DNA of 56,936 bases, taken from an uncultured Candidatus Saccharibacteria bacterium (lineage in GTDB: Bacteria; Patescibacteriota; Minisyncoccia; Phycocordibacterales; GWA1-40-21). Below, one piece after another: positions 1-56,936 of the stretch; positions within the stretch are counted from its first letter, which is position 1; every line of letters starts with the position of its first letter. Location: the NCBI GenBank assembly GCA_964567825.1, contig CAZMNX010000003.1, positions 1-56,936 on the forward strand, in the 5' to 3' direction. A model generated the notes under the pieces. The model did no database searches and was not told the origin of the DNA. It saw nothing but the letters and a program-made list of their open reading frames with translations. Both the position numbers and the translations under genes were made by a program.

Positions 1-686
1 TTATGTAAATCCCAAAGATAATTTTCAATTTCTTCTCGAATGATCATGCCGTTAGGCTGTAATAGGGGTAGCCCAGCACCAACTAAATCAGAAATGGTAA
101 AGATTTTTAATTCCTTACCAATCTTGCGATGGTCTCTTTTTTTAGCTTCCTCTTGTTGGACTAAATAAGTCTCTAAATCCGCCTTAGTCTCAAACGCTAA
201 GCCGTAAATACGAGTCAACATTTTATTTTTTTCATCACCGCGCCAATAGGCCCCGGCTACTCTTTCCAGTTTAAATGAGCCACTTTCGATTTCTTTCATA
301 TTAGTGACATGGTCACCACCACACAGATCAGTAAAGTCTCCAGAGGTAAAGGTGGTAATTTTTCTCGCTGCTTTATCTTCACTATTTACGATACCGTCTA
401 TTAATTCTAATTTGTAAGAATTGTTTGCAAAAATTTCGCGGGCTTCTTTTTCGGAAATTTCCTTACCTTCAAAAGTTGACCACTTTTTAGAAAGTTCACG
501 CATTTTCTGCTCAATCTTACCCAAATCTTTATCGCTGATCGGTGCGCTGAAATCAAAATCATAGTAAAAACCGTTATCAATCGCTGGGCCAATCGCTAAT
601 TTAGCATCAGGATAGAAACTTAAAACCGCGGCACCAAGGAGATGGGCGAGAGAATGCCTTTTTTGATTGAGATTACTTTTTTCCAT
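1..686 (-). CDS. thrS: threonyl-tRNA synthetase, N-terminal part (continues past window start)
   Basis: Own reverse-strand translation from ATG at 686: MEKSNLNQKRHSLAHLLGAAVLSFYPDAKLAIGPAIDNGFYYDFDF...AGAYWRGDEKNKMLTRIYG...AKKRDHRKIGKELKIF. It aligns with the E. coli ThrRS N2/editing region onward. No TGS domain precedes it. It is absent from the ORF track because it is open at the window edge. Confidence 0.9.
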   Translation of the reverse strand, partial: MEKSNLNQKRHSLAHLLGAAVLSFYPDAKLAIGPAIDNGFYYDFDFSAPISDKDLGKIEQKMRELSKKWSTFEGKEISEKEAREIFANNSYKLELIDGIVNSEDKAARKITTFTSGDFTDLCGGDHVTNMKEIESGSFKLERVAGAYWRGDEKNKMLTRIYGLAFETKADLETYLVQQEEAKKRDHRKIGKELKIFTISDLVGAGLPLLQPNGMIIREEIENYLWDLH

Positions 687-699
687 TTTAGTTTATTAA

Positions 700-886
700 T
701 TAATAAATTATTCTTTATAAAAGAAAACACCCTGGTAAAAATACAACGATTTGTATTCTTACCAGGGCGGGGAATTCGCTTCCTCGTGGTTCCACCTAGT
801 TTCCCGCTTCCGCGGACACTTGAATTATAGATTAGCCAGTTGGTCCCAAGTTTTGGGATGGTGATCGGTAGTCACCACAATCTCTA
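700..886 (-). promoter_or_regulatory. T-box leader (tRNA-sensing attenuator) upstream of thrS
   Basis: The reverse strand reads AAACTAGGTGGAACCACGAGG (plus 783-803), matching the conserved T-box sequence. A long terminator hairpin follows directly. The upstream stem region contains gACUACCg with Thr codons. Confidence 0.7.
716..767 (-). terminator. intrinsic terminator of the thrS T-box leader
   Basis: Reverse strand: CCCTGGTAAgaATACAA-atcg-TTGTATttTTACCAGGG followed by TGTTTTCTTTT. Confidence 0.7.
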
Positions 887-927
887 TATATAGTATATGA
901 TAGTTGATGCAGCTTTTTTGTCAAATA

Positions 928-936
928 TGTTATAAT
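928..936 (+). promoter_or_regulatory. extended -10 promoter TGTTATAAT for the FMN-bind/apbE operon
   Basis: TGnTATAAT match 27 nt upstream of the ATG at 964. Confidence 0.5.
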
Positions 937-963
937 TGCATCTAAATTAATTTTAAAAATTAT

Positions 964-1374
964 ATGAAAAAATATATAATCTCAGCGATTGTAATTATTG
1001 CCATTATTGCTTACGTTTTTTATTTAAAAATGTCTGATAGTAATCCGGCAGTTGTTGATTCAACTCCCGCTCCAGTAAATAGCCGCGCACAATATAAAGA
1101 TGGCATCTATACTGGCCAAGACATTAAGTTTTTGTATGGTAATATGCAGGTTCAGGCGACCGTTACTGGCGGTAAATTAGCCGACGTTTCTTTGTTAGTT
1201 TATCCTAATGATAATCGCACCTCGGCGCAGATAAACGAAACAGCCTTGCCGGTTTGGCGTACCGAGGTAGTAACGACTCAACAAACTAAAGTAAATGTTA
1301 TTTCTGGAGCCACTGATTCGGGTGTGGCTTTTACTAAATCACTTGAATCGGCCCTATCTCAAGCAAACTCCTAA
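964..1374 (+). CDS. membrane-anchored FMN-binding domain protein (probable ApbE flavinylation substrate)
   Basis: N-terminal TM helix IISAIVIIAIIAYVFYL. FMN_bind-like domain carrying the flavinylation motif VISGATDSG (SGAT). Confidence 0.8.
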   Translation: MKKYIISAIVIIAIIAYVFYLKMSDSNPAVVDSTPAPVNSRAQYKDGIYTGQDIKFLYGNMQVQATVTGGKLADVSLLVYPNDNRTSAQINETALPVWRTEVVTTQQTKVNVISGATDSGVAFTKSLESALSQANS

Positions 1375-1381
1375 ATCGAGA

Positions 1382-2137
1382 ATGAAACAAACTAAAATTA
1401 TGATGGGGATGACGATTAATGTAGAAATCGTTGATCCACAAGTGAAGCAATCGGATCTAGATCGCGTTTATGCTTATTTTGATTATGTAGATAAAAAGTT
1501 CAGCCCCTATAAACCAGACAGTGAGCTGATGAAAATTAATCGCGGTGAAATTTCCAAATCCGAATACAGTCCCGATATGGTAGAGATTTTAAAATTAGCG
1601 GAACAAACAAAACAAGAGACAAATGGTTTTTTTAACGTGGTGAATCGCCGCGGCGCGCTGAACCCTTCTGGTATTGTGAAAGGTTGGGCAATTCATCAAG
1701 CCGCCCAAATTTTATGGCGTTCGGGTTTGAATAATTTTTATGTTGATGCTGGGGGCGACATACAGTTTTCTGGTAAAAACGCCGACGGAGAACTTTGGGC
1801 GACGGGGATTCGTAGTCCCTTTAAACCCGACACAGAAATCGTAAAAGTTTTGAGTATCGGTGACAATAAAGGCATAGCTACTTCTGGCACCTATGCTCGT
1901 GGCCAGCATGTGTATAATCCGCATAATAAAAACGAAACTTTCAATGATATAATCAGTTTTACGGTCGTCGGCCCAAATGTCTATGAAGCCGACCGTTTTG
2001 CCACTGCCGTTTTCGCCATGGGCCGAGCCGGTTTACCGTTTATTGAAAATTTGCCGGGCCTCGAAGGCTATATGATTGATTCGCAGGGTGTCGCTACGAT
2101 GACGAGTGATTTTGAGCAATATGTTAAAAATAATTGA
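1382..2137 (+). CDS. apbE: FAD:protein FMN transferase (ApbE family)
   Basis: ApbE-like sequence (MGMTINVEIVD..., GIVKGWA, GDIQFSG, GIATSGTY.RG). I chose the ATG at 1382, 8 nt after the upstream stop, rather than the ORF-track start at 1295, which overlaps the previous gene. Confidence 0.85.
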   Translation: MKQTKIMMGMTINVEIVDPQVKQSDLDRVYAYFDYVDKKFSPYKPDSELMKINRGEISKSEYSPDMVEILKLAEQTKQETNGFFNVVNRRGALNPSGIVKGWAIHQAAQILWRSGLNNFYVDAGGDIQFSGKNADGELWATGIRSPFKPDTEIVKVLSIGDNKGIATSGTYARGQHVYNPHNKNETFNDIISFTVVGPNVYEADRFATAVFAMGRAGLPFIENLPGLEGYMIDSQGVATMTSDFEQYVKNN

Positions 2138-3629
2138 TAATTTTCTAAATAAAATCACGATGTACCGATTAGTTTTGTATTATCTAATCGTTATTTTGCT
2201 TGCCGCTTTCGGGCTAAGTTTTTTTGGTTTTTTTGTTTTTGGTCCGTGGGCCTTGGTAATTTCTACACTGGTTATTCTAGTCGTTTGTTGGTTAACCAAC
2301 TTTATTTTTGCTTGGGCCTTTAGGGTACCGACTAACGCCGAATCAGTTTATATCACAGCCTTAATTTTGGTTTGTATTGTGAGCCCGACCGCCTCTTTTT
2401 CCCTGATGATTTGGGCTTCGGTTTTAGCCATGGCTTCTAAATACATCTTGGCAATTAAAAAGAAGCATCTATTTAATCCGGCCGCAATTGCTGTCGTTTT
2501 GACCGCATATATTTTTAATCAATCTGCCAATTGGTGGGTGGGGACTTTGTCTTTGACTCCAATTGTCATTTTAGGTGGACTATTATTAACTAGAAAATTA
2601 ATCCGCTTTGATTTAGTTTTAAGTTTTCTTATTGTCGCTATTTTAACTATCGTTACTCCATACTTGGGAAACTTTACGGATTCACTGAACATTATTTCTA
2701 CCGTCTTCTTCCACACTTCTTTCTTTTTCTTTGCTTTTGTTATGTTAACTGAGCCTCTAACCTCGCCACCAACACGTTATTTGCGAATTGTGTACGGAGT
2801 TATTGTTGGTTTGTTGTTTTCGCCAGCGGTCCATCTTGGTTCAGTTTATTCAACACCAGAATTGGCTTTGATTATCGGTAACCTTTTTGTTTATTTGGTT
2901 AGTCCGAAGCAGAGATTGGTCCTGACCTTGAAAAAGAAAATTCAAAGCGCTAAAGATATTGTTGATTTTATTTTCATTCCTGATCAAAAATTACAATTCA
3001 CGGCCGGCCAATATATGGAATGGACGATTGATCCTAAGGGGGCCGATAGCCGCGGTAATCGTCGTTACTTGACTATTGCTTCATCACCAACGGAAGAGGT
3101 AATTGCGATTGGTGTGCGATTTCCAGAAACACCCAGTACCTTCAAGCAAAGATTATTGGAATTAAAACCAGGGGACAAGATTATTGCCTCGCAGCTCGCC
3201 GGCGATTTCACTTTGCCTAAATATAATTCAAACGGTGAAAATAAGAAAATAGTTTTGGTAGCGGGTGGCATCGGCATCACCCCATATTATAGTATGATCA
3301 AAAATACGATTGATCGAAATGAAAAACGCGATATAGTTTTGCTTTATTCAAATAAACTTTCCACGGACGCTATTTATCAATTTTTATGGGATGAAGCCAA
3401 AGAAAAAATTGGTCTTAAAAATATTCAGGCGGTGACGGATAAAGCTGATCCTAAATATACTGGTCGGATTACCCCTGAACTTATTAAACAAGAAATTCCG
3501 GATTTTATGCATCGTTATTTCTATCTTTCTGGTCCACACGCTTTGGTTATTGGTTTTGAAGAGACTTTAAAGTCACTAGGTGTAAAACGTTCGCATATTA
3601 AGACCGACTTTTTTCCGGGGTTTGTTTAA
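2121..3629 (+). CDS. polytopic RnfD/NqrB-like membrane domain fused to an FNR-type FAD/NAD(P)-binding reductase domain
   Basis: The N-terminal half is multi-TM with an MLTEPLTSPPT motif (RnfD/NqrB-like). The C-terminal half has RRYLTIASSP (RxYS FAD motif) and VAGGIGITP (NAD motif). The start is ambiguous between GTG 2106, ATG 2121 and ATG 2160. Confidence 0.8.
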   Translation: MLKIIDNFLNKITMYRLVLYYLIVILLAAFGLSFFGFFVFGPWALVISTLVILVVCWLTNFIFAWAFRVPTNAESVYITALILVCIVSPTASFSLMIWASVLAMASKYILAIKKKHLFNPAAIAVVLTAYIFNQSANWWVGTLSLTPIVILGGLLLTRKLIRFDLVLSFLIVAILTIVTPYLGNFTDSLNIISTVFFHTSFFFFAFVMLTEPLTSPPTRYLRIVYGVIVGLLFSPAVHLGSVYSTPELALIIGNLFVYLVSPKQRLVLTLKKKIQSAKDIVDFIFIPDQKLQFTAGQYMEWTIDPKGADSRGNRRYLTIASSPTEEVIAIGVRFPETPSTFKQRLLELKPGDKIIASQLAGDFTLPKYNSNGENKKIVLVAGGIGITPYYSMIKNTIDRNEKRDIVLLYSNKLSTDAIYQFLWDEAKEKIGLKNIQAVTDKADPKYTGRITPELIKQEIPDFMHRYFYLSGPHALVIGFEETLKSLGVKRSHIKTDFFPGFV

Positions 3630-3630
3630 A

Positions 3631-3659
3631 TTGACGTCTAAGTATTTTTACTCTAGTAT
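3631..3659 (+). promoter_or_regulatory. sigma70-like promoter TTGACG-17-TAGTAT (island 1, gene a)
   Basis: -35 at 3631-3636 and -10 at 3654-3659, directly after the stop of the upstream gene. The leader is about 40 nt with CTGGAG before GTG 3703. Confidence 0.45.
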
Positions 3660-3702
3660 TAAATTTGGCTATTAGTCCTTCAACACTAACTGGAGTACAG
3701 CA

Positions 3703-4167
3703 GTGCAAAACACAGATCTTCCGTCGGTTGAAGCTTTCATCCACAGTCCGTGGAAGAAGCATGTCACGTTCGTTAAGCCTCAGGTGCGGGTGTGGAAGCC
3801 GGGTGTAGACTTTCCGGTGGGGATCGGTGGCCATGCCGTGCGAACGTTCCAAATGAACGGGGGACAGGCTACGCCATTTCACGTTCATGAGCGCCGCAAC
3901 AAGCTTTACGCTGTGTTGCGTACATTCGGCACGGTCGAGCTCACCATGATTCACGAGGGTCAAGTTGTCAATCATCTGCTGAGCCATCTCAAGCCGTTCT
4001 GCATGGTGCCGCCTGGCTGCCCGCACTTCCTGGTTTGTTTGCCGGTGAACAAGCCGCAGGAGTTCTGCGATCTCGCCGTCATCACGTCTAACCACGAAGA
4101 TAGCGATATCATCTGGGAAGCGGCAGCCGACGAGCTGGTGAGTCGCGTCAAGACGCCCGGTGTCTAG
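3703..4167 (+). CDS. cupin-fold protein, family unassigned (high-GC island 1)
   Basis: Partial cupin motifs: GGQATPFHVHERRNKLYAVLRTFGTVEL and MVPPGCPHFLV. Third codon positions are G/C rich. GTG start. Confidence 0.6.
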   Translation: MQNTDLPSVEAFIHSPWKKHVTFVKPQVRVWKPGVDFPVGIGGHAVRTFQMNGGQATPFHVHERRNKLYAVLRTFGTVELTMIHEGQVVNHLLSHLKPFCMVPPGCPHFLVCLPVNKPQEFCDLAVITSNHEDSDIIWEAAADELVSRVKTPGV

Positions 4168-4202
4168 TGCGCGCCACTTTAACCTCGAGTTCGGTGTAAT
4201 CA

Positions 4203-4238
4203 AGAGTCGGTTTTCCCCCACGGGAGAGCCGGCTCTTT
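4203..4238 (+). terminator. hairpin terminator between island-1 genes
   Basis: AGAGTCGG...CCGGCTCT stem (one G-U pair) followed by TTTAACTTT. Confidence 0.45.
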
Positions 4239-4257
4239 AACTTTAAAAATTATTTTA

Positions 4258-4286
4258 TTGACTTCTATGTCAAAAGCCTGTATAAT
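4258..4286 (+). promoter_or_regulatory. near-consensus sigma70 promoter TTGACT-17-TATAAT (island 1, gene b)
   Basis: It lies in an AT-rich 80-nt spacer. AGGGAGG sits 6 nt before the ATG at 4329. Confidence 0.6.
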
Positions 4287-4328
4287 CATAAAAGAGTTTG
4301 CTGTGCAGTAGTTCTTAGGGAGGACAGC

Positions 4329-4787
4329 ATGAAAACGGAAAGTTGTAAGGGTCTGACGGGAGCGGAGGTGGTGAAGCTGGGGTCGCTCTTTCTTCTCGCT
4401 TGTGTGATTGTTTTGGTCACCGTGCATTCGATGAACAATGGCAAGGGTGACCGCTACGTCGCCCCGCTCGAGGACATTCGACTGACCATGATGACGACGA
4501 ATGGCGTGACCGAAATCGGCTGGGTGCCCATGATCAGCCGGAGCTACGATCCGCTCTGCGGCGTCACGCACGTGGTGATCTCCATGGGCGCCACCAACGA
4601 TTCGAGGTTCTACCAGACGGCCAGGGTGTCCAGTCAGCGTAGCGGTTCTGTCGTTGTCACGCCGTTCTGGCGGGAGAATCACGAGAAGGGCTATATCGAA
4701 GTTTACGCCTACACTCGTGCCTTCCAAGGCCGGTCCGAGTTCTTCATCATGCAGGACGGCCTCGTCTACCGTGACGACCAGAAGTAG
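4329..4787 (+). CDS. N-terminally membrane-anchored hypothetical protein (high-GC island 1)
   Basis: Strong SD (AGGGAGG). TM segment LGSLFLLACVIVLVTV. No family recognised; the C-terminus EFFIMQDGLVYRDD faintly resembles DUF2950-type ends. Confidence 0.6.
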   Translation: MKTESCKGLTGAEVVKLGSLFLLACVIVLVTVHSMNNGKGDRYVAPLEDIRLTMMTTNGVTEIGWVPMISRSYDPLCGVTHVVISMGATNDSRFYQTARVSSQRSGSVVVTPFWRENHEKGYIEVYAYTRAFQGRSEFFIMQDGLVYRDDQK

Positions 4788-4811
4788 TTCTTGCGCGTCG
4801 CTTTACGCGAC

Positions 4812-4860
4812 AAAAAAGCCCCAATCAAACCCAGGCCTGGGTGCGATCGGGGCTTTTTCC
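4812..4860 (+). terminator. intrinsic terminator closing island 1
   Basis: AAGCCCCaATC...GATCGGGGCTT stem with an inner CCCAGGCCTGGG palindrome, followed by a TTTTT run. Confidence 0.6.
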
Positions 4861-4880
4861 TTTCTTGATTATTTAAAATC

Positions 4881-4889
4881 TGTTACAGT
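4881..4889 (+). promoter_or_regulatory. extended -10 TGTTACAGT, 9 nt before ATG (leaderless-type)
   Basis: TGn + TACAGT, a 9-nt gap, then the ATG at 4899. No SD. Confidence 0.45.
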
Positions 4890-4898
4890 TATTAAACT

Positions 4899-5237
4899 AT
4901 GCGTGTCTGGGATATACATCCAAAACATTTATGTCGGAAACATTTGCTGGCCGAGCATCGCGAGCTCCACGGCCTATGGAATATTTTGACTAAACATAAA
5001 GGCCAAGGTGGTTATTCCCATCACCCGGAAACTTTACGTTGGGTGGGGAAGACTCGCGCTCTTTTTGATCGGCATGAACTGTTGGTTAAAGAATTTATAC
5101 GTCGTGGTTACAATCACCACACTCCGCTTGATAAGCGTTTGGCTAAGGGTCGCGGTGGTCAAACTGTTTTTCTCAATACTCTTAAAGAACAAAAAGTGAT
5201 TCTCAAAAACAAACTCTGCGAGTGTTTACTTGATTAG
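4899..5237 (+). CDS. pyrimidine dimer DNA glycosylase / endonuclease V-like protein
   Basis: The N-terminus MRVWDIHPKHLCRKHLLAEHRELHGLWNIL is typical of the Pyr_excise family. Confidence 0.7.
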   Translation: MRVWDIHPKHLCRKHLLAEHRELHGLWNILTKHKGQGGYSHHPETLRWVGKTRALFDRHELLVKEFIRRGYNHHTPLDKRLAKGRGGQTVFLNTLKEQKVILKNKLCECLLD

Positions 5238-5263
5238 GACTAGTGGCCCCGATAATAAATTTT

Positions 5264-5272
5264 TGTTACACT
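5264..5272 (+). promoter_or_regulatory. extended -10 TGTTACACT, 7 nt before ATG (leaderless-type)
   Basis: TGn + TACACT, a 7-nt gap, then the ATG at 5280. Confidence 0.45.
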
Positions 5273-5279
5273 ATTAATA

Positions 5280-5660
5280 ATGAATAAACTTGATACAGAA
5301 AAAGAATTTTCGGTTATTAAAAGAGCCAAAAGTGTCGTTTACGCCAGTCGGGGAGTTTACGTTTTTTTAAAAACCACACCGAATGCCTGGATTCAGATTT
5401 TTGTGATAGTTTTGGTTGCTTTATTCGGTTTTTATCTCCGAATAAACAGCACGGACTGGCTCTCACTCATTATTGTTTGTGGTTTCGTTTTGGCCGCTGA
5501 AGCTTTCAATACAGCAATTGAGATTGATATCGATTTAACTTCACCCAATTATCATCCCTATGCTAGAGACACAAAAGACGTGGCCGCCGGTGCGGTTTTG
5601 ATTTCGGCCATTACGGCGATAATTGTCGGTATAATAGTTTTTGGTAAGTATTTGGTATAG
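5280..5660 (+). CDS. dgkA: diacylglycerol/undecaprenol kinase (DgkA family)
   Basis: Three TM segments. Motifs AAEAFNTAIE and ARDTKDVAAGAVL. Confidence 0.85.
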   Translation: MNKLDTEKEFSVIKRAKSVVYASRGVYVFLKTTPNAWIQIFVIVLVALFGFYLRINSTDWLSLIIVCGFVLAAEAFNTAIEIDIDLTSPNYHPYARDTKDVAAGAVLISAITAIIVGIIVFGKYLV

Positions 5661-5737
5661 GTCTTTTCCTTCCCTAAGGACAGATTTTCATGATAATGCT
5701 AGAATAGATACAGTTTATTATTTTAATTTATAATTTT

Positions 5738-6484
5738 ATGTATACAGTTTTAGGTATCATTATTTTTATTGCGGTCATAAGCATTCGTCAGATCAACCAA
5801 TATCAAAGAGGGGTGAAATTTACGCTCGGTAAATTTACTTCCGTGATGGAACCAGGTTGGAGACTCGTCCTGCCTATTATTCAAAGTTATCAAAAGGTGG
5901 ATGTTCGAATCAAAGCCGTAGATGTGCCTGATCAAAACGCCATCACTCGCGACAATGTGACAGTTAAAGTGAACGCTGTGATTTACTACAAAGTAAGCGA
6001 TGCGCAAAGGGCGATCATCGAAGTGGAAGATTTTCGTTATGCTATTTCCCAATATGCTCAGACGACGATGCGAAATATTGTGGGAGAAGTTACGCTTGAT
6101 GAATTGCTATCGAGCCGCGATAAGATTGCGGATAGAATCAGAGAAATTGTCGACAAAGAAACTGTGGCTTGGGGCCTTAAGGTGCAGAATGTGGAACTAA
6201 AGGATGTCAGTTTACCAGCTGACATGGAAAGAACAATCGGTAAGCAAGCTGAAGCGGAACGAGAAAAAAGGGCGGTCATCATCAATTCTGAAGGTGAGCT
6301 CGCGGCATCTGAAAATATTTCAAAAGCAGCCGAGATGCTATCTCGTACACCAGGCGCACTTCATTTGCGAACTCTGCAATCAATAAATGATATGGCTTCA
6401 GATCAAAGCAACACCGTGGTTTACATGGTTCCTGTGGAGGCCTTGAAAGCCCTCGAGGGTTTCGGCAACTTGATTAAGAAATAA
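5738..6484 (+). CDS. SPFH/band 7 (stomatin-like) membrane protein
   Basis: N-terminal TM segment, then a stomatin-like core (RIKAVDVPDQNAITRDNVTVKVNAVIYYKV...ELKDVSLP). Confidence 0.9.
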   Translation: MYTVLGIIIFIAVISIRQINQYQRGVKFTLGKFTSVMEPGWRLVLPIIQSYQKVDVRIKAVDVPDQNAITRDNVTVKVNAVIYYKVSDAQRAIIEVEDFRYAISQYAQTTMRNIVGEVTLDELLSSRDKIADRIREIVDKETVAWGLKVQNVELKDVSLPADMERTIGKQAEAEREKRAVIINSEGELAASENISKAAEMLSRTPGALHLRTLQSINDMASDQSNTVVYMVPVEALKALEGFGNLIKK

Positions 6485-6491
6485 ACGAAAG

Positions 6492-6497
6492 TAGAAT
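6492..6497 (+). promoter_or_regulatory. -10 box TAGAAT, 6 nt before ATG (leaderless-type)
   Basis: TAGAAT, aatcct, then the ATG at 6504. Confidence 0.35.
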
Positions 6498-6503
6498 AAT
6501 CCT

Positions 6504-6686
6504 ATGGACGAAATTAAAAATGAAAAGTGTGAGCATATAAATTTTGAACGGGAGGGGCTATGGGATGGAGTGAGTAAAGAGGGGAAGCCGATTGGTGGGC
6601 CGGAGATTCTTTGCTTGGATTGCCGACAGAAAGTGTGCCTGACTTGGGAAGAATTCAAAAGCGTAAGGCGCAACGAGTCGCGCTAG
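6504..6686 (+). CDS. small Cys/His-containing hypothetical protein (possible zinc ribbon)
   Basis: 60-aa ORF with CEH...CLDCRQKVC. A backbone-style -10 box sits 6 nt upstream. No family recognised. Confidence 0.4.
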   Translation: MDEIKNEKCEHINFEREGLWDGVSKEGKPIGGPEILCLDCRQKVCLTWEEFKSVRRNESR

Positions 6687-6709
6687 GGTAGTAAATTATT
6701 GACACTAAT

Positions 6710-6718
6710 TTATCCACA
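6710..6718 (+). promoter_or_regulatory. perfect DnaA-box consensus TTATCCACA
   Basis: Exact 9-mer in the intergenic region upstream of the MazF-like gene. Confidence 0.5.
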
Positions 6719-6748
6719 CATTGGCTGGTGTGGGGGCACTTTTTGGCG

Positions 6749-6757
6749 TGGTAGAAT
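6749..6757 (+). promoter_or_regulatory. extended -10 TGGTAGAAT, 8 nt before GTG (leaderless-type)
   Basis: TGn + TAGAAT, gggccgcc, then the GTG at 6766. Confidence 0.4.
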
Positions 6758-6765
6758 GGGCCGCC

Positions 6766-7191
6766 GTGAAAAATGACTTTGATCTATGGAACGAAGAGAA
6801 GAAAATTTTGAATAAGAATAAGAGGGACTTACTTTTTAAAGAGGGCGAGATCTGGTGGTGTTCGGTTGGCTTGAATGTAGGCGAGGAAGTCTATGGTAAG
6901 GGGAAATATTTTCGGAGACCAGTGATTATTTTAAAAAAGTTGTCACATAATTCTTGTGTGGTGATACCAACTACCACTCAGCCCAGACTAGGAACCTGGT
7001 ACCATCATTTAAACGTAATCGGAAAAGATCGCTGGGCTATGATGCATCAAATAAAGTTTATTTCAGCTAATAGGTTACACACTAGAGAGTCAGTCTTATT
7101 TCCAAATGAATTTTTTGAATTGAAAAAGTCCGTAGCGGTATTGCTCGGACTTAATCTTTGGTCACCGAGCGATGCTCGGATCAGTGGGTAA
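6766..7191 (+). CDS. PemK/MazF-family toxin-like protein
   Basis: GEIWWCSVGLNVGEEVYGKGKYFRRPVIILKK...CVVIPTTT matches the MazF/PemK fold signature. The start could be TTG 6721 or GTG 6766. Confidence 0.65.
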   Translation: MKNDFDLWNEEKKILNKNKRDLLFKEGEIWWCSVGLNVGEEVYGKGKYFRRPVIILKKLSHNSCVVIPTTTQPRLGTWYHHLNVIGKDRWAMMHQIKFISANRLHTRESVLFPNEFFELKKSVAVLLGLNLWSPSDARISG

Positions 7192-7246
7192 TCCCAAATG
7201 TAGTTACAGTATAGTTCCAGAAAATAGAGAAGTCAATCTGCTTAAG

Positions 7247-7255
7247 TGTGGATAA
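7247..7255 (-). promoter_or_regulatory. perfect DnaA-box consensus (TGTGGATAA on plus strand)
   Basis: Exact 9-mer in the 70-nt gap between the convergent MazF-like gene and dnaE. It overlaps the palindrome TAAAACGTTTTA. Confidence 0.45.
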
Positions 7256-7261
7256 AACGTT

Positions 7262-10200
7262 TTACACCAATTCCTTCACTTTATCCACAATAAGGCTAAT
7301 TTCGCCATTACGGAGCGAGACTTTGCCTTTTAAGGCGACGGCTTTGTCCTTAATAAGTAAAGATTTGAATTCGGTCATGGTGCGGGGGAAGACGACGACT
7401 TCGAGGGTGTCGCTGAAATCGGATAATTTTAGAAAGGCCATATTATCACCTTTTTTGGTGACGATGGCGCGGATATCTTCGATCATCCCGGCGACCACCA
7501 CTTCTTTACCATCTTCGAGTGCACCGCCATCTTTACCACCAGTTTTAATATTACTAATTTTATAATTTTTCTCGTCGATTACCTTTCGGAATTTATCGAG
7601 CGGATGACCGGAGAGGTACAAGCCAAGTAATTCGCGCTCCCAGTTTAATTTCTCGGTGGCGGTGGCCGGCGCCGCATCTTGGAGTTTGAAATTGTTCACA
7701 TCGGTATTAAGGCCGGGAATATAGGCGCCGAAAAGCGAATCTTGGTTTTCACTTTGCTTGCTGGCTTCTTTGGAATAGGTGAGCATATTTTCCACATTGG
7801 CCAGCATTTGTCCGCGTTCACCAAATTCATCCATCGCGCCAGCTTTGATCAGGGCTTCGAGCGACTTTTTATTTAAATTTTTATCTTTTATTCGATCCAG
7901 GAAATTAGAGAGGGAAGTAAACTTACCACCTTTTTTTCGCTCGGCGATTATTGTATTAGCGATACCCTCACCAAAGTTTTTGATGGTGGTGAGTCCGAAT
8001 CTAATCTTATCTTCACCCCGCACCGTCAGAACATCCTCGGAGCGATTAGGTACTCCGTTAAGCGGAGAGGGTGATTCTGACGGGGTGAGGGCGGTCGAAG
8101 AATTAAAAATGGCTTTGACCACCGTAAAATCCTGAAAGCTTTCATTCACGTTTGGTGGTAGCACCGGAATATCCATGCGCTTACAGTCGCCGATGAACTC
8201 GGCAATTTTTTCCACATCACCAGCATCGGCGGTAAGAACCGCGGACATATAAATGGCCGGGAAATTAGCTTTCATATAAGCGGTTTGATAGGCCACCAAA
8301 CCATAGCTCGCCGCATGGGCTTTGTTGAAACCGTAACCTTGGAATGGCTCAAACAATTTCCACAAGGCTTCGGCTTTCGCTTCGGTCATGCCACCATTTT
8401 TGACGCAACCTTCGACGAACTTCACATGTTGCTTGGCCATTTCTTCCGGAATTTTTTTACCGATGGCTTTGCGGAATTTATCCACTTCACCCCAAGTGTA
8501 GCCGGCCACTTCGATCGCGGTCATCAGCAAGTCGTCTTGATACACGAGCACGCCGAAAGTGGTGTCGAGAAAATCTTTCATCTTTGGATGAATATAAGAG
8601 GTTCTTTTTTCACCGTGTTTGCGGGCGATGTATTCTTGGATGTTGTCCATCGGGCCGGGGCGATACAGGGCCACCATCACGTTGATATCGTGAATGTTTG
8701 ACGGCTTCAAATCTTTTAAAGATTTAGTCATGCCTTGGCCGTTGAGTTGAAAGAGACCGGTGGTTTCGCCACGCGCCAGCATTTCAAAAGTTTTCTTATC
8801 ATCAATCGGAATATTTTCTAGGTCCACATCGATGTCCTCAATTATTTTTACTAAATCAACTGCGCTCGCCAAAATGGCCAAGTTTTTAATACCCAAAAAG
8901 TCAAACTTGAGCAAACCGGCATCCTCGATCGCATGCATATCGTATTGGGTAATGATTTTTTCTTCACCCTTGGTATCAAACTGCAGCGGAGTGAAATCGG
9001 TCAGGGGCCTCGGCGCCATCACCACCCCGGCGGCATGCACCGAGATGTGGCGAGCACAACCCTCCACTTTTTTTGCCATATCAATAATAGTTTTTACATC
9101 GGCTTCTTTTTCGTACATTTCTTTAAGCTCTGGGGTGTCTTTCAAGGCCCGATCGATCGTCATCGGAAAACCTTGTGCGCCCATCGGAATTAATTTCGAA
9201 ATGCGATCACCCAAGGTGTAGGGAAAGCCCATGGCGCGAGCCACATCTTTGACTGAACCACGTGCCATCATAGTACCAAAAGTACCAATCTGCGCCACTT
9301 TATCATTGCCATATTTTTTCTTGGCATATTCGATCACTTCATCACGGCGATTATCGGCATAATCCATATCGATATCGGGCGCGGACGGGCGTTCGGGGTT
9401 TAAGAATCTTTCGAACGGCAATTTATAATCAATTGGATCGACGTTGGTAATTTTTGTTAAGTATGTTGTAAGCGAGCCAGCGACCGAACCTCGGATGTTC
9501 GTTAAAATTTTATTCTCGTGAGCAAAACGCAATAAATCGGCTACCACCAAAAAGTATGGCGAGTAACCTTTATCTTTAATCACTTTGAGTTCGTATTCTA
9601 GCCTGTCTGTATATACTTTAGTTTGAGGCAAGTCGCGCACCTTGAATCCTTCATACGCTAAGCGTTTTAATTCTTCGTCACCAGTTAGGCCGCTTTCTAC
9701 TTTAAAATCCGGAAAAACCCAGGAACCGAGTTCTAAATCGAGCTCACACATATCTGCAATTCTCAAAGTATTTTCCAAAGCTTCGGGCGTGTCTTTAAAA
9801 AGCCCCTCTGCTCTTTCAGAATTAATAAAAGAAAAATCTTCCTCATTACCATCAGAATTACGATCAGAAAAATCACTGTTGGTATTTACCAGCATTAAAG
9901 TATCGCGCGCTTTTTTGTCCTCAGGATGTAAATAGTAAACATCGTGCGCGGCAACGAGGGGGGTGTTGGTTTCTTTAGCCAAATTCACAATCTTTTTCAT
10001 CGTTTCTTCATGGCCTTCAATTTCTGGATGATGCGTGAGTTCCAAGAAAAAGTTTTTTTCACCGTACACTTCTTTATACCAAGCCACTAATCTTTTAGCT
10101 TCTGACAAATCGCCATTTTTTAATGCTTGGGTGGTGGCACCAGAAAAAGAGGGCGAAATGCAAATCAAGCCAAACTTATGAGCTTCAATTAATTCTTTAT

Positions 10201-10564
10201 CAATACGGGGTTTGTAATAAAAACCTTCGAGGTTGGCCAGTGTCACCAATTTAATCAAATTTTTATAACCGTCTAAATCTTTGGCCAACAAAATTAAACG
10301 ACTGCGGCGATTATCTACTCCACCTTGTTTGTCTTTACGGGTGCGGGCGGCAACATACATATCAGCGCCGATAATTGGTTTGATCTCATTTTTTTTGCAG
10401 GTTTTATAAAACTCAATCGCGCCATACAAATTGGCATTGTCAGTTAAAGCCAAAGACGTCATTTCATTCTTCTTCGCCTCCTTCACCAAATCACTAATTT
10501 TCGGCAGGGCATTAAGCAGGGAATAGTGAGAATGGGTATGTAGGTGAATAAATTTCGACGGCAT
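7262..10564 (-). CDS. dnaE: DNA polymerase III alpha subunit
   Basis: 1100 aa. The PHP domain starts FIHLHTHSHYSLL, followed by polymerase core motifs and a C-terminal OB fold. Confidence 0.95.
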   Translation of the reverse strand: MPSKFIHLHTHSHYSLLNALPKISDLVKEAKKNEMTSLALTDNANLYGAIEFYKTCKKNEIKPIIGADMYVAARTRKDKQGGVDNRRSRLILLAKDLDGYKNLIKLVTLANLEGFYYKPRIDKELIEAHKFGLICISPSFSGATTQALKNGDLSEAKRLVAWYKEVYGEKNFFLELTHHPEIEGHEETMKKIVNLAKETNTPLVAAHDVYYLHPEDKKARDTLMLVNTNSDFSDRNSDGNEEDFSFINSERAEGLFKDTPEALENTLRIADMCELDLELGSWVFPDFKVESGLTGDEELKRLAYEGFKVRDLPQTKVYTDRLEYELKVIKDKGYSPYFLVVADLLRFAHENKILTNIRGSVAGSLTTYLTKITNVDPIDYKLPFERFLNPERPSAPDIDMDYADNRRDEVIEYAKKKYGNDKVAQIGTFGTMMARGSVKDVARAMGFPYTLGDRISKLIPMGAQGFPMTIDRALKDTPELKEMYEKEADVKTIIDMAKKVEGCARHISVHAAGVVMAPRPLTDFTPLQFDTKGEEKIITQYDMHAIEDAGLLKFDFLGIKNLAILASAVDLVKIIEDIDVDLENIPIDDKKTFEMLARGETTGLFQLNGQGMTKSLKDLKPSNIHDINVMVALYRPGPMDNIQEYIARKHGEKRTSYIHPKMKDFLDTTFGVLVYQDDLLMTAIEVAGYTWGEVDKFRKAIGKKIPEEMAKQHVKFVEGCVKNGGMTEAKAEALWKLFEPFQGYGFNKAHAASYGLVAYQTAYMKANFPAIYMSAVLTADAGDVEKIAEFIGDCKRMDIPVLPPNVNESFQDFTVVKAIFNSSTALTPSESPSPLNGVPNRSEDVLTVRGEDKIRFGLTTIKNFGEGIANTIIAERKKGGKFTSLSNFLDRIKDKNLNKKSLEALIKAGAMDEFGERGQMLANVENMLTYSKEASKQSENQDSLFGAYIPGLNTDVNNFKLQDAAPATATEKLNWERELLGLYLSGHPLDKFRKVIDEKNYKISNIKTGGKDGGALEDGKEVVVAGMIEDIRAIVTKKGDNMAFLKLSDFSDTLEVVVFPRTMTEFKSLLIKDKAVALKGKVSLRNGEISLIVDKVKELV
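7281..7289 (+). promoter_or_regulatory. perfect DnaA-box consensus TTATCCACA (inside the dnaE 3' end)
   Basis: Exact 9-mer, 26 nt from the inverted box at 7247-7255. Confidence 0.4.
8014..8087 (-). repeat. palindromic in-frame repeat element, copy A (inside dnaE)
   Basis: Reverse strand: CCGTCAGAAtcaccCTCTCCGcTTAACGGAGTACCTAATCgCTCCGAGgatgTTCTGACGG. A 34-nt core matches 32/34 to the truB copy, and the terminal inverted repeats pair with each other. Confidence 0.75.
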
Positions 10565-10607
10565 AATTAAGGCTATTATAGCTTATAAATTAAGGCTAAA
10601 ATAGTGC

Positions 10608-10636
10608 TTGACTTTTAGATTTCGTTATGCTATACT
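10608..10636 (+). promoter_or_regulatory. sigma70-like promoter TTGACT-17-TATACT (island 2)
   Basis: -35 at 10608-10613 and -10 at 10631-10636. The leader of about 70 nt is GC-rich, with small hairpins and GAGAAGAGA before GTG 10711. Confidence 0.55.
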
Positions 10637-10710
10637 GCTTAGACGGATTGTAGTTGACCGAGGTGGTCGAAATCGCGGCTCTAATCAGCCGCAGAAAGCG
10701 AGAAGAGACG

Positions 10711-11493
10711 GTGAAGAGTTCATTGAAAGGTTTGATGTTGGTAGCGGCGGTCGTTCTGTGCGGTCAGTTGGTGTTCGCGGGTGCGAGCAATGACTGGGTG
10801 CGTGGCAGCTTCACGGCGTCGGTTATGTCGCAGAACATCCACCCCACGCTCAGCATGGTCAAGTACCCCGATCCCCAGGTTCAGGGTGATCTGTGGCTGG
10901 ATTTGCCAGCCGGGTACGCGCTGCAGTTGCAGGAGTACGCTGGCCTGAATGGCGGAGGATTCGATAACGACAAGGGCGATGAATTTGACCTCGGGGTCTG
11001 GAAGAAATTCGCGCTCGACGCGAGCACGTATCTGAAGCTTCGGCTGAAGTACGTGGATAGCTTCCCGGTTTCGGAGGTGGAGGGAGATGATCCCATCGCC
11101 TACGACGTGTTTATCGGTCGGTCGTTTAACCACGATGGGCCGAACACGGTGACGGCCGAGCTGCGTGCCGAATACTGGCACTATATTCGCGAGGGGAGCG
11201 AAGGTATGGTCTCGGTCATACCCAGTTTGTCGCACGAATATCGGGCCAACGCCCGGTTCGCGGTCTACGACCAGCTCGTTCTTCAGTGGAACAACGAGAT
11301 GGACGCCTTCGGCGAGTTGCTGTCGGCGCAAGCGAAAGCTGGCGTGAAGGTCAAGCTGACGAACAACCTGAATTGGAACGTCGTCGACGTCTGGGGGATC
11401 CTCCCCTTGACCAAGGTCGCAGATGGCGACCCGCGGGCCAAGAACGACGACGGCGCCGTAGCGGTTGCGACCGCTCTGGCACTTCGTCTCTAG
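10711..11493 (+). CDS. secreted beta-rich protein, possibly outer-membrane beta-barrel-like (high-GC island 2)
   Basis: Signal peptide MKSSLKGLMLVAAVVLCGQLVFAGA-SN. Alternating hydrophobic/polar stretches run through to the C-terminus. The start could be GTG 10711 or ATG 10735. No family recognised. Confidence 0.6.
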   Translation: MKSSLKGLMLVAAVVLCGQLVFAGASNDWVRGSFTASVMSQNIHPTLSMVKYPDPQVQGDLWLDLPAGYALQLQEYAGLNGGGFDNDKGDEFDLGVWKKFALDASTYLKLRLKYVDSFPVSEVEGDDPIAYDVFIGRSFNHDGPNTVTAELRAEYWHYIREGSEGMVSVIPSLSHEYRANARFAVYDQLVLQWNNEMDAFGELLSAQAKAGVKVKLTNNLNWNVVDVWGILPLTKVADGDPRAKNDDGAVAVATALALRL

Positions 11494-11552
11494 TCGGATG
11501 ATTCCGGCGGAGTAAGACTTAAGTACAAAATCGAAAAAAGGTGAGAGGGAAA

Positions 11553-11583
11553 GGGCTGCAACGTTCACGTTGCGGCCCTTTTA
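11553..11583. terminator. GC-rich hairpin terminator (possibly bidirectional) closing island 2
   Basis: GGGCTGCAACG-ttca-CGTTGCGGCCC followed by TTTT. It lies between convergent genes. Confidence 0.65.
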
Positions 11584-11589
11584 AATTGT

Positions 11590-12357
11590 CTATTTTATTT
11601 TAACCGCACGGATGGCGGCGTAAACCGGAAGGGCTTTGAAATCTAACCAAAATTTTTCACCGTATTTTTTTATTCCATTAGATGATACTAAAATGTCTAA
11701 CCACTCCACAGTAAACCCATTCTCCTCGAGTAATTTCTGATATGTTTTTTTTGTCCAATGATAATTTGTAAAACTACAGAGTTCTTTTCCAGAAAAATCA
11801 CATAAGGTTGTAGTGAAACTAGCGCCCTCATTTTTTCCCTTAAATTGTAGTTTTACACCATAGTTATTATAATCAGTTGTAATTTCTGGATTAGGCATTG
11901 TGGTGAAGAATGTTCCACCTTTTTTGAGATGCGAACTAATATTTTTGATCATCTGGGCCATTTTTTCTTTAGTATCTGAATAATGCAAAAGCATAATGGC
12001 AGTTATGACATCGAATTTGTCCACAACATCTATGTCTGCTGAAACATCACCCACAAGATATTCAATCTGACTTTCTTTTTCAACACCAAACTCTAACTTT
12101 CTCGCCATATCTATTTCTTTTGGGGAAACATCAATTCCAACTACTCTTTCTGCTCCGAGATTTCGGCATAGACGAGCCGAATATCCCTCGCCGCAAGCTA
12201 GATCGAGGACCTTTTTACCAGACAAATCACCTAGATGCTTTATGATCGTTGGCTCCAGAGTCAGTGATCTAAGCTCTCGTTTAGTGGCTTCTTGATAGCC
12301 CTGAGCAATAGCATCATATTCCTCAACTGTTAATTTAACGCTGTTCTTATGCTTCAT
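11590..12357 (-). CDS. class I SAM-dependent methyltransferase
   Basis: Motif I VLDLACGEGY and a Rossmann-type layout. Confidence 0.85.
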   Translation of the reverse strand: MKHKNSVKLTVEEYDAIAQGYQEATKRELRSLTLEPTIIKHLGDLSGKKVLDLACGEGYSARLCRNLGAERVVGIDVSPKEIDMARKLEFGVEKESQIEYLVGDVSADIDVVDKFDVITAIMLLHYSDTKEKMAQMIKNISSHLKKGGTFFTTMPNPEITTDYNNYGVKLQFKGKNEGASFTTTLCDFSGKELCSFTNYHWTKKTYQKLLEENGFTVEWLDILVSSNGIKKYGEKFWLDFKALPVYAAIRAVKIK

Positions 12358-12366
12358 AATGTTTAA

Positions 12367-13083
12367 TTATTTTAATTTCTTACAACAAAAAGTTATATAT
12401 TCAGGGAAAGAGTAGCGGAAGAATTTTTTGGGGGCATTGGTTGGATAACTGGATTCAATAATTTTATTAAGTGAAAAGTTATTCTCTCGAATCATATCAG
12501 TATAAAAAGCTAGTGACCAATGTGCATCCTCAAATTCAATTTCTTTTTTATTGGGCAGTCTAACAATGGCCGAAAATTTGGAGCCGTCTTTAAAATAAGA
12601 AAAGTTCTTAGAATATTTTTCCTTACGATTACCTTCTTTTATAGTCATTTTACAAATTGGATGTAGATCACTAAAAACAAAATCACCAGAATTTTTTAAT
12701 ACCCTTTTAATTTCACTAAATATTTTTTTCATGTCAGAGATTGTGTAAATATTAGGAAAAACCATATTCATAATCACGAGATCAAAACTCTTATTAGAAA
12801 ATTTTTGTAAATTTGTGGCGCTGGCCTCTAGAAAAGTCAAATTCTCTCTTTGATAGCTTTTCTGACACTGCTCAATCCAACTTGCTGACAAATCAATGCC
12901 AACGACCGATTTTGCCGATTCAGCTAGTTTATCTGTTAATTCTCCAGAGCCGCAGCCAATATCTAGGATTTTTTTATCAATCAAATTGCCTAAATATTTA
13001 AGAATTGGGTTAAATATCGTGAACCAATGCTCCTCGACTTTTAGCTTATATAAGGTTAATAAATCATTATCTTCGTATTTCAT
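12367..13083 (-). CDS. class I SAM-dependent methyltransferase
   Basis: Motif I ILDIGCGSGE. I chose the ATG at 13083 (MKYEDNDL...) because the longer ORF-track start would overlap the pilin gene. Confidence 0.8.
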   Translation of the reverse strand: MKYEDNDLLTLYKLKVEEHWFTIFNPILKYLGNLIDKKILDIGCGSGELTDKLAESAKSVVGIDLSASWIEQCQKSYQRENLTFLEASATNLQKFSNKSFDLVIMNMVFPNIYTISDMKKIFSEIKRVLKNSGDFVFSDLHPICKMTIKEGNRKEKYSKNFSYFKDGSKFSAIVRLPNKKEIEFEDAHWSLAFYTDMIRENNFSLNKIIESSYPTNAPKKFFRYSFPEYITFCCKKLK

Positions 13084-13137
13084 ATTGAGTATATAATAAC
13101 ATTTTCTCGTTCTACTTTCACTTTTTGCTAGTGATTG

Positions 13138-13146
13138 TGGTACAAT
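13138..13146 (+). promoter_or_regulatory. extended -10 TGGTACAAT, 10 nt before ATG (leaderless-type)
   Basis: TGn + TACAAT, a 10-nt gap, then the ATG at 13157. Confidence 0.45.
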
Positions 13147-13156
13147 AAGACTGTAT

Positions 13157-13696
13157 ATGATAAGTATAAAAAAAGGATTTACATTGATCGAACTTTTGGT
13201 GGTCATTTCAATTATCGCCCTGCTTTCCTCGATTGTTTTAGCCGCTTTGCAGGAGGCGCGGGCAAAAGCTCGTGATGCGGTTAGAAAAAATGATTTGCGT
13301 CAAATTGCTAACGCTCTTGAATTATATCGTTCAGATCATGGTAACTACCTTGTTAAAAACTCCTCGAATCTAGGTTGTGGTAGTAGTGGTTTGGGTATTG
13401 GTTGGTTTAATTACACTTATGCGTCATATGGTGGATCGGTGGCCCAGTGCTTATTTAATGGTAAATATATCGCGGGTCTGATTATTGATCCATCAAAAAA
13501 TACAGCCTCTTATAATAATATTGGTTCGCCATATATGATTTATGTAGATGGGAGTGGATATACAGTCTGGGCTAGTTTGGAAAAACCGTCAGCTGCTGAT
13601 TTGGCCACCCAAAATAGATGTCTGCTTAGTGGTTACGATGGTTACCCCGCAGCCTGGCCGGCCGAAAGACGAATGAACTATTGCATAAGTAACTAG
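13157..13696 (+). CDS. type IV pilin / pseudopilin with prepilin N-terminal methylation motif
   Basis: MISIKKG-FTLIELLVVISIIALLSSIVLAAL is a class III signal peptide. Confidence 0.85.
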   Translation: MISIKKGFTLIELLVVISIIALLSSIVLAALQEARAKARDAVRKNDLRQIANALELYRSDHGNYLVKNSSNLGCGSSGLGIGWFNYTYASYGGSVAQCLFNGKYIAGLIIDPSKNTASYNNIGSPYMIYVDGSGYTVWASLEKPSAADLATQNRCLLSGYDGYPAAWPAERRMNYCISN

Positions 13697-13700
13697 TTTT

Positions 13701-13709
13701 TTATCCACA
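13701..13709 (+). promoter_or_regulatory. perfect DnaA-box consensus TTATCCACA
   Basis: Exact 9-mer, 25 nt upstream of the helicase -10 box. Confidence 0.45.
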
Positions 13710-13731
13710 GTTTCTTTTTAAAGTGGCACGG

Positions 13732-13740
13732 TGATAGAAT
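13732..13740 (+). promoter_or_regulatory. extended -10 TGATAGAAT, 6 nt before ATG (leaderless-type)
   Basis: TGn + TAGAAT, ggtctc, then the ATG at 13747. Confidence 0.5.
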
Positions 13741-13746
13741 GGTCTC

Positions 13747-15435
13747 ATGACTCAAGCTGAAGCCCTCGATATTCTTAAACTAGGACACAATGTTTTTTTG
13801 ACCGGCCCGGCGGGGAGTGGGAAGACTTTTGTGTTAAACGAATATATTAAATTTTTACGGGATAATTTTGTGGACGTGGGCATCACGGCTAGCACCGGTA
13901 TCGCCGCGACACATATGGGCGGCACGACCATTCATTCTTGGACTGGTATGGGAATTAAGGACACCTTAACTAAAATTGATTTAGAAGAATTGCAAACCCG
14001 AAAATATTTGAAAGATCGTTTTGCTCGAACTCAGGTTTTAGTGATAGATGAAGTGTCTATGCTCCACCACTTTCGTTTAGATTTGATTGACGAAATCTGT
14101 CGGCATATGAAAAATAATGATTCGTCTTTTGGTGGTATGCAAGTCATCTTGTGTGGAGATTTCTTTCAGTTGCCACCGATCGCTCGTTTCGGTGAGCCGG
14201 CCGCGCAGTTTGCTTACGAATCGGTCGTTTGGGAAAACGCTAAATTTAAGGTTTGCTATTTAGAAGAACAGCACCGTCAGACTGATTCAGCTTTCCTAAA
14301 AGTTTTAAACGAAATCAGAAAGAATCGATTGTCAGATGAAGGAATGAATCATTTAATGTCCAGACATACAAAAAATCGAAAAGTGGAGGCGGAACAAATT
14401 GAACCAACCTTGTTGTACACTCACAATATTGACGTTGATAATATTAATCAAAAAGAATTAGAGAAACTGCATGGTCAACAGCGCGAATATGAAATGGAGA
14501 GTAAGGGTCGGCAACCACTAGTGGATTTACTAAAAAAGAGTTGTTTGGCGCCCGAAGTCTTAAAATTAAAAGTCGGGGCCAAGGTGATGTTTGTGAAAAA
14601 TAATTTTGAGGAGGGTTATGTGAATGGAACTCTGGGAAAAATTGTAGGTTTTGATCAAGACGGCCCAGTGGTTCAAATAAAGGGCGGCAAAAGTATTCAC
14701 GTTAAGCTGGCCAACTGGATGATCGAAGAAGAGGGGAAACCTAAGGCCACGATCGGCCAATATCCTTTACGTCTAGCCTGGGCAATTACTGTTCACAAAA
14801 GCCAGGGTATGAGCTTGGATGCTATCGAAGTTGATTTATCAAAATCCTTTGAAAAAGGGATGGGTTATGTGGCTTTATCTCGTGTCCGTTCACTGGCGGG
14901 ACTTAATTTGCTTGGCCTAAATGATCTGGCTGTTCAAGTACGGCCAGAGGTTTTGGAATTTGATGAAGAATTAAAAAAGCTTTCCAATAAGCATTTAGCG
15001 GAGATGCATAATTTAAGTGAAACTGATAAAAAGCAGAAACAAAAAAAGTTTTTACAAAAGATTTCACCCGAGCGAACGGCTACGGGTAAGATTAAGAAAA
15101 TAAAAGTTTCGCCGATTGAGGAAACTCGCAAAATGCTTGAAGCGGGCATGAGCCTGAATGAGATGGCTAATTTACGAGGCGTAAAAATTGAAACTATTTT
15201 AGATCATCTAGAGAAATTATTGGTACAAGACCAAACTCTTGATATTAGGCAACTAGAAAGAGAAATTTCAACAGTGAAGTTTAAAAAAATTTATCGAGCC
15301 TTTAATGATATTTACGGCGACAATCGGGAATTACGTTTGGCGCCAGTGATGAAAATTTTGGGTGGTGAAAATTCCGGTTTTATTTTCCCCGAGCTAAGAC
15401 TTGTGCGACTTTTTTTGAAAAAGCGAGGGATGTAG
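13747..15435 (+). CDS. PIF1/RecD-like superfamily 1 DNA helicase with a C-terminal HTH-like tail
   Basis: Walker A GPAGSGKT, VLVIDEVSM, GDFFQLPPI, and ITVHKSQGMS. Confidence 0.85.
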   Translation: MTQAEALDILKLGHNVFLTGPAGSGKTFVLNEYIKFLRDNFVDVGITASTGIAATHMGGTTIHSWTGMGIKDTLTKIDLEELQTRKYLKDRFARTQVLVIDEVSMLHHFRLDLIDEICRHMKNNDSSFGGMQVILCGDFFQLPPIARFGEPAAQFAYESVVWENAKFKVCYLEEQHRQTDSAFLKVLNEIRKNRLSDEGMNHLMSRHTKNRKVEAEQIEPTLLYTHNIDVDNINQKELEKLHGQQREYEMESKGRQPLVDLLKKSCLAPEVLKLKVGAKVMFVKNNFEEGYVNGTLGKIVGFDQDGPVVQIKGGKSIHVKLANWMIEEEGKPKATIGQYPLRLAWAITVHKSQGMSLDAIEVDLSKSFEKGMGYVALSRVRSLAGLNLLGLNDLAVQVRPEVLEFDEELKKLSNKHLAEMHNLSETDKKQKQKKFLQKISPERTATGKIKKIKVSPIEETRKMLEAGMSLNEMANLRGVKIETILDHLEKLLVQDQTLDIRQLEREISTVKFKKIYRAFNDIYGDNRELRLAPVMKILGGENSGFIFPELRLVRLFLKKRGM

Positions 15436-15525
15436 ACAAAGTTAAATTTTAGTGTATTCTATTTTCAGATGTTCTTGCCATTTTTGGCTGTCAGTGTTCG
15501 TCACCTCAAAGGATGAAAGGCCAGT

Positions 15526-15984
15526 ATGAACTTTATCGCTGGTTGGATCTGCGCCGTGATCGGTTACGTCGTTTCGGTTTTCGGTCTGCATTTCGTTTAT
15601 CGCGAGTTTGCGGCCGATGGTAGCTGGCTGCTGAGCTTTGCGATGGCCGTGCCGATGACCGCTCTGGTACTGGGGGTTTGGACGCTCCACGTCTGCGAGG
15701 AGGGCCAGGGCTTCCTCGGCCTGGAGCGTGGTCGGTGCTGGCAGTTGCTTCGGCGTCTGACCGTCTTCGTTCTCTTGCCGGTGCTTGAGCATGCTGCCTG
15801 GCTTTATGCTCGAGCAAGTGGTTGGACAGCGGTGGCGGCGATGTTGGACGAACTCCACTACGTCATTCTGCTTACGGTCGCCATACTCTACTGCGCCATT
15901 CGGCTCATGTTTCATGTTCGCCGGCCGGTGAACGTAGAGGTGGGTAGAACGTCGCGAGTCAACATGGGGATCTTCGGAGATTGA
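15526..15984 (+). CDS. small integral membrane protein, about 4 TM (high-GC island 3)
   Basis: There are four hydrophobic segments on this strand. The antisense ORFs are hydrophilic and rich in P, R, H and Q. AAAGGA/GAAAGG lies upstream of the ATG. No family recognised. Confidence 0.55.
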   Translation: MNFIAGWICAVIGYVVSVFGLHFVYREFAADGSWLLSFAMAVPMTALVLGVWTLHVCEEGQGFLGLERGRCWQLLRRLTVFVLLPVLEHAAWLYARASGWTAVAAMLDELHYVILLTVAILYCAIRLMFHVRRPVNVEVGRTSRVNMGIFGD

Positions 15985-15998
15985 TCGGTGGAAGGGTT

Positions 15999-16056
15999 CG
16001 GGGCTGTTGGGAAAGGTGTCTACGGACACCACCCAGCAGCCCCGCGTTGTTTATTT
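15999..16056 (+). terminator. GC-rich compound hairpin terminator closing island 3
   Basis: CGGGGCTGTTGGG...CCCAGCAGCCCCG with an inner GGTGTC-tacg-GACACC, followed by TTGTTTATTT. Confidence 0.5.
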
Positions 16057-16072
16057 CTGGCTAATGTTTTTA

Positions 16073-16081
16073 TGATATAAT
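16073..16081 (+). promoter_or_regulatory. extended -10 TGATATAAT, 7 nt before ATG (leaderless-type)
   Basis: TGn + TATAAT, ttaattt, then the ATG at 16089. Confidence 0.5.
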
Positions 16082-16088
16082 TTAATTT

Positions 16089-17189
16089 ATGCTTCTGAAT
16101 AAGTTCTCCGATTTTTATAAAAGATTTGAAAAATATATTTCGGCCGTTGGTTTGATTTACGGTTTTATTTTTACCTCACTCACCTTGACCCGTGTGGATA
16201 TGTGGCTTGAGAATTTTTGGATTGTCGTCCATTTACTTATTGCTGCCTTTGGAATTTTAGCTATTACCTTTTACGAAAATCGAGCCGAAAAAAAGAATGT
16301 TCCAGAGGATGATCTACATAGATTTCATTTTTACTTAACTCTAGTAATTCAGTTTGCCTTCGGCGGTCTGTTCTCAACCTTCTTTGTTTTTTATATGCGC
16401 AGTTCCTCGATAATGGAAAGTTGGTTATTTTTATTGATTCTGATTATTTTACTAATCGGAAACGAACTTTGGAAAAAACACTATACCCGTTTAACTTTTC
16501 AGATTAGTGTTCTTTTCCTTTCATTATATTTATTTTTAGTTTTTCTTTTGCCTGTTATTTTTCATAGACTCGGATCAGACCTTTTCATTGCGGCTGGCTT
16601 AATAAGCTTGGTGGTAGTTTTCATTTTTGTTTTAATCTTGCGAAAATTTGCCAAAGAGAAGTTTAAAAAAAGCCATAATATTTTGTTAATTAGTTTAGGG
16701 TCCATTTTTATGTTAATGAATGTTCTGTATTTTACAAATATTATGCCGCCGATTCCTTTGTCACTTAAAGCCTCCGGCGTTTATCACGGTATCACTCGCA
16801 CCAGCGACGGTAATTATCAGGCGGCCGCCGAACCTTTTATTTGGCAAAATTATTTTAATCCATACCCTAGTTTTCATCGTCAGGTTGGAGAGAGTGTTTA
16901 TGTTTTTAGTTCGATTTTTTCACCAGTTTATTTTGCGACCGAGATCGTTCATCAGTGGCAATATTACGATACAGCCAAGAAGACTTGGGTTGATTCTAAT
17001 CGAATTGTTCTATCAATTATCGGTGGCCGTGATGGCGGTTTTCGAACCTATTCCATTAAAACGGCGGTGCCGGCTGGTTTATGGCGAGTAAAAGTTATGA
17101 CCCCGCGCGGCCAAGTGGTTGGACGAATTAATTTTCGAGTGGAAGAAGCTACCACGACAGCGCCAAATTGGAATCAGATAACACTGTAA
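16089..17189 (+). CDS. polytopic membrane protein with a C-terminal DUF2914-like domain
   Basis: Six to seven TM segments, then a soluble domain ending GLWRVKVMTPRGQVVGRINFRVEE. Confidence 0.65.
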   Translation: MLLNKFSDFYKRFEKYISAVGLIYGFIFTSLTLTRVDMWLENFWIVVHLLIAAFGILAITFYENRAEKKNVPEDDLHRFHFYLTLVIQFAFGGLFSTFFVFYMRSSSIMESWLFLLILIILLIGNELWKKHYTRLTFQISVLFLSLYLFLVFLLPVIFHRLGSDLFIAAGLISLVVVFIFVLILRKFAKEKFKKSHNILLISLGSIFMLMNVLYFTNIMPPIPLSLKASGVYHGITRTSDGNYQAAAEPFIWQNYFNPYPSFHRQVGESVYVFSSIFSPVYFATEIVHQWQYYDTAKKTWVDSNRIVLSIIGGRDGGFRTYSIKTAVPAGLWRVKVMTPRGQVVGRINFRVEEATTTAPNWNQITL

Positions 17190-17228
17190 CCTCCTGGAAC
17201 CTCGGTTAGTTTATGCACAAGGCTAAAT

Positions 17229-17258
17229 TTGACGGCCAGGTCATTTTTCGTGTAGGAT
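17229..17258 (+). promoter_or_regulatory. promoter TTGACG-18-TAGGAT, 9 nt before ATG
   Basis: -35 at 17229-17234 and -10 at 17253-17258. The ATG is at 17268. Confidence 0.4.
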
Positions 17259-17267
17259 CCCGCCGTT

Positions 17268-19949
17268 ATGAGGAAAACAAGAAAATTATTTGCGGTAGTT
17301 TTTTGGGTTATTTTAGGTATAAATATTTTCATTCAGGTGGAAGCCATGATGCTTGCCCCACTATTTAATGTTGAAGTTATTGTAAATAGTGTAGGTGGAG
17401 ATGCCAACTTCGGTTACCGACTCGAGTCACATTCAGCCAACAGCCCCGTAATAAATGACCAGCAAAATTTTTCAGTGATAACTGAATCAGGCGAAGGAAG
17501 TTATTTATCTGGCGTCATTGCTGGAAATGGTGATGATGTTTATTTAACTCAAAATTTACCGCCAGACTGGGAAGTGGTAAGCGTAAACTGCAATAGTTCG
17601 AATCCAGATATTAGCAGTAATATTATTGAAGTTGACAAAATCAAAATTAAGGCCCATCCATATAGTTCAATCACCTGCACTTTCAATAATTCGAAGATTA
17701 TAAAGAAGACCCCGGTAATTATTATTCCCGGTATTTTATCAAGCACTCTGAAACGCAATGACGATTCAAAAACAGAACTTTGGCCGAATATTATTAAAAT
17801 TCTATTTGGCTTACCGGGAGATAAATATCTTGACGAATTAAGTTTGAATCAAATTGGTCAACCAAACCTATCTTACCCCGTTGTTTTGCCAACGGATATC
17901 TTTCGAAAAATTCAAGATAAAGATTTTTTTGATGGACTAGTTAAATTTCTTCAGACTTTAGGCTATGTCGAGGGAAAGGATTTATTTGTTTTTCCATATG
18001 ATTGGCGCTTGGACATTCGTGATTCAGTCGATAATCTGTATTCGCCAATTTTGACAAATCTTAAAGATCGAATTGAGCAAATTCGTACTCAAACTGGCTC
18101 AACTAAAATTGATATTGTCGCTCATAGTATGGGTGGTTTATTAGCAAAATATTATATTAAGCACTATGGAATGGAGAAGGTTGATAAATTTGTCGATATC
18201 GCTACTCCACACTTGGGTGCTCCGAGTGCTTTTAAAACTTTGATGTATGGAGACGATCTGGGAATTAAGTTTGGCTTTCTAGGTTTGAATTCAGCTGAAA
18301 TTAAAAAAATCTCGCAAAATATGATTTCGGCCTATCAGCTTTTGCCGAGTCTGAATTATTTTTCAGCCACCTCGTCTGATTATAGGTATTATGTTTATGA
18401 TCTAGATGATATTGATAAAAATGGTGTGCGCGGCCGTTTAAATTTTGAGCAAACAAGCCAGTTACTTAAGAATACTGGCCGCAATGATTATCTTTTAGAT
18501 ACCGCAACGAATATTCATAGTGATTTGGATTTTATGAATCCAGCAGATTACGGCGCTCTGGCCTATAATATTGTCGGCTGTGGTATTCCGACCATTGGTA
18601 AATTTTTCACACTTGGTTCAAAATATAAAAATCAATACTATGATGTAGCCTATATTTCTGGTGATGGCACAGTTCCTGAAAGAAGCTCGCGAAGCTTTCC
18701 AGCAATTCAAGAGTATCAGGTAACCGGCGTGAATCATTCAGGCTTGCCGAGCTCGGAGGGGGTTAGGGATTTAGTTTCTAAGATCTTGACTAATAGTACC
18801 TCAACTTTTGATTTTATAACTTACGAATATATTTCAACCAGTACACCAGTCTGTAAATTGCCGAACGGGGAATTGCTTAGTTTTCACGGTCCAGTTAAAG
18901 TGAATACATATGACACAAATCAAAATCACGCTGGGCCAATCGAGGGATCCGATGGCTATGAGCAGAATTTACCGGGTGTGACTTATGATTATATTGAGAA
19001 TAATACTTTCGTCTTTCTACCACTTTTACCCCAAAGTAATTCTTATCAAGTGAAAATTGTGGCAAAAAGGCGTGGAAGTGCTAGTGTGCATGTTAAAAAG
19101 ATTCAAGATAATAAAGTTACTCAAACCGAATATTTTGCAGATATTCCACTTTCGTCAGCCAGTACGACTTTGAATCTGGAGAATCAGAATAATGGATCAG
19201 TGATAAATATTGATCAAAGTGGCGATGGTATTAATGTTGAAACAATTACACCGTCCTCAACTTTAAATGGCGATTCACTTGAAGATCTGGAACCGCCGGT
19301 AACTACGATTCATCTTGAGCAGGCGACGACGACCGCGACAACTACTGTAACTTTTACTACAGATGGTGATGACACTCTCAAAACTGATTACTCCACTGAT
19401 GGAGGCGAGACCTACCATCAGGCTACTTCAACCGTTGAATTTTCTGAGGTGGGAACCACGACAATTATTTATCAATCTACCGATACGGCTGGCAATATTG
19501 AAAATCCACAATCGGTTGATATCTTTATTTCTGAGCCAGTATCAACTTCTACCACTATTACATCTATCGAAGTAGGAACTTCAACCGCAATGACCGCCAA
19601 ATATGAGTCACCGTCCACACCGGGACATACTCGTCATGTTGATAATAAAATTTCAATGATTGGTATGCCAATTTATACCAACCTAATAAATAATAGTGAA
19701 GTTCCGCCACCTGATTTTAGCAAGGAAGTTGTTACTGAGATCTTAACTCAAACCACCGCTTTAGATAATAAAAAGGAAGAAAGTGTCCCAGGTAACAGTT
19801 CGTCAACCGAGATTATACCTATTAGTCAATATTATGCTTCGGCCGCCGCTTCGACTTCTAGGCTAAATGATTTTATCTGGCTGATTTTAATTCTCCTTCT
19901 CCTACTATGGTTGCTATTATTCCTAGGCAAAAAATCATTAAAGCGATAA
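17268..19949 (+). CDS. secreted, C-terminally anchored LCAT-like alpha/beta-hydrolase (lipase/acyltransferase)
   Basis: Signal/TM at the N-terminus. FPYDWRLD (LCAT family hallmark) and nucleophile elbow AHSMGG. The C-terminal half is beta-rich with T-rich linkers, ending in a TM anchor WLILILLLLLWLLLFLG. Confidence 0.75.
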   Translation: MRKTRKLFAVVFWVILGINIFIQVEAMMLAPLFNVEVIVNSVGGDANFGYRLESHSANSPVINDQQNFSVITESGEGSYLSGVIAGNGDDVYLTQNLPPDWEVVSVNCNSSNPDISSNIIEVDKIKIKAHPYSSITCTFNNSKIIKKTPVIIIPGILSSTLKRNDDSKTELWPNIIKILFGLPGDKYLDELSLNQIGQPNLSYPVVLPTDIFRKIQDKDFFDGLVKFLQTLGYVEGKDLFVFPYDWRLDIRDSVDNLYSPILTNLKDRIEQIRTQTGSTKIDIVAHSMGGLLAKYYIKHYGMEKVDKFVDIATPHLGAPSAFKTLMYGDDLGIKFGFLGLNSAEIKKISQNMISAYQLLPSLNYFSATSSDYRYYVYDLDDIDKNGVRGRLNFEQTSQLLKNTGRNDYLLDTATNIHSDLDFMNPADYGALAYNIVGCGIPTIGKFFTLGSKYKNQYYDVAYISGDGTVPERSSRSFPAIQEYQVTGVNHSGLPSSEGVRDLVSKILTNSTSTFDFITYEYISTSTPVCKLPNGELLSFHGPVKVNTYDTNQNHAGPIEGSDGYEQNLPGVTYDYIENNTFVFLPLLPQSNSYQVKIVAKRRGSASVHVKKIQDNKVTQTEYFADIPLSSASTTLNLENQNNGSVINIDQSGDGINVETITPSSTLNGDSLEDLEPPVTTIHLEQATTTATTTVTFTTDGDDTLKTDYSTDGGETYHQATSTVEFSEVGTTTIIYQSTDTAGNIENPQSVDIFISEPVSTSTTITSIEVGTSTAMTAKYESPSTPGHTRHVDNKISMIGMPIYTNLINNSEVPPPDFSKEVVTEILTQTTALDNKKEESVPGNSSSTEIIPISQYYASAAASTSRLNDFIWLILILLLLLWLLLFLGKKSLKR

Positions 19950-19958
19950 AATAAAAGG

Positions 19959-20087
19959 ATGAAAAGAAAGGATAAGATACTAATGATTGTTTGCGTGGTT
20001 TTGATAGTTTTGATTGCAATATTATATTTTAGCCTCGACCAAATTTTAAGTTATATGGTTAGTACTATGGATATTCATTTGCCTTAG
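19959..20087 (+). CDS. possible 42-aa single-TM peptide
   Basis: MKRKDKILMIVCVVLIVLIAILYFSLDQ.... It is too short to support beyond the hydrophobic core. Confidence 0.2.
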   Translation: MKRKDKILMIVCVVLIVLIAILYFSLDQILSYMVSTMDIHLP

Positions 20088-20101
20088 AACAAAAAACGGG
20101 C

Positions 20102-20147
20102 AAAACAAAACCGCCTCTCGCAATAAAGCGGGAAGCGGTTTTGTTTT
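20102..20147. terminator. bidirectional intrinsic terminator
   Basis: 13-bp stem AAAACAAAACCGC/GCGGTTTTGTTTT with T-runs on both strands. It lies between the convergent lipase locus and csp. Confidence 0.6.
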
Positions 20148-20150
20148 TGA

Positions 20151-20348
20151 TTATGCTCGAGCGACGTTTACGGCTGCTGGACCCTTTGGAGTCTCTTCAG
20201 TCTCAAACGAAACGGCATCACCTTCGTGGAGTTCCGCGAAAGATACACCAACTAGAGAATTGCTGTGGAAGAATAAATCCTTCGCTAAGCCTTCTGCAGT
20301 GATGAAACCAAAACCCTTGTCAGTTAACTTTTTGATAGTTCCTGTCAT
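20151..20348 (-). CDS. cspA: cold-shock protein (CspA family)
   Basis: KGFGFI (RNP1) and a 65-aa CSD. Confidence 0.9.
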   Translation of the reverse strand: MTGTIKKLTDKGFGFITAEGLAKDLFFHSNSLVGVSFAELHEGDAVSFETEETPKGPAAVNVARA

Positions 20349-20446
20349 GTTTTTAATTTTTAACGATTACTAAATTACAAATGAACGATATGTTTGAGAA
20401 AATGACTACTTTTTTCGAAGCACAACTTCTTTTTGTACTGTTGGGA

Positions 20447-20475
20447 AGTATACACCCAAACATCTTTTTTGTCAA
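20447..20475 (-). promoter_or_regulatory. promoter TTGACA-17-TATACT for csp
   Basis: The reverse strand reads TTGACAaaaaagatgtttgggtgTATACT. The 5' UTR is about 90 nt, as is usual for csp genes. Confidence 0.6.
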
Positions 20476-20484
20476 GTGTATAGG

Positions 20485-20493
20485 TGTGGATAA
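20485..20493 (-). promoter_or_regulatory. perfect DnaA-box consensus, 9 nt upstream of the csp -35
   Basis: Exact TGTGGATAA on the plus strand, between the divergent csp and rpoB promoters. Confidence 0.45.
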
Positions 20494-20498
20494 CCCAG

Positions 20499-20527
20499 TT
20501 GACAGTTGGCCTATATTCATATACGAT
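20499..20527 (+). promoter_or_regulatory. candidate promoter TTGACA-17-TACGAT for rpoBC
   Basis: -35 at 20499-20504 and -10 at 20522-20527. The AT-rich leader is about 155 nt without an SD. Confidence 0.4.
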
Positions 20528-20688
20528 AACCGCACATTAGCAAGATTGAGTTCCGGGGGAAACATAGGAGAATTTATAAATTTCGCTTGCTTACCATAAG
20601 AAAAAGATAAATTTTATCATTTTAAAGAACGCCTAAGTCGGACAGGTGTCCTTTTTGTTTTGTCAGCAATTTAATTAATAATTTTATT

Positions 20689-23600
20689 ATGAAAACCACC
20701 ACCAAAAGAGAGAAAAAGTATTTCGGAAAGTTTAAGGCCCCCCTTATTTCAACTCCGAACATGGTCTCGCATCAGACCGAATCATTTAAGTGGCTTTTGG
20801 AAAAAGGTTTGGCCGAGGTTTTTAAGGAATTTTCACCAATTCGCGACTATGCGGAGAAAAAATTTGAATTATCTTTTTCGGCTTTTGAGATCTCTAAGCC
20901 AAAATATAATGAGCATTATGCCAAAGACAATAAAATGTCTTACGAGGGTCAGCTAAAGGCCCGAGTAAAATTAAAGAATAAATTACTTTCTTCCGAGAAA
21001 GAGCAAGAAATATTCCTAACGGATATTCCTTTAATGACTGATCACGGTACTTTTGTGATCAACGGTATTGAAAGAGTCATTGTTCCGCAATTGGCCCGCT
21101 CCTTCGGTATGTTCTTCACGGCCAATGAAATTAAAGGTAAGCGTTACTTTGGTGCCAAAATAATTCCTTCTCGCGGTGCCTGGATTGAAATTGAGTCCGA
21201 TGCCGACGATTTGATTTACGTTAAGATTGATAAAAAGCGAAAGTTTTCTGTTACCTCATTGCTTCGAGTTTTGGGAGCAACTGATAAACAAATTAGTGAG
21301 CAATATAAAGGTAATGAACTAGCCCAGAAGGCTATGGAATTAAACTTGGCCAAGGATCATGCCAAAACCGTTGACGATTCCTATATCGAAATTCATAAAA
21401 GATTGAGAGATGGAGATTTGGCCACCGCCGAGAATGCTCGAGAATTTATAAATGGTATTTTCAGCGCTGATCGTTATGACATTTCTAAAGTTGGACGTTT
21501 CCGTTTTAATAAACGCTTTAGCAAGAGTATGGATGAGAAAGAGCTCGATCGAAAGACCATAAATCTTGAGGACGTTTTTACTATTATTGATAAAGTAATT
21601 TCTTTGAATCACACCGAGGATGCGGTTGAAGATGATATTGATCATCTTGGTTCTCGCCGCGTTCGCTTCGTCGGTGAATTGTTCCAGGCCAAGATTCGAA
21701 TTGGTATGTCTCAAATGAAGAGAAATATTCAGGATCGTATGTCAACCGTTGATCCCGATATTACTATGCCGGTGCAATTTATTTCACCTCGACCATTACA
21801 GGCCAGAATAAAAGAATTCTTTACCACCAACCAATTGTCTCAATTCATGCAACAGGAAAATATTTTGCAAGAAATTGAACACTTAAGAACTTTGTCAGCT
21901 CTTGGACCCGGCGGTTTGACTCGTGAACGAGCCGGCTTTGAAGTTCGTGACGTGCATCCATCTCACTATGGCCGTGTTTGTCCGATCCATACGCCAGAAG
22001 GACCAAACATCGGTTTGATTTTGCGCTTGTCTGTTTATGCCAAGGTCAATGATTTTGGTATGATCGAAACACCTTACGCTAAAGTTAAAAATGGTGTGGT
22101 TACGGCTGAGGTTAAATATTTGAATGCGCTCGAAGAAGAAAACTTTAAGATCGCTCATGCCGCTACTCGTATTGATGATAATAATAAAATCATTGATGAA
22201 GAAGTGGAGGTTCGTGTGAACGGTGTTCCAACTATCGTCGCTAGCGATGATGTGGACTTTATGGACGTCTCTACTAATCAGGCCTTCTCGATTGCGACTT
22301 CCATGATTCCATTCTTGAATCACGATGATGCGAACCGCGCTTTGATGGGTTCGAACATGCAGAAGCAAGCGGTGCCTTGTTTGAGACCAGAAGCTCCACT
22401 CGTGGCTACTGGTATTGAGGAAGAGGCCGCACGTTATACCGGTCGCTTAATTTATTCTGAAGAGGATGGCGAAATTACTTATGTTGATTCCAAGAAAATT
22501 GTTGTTGAGAATAATAAGGGTAAAGAAAAAGAATATAATCTAGTTCAGTTTTCACGTACTAACAGCTTTACTATTTTCCACCAACGACCAGTTGTTTCTC
22601 ACGGTCAGAAGGTTAAAAAGGGCGAACTATTAGCCGATACTTCTTCGTCAGATAAGGGCCAAACTGCGATCGGTCAAAATATTTTGATCGCTTTCATGTC
22701 TTGGTCTGGTTCTAACTATGAAGATGCGATTATTCTTTCCGAAAGATTAGTTAAGGATAGTAAATTTACCTCGATCCACATTGAGGAATTCGTCGTGAAC
22801 GTTCGTGACACCAAACTTGGACCAGAAGTTACTACTCATGATATTCCAAACGTTGGTGAGGCAAAACTAAAAAATCTTGATGAAGATGGAATTATTCGTG
22901 TTGGGGCCGAGGTTCGACCAGGCGATATTATCGTCGGTAAGATTACACCAAAGGGTGAAACTCAATTAACACCAGAAGAAAGATTACTCCGTTCAATTTT
23001 TGGTGAAAAAGCTCGAGACGTTAAAGACACTTCAAAACGATTAGAGGGTGGAAAGAAAGGTAAGGTGGTTTCAGTTAAGGTCTTTTCACGAGAAAAAGGT
23101 GATAAGTTAGAGAGTGGTATTATCAAGAGAATTCATATCGAAATCGCTGAGTTAAGAAGTATCTCAGTTGGAGATAAGCTTTCTGGTAGACACGGAAACA
23201 AAGGAGTTATTTCAAAAATCTTACCGGAAGAAGATATGCCATATATGCCAGATGGTCGCCCAGTGGATTTGATTTTGACTCCACTTGGTGTGCCTTCACG
23301 TATGAACCTCGGACAGATTTTGGAATTGCACCTAGGTCTTGCTGCGAATACCTTGAACTATCAAGCGATTGTTCCACCATTTGCTGGTGCGACCGATGCT
23401 GAGATTAAAGCTGAATTAGTTAAGGCTGGCTTTAAGGAAAGTGGAAAGATGAAATTGTGTGATGGTAGAACTGGTGAAAAGTTCCAGCAAGAAGTGGCCG
23501 TTGGTTATATGTATATCTTGAAACTGCACCATGAAGTGGAAGACAAGATTCACATGCGTTCAATCGGACCTTACTCACTTATTACTCAACAGCCTTTGGG

Positions 23601-23880
23601 AGGACGAGCTCAAGGTGGAGGTCAGAGATTTGGAGAAATGGAAGTCTGGGCCTTGCTTGGTCACGGTGCGGCTTATACTTTGCGTGAAATGCTGACAATT
23701 AAGTCAGACGATATTGTCGGCCGTTCCGCTGCCTTCGATTCGATTGTGAAAGGTGAGCGCATCAAACAACCAAACATTCCAGCGTCGTTTAACGTCTTGC
23801 TTAATAACTTAAGAGGTCTTGGTTTAGATGTCGAACTCTTAAAGGATAAAAAGATTATTGATGAGCGCGATGCTAAATAA
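20689..23880 (+). CDS. rpoB: DNA-directed RNA polymerase beta subunit
   Basis: 1063 aa with canonical beta motifs (GRHGNKGVISKI, QRFGEMEVWAL). Confidence 0.97.
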   Translation: MKTTTKREKKYFGKFKAPLISTPNMVSHQTESFKWLLEKGLAEVFKEFSPIRDYAEKKFELSFSAFEISKPKYNEHYAKDNKMSYEGQLKARVKLKNKLLSSEKEQEIFLTDIPLMTDHGTFVINGIERVIVPQLARSFGMFFTANEIKGKRYFGAKIIPSRGAWIEIESDADDLIYVKIDKKRKFSVTSLLRVLGATDKQISEQYKGNELAQKAMELNLAKDHAKTVDDSYIEIHKRLRDGDLATAENAREFINGIFSADRYDISKVGRFRFNKRFSKSMDEKELDRKTINLEDVFTIIDKVISLNHTEDAVEDDIDHLGSRRVRFVGELFQAKIRIGMSQMKRNIQDRMSTVDPDITMPVQFISPRPLQARIKEFFTTNQLSQFMQQENILQEIEHLRTLSALGPGGLTRERAGFEVRDVHPSHYGRVCPIHTPEGPNIGLILRLSVYAKVNDFGMIETPYAKVKNGVVTAEVKYLNALEEENFKIAHAATRIDDNNKIIDEEVEVRVNGVPTIVASDDVDFMDVSTNQAFSIATSMIPFLNHDDANRALMGSNMQKQAVPCLRPEAPLVATGIEEEAARYTGRLIYSEEDGEITYVDSKKIVVENNKGKEKEYNLVQFSRTNSFTIFHQRPVVSHGQKVKKGELLADTSSSDKGQTAIGQNILIAFMSWSGSNYEDAIILSERLVKDSKFTSIHIEEFVVNVRDTKLGPEVTTHDIPNVGEAKLKNLDEDGIIRVGAEVRPGDIIVGKITPKGETQLTPEERLLRSIFGEKARDVKDTSKRLEGGKKGKVVSVKVFSREKGDKLESGIIKRIHIEIAELRSISVGDKLSGRHGNKGVISKILPEEDMPYMPDGRPVDLILTPLGVPSRMNLGQILELHLGLAANTLNYQAIVPPFAGATDAEIKAELVKAGFKESGKMKLCDGRTGEKFQQEVAVGYMYILKLHHEVEDKIHMRSIGPYSLITQQPLGGRAQGGGQRFGEMEVWALLGHGAAYTLREMLTIKSDDIVGRSAAFDSIVKGERIKQPNIPASFNVLLNNLRGLGLDVELLKDKKIIDERDAK

Positions 23881-23910
23881 TAATCAAAATCATTAATTTA
23901 AACTAAATAT

Positions 23911-26900
23911 ATGAATAACAAAAACAAAAACACCGAATTCAATGATTTTGATGCCGTCTCGCTAAAGGTAGCGTCACCAGAAGTGATCAAAGGTTGGTCT
24001 TATGGTGAAGTCACTCGACCAGAGACTATTAACTATCGAACTCAACGTTCAGAAAAGAGCGGTCTATTCGATGAAAAGATTTTCGGACCAGATAAAGATT
24101 ACGAATGTTACTGCGGTAAATACAAGGGTATTCGTTATAAAGGAATTGTTTGTGAAAAATGTGGCGTCGAAATCACTCGTTCAATTGTCCGTCGTGAAAG
24201 AATGGGCCATATTGAATTAGCTTCACCCGTTTCTCACATTTGGTTCTTACGCGGTATTCCATCTAAAATTGGAACTCTTTTGGGTATGACGACCGGTGAT
24301 TTGGAGAAGGTAATTTATTTTGCCGGTTACATTATCACCGTAACTCATGAAGCTGAACGTGAAAGAATTTTGCATGATATTGATAATGAATTTAAGCAAA
24401 AAGTTAAAGCGGTTCAAGATGAGAAAACCAAGGAAGCGCTAAAAGAACTTTTGATTAATGCTAAGAAGGAAGTTGAAGGTATCAGAGAAGGAGTGGTGAT
24501 CGATGAGGTCTTGTATCATAAGTATTCCATGAAATATGGTTCCTTATTTGAGGCTTCAATCGGGGCTGAGGCGATTTACGATATTTTGAAGAATGTAAAG
24601 TTGCCTGATCTTGAGAAAAAGTTGGTAGCGGAACTTGATAAATCTGGTTCTCTAGAACGAGAAAAATTAAACAAGCGTTTATCTTTGGTTCGTTCAATGG
24701 CGGAAGCTAATTTACGACCAGAATGGATGTTCCTGACAAGGATTCCCGTTATTCCACCAGCACTTCGCCCAATGGTGCCACTAGATGGTGGACGCTACGC
24801 GACTTCTGATGTAAACGATTTGTATCGCCGCGTTATTAATCGTAACAACCGCCTTCTGAAATTAAAAGAAATCAAGGCGCCGGAAGTTATTTTGCGAAAC
24901 GAGAAAAGAATCTTGCAGGAAGCGGTTGACTCTTTGATTGATAACTCAATTCGTAGTGGAAACGATGCCTTCTCGGCTGTTGGTAACTCTCAGAAGCGCG
25001 CTCTCAAATCTCTCGCTGATAACTTGAAAGGTAAGCGTGGTTTGTTCCGCGCCAATCTTCTTGGTAAGCGTGTGGACTATTCTGGCCGTTCCGTTATCGT
25101 TGTTGGTCCAGAATTAAAATTGAACCAATGCGGTTTGCCAAAGCATATGGCTTTGGAACTTTTCCGTCCTTTCGTTATTTCTGAACTTTTGAAAAAAGAA
25201 CTAGCTTTCAACATTCGTGGTGCTGGTCGTCTTATCGACGATGGTATTCCAGAGGTGTGGGCGATTCTTGAAGAAGTGATTGAAAATAAATATGTTTTGT
25301 TAAACCGTGCACCAACTTTGCACCGCCTAGGTATTCAAGCCTTCAAACCAGTTTTGATTGAGGGTAGTGCGATCCAGGTTCACCCACTCGTTTGTACCGC
25401 TTTCAACGCGGACTTCGATGGAGACCAGATGGCCGTTCACGTTCCACTCGGTGAGGAGGCCCAGATCGAGGCTCATGAAATCATGGCTTCCGACAAAAAC
25501 ATTCTCAAGCCAGGAAATGGTGAATTGACTGTGTCGGCAAAACTTTTGGACATCGTGCTCGGTTGTTACTGGATGACTAAAGAAGTTAAGGGCGAGCCTG
25601 GCGAAGGAAAATATTTCTCCTCACCAAATAGCGCCATTACCACTTTTGATTTTGGTGGAATTTCTATTCGCGCCAAAATTCATGTTCTTGGTACTGGTAA
25701 GCCACGTTACGCTCAATTCGGTGATAAACCATTTGAAACTACCGTTGGTAGAATTCTATTCAACAGCACCTTACCAACCGACTATCCATTCGTGAATAAA
25801 GAAATCACCAAGAAAACTTTATCAGCGATTTTGGACGATTTGATTAACAAGTACGGCATTACTAATATTCCAAAGGTTTTGGATAAGATTAAGGCTTTCG
25901 GTTTCAAGTATTCAACCTATTCTGGTGTAACTTGGGGTATTGATGACTTAAACATTCCTGAGGAAAAGCCAGTGGTTATTGCTGAAGCTAAAAAGAAATC
26001 AGTTGAAGTTCTAAATTATTTCAACGAGGGACTCTTAACTGATGAAGAAAAATTACGAAAAAATATTGAAATTTGGCACGGTGCTAAGAGCGAACTTGAA
26101 AAGTTGATCCCTAAAGCTTTGGATCCAAATGGTTCGGTTTCCGACATGTGGATTTCTGGAGCCCGCGGTTCGCTTGGTTCGATTACTCAGATGGCTGGTA
26201 TGAAAGGTTTGATTCAAAACACCGCCGGTGAGACTATCGAATTCCCAGTTATTGGTTCGATGAAGGAAGGTTTGACTCCAATTGAATACTTCATTACTAC
26301 TCACGGTTCACGTAAGGGTTTGACGGATACCGCCTTGAACACTGCTAAAGCCGGATACTTAACTCGTCGTTTGTTTGACGTGGCTCAGGATATTATTATC
26401 ACTGAGGAAGATTGTAAAACTAAAGAAAGTATCTGTATCAAGAACAATGGAGTCTTTGAGTCAGGAGTTTCAGTTTCGAAACATATTCGCGGTAGAACTT
26501 TGGCCGCTGATGTGGTTGATAAAAAAGGTAAAGTGATTTTCGAAAAGGGTCATCTCTTGAAAAAAGATGAAGCTCAGCAAGTGGAACAAGAAGGTTCGGG
26601 CGAAGTTTTTGTTCGTTCACCTCTAACTTGTAAAACTGTTCACGGTGTTTGCGCTAAGTGTTACGGTTCGGATCTTGGTCGCGGGGAATTAATCGGTTTA
26701 GGTGAAGCGGTTGGTACCGTGGCGGCTCAAGCGATCGGTGAACCAGGAACCCAGCTGACGATGCGTACTTTCCACTCTGGAGGTACCGCCTCAGTCGGTG
26801 GAGATATTACTCAAGGTTTGCCTCGTGTGGAAGAAGTCTTTGAAAAACGAAAACCAAAGAGCCCAGCGGTGGTAAACAAAGCTGATGGCGTGGTGACTGG

Positions 26901-27588
26901 TGTGAAAGATATGGGTAAAGAGAAAATCATTACTGTTTTGCCAGAAATTGAGGATAAAGGTAAAAGTAAAAAAGCAGCGGAAGTTGAATATGAATTTAGC
27001 TCTCGCCGTATTCCATTGGTAAAAGTTGGTGATAAAGTTAAAAAGGGTCAGTTGCTCACTGATGGTTCCGCTGATATCGATGAACTTTTCAAATATGCTG
27101 GTAAGGAGCTCACCATGAATTATGTTATTACTGAAGTTAACAAACTTTACGAATTACAAGGTGAAGCTGTTTCTAGAAAACATATTGAAATTATCGTGAA
27201 GCAAATGTTCTCTAGAATGAAGGTAAAAGATCCAGCTGATACCACTGTCTCTGAAGGCGATGTAATCGACGAGCTTGATTATCGTCTTGAGAATGAAGAA
27301 GCAGAAGCAAAGGGTGGTAAAGGCATGCGAGCCGATCCGGTGGTGATGGGTATTACTGAAGCTTCCTTGGCCCGACGCTCATTCCTCTCGGCCGCTTCCT
27401 TCCAACACACAAACCGCGTGCTTATTAACAATGCTGTTCGTGGTTCTGTTGATCGCCTTGTTGGTCTTAAGGAGAACGTTATTATCGGTCGCTTGATTCC
27501 AGCTGGTACTGGCCATCCCGATTCCCCAAAGTTCAAAATTGTCGCTGATATTATGAAGGAGTTAGATGGTGGATCAGATACAGAATAA
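23911..27588 (+). CDS. rpoC: DNA-directed RNA polymerase beta' subunit
   Basis: 1225 aa with a Zn finger CYCGKY...CEKCGV and catalytic NADFDGDQM. Confidence 0.97.
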   Translation: MNNKNKNTEFNDFDAVSLKVASPEVIKGWSYGEVTRPETINYRTQRSEKSGLFDEKIFGPDKDYECYCGKYKGIRYKGIVCEKCGVEITRSIVRRERMGHIELASPVSHIWFLRGIPSKIGTLLGMTTGDLEKVIYFAGYIITVTHEAERERILHDIDNEFKQKVKAVQDEKTKEALKELLINAKKEVEGIREGVVIDEVLYHKYSMKYGSLFEASIGAEAIYDILKNVKLPDLEKKLVAELDKSGSLEREKLNKRLSLVRSMAEANLRPEWMFLTRIPVIPPALRPMVPLDGGRYATSDVNDLYRRVINRNNRLLKLKEIKAPEVILRNEKRILQEAVDSLIDNSIRSGNDAFSAVGNSQKRALKSLADNLKGKRGLFRANLLGKRVDYSGRSVIVVGPELKLNQCGLPKHMALELFRPFVISELLKKELAFNIRGAGRLIDDGIPEVWAILEEVIENKYVLLNRAPTLHRLGIQAFKPVLIEGSAIQVHPLVCTAFNADFDGDQMAVHVPLGEEAQIEAHEIMASDKNILKPGNGELTVSAKLLDIVLGCYWMTKEVKGEPGEGKYFSSPNSAITTFDFGGISIRAKIHVLGTGKPRYAQFGDKPFETTVGRILFNSTLPTDYPFVNKEITKKTLSAILDDLINKYGITNIPKVLDKIKAFGFKYSTYSGVTWGIDDLNIPEEKPVVIAEAKKKSVEVLNYFNEGLLTDEEKLRKNIEIWHGAKSELEKLIPKALDPNGSVSDMWISGARGSLGSITQMAGMKGLIQNTAGETIEFPVIGSMKEGLTPIEYFITTHGSRKGLTDTALNTAKAGYLTRRLFDVAQDIIITEEDCKTKESICIKNNGVFESGVSVSKHIRGRTLAADVVDKKGKVIFEKGHLLKKDEAQQVEQEGSGEVFVRSPLTCKTVHGVCAKCYGSDLGRGELIGLGEAVGTVAAQAIGEPGTQLTMRTFHSGGTASVGGDITQGLPRVEEVFEKRKPKSPAVVNKADGVVTGVKDMGKEKIITVLPEIEDKGKSKKAAEVEYEFSSRRIPLVKVGDKVKKGQLLTDGSADIDELFKYAGKELTMNYVITEVNKLYELQGEAVSRKHIEIIVKQMFSRMKVKDPADTTVSEGDVIDELDYRLENEEAEAKGGKGMRADPVVMGITEASLARRSFLSAASFQHTNRVLINNAVRGSVDRLVGLKENVIIGRLIPAGTGHPDSPKFKIVADIMKELDGGSDTE

Positions 27589-27630
27589 CTCTAAGTTTGG
27601 TTCGGGCATTAAGTGTTAGTAAAATAATTA

Positions 27631-29343
27631 ATGTCTACTTCTGTTGAAAAAATAAAAGAAAGACTAAAGATTGAGGATCTTTTGAGTTCCTATATTAAAC
27701 TCGAAAAGGCGGGGAAGAACATGAAAGCTCGTTGTCCCTTTCACAACGAAAAAACTCCGAGCTTTTTTGTTTCGCCTGAACGTGATTCGTATTATTGTTT
27801 CGGTTGTAATGCTAAGGGTGATATTTTCACTTTCGTACAAGAGTTTGAGGGTCTGGATTTTTTTGGCGCACTCAAGCTACTCGCAGAAAGAACGGGTGTG
27901 ACCTTGGAACGCGGAAATATCGGTCAGAAAAATGAAAAAGAGACAATCTTTAATTGCTTAGAGGCCGCTGCTCAATTTTTTGAATCTAATTTACCAAAAT
28001 CAAGCAGTGCCCAAAAATATTTAGAGAAGAGGGGACTAACCGAGAAGACAATAAAAGATTGGCGTTTGGGTTTTGTGGCCGATGATTGGCGAACTCTCTA
28101 TGATTATTTAGCCGCTCGTAAGTTTACTGATTACGATATTGAACAGGCCGGATTAATTAAAAGGACAGATAAAGGTGCCTACGATCGTTTTCGTGGCCGA
28201 ATTATGTTTCCAATTCGTGATGCCGCTTCACGCGTCGTTGGTTTTACTGGCCGGATCTTGCCAGAAAATGATGATGGTAAAAGTGCTAAATATTTGAACA
28301 GTCCGGAAACCGCCGTGTTTAACAAATCCCGAATTTTGTATGGTTTTGATCAAGCAAAATTAGCGATTAAAAAGTTTGATTTCACGGTGATAGTTGAGGG
28401 TCAAATGGATATTATTATGTGCCACCAGGCCGGTTTTATGAATGTCGTGGCGACCTCTGGCACAGCACTCACTCCAGAACATCTAACTTTACTGCGTCGA
28501 ATTTCCAACCGAGTAATTATGGCCTTTGATTCAGACAAGGCCGGATTTAACGCGGCAACTAAAGCTTGGCAGCTGGCGCTATCACTTGGTATGGAAGTTA
28601 AAATTGCTGAGTTTAAAGAAGGAAAAGATCCAGCTGATCTTCTGGCCGTTGTCGATGGCAAGGAAAAATTTAAGCAGGGCTTGAAAGATGCAATGCATAT
28701 AATTGATTTTTATTTATCTAAGATTACAGCTGAAAAGTTAGAGGCTAGAAAATTAGGTGGCGAAGTTAGAGAAAAGATTCTGCCGTTTCTAGCTTTAACC
28801 GAAAGTAATATTGAAAAGTCACACTGGGTGAAGAAAATTAGTGAGAAAACTGGTATTGATGAAAAAGCAATTTGGGACGATCTTAAAAAAGTGAGAATCG
28901 AACCCGGAGTAGCGGGGGCGGAAGTAAAGGTAGCAGATTATAAAACTGAAGCTGCTTTAGATAAAAAAGATTCCATCGAACGAAGAATTTTAGGAATTAT
29001 TAGTTGGCAAAATAAGAATCCCGAGCGATTAATCGATTTGGATAAAGTTAAGATTAGAGTTAAAGAAATTGTCGGAGAGGAGGCCTTTAAAAAATATTTA
29101 AATACGTCGGAATTAGTTCAAAACGAGGCAGCCTTTGAAGCCGAGCAATATTACGAACCGAAGAAGATACCCATTGTGCTCGAGGAATTACTGATTGAAC
29201 TTGAGAAAGAACAAATTAGACGAGAATTAACGGGGGCCATGACTGAAATGATCAAGGCCGAGAAGGAAAAAGATTTTAAAAAACGTGATAGCCTTGCCAG
29301 TCGATGCAATGAATTAACCAAGAAATTAGCAAAATTAAAATAA
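27631..29343 (+). CDS. dnaG: DNA primase
   Basis: Zn finger [25 protein letters not shown] and TOPRIM EGQMD...DSDKAG. Confidence 0.9.
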
Positions 29344-29347
29344 TAAA

Positions 29348-30526
29348 ATGGCCAAAAAAATAATTAAAAAAGCAAAAAAGGTAATTAAGAAAGTAAAAAA
29401 AGTTTCTAAACCAAGCGCGGCGAAACCTAAAAAGGGTAATGATAAAAAGAAAGAGTTTGAAGCAAAAACCTTAAAGCTTTTAAATAAAGGGCGAGAACGA
29501 GGTTTCGTGACTTACGATGAGATTTTAAAAGAATTTCCAAACATTGAGACTAACGTTATTTTCTTAGATGATTTGTATAACCGTTTATCGACAACCGGTA
29601 TTGATGTCTTGGAGGGTGGCGGCATGCTTGATATTGAAAAAGAGGAGGAAATAATTAAGAAATATGCCTATGGCGGCCGCGGCGCGGATTCTTCTTACGA
29701 TTCAATCCAGATGTACTTAAAGGAAATTGGCCAATATCCTTTAATTAGCGCTAGTGTGGAAAAGGAATTAGCGAGAAAAATTCAGCAAGGCGATGATGAG
29801 GCGAAAAATTTACTCGCTCGCGCCAATTTACGCTTGGTGGTGTCCATTGCTAAAAAATATGTTGGTCGTAGCGCCGATCTTACTTTATTGGATTTAATTC
29901 AAGAGGGAAATTTGGGTTTGTTTAAGGCGGTGGATAAATTTGATTGGACTAAGGGTTATAAGTTTTCCACATATGCCACTTGGTGGATTCGTCAGGCCAT
30001 TACTCGTGCTTTAGCCGATCAATCAAGAACCATTCGCGTACCAGTGCATATGGTAGAAACAATCGCTAAGTATAAACAATGTTTTCGACGTTTATCACAA
30101 GATCTAGGTCGCGATCCGTTACCAGAGGAAATTGCGACGGAAATGGGAATCGAAATTGAAAAAGTTTATAATATTGAAAAAATTGATCAAGATACAGTCT
30201 CGCTCGAAACTCCAGTGGGTGATGATGGCGATGACGGTAAGTCTACCCTCGGTGATTTTGTGTCCGATGATAAAATTTTATCGCCCGATCAAGAATCGTC
30301 TCGTCGTATTTTGGGCGATCAAGTAAAGGAAATCTTAAGTGACTTGTCATTAAAAGAGAGAAAGATTTTAGAAATGCGCCACGGCTTAACCGACGGTATC
30401 ACCCATACACTGGAAGAAGTTGGTAAAGAATTCGGTGTTACTCGTGAGCGTATTCGCCAAATCGAAGCCAAGGCCCACGAAAAGATTCGCGTACATCAGA
30501 AGATTAATAGATTGCAGAATTATTAA
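29348..30526 (+). CDS. rpoD: primary RNA polymerase sigma factor (sigma70 family)
   Basis: Region 2 [13 protein letters not shown] and region 4 [19 protein letters not shown]. The N-terminus is lysine-rich. Confidence 0.92.
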
Positions 30527-30533
30527 GAAAAGC

Positions 30534-31292
30534 TTAACCTAAAAGCCCCCTTATTATCACCTTAGTTTCTTCAGGGCCACTGACCTTGATTGTGTCTACA
30601 CCGATCTGGGCCACGGGATAATCATTACCGTTCTCGTAAATAGCATCACCAATAAAGATCAAATCTGTCTTATCTAGTTTGGAATATTCTAATATTTTTG
30701 TGACGGCATAGGCTTTATCCATTCCCTTTGGAGTAATATCAATCGAGGTTGTACCACCGATTTTAACCTCGAACTCTGGTAAAAGCGACATTAACTTGCT
30801 TTGAACCGCTGTACGCTTTTTGAAGTCCGGATCCCAATCTTTCTTTAAACTAACCGGAGCTTTATTTCCCAAGGCCGAGTAGGTTATTTCCGACTGGCGG
30901 TCCTCAATTTCTGGACCGTAGCTAATGTTGTTTCTGAGCTCCGGATCAGATTGATCAATTTCCTCGATGGCATTAATAATTTTTTTCTTTTGCTCGGCAG
31001 TTAATCGATGCGAAAAAATTTCTGTCCACTGATTTGTCGTTTGATTAAAAGTCCACAAACCACTACCGTTTGTTGGCAATAAGATCAGATTTGATAATTG
31101 TACTTCTCGATTTACCTTAGTTAGCGGATCAAGAATCTGTTTTTTTATATCAACAAAAGCGCCGCCAGTAATTATTGAAACTTGTTTTACCGCGAGCAAT
31201 TCTATCAAAAGGTTGGCCATTTCGACATCGATTTCTGAACGACTGAACGAGAGGGTATTATCAACGTCAAAAGCGATTAATTTTTTTATCAT
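30534..31292 (-). CDS. HAD-IIB hydrolase, eukaryotic-PMM-like (sugar-phosphate mutase or phosphatase)
   Basis: FDVDNTL, SIDITPKGMDKAYAV and FIGDAIYENGNDYP. Confidence 0.7.
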   Translation of the reverse strand: MIKKLIAFDVDNTLSFSRSEIDVEMANLLIELLAVKQVSIITGGAFVDIKKQILDPLTKVNREVQLSNLILLPTNGSGLWTFNQTTNQWTEIFSHRLTAEQKKKIINAIEEIDQSDPELRNNISYGPEIEDRQSEITYSALGNKAPVSLKKDWDPDFKKRTAVQSKLMSLLPEFEVKIGGTTSIDITPKGMDKAYAVTKILEYSKLDKTDLIFIGDAIYENGNDYPVAQIGVDTIKVSGPEETKVIIRGLLG

Positions 31293-31340
31293 CGTTTCTC
31301 AATAAATTAGCCTTAATTATAACACAAATTATCAATAATC

Positions 31341-31349
31341 TGATATAAT
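31341..31349 (+). promoter_or_regulatory. extended -10 TGATATAAT, 12 nt before ATG
   Basis: TGn + TATAAT, agaggtggtaat, then the ATG at 31362. The GAGGTGG would sit at or near the transcript 5' end. Confidence 0.4.
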
Positions 31350-31361
31350 AGAGGTGGTAAT

Positions 31362-34300
31362 ATGAAGACAATAAAAGACGAACTAGAAATTGTTGGAAAA
31401 GTTCGGAAGATTGCTCAGACGCTGGCAGAAAAGGTGGTGATTGTTTCTCGGCCGCAAAATGCCGAGGCTTTTTTGACCAATAGTCGTAAAAAGGTAATCC
31501 AGACAGAGAAGGTCTATCAAAAATTAATTCGACAAGTTAAGGATTATAAACATCTAACTCATGAAGTCGAAAATCTTTTAGATAATTATTACATTATTTC
31601 TGGCGCGGTTGCCGATGTCTTAAACAGTAGGGTTAAAAAGGGTTTTCGTAAATTGGTTTTGGTTGAAAGAACCCCAGATTTCTTTATACCAAGGATTTAT
31701 GTAGTCTTGAATGATTTACTCAAGGCTTCTGATTATACTGTAAATCGAAATATTTTATATGAATTTTTGTCTGTTTATCAGGCTAAAGCCTCATTATCTA
31801 TTCGGGAACTCGGTTTCGTCTCTTATATTTTGCGTACGATCCTGATTGAAAAAATTGAGGAAGTGATGCATAAGTCAATTGCTTCACTCGACGAATTTAA
31901 GGATGCTGAATACTGGTTTGATCAAATTGTAAAAAAGGGCGAAAAAAAATTAGAGACTAATTATTCAAAGCTGACTTCGAGTTTGGCCAATCGTTATGGT
32001 GTGATTCCAGCTAATCTCGGCTTTCATTTATTGCAGAAGTTGTCACAATACGGGCCCGACACCCGGCCGATAGTAAAATGGCTGAAACTAAACCTTTTGA
32101 AACAAGGTATCGATATCACCGATTTGGCCGAAATCGAAAACAAGAGGCAAAATAACATTTCTCTAAGGATTTCAAATATTATTGATAGCTTGCGTTGGAT
32201 TAATCAGGTTCGTTGGGACGATTTTATTGTTGATGTTAATACGGTGGATAGTATTTTGGATAAGGATCCTGCTCAAACTTATTCAATTTTAGATCAGAGC
32301 AGTCAAAATATTTATCGAAATGAAGTGGTAAAAATTGGTGATCGGGCTGGTGTCCATGAATCGGAGATTGCCAAATTAGCCTTAAAGCTTTGCCAAGCAG
32401 ACGGACACGTCGGTTATTACTTGGTTGGTGATGGACGCCAAGAGTTAGAGCGACGCATCGGTTATAAGCGATCATTTTTTGAGCATTTAAAAACCTTTGT
32501 CTTAAAAAAAGCAACGGCTGTTTATTTAGGTGCCATTATTTTAATTAATATCTTATTAACGGCTCTAATTATTTCGATTTATCCAGCCTTGTGGAGTGGG
32601 GCGATAGTCACCTCTATTTTATTGCTACTGATTTTTATAATTAATTCCGATATCACAGTTAATTTGATTCATTTATTTATTAGTATATTTATACCTGTCC
32701 GACCACTGTTTCGTTTGGATCTTAGTGAGGGAGTTTCAGTCCTGCAAAGTACTTTTGTTGTTATACCGTCAATGTTGCGTGATGAAAAAAGCACTAAGGA
32801 ATTGCTTAAGCGGCTTGAAGTGAATTATCTCGGTAATTCTAGTTCCAATATTTACTATGCTTTACTAATGGATTATAAGGACGCAAAGGCCGAGAATCTT
32901 TCTGGCGACGAAGCTCTGTTTAGGCAGATGCAGCAAGGTATTGATGAGCTGAATAATAAATATTCGACTGACAAACAAAAATTTTATTTGTTTCATCGAC
33001 GACGATTATGGAATCCCAACGAAAATATTTTTATGGGCTGGGAACGCAAGCGCGGTAAACTACACGAGTTTAATTTACTATTAAGGGGCAATGCCGAAAC
33101 CTCATATATTGAGGATGTACCGACCGATCTGGGTTTTATTAAGTACATTCTAACTATTGATGAAGATACCCGTTTACCCAAGGACTCAGCGATTAAGTTG
33201 ATTGGTTGTATCGATCATCCCTTGAATCGTCCGGTAGTTAATAAAACAGTTGGAAAGGTGGTTAGCGGCTATGGAATCATTCAGCCAAGAATGACCACTA
33301 AATTTGAGACGGCGCTTGCCACACCCTTCTCTAAAATTTTTTCCTCAGCCATGGGTATCGATTCCTATTCTGGGCCGGTGGCTGATATTTACCAAGATTT
33401 ATTTGGTAACAGTATCTTTTTTGGTAAGGGCATTTATGACATTGATGCAATGGAGGCTGTTGTCGGTAATCGTTTACCCGATAATCAAATTCTAAGTCAC
33501 GATTTACTTGAGGGTTTACATACGCGAGTTGGTTTTGCAACCGATATTTTCTTATTTGAAGGCTTTCCCGAAAGTTATAAGGAGTATAGCCTGCGTACGC
33601 ATCGCTGGATTCGTGGCGATTGGCAAATCGTTGATTTTCTTCATTCAAAGGTTCTTTCGGTTGGTGACAAGTGGAAAATTTTTGACAACTTACGTCGTAG
33701 TTTGATGCCGGTTTTTTTAGTAATCTTTTTACTTACTTCCTACGGTTTTTTCCCAGAATTTTATTATCAGGCATTCATTTATTCTTTATTGGTAATTGGC
33801 TCATCTCAAGTAATCAATTATCTCTTCCGATTTTTTATTTGGCCCAAAGAAATGACTTTAATGATGAAGATTTATGCCTTACTTACCGAATTAGATGCAC
33901 TGTTTATTCAAGTAGTTTATCGTTTTATTTTTCTTCTTGATCAAGCTCTGATCGCCTTAAGGGCAATTAGTGTTTCTTTATACCGTTTGCTGATCAGCCA
34001 TCGTCACATGTTGCTTTGGCAAAACTCTCATGAAGTGGCTAAAAACTTGAAGGGGACACAAAGAGAGTTCTTCTATCTAATGTCGCCAACCATAATTGCG
34101 TCAGTCGTTTGTCTTGTGTGGTTTATAAATTTTCATCATTTTTTCTCTTATTATCTGACGGTTATTTTATGGTTGTCATCACCTCTCGTAGCTTATCATA
34201 TTAGTCGAGTAAAAAAGAATAAACAATTTAAAACAGCTGATATCAATTTTTTGCGAGGCATTGCTTGTCGCTCAAGCCGCTTCTTCCTAGAGTTTTCCAG

Positions 34301-37300
34301 CCGAGAGGGAAATCATTTAATTCCGGACCATCATCAGGAGGAACCTGTTACCAATTCACCCGCGGCAACTTCACCGACTAATATTGGTATGCATTTATTA
34401 TCTAATTTTTCCGCTTATGATTTTGGTCACATTAGTTTTATCAATCTAGGTAGTCGTTTGCTCGAATCTTTTCAAAGCTTGAATTCACTCGAAAGATTTA
34501 AAGGGCATTTTTACAATTGGTATGATATTCGTACTTTGCAGGTTTTAAACCCCCGCTACGTTTCAAGCGTTGATAGCGCGAATTTACTACTTGTTTTTCT
34601 AACCCTTAAACAGGGTTTGTTTGATATTATGGCTAAGCCAATTATTAGCGATTCAAGCCTCAAAGGGTTTGCGGATATCCTGTCTGTAATTATTGAGGAC
34701 GCTAATTTAATCATTAAGCAGTCGAATATTTCTAAAGCCGATAAAAGATTGGCCCGTAATATTGTTAGTCAGGCTAAATTAGCACTAGAGAGATTACAAA
34801 ATCAGAAGGGGACTTTGACTATTGAAATTTTAATTAAAATTTTTGAACATTTGGCAGAAAGTAATGAAAAGGTAAAGAAAATTGTGAGCAGTTTAAATCT
34901 TGGTCTGAATAAGGGCACCTTGTCTAGCATTTATTCGAGTACTGAACATTTTAATACTCTCTTGCATCAACAAAGGGAGGAGATTAATAGTTTTATGCCG
35001 TTTTACCGCGCTCGACGAGCTGAGCCGGCTATTCGTAATTTAAAACAAAATTCGAATTTGGCTAAAGCCTTTCATCTTATTCTTAAAAATCTTAATTCAA
35101 TACCAACTCTTGATTATTTATCCGGAACTCTTCGGTCGGAATTACAGTCGCTTAACTTCGTTAATTTAATACACTCCGCTGATCTTGATAAGAACGAGAA
35201 AGAGGTTGTCGAAGGCTGGTACTTGGGCATGCTTGATAATGTTTCGCAGGCCGAGAGTCGGGCACTAAAGACCCGAGGTGAATATCTTTACTTGATCTCA
35301 CTCTGTGAAAAATTCTTTAACGAGGCAGATTTTAAATTCCTATATAATGAAGAGCGCGGTTTATTTCATATTGGTTACAACGCTACCTTTGATAAAGTTG
35401 ATAATTCCTACTACGATTTTTTGGCCTCAGAAGCTAACTCAGTTAGCTTCGTTGCTATTATTAAAAATGAGGTTCCGTTAAAACACTGGTTTTACTTGGG
35501 CCGTAAATTGGTGCGTCTAGATTATAAAACTGTTGGTCTGGCCTCCTGGGGCGGATCACTTTTTGAGTATTTAACCTCGCTTATTTTCTTTAAGGTCCAT
35601 AATCATTCATTATTAGGGCAAGCCGCGAACGTGGCTATAAATAGTCATATTAAATATGCTAGAAACTTTGAAGTGCCCTGGGGTATGGGTGAATCAGCCT
35701 ATTCCGCTCTCGACCTTAATAACAACTATCAATATCAAATTTTTGGCCATCCATCATTGGGTTTTAGACGTGATTTAAAGGACTTCCTGGTGGTTGCCCC
35801 ATATACCACCATGATGGCTTTAGCCTTCAAACCAAAACAAGCTTTAGCTAATTTGAAGAGATTAGTTCAGGACAATTTTCTGGGTCGTTATGGTTTTTAT
35901 GATGCGATTGATTATAACGTCACCCTAAAAACTAACAAAAATAAAATTGGCCAACCCGCTAAAATTTATTATGCTCATCATCAGGGTTTTGCTTTGCAGG
36001 CATTAAATAATCAGATTAATCAGGATCGAATTAGGAATTTGTTTATGTCCGATCCTCGAGTTCAAATGCTCGATGCTTTATTGGAAGAGAAGGTGCCTTC
36101 GACTATTCCAGCTAAGCCAATCGAAAATCTTGAGCGTCTACCAGTCGAATATTTAGTTTCTCGAGATGAAACAGATACTGTTAGACAATTTATTCCGCTT
36201 TATACCTCCTATCCGCGTCGCGCCTTCATCTCTAACGGAAATTACAGTATTAATATTAGCAATACCGGCGCTGGCGGCAGCAAATTCAACGATATTAATT
36301 TAACTCGTTTTCGTGAAGATACGGTTATTGAACCTTGGGGTCAGTTTATCTATTTGACCGATACGGTGAAAAAAGATCGTTGGTCGCCAACGACGGAGCC
36401 GACCGGTCTATCCTTGGGCAAAAACAAGATTGAATATTTTGAAAATAAGGCTCACTTTAATAAGATTTATAGTGATATTGAGAGTTCGCTCCTAATTGCT
36501 ATGGCTAGTGAGGATAATGCCGAATTTCGTTCCTTAACACTTACTAACCATAGTAAGGAAAAGCGAGAAATAGAAGTAACCAGCTACGGCGAAGTCGCCT
36601 TATCGAAAGATGGTGATGATTTACACCATCCAGCTTTTGAAAAACTTTTCGTCAAAAGCGAATTTATTTCAAAGTATAAGGCCTTAGTTTATAGTCGTCA
36701 TAATAAAGATGAGCGTGGTCAAAAAATACTTTTTGCTCATCGCTTTTATACTTCTCAGGCGGGCAAAGCAGAATATGCGCATACAACTGATCGGCGGGAA
36801 TTTGTCGGTCGTGGTGGTTCGGTTGGGGAACCGGCCATATTAAGAAATTCTTCTAGGTCAGTTCATTCGGCAACCGGTCATAATTTTGATCAAATTTTCT
36901 GTTTCCAAAATAAAATTACACTCGAGCCAAATCAAACCGTTAATATTACCTACGTTAATGTTTTTGCTAATTCTGTTGAAGGTTTGAATGCCAGTTTAAA
37001 GAAATATGATAATTCAAGACTCGTTAATAACACTATTAAAAAGTCTGATAAGCAGAGCGGTGATATCATTCGTAATCTCGGCCTATCAGCTGAACTGGCC
37101 CTGCAGTATCAAGGCCTAGCTTCTCGTTTATTATCACCTCACTATCCACATCTAGCTAAAAAGTTTAATGTTGATTCCGCGGCGCCAGCGGTAGAAACTC
37201 TTTGGCGACTTGGTTTGTCTGGTGATTTGCCGATTTTATTAATAAGGTTTTATGATTTAAATGATTTACCGTTAGTTAAAAACATTTTGCTGGCTCATAA

Positions 37301-40037
37301 ATATTTAAAATATAAGGGGATTGCCCATGATCTTGTTTTGTTGAATGAATATCCGGCTAGTTATATCAAGTCCTTTGAAGATGAGGTTGATTTCTTGATT
37401 CGTTACAATCAGGCGCCAGTTAGTAAGTATAAGCTGGGAAATGTTTTTCATTTGCGAACATCACATTTAACCGTAGTTGATACAAATAATTTATTAGCTT
37501 TAGCCAAGATCATTATTGATAGTAAGGATGGTCCACTTGAGCAACAAATAAGCCTACTATTGCAGTCGGGAACGAGGCCGGAGGTTGGAGACTATCTTAA
37601 GGCTGGTCGTAAGATTGGCTCGATTGGTCGCGATGTTTATCCAAAATTATCCAACCTAAAATTTTATAATGGATTGGGTGGCTTTGATGAAAAAAGATTA
37701 GAATATGTTCTAAATATTAACTATAATAAAGAATTAATAACCCCTAAACCGTGGGTAAACATTATTGCTAATCCTAATATTGGCTTCATTGTCACGGAGA
37801 GTGGATCGATGTATACCTGGCTATACGACAGTTATGACAATCGCTTAACTAAACGCCTCGATGATCCACTTACAGATCGCAGTAGCGAAGTCTTTTACGT
37901 GCGTGACGAAGAGACTGGCGAATTTTGGAATCCAACACCCTTACCAATTAGAAATTCTCAAACCTATAATATTAGACACGGTTTGGGCTACACCAATATT
38001 TCACATAAAAGCCGTGGTCTCGAACAAACTCTGCTCGCCTATGTACCAGTAAGCGATGCTGTTAAAATTTTACGCTTTAAATTTAAAAACCTGAGCAAAA
38101 TAGCGAAGAAGCTGTCCTTGACTGGTTTCTTTGAAATGTCTATTGGCGGAGCTAATCGTGAACATACGAAGGATTATTTAGAGACTCAAATTGAAGCGGA
38201 AACCAAGGCGATCTTTGTAAAAAATATTTATGGTTCATCATTTAAGAATGTTCTAGCCTTTATTGATTTTAATCAAGGTGATTTTATTGTAACGAATGAT
38301 CGCGAAGAATTTTTAGGCAAAAATGGCAATACAGATAATCCGGCGGCTTTAAAGAGAAATAAATTATCTAATACTCTTAATAAAGATGTTGATCATTGTG
38401 TCGCTGGACAAACTTTTTTTGATCTTGAGCCTGGAGCTGAAAAAGAAATTGTTATTTTAATTGGTGGTGGCAGAAGTGGGGAGGAAGTCCAAAGTTTGAT
38501 AAGAAAATATAGAGTTTTGGAAAATACCGAACTGGTCTTTACTCAGGTTAAACAGGTTTGGCACGATCGCTTGAATCAGGTACAAATTAAAACACCAGAT
38601 GATTCTTTAAATATCTTGTTTAACTCCCGTCTTTTATACCAACTCATTTCCTCCCGGCTGCTGGGCCGAACTGGTTACTATCAACCTTCAGGTGCCTATG
38701 GCTTCCGTGATCAGTTGCAGGACTCGATGGCATTAGTTTGGTCAGATCCAAGTAAGACCAGAGAGTATATTTTACGGGCCGCTAAACATCAGTTTATTGA
38801 AGGTGATGTTCAAAATTGGTGGCACGAACATAATTCCTTTGGTGTCAGAACAATGTTTTCTGATCAGCAATTGTGGTTGCCATATGTTCTTATTCATTAT
38901 TTCGAAGTCACTGATGATGAAAATATTTTATCTGAACAGATACCCTATATGAAGGGCCCATTACTAGATTTTATCAATAATCCTAATTGGGCTGGAGTGC
39001 CTGAAACTACTTCTGAAACCTTTGATCTTTATGATCATTGCTTGCGAGCAATCGAAAAGACTTTTAATTTTGGTAAAAATGGCTTGCCGCTTATTGGTAA
39101 CGGTGATTGGAATGATGGCTTAAATAAAATCGGGGAGCGTGGTTTGGGTGAGAGTGTTTGGCTCGGTTGGTTTTTAGCTAATGTTGTCGAAAAATTTATT
39201 CCGATTGTCAGATTGCGTGGCGATCAGGACCGAATCAAGAAATACGAACTAACGTTGAAAAATTTACGAAGATCTCTAGAGCAAAAAACCTGGGATGGAC
39301 GTTGGTATAAACGAGCCTTTTTTGATAGTGGTAGCAGTCTTGGTTCTCGTTCAAATAATGAGTTTAAAATTGATTCGGTCGCTCAGTCTTGGTCAGTATT
39401 ATCGCATCAAGCAAGGCCGGAGCGGGCCAAGATGGCCATGAGTGCCGTTTTGAAAAATTTAAATCAAGAAGAAAATAATCTTTGGTTATTACTTTCACCG
39501 GCCGTAAGCAATTCGACAATGGATCCTGGCTATATCAGAGACTATCCCGCTGGTGTTCGAGAAAATGGAGCACAATACAATCACGCTGCCCTTTGGGCCG
39601 CCCAAGCCTTCGCCGAGTTGAAAGATTCTGATTCAGTAATGAAAATTGTTGATAGTGTGAATCCGATCAAGCGTTCGCTAGATAAGCAGAAAGTTGATTT
39701 ATATCAGGTTGAACCATATGCCGTGGCGTCGGATATTTACGCCAAGCCGAGCGTGGCTGGGCGCGGTGGCTGGACTTGGTATACCGGTTCAGCGGGGGTG
39801 ATGTATCGCACAATCCTCGAAAGTATTTTAGGTATAAAAGTTAAAGGAGATAAAATGGAGATCAATCCTTGTGTGCCTAAAGACTGGCCCGAATTTTCAG
39901 TCGTTTATATTTATAAAAATACAAAATATAATATCACTGTACTAAACGCCAGCAGTGTAATTGATAGCTTATTGTCAAAAAGAACCATTCACCTGATTGA
40001 CGACGGCAAAACACATAATGTCGAGATAAAATTATAG
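31362..40037 (+). CDS. cgs: cyclic beta-1,2-glucan synthase-like giant protein (GT84 glycosyltransferase + TM region + GH94 phosphorylase domain)
   Basis: 2891 aa. DxD in ILTIDEDTRLP, and HRWIRGDWQ (Q/RxxRW-type) flanked by TM blocks. C-terminal GH94 signatures YGFRDQLQD and GNGDWNDGLN. Size and order match Cgs/NdvB/ChvB. Confidence 0.85.
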   Translation: MKTIKDELEIVGKVRKIAQTLAEKVVIVSRPQNAEAFLTNSRKKVIQTEKVYQKLIRQVKDYKHLTHEVENLLDNYYIISGAVADVLNSRVKKGFRKLVLVERTPDFFIPRIYVVLNDLLKASDYTVNRNILYEFLSVYQAKASLSIRELGFVSYILRTILIEKIEEVMHKSIASLDEFKDAEYWFDQIVKKGEKKLETNYSKLTSSLANRYGVIPANLGFHLLQKLSQYGPDTRPIVKWLKLNLLKQGIDITDLAEIENKRQNNISLRISNIIDSLRWINQVRWDDFIVDVNTVDSILDKDPAQTYSILDQSSQNIYRNEVVKIGDRAGVHESEIAKLALKLCQADGHVGYYLVGDGRQELERRIGYKRSFFEHLKTFVLKKATAVYLGAIILINILLTALIISIYPALWSGAIVTSILLLLIFIINSDITVNLIHLFISIFIPVRPLFRLDLSEGVSVLQSTFVVIPSMLRDEKSTKELLKRLEVNYLGNSSSNIYYALLMDYKDAKAENLSGDEALFRQMQQGIDELNNKYSTDKQKFYLFHRRRLWNPNENIFMGWERKRGKLHEFNLLLRGNAETSYIEDVPTDLGFIKYILTIDEDTRLPKDSAIKLIGCIDHPLNRPVVNKTVGKVVSGYGIIQPRMTTKFETALATPFSKIFSSAMGIDSYSGPVADIYQDLFGNSIFFGKGIYDIDAMEAVVGNRLPDNQILSHDLLEGLHTRVGFATDIFLFEGFPESYKEYSLRTHRWIRGDWQIVDFLHSKVLSVGDKWKIFDNLRRSLMPVFLVIFLLTSYGFFPEFYYQAFIYSLLVIGSSQVINYLFRFFIWPKEMTLMMKIYALLTELDALFIQVVYRFIFLLDQALIALRAISVSLYRLLISHRHMLLWQNSHEVAKNLKGTQREFFYLMSPTIIASVVCLVWFINFHHFFSYYLTVILWLSSPLVAYHISRVKKNKQFKTADINFLRGIACRSSRFFLEFSSREGNHLIPDHHQEEPVTNSPAATSPTNIGMHLLSNFSAYDFGHISFINLGSRLLESFQSLNSLERFKGHFYNWYDIRTLQVLNPRYVSSVDSANLLLVFLTLKQGLFDIMAKPIISDSSLKGFADILSVIIEDANLIIKQSNISKADKRLARNIVSQAKLALERLQNQKGTLTIEILIKIFEHLAESNEKVKKIVSSLNLGLNKGTLSSIYSSTEHFNTLLHQQREEINSFMPFYRARRAEPAIRNLKQNSNLAKAFHLILKNLNSIPTLDYLSGTLRSELQSLNFVNLIHSADLDKNEKEVVEGWYLGMLDNVSQAESRALKTRGEYLYLISLCEKFFNEADFKFLYNEERGLFHIGYNATFDKVDNSYYDFLASEANSVSFVAIIKNEVPLKHWFYLGRKLVRLDYKTVGLASWGGSLFEYLTSLIFFKVHNHSLLGQAANVAINSHIKYARNFEVPWGMGESAYSALDLNNNYQYQIFGHPSLGFRRDLKDFLVVAPYTTMMALAFKPKQALANLKRLVQDNFLGRYGFYDAIDYNVTLKTNKNKIGQPAKIYYAHHQGFALQALNNQINQDRIRNLFMSDPRVQMLDALLEEKVPSTIPAKPIENLERLPVEYLVSRDETDTVRQFIPLYTSYPRRAFISNGNYSINISNTGAGGSKFNDINLTRFREDTVIEPWGQFIYLTDTVKKDRWSPTTEPTGLSLGKNKIEYFENKAHFNKIYSDIESSLLIAMASEDNAEFRSLTLTNHSKEKREIEVTSYGEVALSKDGDDLHHPAFEKLFVKSEFISKYKALVYSRHNKDERGQKILFAHRFYTSQAGKAEYAHTTDRREFVGRGGSVGEPAILRNSSRSVHSATGHNFDQIFCFQNKITLEPNQTVNITYVNVFANSVEGLNASLKKYDNSRLVNNTIKKSDKQSGDIIRNLGLSAELALQYQGLASRLLSPHYPHLAKKFNVDSAAPAVETLWRLGLSGDLPILLIRFYDLNDLPLVKNILLAHKYLKYKGIAHDLVLLNEYPASYIKSFEDEVDFLIRYNQAPVSKYKLGNVFHLRTSHLTVVDTNNLLALAKIIIDSKDGPLEQQISLLLQSGTRPEVGDYLKAGRKIGSIGRDVYPKLSNLKFYNGLGGFDEKRLEYVLNINYNKELITPKPWVNIIANPNIGFIVTESGSMYTWLYDSYDNRLTKRLDDPLTDRSSEVFYVRDEETGEFWNPTPLPIRNSQTYNIRHGLGYTNISHKSRGLEQTLLAYVPVSDAVKILRFKFKNLSKIAKKLSLTGFFEMSIGGANREHTKDYLETQIEAETKAIFVKNIYGSSFKNVLAFIDFNQGDFIVTNDREEFLGKNGNTDNPAALKRNKLSNTLNKDVDHCVAGQTFFDLEPGAEKEIVILIGGGRSGEEVQSLIRKYRVLENTELVFTQVKQVWHDRLNQVQIKTPDDSLNILFNSRLLYQLISSRLLGRTGYYQPSGAYGFRDQLQDSMALVWSDPSKTREYILRAAKHQFIEGDVQNWWHEHNSFGVRTMFSDQQLWLPYVLIHYFEVTDDENILSEQIPYMKGPLLDFINNPNWAGVPETTSETFDLYDHCLRAIEKTFNFGKNGLPLIGNGDWNDGLNKIGERGLGESVWLGWFLANVVEKFIPIVRLRGDQDRIKKYELTLKNLRRSLEQKTWDGRWYKRAFFDSGSSLGSRSNNEFKIDSVAQSWSVLSHQARPERAKMAMSAVLKNLNQEENNLWLLLSPAVSNSTMDPGYIRDYPAGVRENGAQYNHAALWAAQAFAELKDSDSVMKIVDSVNPIKRSLDKQKVDLYQVEPYAVASDIYAKPSVAGRGGWTWYTGSAGVMYRTILESILGIKVKGDKMEINPCVPKDWPEFSVVYIYKNTKYNITVLNASSVIDSLLSKRTIHLIDDGKTHNVEIKL

Positions 40038-40038
40038 T

Positions 40039-40641
40039 TTACCACCAACCCTTTTTATAGATTTTAATTCTAGCTTCTGGAACGGTTTTATACTTAGGAT
40101 TTTTGATTAGTGTTGGCTGGCCCTCCTTTTCTACCACAAAATAAGCAAAGCCACCCATTTTTTTGACTGGTTCATAATCAGCGTGGCCGGGCATACCAAC
40201 CGGATCGGCATCGTCTTTATAAACCGGGCTATCATCGGAGGTTACTAACCAAACGTCTCCGGTGTTGACCATCAAATGCCCAATTTCGGGATTAATAAAA
40301 ATCTTGTCGCCAGCCTTGACCGACAAAGCTTTAAACTCAACTATTTCATCATCAACTGGTTTTCCATCAGTTCCAATCTTTCTTTTTTGTAATAACAAAA
40401 TTCCCGTGCCCTGTAAAATAGTATAAGTTTCTGAAATATTACCCACGTGATAATGGCCGTAAGTTTTGATGTATTCCTTACCTAAGGCTCCATCAACAGT
40501 GCCGCTTTCCCAGACCGTAATATTAGTCTTCTCTTTTCCCCCACGAATCATATAATAGTGCACGTTTGGACCACTAGCCTCTGGACTAGCCAGCACCTCC
40601 TGCATTTTTTCGTGACTTCTCTCGGCAAATGGTTTGAACAT
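40039..40641 (-). CDS. cupin-type glucose-6-phosphate isomerase (archaeal-type PGI)
   Basis: GKEYIKTYGHYHVGNISETYTIL and INPEIGHLMVN fit the cPGI cupin motifs TxGHxH...E and PxxxHxxxN. Confidence 0.6.
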   Translation of the reverse strand: MFKPFAERSHEKMQEVLASPEASGPNVHYYMIRGGKEKTNITVWESGTVDGALGKEYIKTYGHYHVGNISETYTILQGTGILLLQKRKIGTDGKPVDDEIVEFKALSVKAGDKIFINPEIGHLMVNTGDVWLVTSDDSPVYKDDADPVGMPGHADYEPVKKMGGFAYFVVEKEGQPTLIKNPKYKTVPEARIKIYKKGWW

Positions 40642-40647
40642 TTGTTA

Positions 40648-40653
40648 ATTATA
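40648..40653 (-). promoter_or_regulatory. -10 box TATAAT, 6 nt before ATG (leaderless-type)
   Basis: The reverse strand reads TATAAT, taacaa, then ATG (40641). Confidence 0.45.
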
Positions 40654-40671
40654 ACTCAGTTAAAGTGATTA

Positions 40672-40680
40672 TGCTATAAT
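40672..40680 (+). promoter_or_regulatory. extended -10 TGCTATAAT, 7 nt before ATG (leaderless-type)
   Basis: TGn + TATAAT, caacctt, then the ATG at 40688. Confidence 0.5.
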
Positions 40681-40687
40681 CAACCTT

Positions 40688-43687
40688 ATGAACCACTCGG
40701 CCGTCTTTGAAGCAAAATATAAGCAATTAAATTCCAAGCAGTGCGAAGCCGTGGATTCTATTGACGGTCCAGTGATGGTGATTGCCGGGCCGGGAACGGG
40801 CAAAACCTCTATTTTAACCCTGCGTATTGCTAATATTTTACAAAAAACGGATACCAGCGCCGACAGTATTTTGGCCCTCACTTTTACCGAATCGGGGGTT
40901 TATTCGATGCGCAAAAAACTAGCTGATATTATTGGTAGTGCGGCCTATAAAGTGAACATCTATACTTTTCACGGTTTTTGTAATGACATCATTAAGAATT
41001 ATCCAGAAGAATTTCCGCGAATTATCGGAGCCCAAAATATTACTGATATTGACCAAATAAAAATTCTAGAAGAAATAATAGATAATACTAAGTTAGAAAT
41101 TTTAAAGCCATATGGCGACACATATCATTATATTCGCTCAATTATTAGTGAAATTAATAATTTAAAACAGGAAAATATTGACCCTGCAGATTTGGCAGAA
41201 ATTCTCAAAAAGGAAAGTGAGAATTTTTCCCAAATTGAGGATCTTTATCATGAAAAAGGTAAATATGCCGGTGAGATGAAGGGGAAGTATAAGGATTTGG
41301 AGAAAAGTAATGAGAAAAATAAAGAGCTGCAGAAAATCTATACGCAGTATGAAAAAGCCCTAGAGACTAAACGATTATATGACTATCAAGACATGATTCT
41401 TGAAGTAATTAAAGCGATGCAGTCAAATCAGGATTTGTTGCTGCAACTTCAGGAAAAGTATCAATATGTGTTGGCCGACGAGCATCAGGATGCCAATAAT
41501 TCACAAAATAGGATTCTGGAACTTATCTCTGGTTTCCATGAAAACCCCAATATCTTTATTGTGGGAGATGAAAAGCAGGCGATTTTCCGATTCCAGGGGG
41601 CGTCACTGGAAAACTTTTTGTATTTTAAAAAACTTTATCCGACCGCCAAGGTAATTTATTTGGAGGACAATTATCGTTCCTCACAGTCAATTTTGGACGC
41701 TTCACATTCCCTGATTAGTAAAAATGTAAGCGGTAAGGACTTGCAAATTAAATTAAATGGAAAAACCGGGCATCCGTTGGCTCCAATCAATTTAGCAATT
41801 TTTGAAAAGGGTAAAAGTGAGTTTAAATACATTGCCGAAAATATTAAAGAGAAAATTGCTTCAGGACTTAATCCCAGCGAAATTGCGGTTTTATATCGAG
41901 AAAACCGCGATGCGGCGGCGATTGCCAGAGCTTTAGAAAAACTAGGTGTGCCATTTGCTATTGAATCGGACCAGGAGTTATTTTCTGATACTGATATTGC
42001 CAAAATGATTCTACTCATGCGAGCGATTAACGATTTGGGAGCGAGTGATATTTTAGCTCGGGCTTTATTTATTGATTACTTAGACCTGAATTATTTGGAA
42101 GTTTATAAATTAATTGCCTCGGCTAAGACTGAAAAGCTTTCTATTTTTGAAGCCCTACATAATTCAGCTGCCTTCCTTAATTTTCATGAAAAATTAGCCA
42201 AGTGGAGTAAGCAAGCCAAGAATAATAGTTTGCTGAACTTTTTTGAAATTTTAGTGAACGAAAGTGGCTTTTTGAGGCACTTACTTTCTAGTTCCGAATC
42301 AATTGATAAATTAGCTAAACTCGATCGTCTGATGAATCAGATGAAGGAATTAATTAGCAGTCATCGCGATTACCGTTTAGAGGATTTCATAAATTATCTG
42401 GATGTCTTAGATAAGCACAATATTGTTATCAAAACTCGCGGTAAAGCCTTGGCTGAAAAAAGTGTGCATTTAATGACGGCTCATAAGAGTAAGGGCTTAG
42501 AATTTGATCAGGTCTACATTACCAATTTGGTGGACGGTCATTGGGGTAATAAGCGAGAAATGCGCAAATTTAAATTGCCGATTTCTGGCGCTGATATTCT
42601 TAATTATGATGCCATTGAAGATGAACGGCGATTGTTTTATGTGGCTATAACTCGAGCGCGCAAAGAGGTAACTTTAACCTATTCCAAATTAGCTGAAGAT
42701 GGCAAGGCACTTTTGCCATCACAGTTTTTGGGTGAACTCGATCCTGCTTTGGTTAAAAATACTGAAACATTAAAATTAGAGGAAAAATATAATAGCAATC
42801 AGGCTGAAGATTTTGCGCCAGCGCTGGCTAAAACTAAAGATATAAAAAATCAGGATTATTTGCGCAGTTTGTTTTTTGAGCAAGGCCTGTCGGTCACTGC
42901 TTTGAATAATTATTTAGTTTGCCCTTGGCGTTACTTTTTTAGTAATTTGGTACGTTTACCGCAAGTTTTATCAAAACATCAAATGTATGGAACGGCTGTG
43001 CATCAAACCCTTAAGCACTTTTTTGATAAATATCGTGACAATCAAGACTTGAGTCAAAAAGAGTTTTTGGACTTATTTGCGAAATATTTAGCCAAACAGC
43101 CAATTGACACTGGGGACTATTCAGACACACTGGCGAAGGGTGAGGAGGCTTTGGGGGGCTATTTTGAGGCTTATAATGGTACTTGGCCACGTTCGGTGAT
43201 TAATGAATTTAATGTGGCCGGAGTGTATGTCGAGCTCGTTTCGAGCGAAGATCCCGAGCCTGTCGAGGGATGTAAAAAGATTTTGATTAAAGGTACATTG
43301 GACAAAATAGAGATTAATAATGATAGCTCGGTGACGGTGGTGGATTATAAAACTAAAAAACCAATGTCGCGCAATGCAATTGAAGGTAAAACTAAAAATG
43401 ATGACGGTAATTATAAACGGCAATTAGTTTTTTATAAAATTCTTTTGGATAAGTATGAAAAGGGGAAGTATCAAATGAAAACTGGAGAAATAGATTTTAT
43501 TGAACCAAACGATAAGGGTGATTATAAAAAAGAAGGTTTTGAAATTACTAGTGAGGATGAAACGGAGGTTCTAGAGTTGATTAGTAAAGTGGCTGGTGAA
43601 ATTGCCAGTTTTGAATTTTGGGATAAAAAATGCGATGATAAGAAGTGTGAGTATTGTGTGCTCCGCGAGGTAATGAAGAATAATTAA
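40688..43687 (+). CDS. UvrD/PcrA-like SF1 helicase fused to a C-terminal PD-(D/E)XK, Cas4-like Fe-S nuclease
   Basis: AGPGTGKT and LADEHQDAN. The C-terminal part has CPWRYFF, GTLDKIE...VVDYKT and CDDKKCEYC (four Cys). Confidence 0.85.
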   Translation: MNHSAVFEAKYKQLNSKQCEAVDSIDGPVMVIAGPGTGKTSILTLRIANILQKTDTSADSILALTFTESGVYSMRKKLADIIGSAAYKVNIYTFHGFCNDIIKNYPEEFPRIIGAQNITDIDQIKILEEIIDNTKLEILKPYGDTYHYIRSIISEINNLKQENIDPADLAEILKKESENFSQIEDLYHEKGKYAGEMKGKYKDLEKSNEKNKELQKIYTQYEKALETKRLYDYQDMILEVIKAMQSNQDLLLQLQEKYQYVLADEHQDANNSQNRILELISGFHENPNIFIVGDEKQAIFRFQGASLENFLYFKKLYPTAKVIYLEDNYRSSQSILDASHSLISKNVSGKDLQIKLNGKTGHPLAPINLAIFEKGKSEFKYIAENIKEKIASGLNPSEIAVLYRENRDAAAIARALEKLGVPFAIESDQELFSDTDIAKMILLMRAINDLGASDILARALFIDYLDLNYLEVYKLIASAKTEKLSIFEALHNSAAFLNFHEKLAKWSKQAKNNSLLNFFEILVNESGFLRHLLSSSESIDKLAKLDRLMNQMKELISSHRDYRLEDFINYLDVLDKHNIVIKTRGKALAEKSVHLMTAHKSKGLEFDQVYITNLVDGHWGNKREMRKFKLPISGADILNYDAIEDERRLFYVAITRARKEVTLTYSKLAEDGKALLPSQFLGELDPALVKNTETLKLEEKYNSNQAEDFAPALAKTKDIKNQDYLRSLFFEQGLSVTALNNYLVCPWRYFFSNLVRLPQVLSKHQMYGTAVHQTLKHFFDKYRDNQDLSQKEFLDLFAKYLAKQPIDTGDYSDTLAKGEEALGGYFEAYNGTWPRSVINEFNVAGVYVELVSSEDPEPVEGCKKILIKGTLDKIEINNDSSVTVVDYKTKKPMSRNAIEGKTKNDDGNYKRQLVFYKILLDKYEKGKYQMKTGEIDFIEPNDKGDYKKEGFEITSEDETEVLELISKVAGEIASFEFWDKKCDDKKCEYCVLREVMKNN

Positions 43688-43702
43688 TAAATTATAATAT
43701 AA

Positions 43703-44530
43703 ATGACTTTTTTACAATCAGCGATCTTGGGTCTAGTTCAAGGTTTGACGGAGTTTATTCCGGTCTCTTCAACTGGACATTTGATTTTAGCAAGAAGGCT
43801 TTTGGGACTTGATTTGGTGGGTACGATTTCTTTTGATGCCATTATCCAACTCGCAACCGCTTTCGCCTTAATCTGTTATTTTTGGCGAGATATCAAGAAT
43901 TTAATTATCGCTTTATTTTGTGTTATTACCAGAAAACCAGCGGAGGAAAAATATCGACATTTAATTTTACCCTTGATTATTGGTACAATTCCCGCGATCA
44001 TTTTAGGATTGCTGTTGGAAAAATATATGGATACATATTTTCGTGGCGTTGTGGTGGTCGCTGGTTCGTTAATCGCTGGAAGTATTTTATTTTTCTTTGC
44101 TGAAAGAACTGCCAAAAGAAAATCCCTTGTTCCATCACCAATTGGCACAAACTACGAAAATATTACAATTAAAAAAGGTATATTAATTGGTTTATTTCAA
44201 TGCCTCGCTTTGGTTCCAGGCTTTTCTCGTTCTGGTGCCACGATCTCCGGCGGTCTCTTTACTGGTTTAAATAGGGAAGAGGCGGCACGTTTCAGCTTTT
44301 TACTTTCTATTCCAATTATTCTCGGTTCCGGTTTGAAAAGTGTTTGGGACATTCATAAGACAGGCTCCTTAGCATCTCTCGAACACTCACTCATTATTGC
44401 CTGCATTTTTGCCTTTATTTCAGGCCTCCTCGCCATCCACTTCTTACTCAAATTCCTCAAAAACCACTCACTTAACTATTTCGGCGTTTATCGAATTATA
44501 TTAGCGATTGTTATTTTGATACTTTTGTAA
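43703..44530 (+). CDS. uppP: undecaprenyl-diphosphate phosphatase
   Basis: BacA motifs GLTEFIPVSSTGHL and PGFSRSGATISG. Confidence 0.9.
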   Translation: MTFLQSAILGLVQGLTEFIPVSSTGHLILARRLLGLDLVGTISFDAIIQLATAFALICYFWRDIKNLIIALFCVITRKPAEEKYRHLILPLIIGTIPAIILGLLLEKYMDTYFRGVVVVAGSLIAGSILFFFAERTAKRKSLVPSPIGTNYENITIKKGILIGLFQCLALVPGFSRSGATISGGLFTGLNREEAARFSFLLSIPIILGSGLKSVWDIHKTGSLASLEHSLIIACIFAFISGLLAIHFLLKFLKNHSLNYFGVYRIILAIVILILL

Positions 44531-44561
44531 AAAATTCAGAAATTTCTAAATTTTTATTATT

Positions 44562-44603
44562 AAAAAACGGTACCAGAAAGTTTGCAGTCCTCCCTGATAC
44601 CGT
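44562..44603 (-). terminator. intrinsic terminator closing island 4
   Basis: Reverse strand: ACGGTATCAG...CTGGTACCGT followed by TTTTTT. Confidence 0.55.
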
Positions 44604-44624
44604 TCATGGCGCCGTTGGCGCTGG

Positions 44625-45095
44625 TCAGTGCTTGGCAAGCTTTTCTATGTAGCCCTCGGGTGGTGCCCACTTCTCGAGGTAGAGACCCTCCCCGTCGTTC
44701 TTGACAAGATAGAGTTCGTCCGCCTCGAAGCTGAAACCGACTTCACCGTCGGTGTCATTGATCGACATCACGAATCTAGCCATCGTCGGCGCTTCGGTCA
44801 GGCGATAGCACAAACCCATCGCCCGATCGGCCACTTCTGTGTTGGCCAAACAGTAGACGATGTCGCCGGTCTGATAGACCGTATCGATTTCCGCCGGCTG
44901 ACCGATCGTGGTCTTGGCCGTGTTTTCGACGGCCGACGCCACTGCCTTCTTGAGCTTGACTGCGCACCGCTCTTCGGTCTTACCGCGGACATCGACAGCG
45001 ACGAACACGAGTATCCCGATCATCAGTGCGGCCAGAACCACACCGATTATTTCCTTGGACAGATTCTTCCCATCCCACTGCTTCAGACCTTCCAT
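44625..45095 (-). CDS. N-terminally membrane-anchored hypothetical protein (high-GC island 4)
   Basis: AAGGAG lies 6 nt before the ATG at 45095 (MEGLKQW...). TM segment IIGVVLAALMIGILVFVAV, then a soluble domain. No family recognised. Confidence 0.55.
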   Translation of the reverse strand: MEGLKQWDGKNLSKEIIGVVLAALMIGILVFVAVDVRGKTEERCAVKLKKAVASAVENTAKTTIGQPAEIDTVYQTGDIVYCLANTEVADRAMGLCYRLTEAPTMARFVMSINDTDGEVGFSFEADELYLVKNDGEGLYLEKWAPPEGYIEKLAKH

Positions 45096-45148
45096 AACCG
45101 CTCCTTTTTGTTTGTCTCCAGGGTTCATCCCAAGAGACTCTGGGCTAT

Positions 45149-45176
45149 ACTCTACTTATTTTTTCTCTCTTGTCAA
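45149..45176 (-). promoter_or_regulatory. sigma70-like promoter TTGACA-16-TAGAGT (island 4)
   Basis: On the reverse strand, the -35 abuts the stop codon of the upstream exonuclease gene. Confidence 0.4.
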
Positions 45177-45749
45177 CTACCCAAAAAGCGTATGCGTCAT
45201 CGCCGAATCACTTTTTTGTTCCCATTTGGAAGTGTCGAGTTTTATTTCCTTAACTTGCTTGCCGTCCATGTATTTTAAACTGCCGTTTTTCAGGGCGTAT
45301 TCATAAATATCTTTCGTAATTCTCACATCTTCCTCACAATATTCCTTAACTTTGTCGTACAGGCCCTGTTTCCACCAACCCATCGCTTCAAGGCCATGAC
45401 TAATTTTTTTACGGCCCAAAGTAGCTTCGGCGACGGAGTCCAATTTAATTCTAAAGCCAAGGGACTTTTTAATTTCAGTCAGAATATCTAGACCGGCGAT
45501 TCGGGTTAAATCACCAGAATAAAAGTGATTTAAAACTGGAATATCAAAACCATCAATGTTATAACCAATCAGCTGATCAGCCTTTTCGAGAATAGGCCAC
45601 AAATCCTTGAGCTGATCTTGGGTAAAACTGGTGTATTTGTTTGTATCGGTATCGAAAATAGAAACCACGCAAATATTCGGAAAAATCTGCGAACCACTTG
45701 GACCGGTAATCAATCCATCGGTTTCGATGTCAAAAATTATTTTACGCAT
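45177..45749 (-). CDS. RNase H-fold 3'-5' exonuclease-like protein
   Basis: IIFDIETDG, GYNIDGFDIPVL and YCEEDVRITKDIY fit a DEDD-type arrangement. Confidence 0.65.
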   Translation of the reverse strand: MRKIIFDIETDGLITGPSGSQIFPNICVVSIFDTDTNKYTSFTQDQLKDLWPILEKADQLIGYNIDGFDIPVLNHFYSGDLTRIAGLDILTEIKKSLGFRIKLDSVAEATLGRKKISHGLEAMGWWKQGLYDKVKEYCEEDVRITKDIYEYALKNGSLKYMDGKQVKEIKLDTSKWEQKSDSAMTHTLFG

Positions 45750-45758
45750 TTATTATTT

Positions 45759-47075
45759 TTATTTTAAGGCTTCGGCCAGAGTATCTTCATTCACTGTTTT
45801 TTCCTCGCCACTTTTAAGATTTTTGAGTTTGAATTCGCCAGTCTTCACTTCATTTTCACCAATACAAATTATAAATGGTATTTTTTGTTTATCAGCGCTT
45901 TTGATTTGTTCGCCAACTTTTTTGGTACCCAAATCAACAATTACGTTTATATTTTTCTCGCGTAATTTTTGAGCTACATCATTGGCATAGTCTTGATATT
46001 CTGGACCTAAGGTACAAATATACAATTTTGTTTTAGACTTATATTCTGGCAGTAGGCCATAAGTGATCAGGACATCTTTGGTTGTAACATCACCCATACC
46101 AAAACCAAAAGCGGGGACTTTATCGCCACCAAAAATTGAAAGTAAATCATCATAACGACCACCACCAAATACAGCCCGGCGATTTTCTGGATTAGTGTCG
46201 TATATCTCAAAAACAATACCGGTATAATAGTCAAAACCACGCATTAGGGTTTGATCAAAAACGGTGTTAGTCACGCCTAATTTTTCTAATTTAGCCATTA
46301 AGTCTTTAATTTCCTCAATGTAGGCAATTATTTCTTGGCTTTTAGGTAATTTCGCCGAAAATTCTTCTAGGTTTCTGGAATTTAATAAGACTAAAAGTTC
46401 GGCACATTTTTCTGGCACAATTTCTTTTATTGATAGCTCAAAATCACCATTACTGATTTTATCTTTTTTGTCGATCAGTTTAGAAATTTTTTGAGTTGAT
46501 TCTGGTGATAGATCCATTAAATCATTAAAGATATAATTCATCACCTTTCGGCTATTTAGACGAATTTCAAAATTATTATCTTTTAAACCAAAAGATTTCA
46601 TTAGATTTGAAGCCAGAGAGATTATTTCAACCTCGGCCTCAATATTAGAAACACCGAAAATGTCGACATTCAATTGCCAATGCTCTCGTAAACGTCCTTT
46701 TTGGGGTTTTTCATATCGAAACAAGTTTGGTATTGAATACCAACGAAGCGGGAAGGACAGTTCGCGTTTTCTAGCAGCGACCATTCGGGCAACGGTTGGA
46801 GTCATTTCTGGTCTTAGGGTAACTGAGCGGTCACCACGATCGGTAAAGGTATAGGTTTGTTCATTCACAATTTCATCACCAGATTTGGCTCGATATAGAT
46901 CGGCTGGTTCCAAAACTGAAGCGCCGTATTCCTGATAACCGAAACTTTCGGCGGTTTGGCGCATTTTTTCGAAAATATAGTTTTGAGCACTTTGGTCTTC
47001 AGGATAAAAATCACGGACGCCTTTATAAGCTTCTGTCTCTAGCTTTATTCCTTTATTTACTCTATCATCTGACAT
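45759..47075 (-). CDS. hisS: histidyl-tRNA synthetase
   Basis: YKGVRDFYPED, class II motifs, and a C-terminal anticodon-binding domain. Confidence 0.92.
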   Translation of the reverse strand: MSDDRVNKGIKLETEAYKGVRDFYPEDQSAQNYIFEKMRQTAESFGYQEYGASVLEPADLYRAKSGDEIVNEQTYTFTDRGDRSVTLRPEMTPTVARMVAARKRELSFPLRWYSIPNLFRYEKPQKGRLREHWQLNVDIFGVSNIEAEVEIISLASNLMKSFGLKDNNFEIRLNSRKVMNYIFNDLMDLSPESTQKISKLIDKKDKISNGDFELSIKEIVPEKCAELLVLLNSRNLEEFSAKLPKSQEIIAYIEEIKDLMAKLEKLGVTNTVFDQTLMRGFDYYTGIVFEIYDTNPENRRAVFGGGRYDDLLSIFGGDKVPAFGFGMGDVTTKDVLITYGLLPEYKSKTKLYICTLGPEYQDYANDVAQKLREKNINVIVDLGTKKVGEQIKSADKQKIPFIICIGENEVKTGEFKLKNLKSGEEKTVNEDTLAEALK

Positions 47076-47082
47076 AATCGTA

Positions 47083-47088
47083 ATTGTA
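47083..47088 (-). promoter_or_regulatory. -10 box TACAAT, 7 nt before ATG (leaderless-type)
   Basis: The reverse strand reads TACAAT, tacgatt, then ATG (47075). It lies inside a 21-nt divergent gap. Confidence 0.4.
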
Positions 47089-47096
47089 ACGTAAAA

Positions 47097-47837
47097 ATGC
47101 CAAAAACGAAAGTCTTAAAATTATATAAGATAGTAGGTGAAACGCCACTCGAATGTCTTAGTCGGTTTCGTAAAGCCAATTCAGAATATAAGCATGAGAA
47201 AATGACTTATGCTGGACGTCTCGATCCAATGGCCGAAGGGGTGCTTTTGGTGCTGGTTGGGGAAGAATGTAAGAATAAAGATAAGTATTTAGCTTTTGAT
47301 AAAGAATATGAAATGGATGTTTTGTTTGGTTTCGCGACTGATACTTATGATCTGCTTGGTTTGGTTAAAAAACAATCGACCAGAATATTCTCTCCGTTTA
47401 ACGGAGTACCTAATCACTCCGAGAAAATTCTGGTCGATTTTTTTGTTAAAAAATTTAAACAAAAGTACCCACCCTATTCTTCTCGTTATTTTGCTAAGGC
47501 AAGAAGTGGAAAATTAGTCAACGATGAAATTTTAAGTAAGGAAGTAGAAATTTACAGCATTAAACTTTTGAAAAATAAAAATATTTCTAAAAAGTCTTTA
47601 CATAACTATATTATTAAATCAGTAAATAAGGTGAAGGGGGATTTTCGTCAAAAGAAAATTTTGGCTAAATGGAAGTTGATATTGGACAAGAGTAAGCTGA
47701 AAAAGTTTCCAGTTATATCGCTTAAAATAAAGTGTTCTAGTGGCACCTATATGCGCTCCTTAGCCTATAATATTGGAAACGAGGTTGGGGTGCCCTCATC
47801 TGTTTTACGGCTTAAAAGAACGAGAATTTATCAATAA
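47097..47837 (+). CDS. truB: tRNA pseudouridine(55) synthase
   Basis: YAGRLDPMAEGVLLVLVGE (catalytic Asp), YPPYSS, and CSSGTYMRSL. Confidence 0.85.
   Translation: MPKTKVLKLYKIVGETPLECLSRFRKANSEYKHEKMTYAGRLDPMAEGVLLVLVGEECKNKDKYLAFDKEYEMDVLFGFATDTYDLLGLVKKQSTRIFSPFNGVPNHSEKILVDFFVKKFKQKYPPYSSRYFAKARSGKLVNDEILSKEVEIYSIKLLKNKNISKKSLHNYIIKSVNKVKGDFRQKKILAKWKLILDKSKLKKFPVISLKIKCSSGTYMRSLAYNIGNEVGVPSSVLRLKRTRIYQ
47375..47438 (+). repeat. palindromic in-frame repeat element, copy B (inside truB)
   Basis: ATCGACCAGAATattCTCTCCGtTTAACGGAGTACCTAATCaCTCCGAGaaaATTCTGGTCGAT. It has 12-bp perfect terminal inverted repeats and the same core as the dnaE copy. Confidence 0.75.
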
Positions 47838-47849
47838 AATAGGGTCATT

Positions 47850-47858
47850 TTATCCACT
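47850..47858 (+). promoter_or_regulatory. DnaA-box-like motif TTATCCACT (8/9), 11 nt upstream of the RRM-gene -35
   Basis: Its placement matches that of the perfect box at the csp promoter. Confidence 0.35.
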
Positions 47859-47869
47859 TTTAGCTTACC

Positions 47870-47898
47870 TTGAGTTTGGGTCATTACTGTGCTAAACT
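47870..47898 (+). promoter_or_regulatory. promoter TTGAGT-17-TAAACT with TGn extension
   Basis: -35 at 47870-47875, TGc at 47890-47892, and -10 at 47893-47898. The leader to the ATG at 47968 is about 65 nt. Confidence 0.45.
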
Positions 47899-47967
47899 CT
47901 TTTTGTCGTAGATGTTAGTGTTAGGTCGCTTCTATAGATAAATTTAATCAAAAATATTTTCAAATAA

Positions 47968-48288
47968 ATGGCAAAGAAATTATACGTCGGAAACTTGTCT
48001 TACAACACTACCGATGCCTCTCTAAAGGCCGCTTTTGCTCCTTTGGGCGAAGTTGAATCAGCGAATGTTATTACTGATAAGATGACCGGACGTTCTCGCG
48101 GTTTTGGTTTCGTGAACATGGTAAATGATGATGAAGCTCAAAAGGCTATCGATACTATGAACGGAGCAGATCTAGAAGGACGAAAGCTTACCGTTAACGA
48201 GGCAAAACCTCTCTCTGAGAGACCTCCAAGACGAAATTTTGATAACCGCGGTGGCGGTGATCGAATGGGTGGTGGTTCAAGATACTAG
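47968..48288 (+). CDS. RRM-type RNA-binding protein with a Gly/Arg-rich tail
   Basis: RNP-2 KLYVGNL and RNP-1 RGFGFVNM. Confidence 0.9.
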   Translation: MAKKLYVGNLSYNTTDASLKAAFAPLGEVESANVITDKMTGRSRGFGFVNMVNDDEAQKAIDTMNGADLEGRKLTVNEAKPLSERPPRRNFDNRGGGDRMGGGSRY

Positions 48289-48350
48289 TACTCTTGTCCT
48301 GATGCTTTCCTAAGCAGAAGGGCGAATATCAAAAATTCACTAAAACAAAA

Positions 48351-48382
48351 AAGCAGGCTCGATCTTTCGGGCTTGCTTTTTT
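48351..48382 (+). terminator. intrinsic terminator of the RRM-protein gene
   Basis: AAGCAGGCT...GGGCTTGCTT stem (with G-U pairs) followed by TTTTTT. Confidence 0.5.
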
Positions 48383-48400
48383 GCTGTATTATGGTAGTAT
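48373..48400 (+). promoter_or_regulatory. candidate promoter TTGCTT-16-TGgTAGTAT (island 5)
   Basis: The -35 overlaps the terminator 3' arm. The extended -10 is at 48392-48400. Confidence 0.35.
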
Positions 48401-48458
48401 TTTTTTGGAAGTTCACTGAAGTTTTGTGTTGGTTAAAAGGAATACAAGAAAGAATCCC

Positions 48459-49028
48459 ATGATCACAGCTGGTGTTTGGGTGATGACAAAGCCACTCGTG
48501 ACCGCCCACCTCGATAATAGCCGGGGAAAGCCCAATCCGATGCACTATCGGTTGGCCGGGAAGGCGATGACCCATGAAATTGTCGTCAACAACATTGGGG
48601 AAGACTTCAATGTGTCGACGCGTGGGCCAGCCAAGATTGGCGCATTTGGGCTCGAGAAATACGGTCTGGATCTGGCCGGCGTTCGGCAGGTGATCCTGAA
48701 GCATCGTGGCCCGCCACTGTATCAGGCTGAGCATGAAGTGATGAGAGAGATGCCGGCCGCGGAGCTGAGGAGTGTCCATCATTTCGGGATGTCTCGGCTG
48801 AAGCATCCGGGGATGAAAGGGCGGCGCTGTCGGGGGGTGAAGGCGGTCTGTCTGAGCTCGCTGGTGAGGTGTCAGCTGAGCCGGACCAGGTCGGTCTGGG
48901 TACACCCCGTTCTGCACATCTTCATGGATGAGGTCAGCGGCGAACTCGAAAACCACCACGAAGTAGATCCGAACATGGTTCCGGGGGCGCTCATGTCACC
49001 CGAGGACATTGTTCTGTTCCGTATGTGA
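48459..49028 (+). CDS. hypothetical protein (high-GC island 5); strand and frame uncertain
   Basis: This is the plus-strand ORF bounded by an upstream promoter candidate and a downstream terminator. The N-terminal two thirds look protein-like. The C-terminal third is R/C/H-rich and odd, and an alternative frame in that part also stays open. The SD is weak. Confidence 0.35.
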   Translation: MITAGVWVMTKPLVTAHLDNSRGKPNPMHYRLAGKAMTHEIVVNNIGEDFNVSTRGPAKIGAFGLEKYGLDLAGVRQVILKHRGPPLYQAEHEVMREMPAAELRSVHHFGMSRLKHPGMKGRRCRGVKAVCLSSLVRCQLSRTRSVWVHPVLHIFMDEVSGELENHHEVDPNMVPGALMSPEDIVLFRM

Positions 49029-49048
49029 TTTAGGAGGACACATACGGC

Positions 49049-49082
49049 AAAGGCCGCGCACTTTCGGGTGTCGCGGCCTTTC
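49049..49082. terminator. GC-rich hairpin terminator closing island 5 (convergent with typA)
   Basis: AAGGCCGCGcAC-tttcgg-GTgtCGCGGCCTT followed by T. Confidence 0.55.
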
Positions 49083-49101
49083 CAATTTAAAATTATTTTT
49101 T

Positions 49102-50883
49102 CTATCTCAGGGCCTTAGCGCGATCATTCTTAGTCAAATATTTTTTTCGTAAACGAACGGAGGTGGGGGTGACTTCTAAATAATCATCATGACCCATAAT
49201 TTCCAAACCTTTTTCAATATCTAGTTTTTGGGGTGGAACTAGGAAGATCGATTCATCGGAACCAGAAGCGCGCATGTTGGTTAATTGTTTACCCTTGGTT
49301 GGATTAACATCAAGATCATCACCCTTGGTGACATTTCCAATAATCATTCCCTCATAAACTTCAACACCTGGTTCGATATAAAGTACGCCACGCTCCTGAA
49401 GATTCCAGAGAGCAAAGGCCAAACATTTTCCAGCCATCATCGAAACCATCGCGCCAAATTCTTGACGCTGAATTTCACCAGCATAAGGTTTGAAACCAAT
49501 AAAGCGGCTACATAAAATTCCTTCACCGCGGGTATCAATAACAAACATTCCTTTAAAGCCTAGTAAGCCACGAGTGGGAATTTCGAAAATCATTCGAACT
49601 TGGCCATCCTTAGTTTTCATATCTTGCATTAAGCCACGGCGTTTACCAAGTTTTTCAATCACCACTCCCGAAACAGCCTCTGGTACATCGATTGTCACTT
49701 CTTCATACGGTTCACTTTTTACACCATCGATATCCTTCACAATTGCTTGAGGCTGAGAGACCTGTAATTCAAAACCCTCACGGCGCATATTTTCAATTAA
49801 AATCGAAACATGTAATTCGCCACGACCAAAAACTTTCATATTATCACCGGAAAAGTCTAATTTAAGACCAACATTAATTTCCAATTCTTTTTCTAGTCGT
49901 TCACGAATCTGGCGACCAGTCACAAATTTTCCTTCTCGGCCAGCAAAGGGGGAATCGTTCACTAAAAAATTCAAGGAAATAGTTGGCTCGTCGATATTGA
50001 TCGAAGGAAGGGCTTCGTGGGTTTCGTCTTCACAAATTGTTTCACCGATATAAGCGTCAGTAAGACCGGCAAACATGACAATATCACCCGCCACGGCTTC
50101 GGTAATTTCCTTTCGGGCAATACCCTCAAAAGTAAAAAGTTTAGTAATTTTAAAAGCTCGACTTTCGCCGGAAGGAGTTTTAGCAAAAATTCTTTGATTG
50201 GCCTTTATTTTTCCATTATAAATTCTGGCGATCGCCAAGCGGCCCATGAAATTATCATAACCTAAGTTAAAGATCTGAGCTGTTAAATGAGAGTTAACTT
50301 GTTCATCAGTGGCGGCGGGTGGAACTTTTTCTAAAATTAAATCAAGTAGGGGTGTTAGATCCTTTTGTTCATCACCCAAATTTTTCATCGCCACGCCTTT
50401 TCGGCCAATAGCGTAAATAGTCGGGAAGTCCAATTGTTCATTGTTGGCACCTAATTCCATGAATAATTCTAAGACTTCTTCGTGAGCCTGTTCTGGTCGC
50501 GCCGCACTTTTATCAATTTTATTTATTACTACAATTGGCTTCAAACCAAGTTCAAGAGATTTTTTCAAAACGAAGCGAGTTTGAGGCATCGGACCCTCTT
50601 GAGCATCCACCACCAAAAGCACAGTATCAATAGAACGCAGTACTCGTTCAACTTCAGAACCAAAGTCGGCATGCCCAGGGGTGTCCACAATATTAATTTT
50701 AGTTCCCTTATAGGAAATTGAGGTGTTTTTAGCGTAAATAGTAATACCGCGCTCTTGCTCGAGTTTGTTTGAGTCCATCGAGACCCCTTCTTCGGCCGCA
50801 CCGGTTTGCTTCATAATAGCGTCGGTTAGGGTAGTTTTGCCATGGTCCACATGGGCGATGATTGCAATGTTTCGAATTTCCAT
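49102..50883 (-). CDS. typA: translational GTPase TypA/BipA
   Basis: [19 protein letters not shown], and an EF-G-like domain order without domain IV. I chose the ATG at 50883, not the ORF-track start at 50940. Confidence 0.92.
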
Positions 50884-50892
50884 AAGTTTTAA

Positions 50893-50921
50893 AATATACA
50901 TTAAAATAAGGCTTTTTGCAA
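50893..50921 (-). promoter_or_regulatory. promoter TTGCAA-17-TATATT, 9 nt before the typA ATG (leaderless-type)
   Basis: The reverse strand reads TTGCAAaaagccttattttaatgTATATTttaaaacttATG. Confidence 0.5.
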
Positions 50922-50925
50922 GGGT

Positions 50926-50954
50926 TTGACTTTTAGTCATATTAAGTAGAAGAT
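50926..50954 (+). promoter_or_regulatory. weak candidate promoter TTGACT-17-GAAGAT (island 6)
   Basis: Good -35 but a poor -10. GGAAGGG lies 6 nt before the ATG at 51003. Confidence 0.3.
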
Positions 50955-51002
50955 AAAATTAGGAAGTGGTTCTTTGGCTTTTTAAGCGCGGAAGGGAACC
51001 CT

Positions 51003-51335
51003 ATGGCAGATAACCCGATTGAGTATTTGACCGGGGATCGTGATTTGGCCATCGTTGTGGACGAACGAAAGCTGTATGGAATTTACTCCATGTTCAGCCT
51101 CGTCCAGGTTGTAAATTATCGATGGACACGATACGAAAGACCTAACGAGGATATCGTTATAGGCTACATTGGCCGAACCAGGGAGCTCATATCGATTAGC
51201 GGGCTCTTGCGGATTTTGGGTCGATCGACTGGTCCGGAAACTGTTGCCGCCTGCTCGACGGTGTCCGTCGGCGGGGTCACAACTTATTGGGGCTACGTGC
51301 ACAATATGAAAATGCGGATTGTTATGTACAAATGA
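51003..51335 (+). CDS. small soluble hypothetical protein (high-GC island 6)
   Basis: SD GGAAGGG. The 110-aa sequence has normal protein-like composition, and a terminator follows. No family recognised. Confidence 0.5.
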   Translation: MADNPIEYLTGDRDLAIVVDERKLYGIYSMFSLVQVVNYRWTRYERPNEDIVIGYIGRTRELISISGLLRILGRSTGPETVAACSTVSVGGVTTYWGYVHNMKMRIVMYK

Positions 51336-51358
51336 GGAAGGGTAAAAAGAAAGGAGGT

Positions 51359-51395
51359 GGGCGTTGCTGAATGGCAGCGCTCTATTTCTTTTTTA
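51359..51395 (+). terminator. hairpin terminator closing island 6
   Basis: GGGCGTTGC-tgaatg-GCAGCGCTC followed by TATTTCTTTTTT. It overlaps the last Lys codons of the convergent repeat-protein gene. Confidence 0.45.
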
Positions 51396-51954
51396 GTAAT
51401 TCTTTAACATCACCATTTAAACCAGTGGCATCACCTTCGAGCCCAGTGACGTCACCAAAAATATTTGTGGCATCGCCTTTAATATTTGTAACAAAACCAA
51501 AAATATTGCTGACAAAACCAACCAAACCCGTGACATTGCCAGCGAGGCGGCTTACATCACCAGATAGATCACTAACATCGCCGATAATTTTTGTGGTATC
51601 ACCAGAAATTTTGCTGACGTTACCTCTAATATGAGTAACATCGCCAGCGATATTCGAAACATTACCTACGATTCCACTAATATCACCGGCAATTGGTGAA
51701 ATTAAGCCGCGCAAGTTTGAAGTATCGCCAATGATGTCGGTTATATCGCCACTAATGTTGGTAACCTCGCCCGAAACACCATCTATTTGCCCAGAAATTT
51801 TTGAAGCATCACCGCGAATTTTATGTAAATTTAAATTACCTTTAATTTTTGAAACATCACCACGCAAATCGGCAAAGTCTCCGAAAATATTTGGATGTAA
51901 ACCAGTAACATTTTGAGTATTTAATTGCTTGGGAATCGGGGCTTCTTTTAACAT
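51382..51954 (-). CDS. heptad-repeat protein, 23 x G-[DN]-[VIA]-[ST]-x-[IL]-x
   Basis: 190 aa. Residues 25-183 are consecutive 7-residue units (GDVSKIK, GDASKIS, GEVTNIS, GDITDII and so on) with one 2-residue insertion. There is no signal peptide, and the tail is KELLKKK. Confidence 0.7.
   Translation of the reverse strand: MLKEAPIPKQLNTQNVTGLHPNIFGDFADLRGDVSKIKGNLNLHKIRGDASKISGQIDGVSGEVTNISGDITDIIGDTSNLRGLISPIAGDISGIVGNVSNIAGDVTHIRGNVSKISGDTTKIIGDVSDLSGDVSRLAGNVTGLVGFVSNIFGFVTNIKGDATNIFGDVTGLEGDATGLNGDVKELLKKK
51406..51882 (-). repeat. imperfect 21-bp tandem periodicity encoding the heptad repeats
   Basis: Seen in the translation and in recurring GGnGAyrTnwCn...AT units. Antisense ORFs show a mirrored SPxxxVT periodicity. 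Confidence 0.7.
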
Positions 51955-51972
51955 GGCGATATTATAGCACTA

Positions 51973-51981
51973 TGTTATAAT
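51973..51981 (+). promoter_or_regulatory. extended -10 TGTTATAAT, 7 nt before ATG (leaderless-type)
   Basis: TGn + TATAAT, tgtagcc, then the ATG at 51989. Confidence 0.5.
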
Positions 51982-51988
51982 TGTAGCC

Positions 51989-54376
51989 ATGAATCAGGAA
52001 ATTGAACGTTTACAAAAATATGTTCGAGCGGCCAACTATCTATCCGTCGGGCAAATCTATTTACAAGATAATTTTTTACTAAAAGATAAATTAACTTTTG
52101 ACCATATCAAGTCGCGCCTGCTCGGTCACTGGGGAACTTGTCCGGGTATTAATTTTGCTTATGCTTGTATCAATAATTTGATTATTAAAACCGGTGCTAA
52201 TATGATGTTTGTGCTTGGTCCAGGCCACGGTTTCCCGGCTATTCAGAGCAACGTTTTTATGGAGGGCACACTTGGCAAATATTATCCTGAGGCCAAGCAA
52301 ACAGCCGATGGTATTGCTTACATTACGAAAAATTTTAGTTGGCCCTACGGTTTTCCCAGCCACTCTTCACCGATGACGCCGGGAGTGATTTTGGAAGGTG
52401 GAGAACTTGGTTATTCGCTGTCGACTTCTTATGGTGCCGTTTTGGACAATCCCGATTTAATTGTTGCTTGTTTGGTGGGTGATGGTGAAAACGAAACTGG
52501 CGCTTCGGCGACCGCTTGGCATTTAAATAAATTTATTGATCCCGCTACCAATGGTGCGGTTCTGCCGATACTTCATTTAAATGGTTATAAGATTTCTGGC
52601 CCGACAATTTTTGGCCGAATGAATAATGCCGATTTGAAATCTTTATTTAAAGGTTATGGTTATGAGCCAATAATTGTCGAGGGTAAGGGTGAAAAAGTCT
52701 ACGAAAAAATGGTTGAGGCTTTGGATGATGCTTACGCTTCAATTCGAGCAATTCAAAAAGAAGCCCGCGAAAATCCTAATCGAAAACTCGATGATTATTT
52801 TCGCTTTCCAATGATTGTCATGAAGACTCCAAAGGGCTGGACTGGGCCAAAATATTTAACTGGACCAAAAATTGAAGGTAGCGGCGATAAAATTGAGGGC
52901 AACGCTCTGTCCCATCAAGTTGTTGGTAAGGAAACTAAAACTGATAAGGATCAGCTTAAAATGGTGGAGAAGTGGCTCAAGTCCTATAAATTTGAAGAGT
53001 TGTTTGATACAGAAAAAGGTTTTTCATCTGACATTTTAGGTAATATACCTGCTGACGGTTTACGAATGGGTGATAATCAGATTGCCTTTGGTATTAAAAA
53101 GGGAGATAAGAGTCGTGATCTAATTTTGCCAGATATTTCTACTTTTGAAACTAAAATAAATTCTGCCGGTGAGGCATCTCAAGGCGCCATGAAAAAAAAT
53201 GGTGAGTATTTGGCCGAGATTGTCCATCTAAATGAAAATAAAAGAAATTTCCGTTTATTTTCTCCGGATGAGACTTATTCTAATCGTTTGCAAGATATGT
53301 TTGCTCATACTACTCGAGCGTTCGTCGGTAAAATTGAGGATTGGGATAAAGATATGTCTCGTGATGGCCGTATCATTGAAATGCTCAGTGAGCAGTCTTT
53401 GCAAGGCCTAGCTCAGGGTTATATTCTAACTGGTCGCTTTGCGATTTTTGCTTCCTACGAAGCTTTTATTCCAATTGTTACTAGTATGGCTGATCAGTAC
53501 AGTAAGTTTTTGAAAATCGCTCGCAAAACCGATTGGCGTGGTGATGTGCCTTCATTTAACTACATTCTTTCTTCAACTGGTTGGCGTCAGGAACACAATG
53601 GTTTTTCTCATCAAAATCCAAGCTTTATGGATGAGTTATTAAATAAAAATCACGATTTTATTAATATTTATTTTCCCGCCGATGCCAATGAGGCTGTTTT
53701 GATTACCGAAAAATGTTTAGCCTCTAAAAATCAAATAAACGTGATGGTGGTAGAAAAAACGCCAGAACCAGTTTGGCTGACTTTGGCTGAGGCTCAAAAA
53801 GAAGTGGCCGATGGCTTATCAATTTGGAATTTTGCTAGTGACGAAAACCCCGATGTCGTTTTTGGTGCGGCTGGGCAGTATCTAGTCAAAGAAGCTTTGG
53901 CCGCCATTTCCTTAATTAAAAAAGAGGCGCCGGAAGTTAAGGTTCGTTTTGTTAACGTTGTTGAAATTTCACCGAATACTATTGGTAATGATACTAGAAT
54001 TTCTGAGTTAGATTTCGAAAAATATTTCACCAAGGATAAACCAGCCATTTTTAACTTCCACGGCTATCCAGATACCTTAGAAAAAACATTATTCTGTTTT
54101 GTTAACGCCCTTGATCGACTATCAATTCACGGCTATATGGAAAGCGGCTCAACCACCACACCACTCGACCTACATATTAGAAATAAGACTGATCGCTATA
54201 ATTTATTTATCGAGGCGATAGAAAAAGTGGCTAAAAATGGAGTTATTGACGCCGAAAAAGCTAAAAGATTAGTTGGTATTTATCAAAATAAAATAAAAGA
54301 ACATAAGGATTATATTATGAAGGTCGGGGACGATCCAGAGGAAATTTTAAACTGGAAATGGGAATCAGCTAAATAA
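51989..54376 (+). CDS. xfp: xylulose-5-phosphate/fructose-6-phosphate phosphoketolase
   Basis: 795 aa with GHWGTCPG, GPGHG and EGGELGYS. Confidence 0.93.
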   Translation: MNQEIERLQKYVRAANYLSVGQIYLQDNFLLKDKLTFDHIKSRLLGHWGTCPGINFAYACINNLIIKTGANMMFVLGPGHGFPAIQSNVFMEGTLGKYYPEAKQTADGIAYITKNFSWPYGFPSHSSPMTPGVILEGGELGYSLSTSYGAVLDNPDLIVACLVGDGENETGASATAWHLNKFIDPATNGAVLPILHLNGYKISGPTIFGRMNNADLKSLFKGYGYEPIIVEGKGEKVYEKMVEALDDAYASIRAIQKEARENPNRKLDDYFRFPMIVMKTPKGWTGPKYLTGPKIEGSGDKIEGNALSHQVVGKETKTDKDQLKMVEKWLKSYKFEELFDTEKGFSSDILGNIPADGLRMGDNQIAFGIKKGDKSRDLILPDISTFETKINSAGEASQGAMKKNGEYLAEIVHLNENKRNFRLFSPDETYSNRLQDMFAHTTRAFVGKIEDWDKDMSRDGRIIEMLSEQSLQGLAQGYILTGRFAIFASYEAFIPIVTSMADQYSKFLKIARKTDWRGDVPSFNYILSSTGWRQEHNGFSHQNPSFMDELLNKNHDFINIYFPADANEAVLITEKCLASKNQINVMVVEKTPEPVWLTLAEAQKEVADGLSIWNFASDENPDVVFGAAGQYLVKEALAAISLIKKEAPEVKVRFVNVVEISPNTIGNDTRISELDFEKYFTKDKPAIFNFHGYPDTLEKTLFCFVNALDRLSIHGYMESGSTTTPLDLHIRNKTDRYNLFIEAIEKVAKNGVIDAEKAKRLVGIYQNKIKEHKDYIMKVGDDPEEILNWKWESAK

Positions 54377-54395
54377 AATTTAAATTAAAATTAAA

Positions 54396-55583
54396 ATGAG
54401 CCAGAAATTTTTAGTTGTAAATAGCGGCAGTGCTTCGCATAAACACGCTTTGTATCAGGATGATGAGTGTCAGTATTTTATTCATTTCGAAATGATTGGT
54501 GCTGATTATGTTGCTCATGAGAAAATTGCTAATCAAACTCGCGATCTAGATATTTCTGAAAAGATATTTACTAAATCGATTGAGTATACCATTGCTCGAT
54601 TATTAGAAAATAAAATTATTGCTGATAAAAAAGATTTGGCGGCGATTGGTATTCGCGTGGTGGCACCCGGAACTTTTTTTCAGGAACATCGCCTGATTGA
54701 TAAGGAGTATGAAAAGAAATTAAAACAGGATTTACGCGAATCACCCTTGCATATTAAATCTGTTTTACTGGAATTAAAATTTATAAAAAAAGTTTTGTCT
54801 AAGGTGCCCATTGTGGGAATTTCTGATTCCGCCTTTCACAAAACTATGCCTGATTTGGCCCGATATTATGCTATTCCGGTTGAAACTAGCCGAAAGTACG
54901 GTATTTATAAGTATGGCTATCATGGTCTCTCAATACAATCAGTTGTGGGTCGCTTAAAGGCTCGTTATGGCCAGTTGCCCCCTAAGGTGGTCGTTTGTCA
55001 TTTAGGCGGGGGAGCCAGCGTTACGGCCGTTTTAAATGGTCAAAGCTTAGATAATTCCATGGGTTTTACTCCGACTGATGGCCTAGTGATGGCAAGTCGA
55101 GTTGGTAATGTTGACCCAGGTGCCGTGGTTTATTTAAGCGAAAAATTGGGCAAAAGAGACGGTAAAATGATGGATTATTTTAATAAAGAATGTGGTTTAC
55201 TTGGCCTCAGCAATGGTAAGAGCGACGATATTCGTGAGCTATTGAAAAATGAGCAGGCGGGGGATGCTGATTCAAAACTAGCTTTGGATGTGTATGCTTA
55301 TCGCGTCAAAAAATATATCGCTCAGGCGGTGGGTGCCCTTGGCGGAATTGATGCTTTGGTTTTTGCTGGCACAGTTGGCGAGCGTTCCATGCCGATGCGC
55401 AAAAGAATCTGCCATAATATGGAATTTTTTGGTTTGAAACTAAATGATGAATTGAATGATAAAACTGATGCCATTGAGGCCGAAATAAATACTCCTGATT
55501 CCAGGACTAAAATTACTATTATTAAGACAGACGAGATGGGGGAGATTGCCAGGGAAACGGTTAAAGTCGTTTCTTCAAACTAG
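54396..55583 (+). CDS. ackA: acetate kinase
   Basis: LVVNSGSASHKH, YGYHGLS and GGIDALVFAGTVGE. Confidence 0.93.
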   Translation: MSQKFLVVNSGSASHKHALYQDDECQYFIHFEMIGADYVAHEKIANQTRDLDISEKIFTKSIEYTIARLLENKIIADKKDLAAIGIRVVAPGTFFQEHRLIDKEYEKKLKQDLRESPLHIKSVLLELKFIKKVLSKVPIVGISDSAFHKTMPDLARYYAIPVETSRKYGIYKYGYHGLSIQSVVGRLKARYGQLPPKVVVCHLGGGASVTAVLNGQSLDNSMGFTPTDGLVMASRVGNVDPGAVVYLSEKLGKRDGKMMDYFNKECGLLGLSNGKSDDIRELLKNEQAGDADSKLALDVYAYRVKKYIAQAVGALGGIDALVFAGTVGERSMPMRKRICHNMEFFGLKLNDELNDKTDAIEAEINTPDSRTKITIIKTDEMGEIARETVKVVSSN

Positions 55584-55860
55584 CTTCGATTTCATCGATT
55601 TGGTGATCACTGAAATTGTGCTTGCTCTTGTTTTCGCGCATCCATTTTACTCGAGCGTCAATTTCGCTTTCTTCTAGGCCACGAGGGTGGCTCTCGGTTT
55701 CATACTCATCGTGCATATCACCAGAAAAAATCTCTTCAACGCGATCGCGTTGCCTTTTATTCATTCCTTCATTCATCAAATCACTGCGAACTTTTTTGAA
55801 TTCTTTGTCCGTGACCCGTGGCTTACTCGAACCGCCAAATAGTATTTGATATAGTCCCAT
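55561..55860 (-). CDS. small charged hypothetical protein
   Basis: 99-aa ORF with a backbone-style TGCTATAAT 6 nt upstream of its ATG. It overlaps the ackA 3' end by 23 nt (convergent). Confidence 0.5.
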   Translation of the reverse strand: MGLYQILFGGSSKPRVTDKEFKKVRSDLMNEGMNKRQRDRVEEIFSGDMHDEYETESHPRGLEESEIDARVKWMRENKSKHNFSDHQIDEIEASLKKRL

Positions 55861-55866
55861 CTCAAT

Positions 55867-55875
55867 ATTATAGCA
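55867..55875 (-). promoter_or_regulatory. extended -10 TGCTATAAT, 6 nt before ATG (leaderless-type)
   Basis: The reverse strand reads TGCTATAAT, attgag, then ATG (55860). Confidence 0.5.
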
Positions 55876-55891
55876 TAAAAACTTTCTTTAT

Positions 55892-55899
55892 TGTATAAT
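55892..55899 (+). promoter_or_regulatory. -10 box TGTATAAT, 9 nt before ATG (leaderless-type)
   Basis: TATAAT at 55894-55899, tattgttat, then the ATG at 55909. Confidence 0.4.
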
Positions 55900-55908
55900 T
55901 ATTGTTAT

Positions 55909-56775
55909 ATGAAAAGAAGTAGCACGGTTTTGTTTGTGGTTTACTTGGCATTATCTCTAGTTTTTCTAGAGGGCGTGAACTTCCTTAAAGATACTCCTCA
56001 ATTAAGCCAACTAAAAGGCTTTGCTATTCCTGCAATTTCTATTTTTATAATTCTCTCAATTTTAATTTTGTTTATTTATCGGGAAATTGAAAATATTAAA
56101 ATTCAAAATCAATTCATCACAATCGTAACTCATAAGTTTCGAACCCCTTTAACTGGTATTCGCTGGACGATTGATATGTTACAAAAGGATTTAACCTTAT
56201 TGGAAAAAAAGGATTTATTAATGGAAATGCAAAAAGCCAACGAACGTTTAATGGAAATTGTGGATCTTTTGGTTGGTTTCGCCCGATTTGATAAAAAATT
56301 ATCTTATGCCTTTGGTGCCGTTTCCTTACGAGAAATAGTTGATACTTCGTTATCAAAATATTCGGCCATGGCTAAGACTAAAGAAATTCAGTTGCAGATC
56401 AATTCTGATCGCGAGCTACCAATGGTGGTTACCGACAAAGCCAAAATCCAATTTGTGGTGGATATGTTGCTTGATAATGCGATTAAATATACCCCAGCCC
56501 GTGGTGGCGTGACTATTTCTTTTTCTGCTGAAGCTAAATCAATTACTTTAAAAGTCACTGATACCGGTATGGGTATGAGCTATTTTGATAGTAAAAAAGT
56601 TTTTCAGCATTTTTTCCGTTCGGCGCATGCCAAATTAATGGATACTGAAGGTTTGGGTTTGGGTTTATACACCGCTCGCAATATTGTGCTTCATCATGGA
56701 GGAAAGCTGTGGGCGACGTCGCAAGGCTTAAATAAGGGTTCAACCTTTTATTTACAGCTGCCAATTAAGAGATAA
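55909..56775 (+). CDS. membrane sensor histidine kinase
   Basis: Two TM segments, H-box THKFRTPLTGI, and HATPase N/G boxes (LLDNAIKYT, DTGMGM, GLGLGLY). I prefer the ATG at 55909 over TTG 55891. Confidence 0.85.
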   Translation: MKRSSTVLFVVYLALSLVFLEGVNFLKDTPQLSQLKGFAIPAISIFIILSILILFIYREIENIKIQNQFITIVTHKFRTPLTGIRWTIDMLQKDLTLLEKKDLLMEMQKANERLMEIVDLLVGFARFDKKLSYAFGAVSLREIVDTSLSKYSAMAKTKEIQLQINSDRELPMVVTDKAKIQFVVDMLLDNAIKYTPARGGVTISFSAEAKSITLKVTDTGMGMSYFDSKKVFQHFFRSAHAKLMDTEGLGLGLYTARNIVLHHGGKLWATSQGLNKGSTFYLQLPIKR

Positions 56776-56862
56776 AAAGCGTGATAGTAAATAGTCTTTA
56801 TTTTTTAAAGTTTTTCTGCTATCATATTTGAGTAGCTTTTTTCAAAGCTATATCTGTATTAT

Positions 56863-56936
56863 TCCGGTGTGGCGCAGTGGTAGCGCAGTCGCCTGTTAAG
56901 CGATTGGTCGTTGGTTCGAATCCAACCGCCGGAGCC
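56863..56936 (+). tRNA. tRNA-Asn (anticodon GTT), reaching the window end
   Basis: Hand-folded cloverleaf: acceptor TCCGGTG/CGCCGGA, D arm GCGC-agtggta-GCGC, anticodon arm GTCGC-CTGTTAA-GCGAT, T arm GTTGG-TTCGAAT-CCAAC, discriminator G, then CC. Confidence 0.9.

Follow-up and report, generated by a model that had tools for sequence, protein, structure and literature searches.

Predicted self-contained GC-rich gene cassettes between the housekeeping genes of a low-GC Paceibacteria chromosome

Phage morons of the HK97/HK022 type are single small genes that carry their own promoter and terminator, differ in GC content from their neighbours, lie between conserved syntenic genes, are missing there in relatives and often encode a membrane or surface protein (PMC3594210). 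The minimal mobile elements of Neisseria (Saunders and Snyder 2002, as cited in PMC1797815) are slots that, from genome to genome, hold alternative genes or none between conserved neighbours, with no integrase, transposase or repeat. Integron gene cassettes carry a single ORF each, are small and mostly orphan and come from a large common pool; they are usually promoterless, ended by attC and arrayed beside an intI integrase. Within the Patescibacteria, genomic islands and islets of deviant composition have been ascribed to horizontal transfer, and individual gene transfers occur mostly between Patescibacteria (PMC12455944).

The window analysed here, a 56,936-nt stretch of a Paceibacteria (Patescibacteria/CPR) chromosome, contains six GC-rich islands, comprising seven cassettes that resemble each of these systems in part. 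They share the moron traits listed above, but lie on a cellular chromosome rather than in a phage or prophage, showed no relation to any phage protein family when searched and differ from the backbone in translation start (led by a Shine-Dalgarno sequence, SD, as opposed to leaderless). As with the Neisseria elements, one slot may hold alternative genes or none, no integrase, transposase or repeat was found, and DNA uptake by the organism is probable, with a pilin-like gene at 13157-13696 of the window. The differences are that transformation and flank recombination are presumed for the cassettes, that the comparison is between lineages just 70-82% identical in nucleotide sequence and not between strains, and that a uniform foreign composition and expression build characterize the cassettes and not the Neisseria elements. 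[quoted passage not shown] In contrast to the deviant islands and islets of other Patescibacteria, they are single-gene units of 0.45-1.2 kb without tRNA, integrase or direct repeats, and their GC-richness persists in diverged homologues. No prior report of SD-led, GC-rich cassettes in a leaderless genome was found in the literature searched. The cassettes are as follows (window coordinates):

I1a, 3630..4228, plus strand: promoter TTGACG-17-TAGTAT (3631-3659), 43-nt leader with GGAG, ORF 3703-4167 (154 aa, cupin), terminator hairpin at about 4202-4237 (-26.8 kcal/mol).
I1b, 4252..4862, plus strand: promoter TTGACT-17-TATAAT (4258-4286), SD AGGGAGG, ORF 4329-4787 (152 aa, single N-terminal anchor), terminator 4813-4858.
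I2, 10608..11582, plus strand: promoter TTGACT-17-(TG)TATACT (10608-10636), 74-nt leader, ORF from probable GTG start at 10711 to 11493 (signal peptide, all-beta product), conserved 3'UTR of ~90 nt, terminator 11550-11581.
I3, 15433..16056, plus strand: weak promoter TAGACA-16-TATTCT (15433-15460), 65-nt leader with AAGGA, ORF 15526-15984 (152 aa, multi-pass membrane protein), terminator 15999-16044 (-40.6 kcal/mol).
I4, 44562..45176, minus strand: -35 TTGACA at 45171-45176, SD AAGGAG, ORF 45095-44625 (probable start; 156 aa, N-terminal anchor), terminator 44566-44604.
I5, 48373..49082, plus strand: weak promoter, 59-nt leader, no clear SD, ORF 48459-49028 (probable start; 189 aa, soluble), terminator at about 49049-49078 (-26.1 kcal/mol).
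I6, the weakest, 50941..51395, plus strand: uncertain promoter, SD GGAAGGG, ORF 51003-51335 (110 aa), terminator 51348-51394 (-25.6 kcal/mol), overlapping the 3' end of a convergent 190-aa gene.

Homologues and public gene calls place the probable starts of I2 at the GTG rather than at TTG 10654 (longest ORF), of I4 at ATG 45095, where the longest ORF begins at 45128, and of I5 at ATG 48459; the NCBI gene call for I4 is likewise a 156-aa product. Each cassette occupies an intergenic slot, and the flanking genes (RnfD-like, DnaE, Pif1, DUF2914, UppP, RRM, BipA and others) identify the setting as one of housekeeping genes, as the initial annotation had proposed for all six islands.

The sliding-window GC profile rises abruptly at 3714-4822 (0.55), 10668-11580 (0.58), 15524-16029 (0.58), 44605-45096 (0.57) and 48493-49044 (0.58), giving 55-58% in islands 1-5 versus a window mean of 0.40; the rise at island 6 is weaker (~51000-51350, 0.49-0.52; about 50%). 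GC3 of the sense ORFs (I1a 0.70, I1b 0.78, I2 0.76, I3 0.69, I4 0.70, I5 0.69, I6 0.58) exceeds that of the backbone (0.358 +/- 0.043, maximum 0.47, n=31 ORFs) by 5-10 sd. Both measures confirm the abrupt composition switch first noted by eye at the six islands, island 6 being the weakest case, with a codon usage only weakly like that of the islands (r = 0.36). The island ORFs are genuine genes, with dN/dS values for three of them of 0.29 (I1b), 0.19 (I2) and 0.25 (I4). Both junctions of islands 1, 2 and 5 recur at 100% identity in Logan contigs that were assembled separately, from runs SRR12261223 and SRR12261225: contig L001 is identical to the window across both I2 junctions, L094 matches it at 100% identity over 47395-50587, covering both I5 junctions, and the I1a sequence is found at 100% identity in L095 and L096. 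I2 and I4 are also present in JGI contigs. The sole mosaic seen is the dnaE allele in L001, which could be an assembly join.

Judged by its sequence signals, each cassette forms a monocistronic expression unit, complete with sigma-70 promoter, leader, small GC-rich ORF and strong intrinsic terminator. All seven units close with a hairpin (about -26 to -41 kcal/mol) and a T-rich run behind it, in line with the terminator initially described for every island. Near-consensus promoters precede I1b (11/12 matches), I2 (10/12, with an extended -10) and I1a (9/12), while I4 combines a perfect -35 with a poor -10; the promoter calls of islands 3 and 6 are weak, as first stated, and so is that of I5. 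The leaders span 28-74 nt, and an SD core precedes five of the seven island genes versus 4/31 backbone genes (Fisher p = 0.004). In many backbone genes a TATAAT-like box precedes the ATG by 5-14 nt, indicating leaderless transcripts. These signals agree with the contrast drawn in the initial annotation, and depict an AT-rich, apparently leaderless backbone without SD and cassettes with a leader and, mostly, an SD. The same division appears in public gene calls for related contigs, with a strong SD at 6/9 high-GC3 but 1/54 low-GC3 genes (p = 8e-6). Across ~75 Paceibacteria dnaE genes of 31-58% GC, judged by eye and with approximate start positions, most lack an SD and show a -10-like box a few bases before the start codon. 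The style of the cassette promoters and terminators is that of the backbone itself, which includes DnaE, RpoB, RpoC, RpoD, DnaG, HisRS and BipA among its gene content and encodes a standard sigma-70 factor. Homologous cassettes retain the promoter and 3'UTR of I2 and the promoter, SD and terminator of I1b.

The product list given at the outset (envelope proteins, a cupin and two unknowns) holds. Four of the seven are envelope proteins, one secreted and beta-rich (I2), two N-anchored and one multi-pass, and the envelope products evolve several-fold faster than core genes. The generic cupin of I1a is the sole Pfam family among the island products. By eye, a G|LTGAEV motif, possibly pilin-like, can be made out in the I1b product, whose one hydrophobic segment covers residues 9-38. 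I3 shows three hydrophobic regions in a 19-residue hydropathy scan and about four helices by eye. The I2 product has a signal peptide and an all-beta prediction (structure model of low confidence, pLDDT 50), six of eight family members end in Phe, and a paralogue in L082 gives a weak Gcw_chp match; the family looks like an outer-membrane-type beta-barrel, which is odd because CPR cells have a single membrane. From topology and fold, the envelope products would likely serve as a variable cell-surface or host-contact repertoire.

Comparison with related contigs points to both movement and conservation. In syntenic L084, a homologue of I1b occupies the same position (9924-10529) at 81.7% nucleotide identity, with a dS of 0.58 versus saturated values of 1.75-2.9 for the flanking genes, indicating transfer relative to the backbone; I1a is absent there, the I1b cassette following the RnfD-like stop by ~25 bp. 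Seven homologues of I2 were identified at 48-55% identity; in L082 the neighbour is the same methyltransferase, and in L083 and one ENA contig the arrangement is divergent with dnaE. I2 is absent from L002 and L084. The dnaE-Pif1 interval differs in content among the window, L084 and L002. The Pif1/DUF2914 slot holds I3 in the window, is empty in L002 (16 bp) and in L084 contains a different GC-rich multi-pass membrane-protein ORF (20% identity to I3, E = 0.002 in a single pairwise comparison). A homologue of I4 at 49% identity, P0017, lies in L086; it faces UppP convergently, the arrangement seen in the window, and has a GC of 0.52 versus 0.39 in its flank. Among 1.84 billion representative proteins, I3 has no homologue and I5 and I6 match only themselves. 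I1a and I3 are the sole cassettes shown as presence/absence differences from syntenic relatives (I1a in L084, I3 in L002), and the several independent insertions first envisaged hold only in part: the six islands are not all recent arrivals, since low-GC relatives have homologues of I1b, I2 and I4 at corresponding positions, which makes these three older than this strain. The initial annotation had named conserved core genes of a low-GC lineage as grounds against its reading; this applies by half, in that these three are conserved in the lineage but are non-core, and GC-rich in the relatives too.

Beyond these slots, we identified about 24 cassettes of the same build at other Paceibacteria loci. 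Island codon usage correlates with that of non-homologous islands of other genomes (r = 0.82) and not with its own backbone (r = -0.27). Three cassette families are small and were seen almost only in CPR-like contigs, and in 5/6 homologue contexts with measured composition the backbone is low-GC and the homologue again a GC-rich island; one I1b-family member lies on an SD-using 51%-GC contig and has a composition like its surroundings. No donor lineage or reservoir was identified among the homologue contexts, and the GC-rich Paceibacteria are not obvious donors, since they are apparently leaderless at dnaE and have C-rich, not G-rich, codon third positions.

The reading we prefer, with middling confidence, is that the islands are accessory cassettes resembling morons and minimal mobile elements, which stem from a GC-rich, SD-using gene pool common to Paceibacteria and are exchanged by recombination. 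Seven autonomous cassettes would each sit as a self-contained unit in an intergenic slot, leaving the flanking core genes undisturbed, and would enter, leave and be replaced by recombination after DNA uptake, much as in the Neisseria elements and with no dedicated integrase. I1b, I2 and I4 would be old residents, syntenic in related lineages, whereas I1a and I3 would be strain- or lineage-specific, and I5 and I6 possibly so. Pfam scans of the larger ORFs (about 100 aa and above, the 2891-aa ORF aside) and repeat scans found the window free of integrase and transposase genes, of tRNA junctions and of repeats shared between flanks, as first noted, and scans of the cassettes revealed no shared direct or inverted terminal repeats, no att-like repeats and no shared attC-like element. 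Flank recombination, a presumed step, would suffice, so that the unrecognised acquisition mechanism also considered is not required.

The main rival, which we regard as possible but rather unlikely, is vertical inheritance of the cassettes as resident genes specific to the lineage, in which the high GC of the whole transcribed unit is actively kept, either through GC-biased gene conversion at surface loci that evolve fast and are prone to recombination or through selection on mRNA or translation, with an SD-dependent, rare-codon regime beside the leaderless core. Between the window and L082, two low-GC genomes, synonymous sites of I2 are saturated (dS > 2), yet 4-fold GC is 0.85 and 0.82; this is unexpected under vertical descent with neutral amelioration, and the pool reading would need repeated allele replacement to account for it. 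The two I2 orthologues share neighbour gene, promoter and 3'UTR. The I1a family is GC-rich (GC3 0.55-0.70) in four different low-GC contexts, although its members share just 28-38% identity, and SD sequences are kept between orthologues with saturated synonymous sites. Untranslated leaders and 3'UTRs are also raised in GC (0.45-0.52 vs 0.36), as would be expected of a regional process, biased conversion for instance, and a 1.5-kb tract of dnaE beside the islands has raised GC3 in this strain. The effect, however, appears too big for biased gene conversion, whose reported strength in bacteria is, to our knowledge, far below a GC4 of about 0.8 vs about 0.35. Sharp boundaries that correspond to insertions or deletions relative to relatives and the low dS of I1b, which indicates transfer, also speak against this rival, three of the seven genes (I3, I5, I6) have no relatives at all, and GC3 is clearly lower (0.55-0.64) in the orthologues of L083, L084 and L086, as if partially ameliorated.

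That the genes are host-linked, either captured from GC-rich hosts or tailored for translation by host-like signals (GC-rich codons, canonical SD, consensus promoter and terminator) as effectors produced within the host or for it, with a loose parallel in T-DNA genes and their host-type expression signals, seems improbable. It would account for an SD and GC-rich codons that the organism's own genes avoid and for the barrel-like appearance of the I2 family, which is itself tempered by the low-confidence structure model, and a 2026 preprint describes known Patescibacteria hosts as GC-rich, with complementary host and parasite codon usage (doi 10.64898/2026.06.21.733656). The host-derived gene set suggested initially nevertheless finds no support in homology: no homologue of the seven was seen in a context attributable to a non-CPR organism, most public matches carrying no name or taxon, and all inspected contexts look CPR-like bar the one short 51%-GC contig, of unknown taxon. 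Backbone-style promoters and terminators, with a standard sigma-70 factor to match, also argue against it, and nucleic-acid export is without evidence.

Still less probable is that the cassettes are genuine phage morons, or relics of decayed prophages or of mobile elements of another kind: own promoter and terminator, deviant GC and extra DNA relative to relatives fit the moron definition (PMC3594210), but the backbone consists of cellular housekeeping genes, neither integrase nor att-like repeats accompany the cassettes, their proteins have no match in phage (50,697 records) or plasmid collections, no PHROG, PADLOC or Rfam match was obtained, and a viral-contig scan, made for the I2 family, was empty. 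Assembly chimera, contamination or construction, to which nothing but abrupt composition switches and orphan genes would point, is refuted, since contigs of two further sequencing runs, as well as JGI assemblies, are identical across junctions and since genomes from different samples carry homologous GC-rich cassettes at matching positions.

The recurrence of the cassettes in relatives would point to a so far unstudied pool of exchangeable accessory genes in the Paceibacteria, about half of which encode envelope proteins.

The window backbone encodes ApbE, an RnfD-like reductase, DnaE, Pif1, RpoB, RpoC, DnaG and RpoD, together with an AddA-like helicase-nuclease, UppP, HisRS, TruB, BipA, phosphoketolase and acetate kinase. 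The closest DnaE relatives (58–78% identity) all derive from MAGs named Paceibacteria, Paceibacterota, Zambryskibacteria or Taylorbacteria, or bearing the broader labels Patescibacteria, Parcubacteria or 'Saccharibacteria', and the window is therefore a chromosome fragment, of 40% GC, of a CPR bacterium. Most backbone starts lack an SD and present a TATAAT-like box (TATAAT or TATACT) 5–14 nt before the ATG, as at 7262-10564 (-), 16089, 40688, 51382 and 51989, and judging from these sequences the core genes of the window look leaderless. A leaderless-looking dnaE start was also seen, by eye and with approximate starts, in most of about 75 Paceibacteria spanning 31–58% GC (contigs L002-L081 included). 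Neither the window nor the fetched loci contain a 16S rRNA 3' end.

Sliding-window GC reaches 0.55–0.58 at five places along this backbone and about 0.50 at a sixth, bearing out, at the stated coordinates, the six abrupt switches in composition reported in the initial annotation. The six islands hold seven GC-rich gene cassettes:

3630-4228 (+), I1a, encoding a predicted cupin
4252-4862 (+), I1b, encoding a protein with one N-terminal anchor
10608-11582 (+), I2, encoding an all-beta protein with a signal peptide
15433-16056 (+), I3, encoding a multi-pass membrane protein
44562-45176 (-), I4, encoding a protein with one N-terminal anchor
48373-49082 (+), I5, encoding a soluble protein with no functional assignment
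50941-51395 (+), I6, encoding a soluble protein with no functional assignment

The sense ORFs of the cassettes have a GC3 of 0.58–0.78 and a GC2 of about 0.4, against a mean GC3 of 0.358 ± 0.043 (maximum 0.47) for 31 backbone ORFs. Their untranslated parts are enriched too (GC 0.45–0.52 vs. 0.36 in intergenic backbone DNA), and the shift is therefore a property of the whole transcribed unit and not of the codons alone. All seven units end, as first described, in a stem-loop terminator, its hairpin folding at −26 to −41 kcal/mol ahead of a T-run. Good sigma-70 promoters of the TTGAC type precede I1b, I2 and I1a, but the other calls, I3, I5 and I6 among them, are weak; leaders of 28–74 nt carry an SD core in five of the seven cassettes but not in the other two; and the backbone, described as lacking SD sequences, does so in most genes but has an SD core in 4 of 31 (Fisher p = 0.004 against the cassettes). 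The I1a and I1b promoters resemble each other in the −35 region (ATTGACGTCTAAGT and ATTGACTTCTATGT, the latter being GTTGACTTCTAAGT in the related contig L084). The suspicion that the islands were an assembly artefact is refuted by Logan contigs (SRR12261223, SRR12261225) that match the window at 100% identity over 3225-5347, 9063-14607 and 47395-50587, spanning both junctions of islands 1, 2 and 5. I2 and I4 are present in JGI contigs as well.

The islands are coding, since they combine codon periodicity with dN/dS values below 0.3; a structured-RNA identity was discarded, with no Rfam match at gathering thresholds or at E ≤ 0.1. The three cassettes with alignable homologues, I1b (dN/dS 0.29), I2 (0.19) and I4 (0.25), are under purifying selection, several-fold weaker than that on flanking core genes (0.03–0.17). 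A long antisense ORF, in register with the sense codons, covers most or all of every cassette ORF (7/7; for example 10720-11568 (-) and 3598-4221 (-)). The A3 of the cassette ORFs is just 0.05–0.17, and only 3 TTA, CTA or TCA codons occur where a simple position-specific composition model predicts 17.8. We attribute the antisense ORFs to this avoidance of A-ending codons, of which they are most simply a by-product, and not to overlapping genes.

None of the seven proteins was matched in Pfam, PHROGs (best E = 0.033) or PADLOC, tblastn against 50,697 phage and 72,556 plasmid records returned no match, and IMG/VR contained no relatives of I2, the only cassette compared with viral contigs; a phage, plasmid or defence origin was rejected on these grounds. 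All-against-all BLASTP detected no kinship among the seven. When 1.84 billion representative proteins were searched exhaustively, I3, I5 and I6 matched only themselves; I1b had three relatives, I4 had two and I1a had about 44 clusters. In a word-indexed homologue search I1a found only itself. I2 has seven relatives at 48–55% identity. Although I1a itself falls under the Pfam threshold, 24 of 40 members of its family match Cupin_2, residues H60, H62 and H108 are invariant or nearly so, as metal-binding histidines, and its AlphaFold model (pLDDT 87.5) matches many PDB cupin structures (E about 1e-6), no specific enzyme being singled out among them. On this modelled fold I1a is a predicted cupin, a double-stranded beta-helix with motifs HxH...E and ...H. 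For I2, the signal peptide and all-beta body, a C-terminal Phe in 6 of 8 family members and a weak Gcw_chp match of a paralogue on contig L082 suggest a putative outer-membrane-type beta-barrel. The I2 structure model is of low confidence (pLDDT 50), a profile search against PDB sequences yielded nothing, and nothing significant was found in Pfam and NCBIfam.

The cassettes were then placed in the context of relatives. L084, a 78.9-kb ENA contig with 70–82% nucleotide identity to the window, shares synteny with it between the RnfD-like gene and DUF2914. The I1b cassette occupies the same position there, at 81.7% nucleotide identity including promoter, AGGGAGG SD and terminator, and is again GC-rich (GC 0.53 vs. 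about 0.38 in the flanks). I1a is absent, the RnfD-like stop codon being followed after some 25 bp by the I1b cassette. The slot between Pif1 and DUF2914 is occupied by I3 in the window, by a different GC-rich multi-pass membrane-protein ORF, just 20% identical to I3, in L084, and by 16 bp in L002, the genome with the closest DnaE (78%). Just 57 bp separate DnaE from Pif1 in L002, so I2, two methyltransferases and a pilin-like gene are all absent. Homologues of I2 are found beside the same methyltransferase in L082 and, in L083 and an ENA contig, in divergent orientation to dnaE; their promoter (CTTGACTTT...TGCTATACT) and their 3'UTR, about 90 nt long, are conserved, and they likewise form GC-rich islands. 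L086 has a GC-rich I4 homologue (49% identity) in convergent orientation with UppP, and relatives of I1a are GC-rich genes on low-GC backbones in three more CPR-like contigs. These contexts show that the cassette slots are variable, that several cassettes predate the window strain, and that cassette families recur as GC-rich islands in other genomes. The proposal of six independent recent insertions by an unrecognised mechanism is weakened accordingly, several cassettes being older, although I1a and I3 do differ in presence between relatives.

Several further features of these loci were recorded. The I2 3'UTR and terminator (window 11494-11589; L082 10766-10860) are far better conserved than the I2 protein (about 53% identity), and may constitute a small RNA, a regulatory element or a bidirectional terminator that also serves the convergent methyltransferase. 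L082 encodes paralogous GC-rich secreted beta-proteins (24% identity) at 10001-10765 and 13100-13915, whose near-identical promoters (CTTGACTTTTT.G.TGAAAGGTGCTATACTTAT) imply that the whole cassette was duplicated, promoter included. In L088, a CPR-like contig with a 36–37% GC backbone, four GC-rich genes cluster at 2118-6450, namely an ABC transporter (GC3 0.63), two orphans (GC3 0.84 and 0.68) and a cupin of the I1a family, adjoining genes for a LAGLIDADG endonuclease and a tyrosine integrase. This shows that the GC-rich class can take in larger annotated genes, and mobility genes may on occasion accompany it. In L084, some 350 bp of GC-rich DNA (15500-15850) between dnaE and a low-GC ORF lack an evident ORF and include a tRNA-like T-arm sequence, GGTTCAAGTCCCAC; neither ARAGORN nor Rfam reported anything in this stretch, which may be an undescribed structured RNA.

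The backbone of the window likewise presents some local peculiarities. A tandem 17-nt repeat (AATTAAGGCTATTATAG / AATTAAGGCTAAAATAG) at 10565-10604, between the dnaE start and the I2 promoter, carries the dnaE −10 box (TATAAT) on the minus strand, so that the dnaE promoter may be duplicated. Within dnaE, the 1.5-kb tract at 7565-9064 has a GC3 of 0.53–0.61, against 0.29–0.46 in the orthologues of L084 and L002. Logan contig L001 is 100% identical to the window for 5.5 kb and then diverges by 21% over its last 225 bp, within dnaE (8838-9062), where its allele is AT-richer; either this is a recombination mosaic, or the assembler joined co-occurring relatives. The 739-bp intergenic stretch 5' of rpoB (19950-20688) contains small ORFs and a sub-threshold Rfam match to the cspA thermoregulator at 20108-20433 (-) (28.6 bits vs. 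a gathering score of 78; E = 0.0015), and may be a leader or sRNA. An ORF of 2891 aa at 31362-40037 has backbone composition. A MazF/PemK-like toxin gene (6721-7191) with a possible antitoxin ORF upstream (6504-6686) lies in a locally GC-skewed stretch.

GC-rich islands also occur outside the window. Approximately 25 more were identified in 1.37 Mb of DnaE-centred Paceibacteria loci; one ORF dominates in most of the two dozen inspected, and most share the same build, in which a promoter of the TTGACA/TATAAT type and a leader some tens of nucleotides long are followed by a strong SD, a GC-rich ORF and a hairpin terminator. In the public gene calls for five related contigs, a strong SD stands before 6 of 9 high-GC3 genes and only 1 of 54 low-GC3 genes (p = 8e-6), and the starts of the two high-GC3 genes without an SD core look miscalled. 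The codon usage of the window islands correlates with that of non-homologous islands of other genomes (r = 0.82) and with dnaE of GC-rich Paceibacteria (r = 0.64), and negatively with that of their own backbone (r = −0.27). The cassette finding is real, and more general than the initial annotation could know. Literature searches returned no match for self-contained accessory cassettes that are GC-rich and SD-led within an AT-rich, leaderless CPR genome.

The window gives no indication of a dedicated insertion mechanism. As noted at the outset, no integrase or transposase is present among the window ORFs scanned against Pfam, the sole tRNA (56863-56936) is far from every island, and repeat scans detected no common flanking direct or terminal inverted repeats. 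A recombination motif shared by the island ends, which the initial annotation had proposed looking for, was not found either, the 3' ends being ordinary terminator hairpins with no common sequence. Imperfect 13-nt inverted repeats that differ between cassettes do occur near both ends of I1a (3600-3612/4202-4214), I1b (4282-4294/4860-4872) and I3 (15439-15451/16076-16088), and island 6 has a 10-nt direct repeat, TTTTAGTCAT / TTTTAGTAAT, at both ends (50931-50940/51391-51400); all are AT-rich and mutually unrelated, and so are probably due to chance.

Among known systems, phage morons are autonomous promoter-gene-terminator units of deviant GC (PMC3594210). The cassettes resemble them as independent transcription units, with promoter-like sites for I1a, I1b and I2, terminators in 7/7 and a GC3 of 0.58–0.78 against 0.36 ± 0.04 in the backbone, but they reside in a cellular chromosome, flanked by housekeeping genes. 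Neisseria minimal mobile elements consist of alternative genes at one slot between conserved flanks, without mobility genes (PMC1797815, citing Saunders and Snyder 2002); similarly, one slot here holds alternative genes or none (Pif1 to DUF2914; I1a present or absent), and the cassettes have no terminal repeats and, among the ORFs scanned against Pfam, no mobility genes of their own. Integron cassettes, by contrast, are arrayed beside an intI integrase and attI and are mostly promoterless, whereas those of the window are scattered over 48 kb with their own promoters, no integrase in the scanned ORFs and no attC-like element common to their 3' ends. Unlike classical genomic islands, they are not located at a tRNA or tmRNA gene and have neither integrase nor flanking direct repeats. 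By analogy, the cassettes may be viewed as a coherent class of moron-like or minimal-mobile-element-like islets. Their exchange would proceed through flank homology, conceivably by natural transformation and recombination in the flanking genes, hints of which are the dS of I1b and the L001 dnaE mosaic, if the latter is not an assembly join.

For the origin of the GC-richness, import from a GC-rich, SD-using gene pool has in our judgement about an even chance of being correct, and we favor it over active maintenance, with which it can coexist. Import is supported by the differences in cassette presence between relatives, by the lower GC3 (0.55–0.64) of the L083, L084 and L086 orthologues, as if these were ameliorating, and by one I1b-family member located on a 51%-GC, SD-using contig whose composition it shares. 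Furthermore, dS between the I1b copies of the window and L084 is 0.58, 3–5 times lower than in flanking genes (1.75–2.9), and the ancestry of the cassette is therefore more recent than that of the genomes, which supports a pool.

Active maintenance of the GC-richness is possible, if on the unlikely side. Synonymous sites are saturated between the I2 orthologue of the window and that of L082 (four-fold-site identity 0.40 vs. 0.37 expected at saturation), and still both have a four-fold GC of 0.82–0.85 beside the same neighbor gene, a result that repeated allele replacement from the pool would also explain. Cupin relatives at just 28–38% identity are without exception GC-rich genes of low-GC genomes, SD sequences are kept across saturated divergence, and the window strain has the 1.5-kb dnaE tract of raised GC3 (0.53–0.61 vs. 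0.29–0.46 in orthologues). A broader and rather improbable version holds that Paceibacteria possess two gene classes with separate expression rules: core genes may be AT-rich, leaderless and SD-less, and a second class may comprise GC-rich, leadered, SD-dependent monocistronic cassettes for fast-evolving surface and orphan proteins, its GC being actively maintained and not a fading foreign mark. Either biased gene conversion acting at hotspots of exchange or selection favoring a separate translational regime may be the cause; in the extreme form, translation may be matched to GC-rich hosts.

That the cassettes are host-derived or host-directed genes, as also initially proposed, is very unlikely. 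The known hosts of Patescibacteria are reported to be GC-rich, with codon usage complementary to that of the parasite (2026 preprint, doi 10.64898/2026.06.21.733656), and the cassettes do combine GC-rich codons and canonical SDs with one putative outer-membrane-like barrel, which makes the idea inviting. However, no homologue was seen in a context assignable to a non-CPR organism, and no sign of nucleic-acid export was found.

The CPR/Patescibacteria are epibionts with tiny genomes that make up a large share of bacterial diversity, and the variation of their host-contact surfaces is largely unexplained. A GC jump, an SD-bearing leader and a hairpin terminator within a leaderless AT-rich genome provide a simple signature of accessory genes, usable for mining exchangeable gene pools in thousands of MAGs. 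A small genome in which leaderless and SD-led initiation occur side by side offers a natural system for studying the partitioning of translation modes, and the persistence of GC-richness in diverged homologues makes amelioration, biased gene conversion and selection on composition testable against one another.

Follow-up and report, generated by a model that had tools for sequence, protein, structure and literature searches.

An apex-conserved, stem-variable hairpin repeat in genes and spacers of Patescibacteria

Introduction

In a 56,936-nt stretch of DNA from an uncultured member of the Patescibacteriota (contig CAZMNX010000003.1; the whole stretch analysed is hereafter called the window), two unrelated essential genes, dnaE and truB, carry nearly the same palindromic segment within their reading frames. 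What kind of sequence can occupy both genes, how is its palindrome maintained, and what becomes of it once it is part of a coding region? An earlier note, made from the sequence by inspection, likened the segment to the palindromic elements of Rickettsia and knew of no description of such insertions in this kind of genome. The likeness holds for behaviour, with most copies being intergenic and terminator-like, and a search of the literature on CPR and Patescibacteria for such elements returned nothing relevant. The segment belongs to a dispersed family of hairpin-forming repeats that resembles a terminator in spacers and is probably non-autonomous, maintained by template switching and translated in genes.

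Two hairpins with a common core

The first host, dnaE (7262..10564, minus strand), is an 1100-aa open reading frame for DNA polymerase III alpha with Pfam PHP, DNA_pol3_alpha, finger, HHH_6 and OB domains. The second, truB (47097..47837, plus strand), is a 246-aa frame for tRNA pseudouridine-55 synthase, identified by Pfam TruB_N and by matches to TruB chains in the PDB. A 34-nt core, found at 8036-8069 (minus strand) in dnaE and at 47390-47423 (plus strand) in truB, is identical at 32 of 34 nucleotides and includes an exact run of 18, which confirms in extent and place the similarity first seen by eye. The shared 18-mer, with up to three mismatches allowed, occurs twice in the window against 0.05 occurrences expected from shuffles, and 0.00 occurrences of the 34-nt core pattern are expected there by chance. 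The dnaE copy reads GTCAGAATCACC-CTCTCCGCTTAACGGAGTACCTAATCGCTCCGAG-GATGTTCTGAC and the truB copy ACCAGAATATT-CTCTCCGTTTAACGGAGTACCTAATCACTCCGAG-AAAATTCTGGT. The two core differences (C/T and G/A, dnaE versus truB) together make up one compensating base pair that closes the apical loop. Read from one arm to the other, the dnaE core consists of CTC, the TCC mismatch, a GC closure, an 18-nt loop (8044-8061), GC, TCC and GAG; in truB the loop lies at 47398-47415 and the closing pairs are G-C and T-A.

Both regions fold as long hairpins. The dnaE region reaches -38.9 kcal/mol (z = -2.7); its entire hairpin, with arms CCCTCACCCCGTCAGAATCACC and GGATGTTCTGACGGTGCGGGGTGAAG, spans 8011..8097 (minus strand) and contains a covariance-model match at 8021-8085 (70.2 bits). 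These arms are similar to those of a copy in murC (L013). The hairpin sits in a variable loop of DnaE between the segments FTVVK and KIRFGL (8008..8113, minus strand), delimited by alignment with four relatives (L029, L030, L031 and L035). The truB region reaches -32.5 kcal/mol (z = -5.4); its hairpin spans 47360..47453 (plus strand), with 33-nt arms that are 82% complementary and a T7 run thereafter, and matches the covariance model at 47374-47439 (87.1 bits). Its 3' arm (47421..47453, plus strand) is native coding sequence from GTCGATTTT on, encoding the helix VDFFVKKF, and aligns to a helix of Thermotoga maritima TruB. Three TruB relatives (L023, L028 and L008) carry GTTGATTTT (VDF) at the 3'-arm position with total length unchanged. 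The 5' arm (47360-47392) is an inverted copy of the native helix codons in the 3' arm.

Both copies are in sense orientation, and the core has the same codon phase in the two genes, reading SP(L/F)NGVPN(R/H)SE. A 1-nt length difference outside the core (CACC versus ATT) puts the flanking CAGAAT into different phases in dnaE and truB, again in agreement with the earlier reading. A covariance-model search of the window with filters off detected no further copies of the family, the weaker matches being ordinary terminators.

Range and architecture of the family

Scans of sequence collections extended the pair to a family of 139 unique copies, which occupy about 50 sites in some eight related Patescibacteria MAGs and in lake or groundwater metagenomes and show very strong covariation; viral contigs held no family matches. 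With Rfam 15, searched with the whole window and with both copies, only a tRNA reached the gathering score, and the matches at the dnaE and truB copies were generic miRNA-like hairpins far below threshold. On this evidence the family is previously undescribed, and it is confined to a narrow clade of ultra-small bacteria within the Patescibacteria, most likely the Paceibacteria.

Its apical loop has the form TTAACG-N4-6-CTAATC and is closed by two covarying base pairs that occur in GC/GC, GT/AC, AC/GT and AT/AT versions. Below the closure lies a conserved 3x3 pyrimidine mismatch (TCC/TCC), followed by a stem of 20-30 Watson-Crick pairs that is different at every locus. In an alignment of 102 distinct sequences, pairing extends to 91% of the stem cells, against 33-50% in slid controls, and 600 cells carry double changes. 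The copied unit is the entire hairpin of about 65-100 nt, and all inspected copies fold as long hairpins. The outer arms had been described as terminal inverted repeats with compensatory differences between copies. The compensatory change stands, but these are not conserved inverted repeats of the transposon type as in MITEs: the arms are complementary within a copy and differ between copies, and their columns are the least conserved part of the family, some single stem positions showing as many as five types of pair.

Copies with a 16-nt loop form a subfamily distinct from those with an 18-nt loop, and a nested mini-hairpin was seen in the centre of one loop. Mutually exclusive CTCCG/CGGAG/CTCCG hairpins, noticed earlier in the dnaE and truB copies, do occur in those two and fail as a family feature, all 44 copies with a 16-nt loop being devoid of CGGAG. 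A structural switch built on these alternative hairpins was accordingly rejected, as it is missing from the 16-nt-loop subfamily.

Copies inside genes

About 27% of the copies lie within housekeeping genes, some 15 different ones, including the essential genes dnaE, truB, gatB, topA and leuS, and the frame is open in 38 of 38. Could the dnaE and truB copies simply encode a shared protein motif, through convergence or gene conversion of a peptide-coding segment? The same phase and the similar peptide in these two genes would fit. However, the core reads LTEYLIAP in gatB, leuS, comF-like and uvrC genes, and, when inverted, SERLGTPLSGE or LGVIRYSVKRR; about 70% of the copies are non-coding; and close orthologues are devoid of the peptide. 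Since the core occurs in two sense and two antisense phases and in non-coding spacers as well, its conservation is at the nucleotide rather than the protein level, as the earlier note had argued from the two copies. This diversity of frame and orientation refutes the shared-motif explanation, to which we give practically no credence.

A hairpin within a coding sequence might instead be removed or skipped, as a mini-intron or by bypass in the manner of the yeast mitochondrial byp elements, and the third frame of the loop does hold two in-phase UAA triplets. Introns, inteins and bypassed segments interrupt the host reading frame, whereas here the frames are continuous through every intragenic copy, all 38 of which stay in phase across an AT-rich stretch of about 100 nt. 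The fewer open frames a subfamily has, the rarer it is in genes: with a 16-nt loop a single sense frame is open, the five intragenic copies of this type all use it, and such copies are found in genes about a quarter as often as those with an 18-nt loop. Where the hairpin is inverted at a given site (see below), the phases involved are always the two mutually open ones and the closure is always C..G, which avoids a TGA. Such constraints would be needless if the segment were excised or bypassed, which makes removal or bypass very improbable.

The frames point instead to translation of the intragenic copies. Survival in a gene would require a surface loop that tolerates the insert, a stop-free frame and a total length of 3n; the copy would then be translated as 20-30 extra residues, as the Rickettsia elements are. 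In dnaE and truB, translated copies would yield peptides spanning SPFNGVPNHSEK or SPLNGVPNRSED. Further insertion loops are found in the central loop of UppP and in a linker of GatB. For TruB, a single-sequence AlphaFold model had a pLDDT of 39, too low to use for surface placement.

Intergenic copies

About 70% of the copies are non-coding and found at the 3' ends of genes, bordered by A/T tracts. The spacers that hold copies comprise 29 convergent, 33 codirectional and 4 divergent ones. Of the intergenic copies, 89% are followed by a T-tract (at least 5 of 7) and 79% have a mirrored A-tract in addition; of the intragenic copies, 55% are followed by such a T-tract. The loop of 16-18 nt with its 3x3 internal loop falls outside the short loop (3-8 nt) of intrinsic terminators; a terminator consensus scan, which allows loops of up to 8 nt, therefore passes over the truB copy. 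Judged by placement and flanking tracts, the intergenic copies probably act as bidirectional terminators, and a copy that arrived in a 3' spacer would persist as a bidirectional hairpin of intrinsic-terminator type. In genes and spacers alike the copies show a transcript-sense bias of about 3:1; by site, 22 are sense-only and 3 antisense-only.

Filled and empty sites

Compared with the closest relatives (72-75% identity), the DnaE loop has 29 additional residues, close to the 30 or so first estimated. Its insertion point falls between residues 883 and 885 of Thermus aquaticus Pol III alpha (PDB 2HPI), at a one-residue turn, and the site is empty in L029, L030, L031 and L035. Other DnaE-loop hairpin insertions, unrelated to this family, occur in other Paceibacteria (the L032 hairpin belongs to a different family). 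The murC site holds the element in L013 and L015 but not in L026, and the site in a gene for a SAM-methyltransferase holds it in L010 but not in L020. The window itself holds three empty sites. At a junction of convergent genes (39983..40075), whose stops lie at 40037 and 40039, L126 carries a full element with A/T tracts; in an acetate-kinase-like gene (54396..55583, plus strand; named from sequence inspection alone), L173 and L193 have it some 45 codons from the start; and in uppP (BacA; 43703..44530, plus strand), ten relatives carry it in the central loop, in either orientation.

The claim of a lineage-specific insertion is borne out by these comparisons for DnaE. In TruB, relatives have unrelated sequence at the element position, but the element adds no length: the span from GL to QKYP is 32 aa, as in relatives. 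Filled and empty sites in dnaE and other genes imply that the family moves, a mobility indicated so far by the presence and absence of copies. Four filled/empty comparisons revealed no consistent direct repeat as a target-site duplication, with a possible TTTGA at murC only.

Two further explanations of the distribution were rejected. The core could have inserted into the loops of pre-existing terminators, but the empty murC, methyltransferase, dnaE and convergent-spacer sites are devoid of any hairpin. An assembly artefact is likewise dismissed, as orthologous copies recur in independent assemblies with their reading frames kept.

Upkeep of the stems

How can arms that differ at every locus remain complementary? 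The composition of the stems is informative. G·U (G·T) accounts for 22 of 2133 stem cells (1%) and for 10% of the non-Watson-Crick cells. When the three columns of the conserved mismatch are set aside, there are 56 A·C to 15 G·U cells, or 48 to 14 after clustering, a ratio of about 3.4:1 on the sense strand. At three loci one outer arm consists of native host codons and the opposite arm of their inverted copy (truB, L010 and, from the other family, the DnaE hairpin of L032). Between two orthologous gatB genes (GatB_Yqey domain; L009 and L019), each of eight one-arm differences is mirrored in the opposite arm, and the truB copy of the window differs from its orthologue in L204 by three mirrored compensatory double changes in the outer stem. 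Entire hairpins may also be inverted in place: an imperfect hairpin is flipped between the uppP orthologues L143 and L191, the evidence for flips being the hand-checked uppP and topA cases, as automated site clustering is confounded by back-to-back copies.

These observations bear on the view that the family is a structured RNA of benefit to the host. It would be a terminator or a hairpin at the 3' end, with apical and internal loops that bind a protein or another RNA, stems kept by selection for RNA pairing, and intragenic copies that are collateral or regulatory. Stems that covary around an invariant apex, strong enrichment at gene 3' ends with U-tracts, the 3:1 transcript-sense bias in coding and non-coding copies, and retention of the apex between orthologous copies would all fit such a role. 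Selection for RNA pairing, however, predicts the opposite of a stem with 1% G·U and a dominance of A·C on the sense strand, and the view is also at odds with arms made from inverted host coding sequence, with orientation flips at the same site, and with copies that decay and are missing from close relatives. It finds no match in Rfam, and a strong terminator within truB or dnaE would be harmful. A structured RNA is therefore an unlikely account of the family.

Documented effects of template switching between the arms of an inverted repeat include homogenised arms, inverted spacers and expanded repeats (PMC8604942, PMC13100816, PMC7202029). The near-absence of G·U, the inverted host flanks and the flipped hairpins fit such a DNA-level process better than selection on RNA structure, and we infer template switching as the mechanism of maintenance. 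Switching within the hairpin during replication would copy one arm onto the other, and arm-to-arm copying is proposed to be the reason why arms are different at every locus yet perfectly Watson-Crick. It would also lengthen the stem outward by inverted copying of the host flank and would occasionally flip the hairpin. The asymmetric apex (the TTAACG and CTAATC loop ends, the 2-bp closure and the TCC/TCC mismatch) is the sole part conserved in sequence, and as such it is presumably recognised by a trans-acting factor or by the copying process itself.

Template switching alone does not explain the sense-strand bias, and the excess of A·C over G·T on the sense strand also counts against it. It should moreover remove the TCC/TCC mismatch, which is nevertheless conserved. 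Orthologous copies conserve the apex better than the coding DNA around it, with differences of about 11% in the flanks of the core, 30-40% in the arms and about 15% in the coding flanks. Ascertainment through exact-match searches inflates this contrast, and one decayed copy exists, in L015. An apex kept better than its coding flanks suggests purifying selection in situ, unlike the fate of a purely selfish, decaying insert.

Mobility and significance

How the hairpin moves may be considered in two ways. It may be a single-stranded DNA hairpin moved by an enzyme, either a Y1/HUH transposase of the REP/REPIN-RAYT or IS200/IS605 type or an attC-like integrase, with the apex and mismatched bases as signals for recognition and strand choice. 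In attC sites and IS608 ends, recognition indeed relies on an apex and asymmetric mismatches on a generic stem, which is the design seen here on a generic Watson-Crick stem. Strict DNA-type complementarity, the strand asymmetries (A·C versus G·T, sense bias), presence/absence polymorphism and the nested mini-hairpin in the loop centre agree with this logic. Against it, REP and IS200/IS605 ends have conserved stems and lie outside genes, whereas the present stems vary and have no 5' GTAG and more than a quarter of the copies (27%) are intragenic. At the examined loci, no transposase or autonomous parent was found, nor a candidate gene adjoining any copy; in about 1.1 Mb of loci, no solitary left and right halves flanked a cargo, the halves detected being variants or chance matches. 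The junctions show no constant cleavage motif or target sequence. On balance, movement by such an enzyme is doubtful. Somewhat more plausible, though still well short of probable, is a mobile element of a new kind, marked by its apex and not by its ends, in which the small asymmetric hairpin tip on one folded DNA strand is recognised and copied without a classical transposase and the stem is grown from inverted host flank. If this holds, then together with the unrelated hairpins in DnaE loops it would make palindrome seeding followed by template switching a general engine that writes new terminators and protein loops into CPR genomes.

The broader reading, a dispersed and non-autonomous repeat family kept by template switching, has several consequences of its own. 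In-frame, protein-coding palindromes have so far been treated as a peculiarity of Rickettsia, and the same behaviour is now seen in the Paceibacteria of the CPR. Its appearance in a second lineage, again one whose genomes are tiny and whose DNA repair is limited, suggests a recurrent outcome of extreme genome reduction. Arm homogenisation, flank growth and flipping document, with a clarity unusual in nature, how essential genes evolve by template switching, and the family is a candidate source of transcription terminators in compact CPR genomes. For protein annotation in the CPR, extra loops of this kind should be read as repeats and not as lineage signatures. The stems also advise caution, in that covariation is not by itself proof of RNA function.

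Comparison with known systems

Known dispersed repeats that form terminator-like hairpins share with the present family a stem with a U-tract and enrichment downstream of genes. They are usually bounded by target-site duplications and linked to parent insertion sequences. They also keep their terminal inverted repeats in sequence, whereas the present stems are hypervariable, have a 16-18 nt loop and an internal mismatch, come with neither a target-site duplication nor a parent at the sites compared, and are predicted to be translated in about a quarter of the copies.

REP/REPIN-RAYT systems, IS200/IS605 ends and attC sites resemble the family as hairpins that act, or possibly act, as folded single strands, with DNA-type complementarity and asymmetric unpaired bases that could mark the strand. 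The distribution of conservation sets them apart. REP and IS200/IS605 hairpins are extragenic and conserve the stem sequence, which here varies; in attC sites it is the base (R boxes) that is conserved and the apex that varies, the opposite gradient to the one described here.

Organelle hairpin elements (yeast GC clusters, byp, the Allomyces double-hairpin element and those of sponges; PMC2800124) also invade the coding regions of compact genomes. They are GC-rich, and byp elements are bypassed, whereas the present copies appear to be translated. We know of no report of a conserved apex on a variable stem among them.

Quasipalindrome template-switch mutagenesis (PMC7202029, PMC8604942, PMC13100816) homogenises arms, inverts spacers and expands repeats outward, which are the changes seen here between orthologous copies. 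It is a mutational process rather than an element, and leaves a conserved apex at about 50 sites unexplained.

The closest parallel in behaviour is with RPE-1 to RPE-10 of Rickettsia, palindromic dispersed repeats (Ogata et al. 2000, 2002, as summarised in PMC10969869). As far as that summary describes them, both they and the present family are short palindromic repeats of host-associated bacteria with reduced genomes, lie in-frame in many unrelated housekeeping genes and in intergenic regions too, are tolerated in loops (surface loops in RPEs, and probably so here) and have no known transposase (PMC10969869). The RPEs are longer (about 100-150 bp against 65-100 nt) and their host lineages are unrelated; the two are likened by behaviour only. 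RPE copies are, as generally understood, alike along their whole length. In the present family, by contrast, the asymmetric apex alone is conserved and the arms are locus-specific but complementary; most copies resemble bidirectional terminators, arms take up inverted host flank, and hairpins flip. As a description of behaviour, an RPE-like in-frame palindromic repeat remains the apt term for the family.

A hairpin repeat shared by dnaE and truB

The palindrome shared by dnaE (7262..10564, minus strand, a 1100-aa ORF) and truB (47097..47837, plus strand, a 246-aa ORF), both Pfam-confirmed, is a real element, belonging to a hairpin repeat family not described before. On the sense strand, the common core reads CTCTCCG-Y-TTAACGGAGTACCTAATC-R-CTCCGAG, at 8036-8069 in dnaE and 47390-47423 in truB. 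The likeness first noticed in the sequence was reproduced, with 32 of 34 nt identical and an 18-nt exact run; the two differences (C/T and G/A) together make one compensating pair. With up to three mismatches allowed, the 18-mer occurs in the window at these two places only (0.05 expected), and 0.00 occurrences of the 34-nt pattern are expected. The truB region folds into a long hairpin (-32.5 kcal/mol, z = -5.4) with 33-nt arms at 47360-47392 and 47421-47453 that are 82% complementary, and the dnaE region folds likewise (-38.9 kcal/mol, z = -2.7). As the earlier note had described, both copies are in sense orientation with the core in the same phase, and their outer arms differ in a compensating way. 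The phase of CAGAAT does differ between the two genes, owing to a 1-nt indel.

An exact 18-mer scan of one genome per species returned 28 loci, 26 of them real. A gapped pattern accepting any loop centre found 37 genome loci and 94 metagenome stretches, and had no match in viral contigs. A covariance model built on 27 copies picked up further diverged copies in the found loci and, on the window, only the two known copies, with filters off too. The scans and model together yielded the additional copies that the earlier note had proposed to look for: 139 unique copies, spread over roughly 50 sites in about 8 related MAGs and in environmental contigs, at a density of one per about 15-30 kb. Rfam is without any such family, and no description of it was found in the literature. 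Element-bearing MAGs carry the submitter label 'Saccharibacteria'; among their DnaE relatives the labels are Paceibacterota, Taylorbacteria or Parcubacteria. One element-bearing contig of 1.8 kb (locus L020, CAZSZH010000130.1), binned in a 'Flavobacterium' MAG, is probably mis-binned, given that it bears the element and has its ortholog in L010, from a Patescibacteria MAG. Three other palindromes in the window (20102-20147, 4813-4858 and 728-769) are ordinary and terminator-like, with A/T tracts and without the family apex; they match the covariance model weakly. The very end of the window holds a tRNA gene (56863-56934, plus strand; Rfam RF00005, 70 bits).

Anatomy of the element

The apical loop is TTAACG-(4-6 variable nt)-CTAATC, its commonest centres being GAGTAC (n=48 copies) and CGGA (n=44 copies). 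Below it lie a 2-bp closure (GC/GC, GT/AC, AC/GT or AT/AT; paired in 98.5-100% of copies), a conserved 3x3 mismatch 5'-TNC/5'-TNC, TCC/TCC in most copies, and the pairs CTC/GAG, or CTT/AAG in one subfamily. The stem spans 20-30 bp and includes a semi-conserved step, (G/A)GAA...TTC(C/T), the rest being locus-specific everywhere. Covariation, anticipated from the two window copies, is extensive: 88% of stem cells are paired in a 27-copy alignment, with double changes in 20 of 21 pairs, and 91% in a 102-sequence alignment with 600 double-change cells, against 33-50% in slid controls. The mutually exclusive pairing CTCCG/CGGAG/CTCCG proposed for the core stands in the GAGTAC subfamily and fails outside it.

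At L172 (4275-4360), a 21-nt mini-hairpin (CTGCCTCGACGGCAAGGCGGG) is nested in the variable loop centre, which is therefore able to take further insertions. Another mini-hairpin, CCCCCTC-CTTAAC(T/C)AA(T/A)-GAGGGGG, lies in the uppP loop upstream of the element (L008 about 4400-4440, with equivalents in L158 and L179) and is translated as PSLTNEGGE. Its loop in L008 resembles both conserved loop ends (TTAAC and TAAT) with the centre absent.

Gain and loss of whole hairpins

Comparisons of filled and empty sites identify the whole hairpin as the unit of gain and loss. The extra DnaE loop reported earlier is borne out by orthologs: 35 residues in the window correspond to 4-6 in L029, L030, L031 and L035, the closest DnaE relatives (72-75% identical), one of which comes from a MAG bearing the family elsewhere. 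At the same place T. aquaticus Pol III alpha passes directly from residue 883 to 885. Two MAGs carry a copy at the murC N-terminal site that a third cleanly lacks, the net difference being about 87 nt, GC-rich arms included; a second murC site has an intact copy in one MAG and a decayed one in another. In a methyltransferase gene, L010 has a copy where L020 is empty. The window is without copies that relatives hold at uppP and an acetate-kinase-like gene, and its convergent-gene junction 40037/40039 is empty where L126 has a complete unit with A/T tracts. A 2891-aa ORF (31362-40037, plus strand) ends at this junction, a single base separating it from where the convergent gene 40039..40641 stops.

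In its arms the dnaE copy is similar to a non-orthologous murC copy (CCCTCACCCCGTCAGAATCACC vs CCCCGCCCCAGTGGAATCATCC), which fits copying of a full-length unit. Insertion into pre-existing hairpins was rejected, as empty sites hold no hairpin. The filled/empty comparisons revealed no consistent target-site duplication, and the loci examined no parent element or neighbouring transposase.

In other Paceibacteria MAGs, the DnaE turn FTVVK–IRFGL holds other, unrelated long in-frame hairpin-forming insertions of -38 to -110 kcal/mol (L032 1501-2148, L049, L097, L103 and L107; equivalent to window 8008-8113). Palindromic insertion into coding loops may thus be suggested as a general habit of these genomes.

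Copies in genes and in spacers

Intragenic (long-ORF) copies number 38 of 139, all in housekeeping genes. Pfam-confirmed hosts are dnaE, truB, uppP, gatB, topA, murC (two sites), a SAM-methyltransferase and uvrC; leuS, comF-like, nifS-like, acetate-kinase-like, recJ and gatC hosts were named by sequence inspection only. All 38 have a frame without stops, so splicing or bypassing is not needed. Both sense phases occur (…SPLNGVPNRSE… and …LRLTEYLIAP…), as do both open antisense phases (…SERLGTPLSGE… and …LGVIRYSVKRR…). This reading in several phases and two orientations rules out a protein-level motif and upholds the view that conservation acts on nucleotides. The 16-nt-loop subfamily has a single open sense frame, used by 5/5 of its intragenic copies, and is far rarer in genes than 18-nt-loop copies.

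The other copies occupy short spacers: 29 convergent, 33 codirectional and just 4 divergent. A T-tract at the 3' foot marks 89% of intergenic copies, with a mirrored A-tract as well in 79%; strong T-tracts (at least 6 of 7) accompany 61% of intergenic vs 13% of intragenic copies. The truB copy is among these few: its hairpin foot is followed by T7 (47421-47460), so that it resembles a strong intrinsic terminator placed within an intact gene. Back-to-back pairs within one spacer are common (L006 7132-7281; L140 4117-4254; L148 2231-2365; L152 6981-7114; L178 1376-1513; L185; L195), usually inverted, sometimes tandem, and frequently of different loop subfamilies. In L027 (4140-4350), the spacer orthologous to that of L006 has no member of the family; a different, composite hairpin of about 150 nt (-57 kcal/mol) occupies it, with another hairpin nested inside.

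Stem remodelling, probably by template switching

Stem complementarity is almost strictly Watson-Crick. G·T accounts for 1% of stem cells and 10% of non-Watson-Crick cells, at or below the single-mutation expectation and unlike wobble-rich RNA helices. Three cases show an arm whose outer part is native coding sequence, with an inverted copy of it as the opposite arm. The truB 3' arm GTCGATTTT… codes a native VDF… helix, aligning with a T. maritima TruB helix, where relatives have GTTGATTTT; the 5' arm has AATCGAC, and the element region is of the same length as in relatives, not longer. The L010 methyltransferase has native GATAAAGAAG mirrored by inserted CTTCTTTATC, and L032 bears a perfect 28-bp palindrome, from outside this family, built on DnaE FTVVKA codons. 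Between gatB of L009 and L019, a 21-nt arm shows 8 differences, every one compensated, with flanks about 85% identical; truB of the window and L204 differ by 3 double transitions in 9 bp (VDF -> ADC).

Orientation also flips, with 4 sense and 6 antisense copies at the uppP site and 2 sense and 1 antisense at topA. The imperfect uppP arms of L143 recur in L191 reverse-complemented and swapped; the entire hairpin was therefore inverted in place. The flips obey the coding rule: the one pair of phases open in both orientations is sense phase 1 with antisense phase 1, and solely with a C..G closure avoiding TGA. Polymerase template switching between inverted-repeat arms produces arm homogenisation, spacer inversion and repeat expansion (PMC8604942, PMC13100816, PMC7202029). 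From the match to these documented products, we infer that the stem 'covariation' arises mainly from DNA-level template switching. In the best-supported reading, which is considered fairly probable, the whole hairpin would be copied, copies landing in genes would be translated, and the stem would be maintained and remodelled by template switching.

Four features keep two other explanations alive, namely that a host factor recognises a functional RNA or DNA motif, or that an enzyme mobilises the element as a folded single strand. First, apex conservation lies far above that of the arms and, in orthologous pairs, at least equals that of coding flanks; exact-match ascertainment inflates it, yet even at the 16 unascertained core-flank positions divergence is only about 11%, vs 30-40% in the arms. 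Second, the TCC/TCC mismatch is kept, although arm conversion is expected to erase it. Third, a transcript-sense bias of about 3:1 is found in genes and spacers alike (by site, 22 sense-only vs 3 antisense-only). The dnaE and truB copies, on opposite strands and both sense-oriented under a GC skew of constant sign throughout the window, hint (n=2) that this bias is tied to transcription rather than replication. Fourth, mismatches on the TTAACG (sense) strand are A·C/C·A rather than G·T/T·G by 56:15 (alignment of all copies, stem columns 2-10, excluding three conserved-mismatch columns), or 48:14 after clustering, and the wobbles thus lie on the complementary strand. This excess is the opposite of what exposed-sense-strand deamination or selection for RNA pairing would leave.

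Comparison with known systems

The family falls outside the sequence-level criteria of MITEs and of REP/REPINs. It is not conserved over its whole length, and attC sites show the reverse conservation gradient. Terminator-like repeats such as SPRITE come near it in behaviour. Rickettsia palindromic elements are in-frame, dispersed and palindromic, with no known transposase (PMC10969869). They are the closest in behaviour, sharing each of these traits, and in this respect the likeness drawn in the earlier note is supported. The family is filed with the in-frame palindromic repeats, as one first seen here in CPR bacteria.
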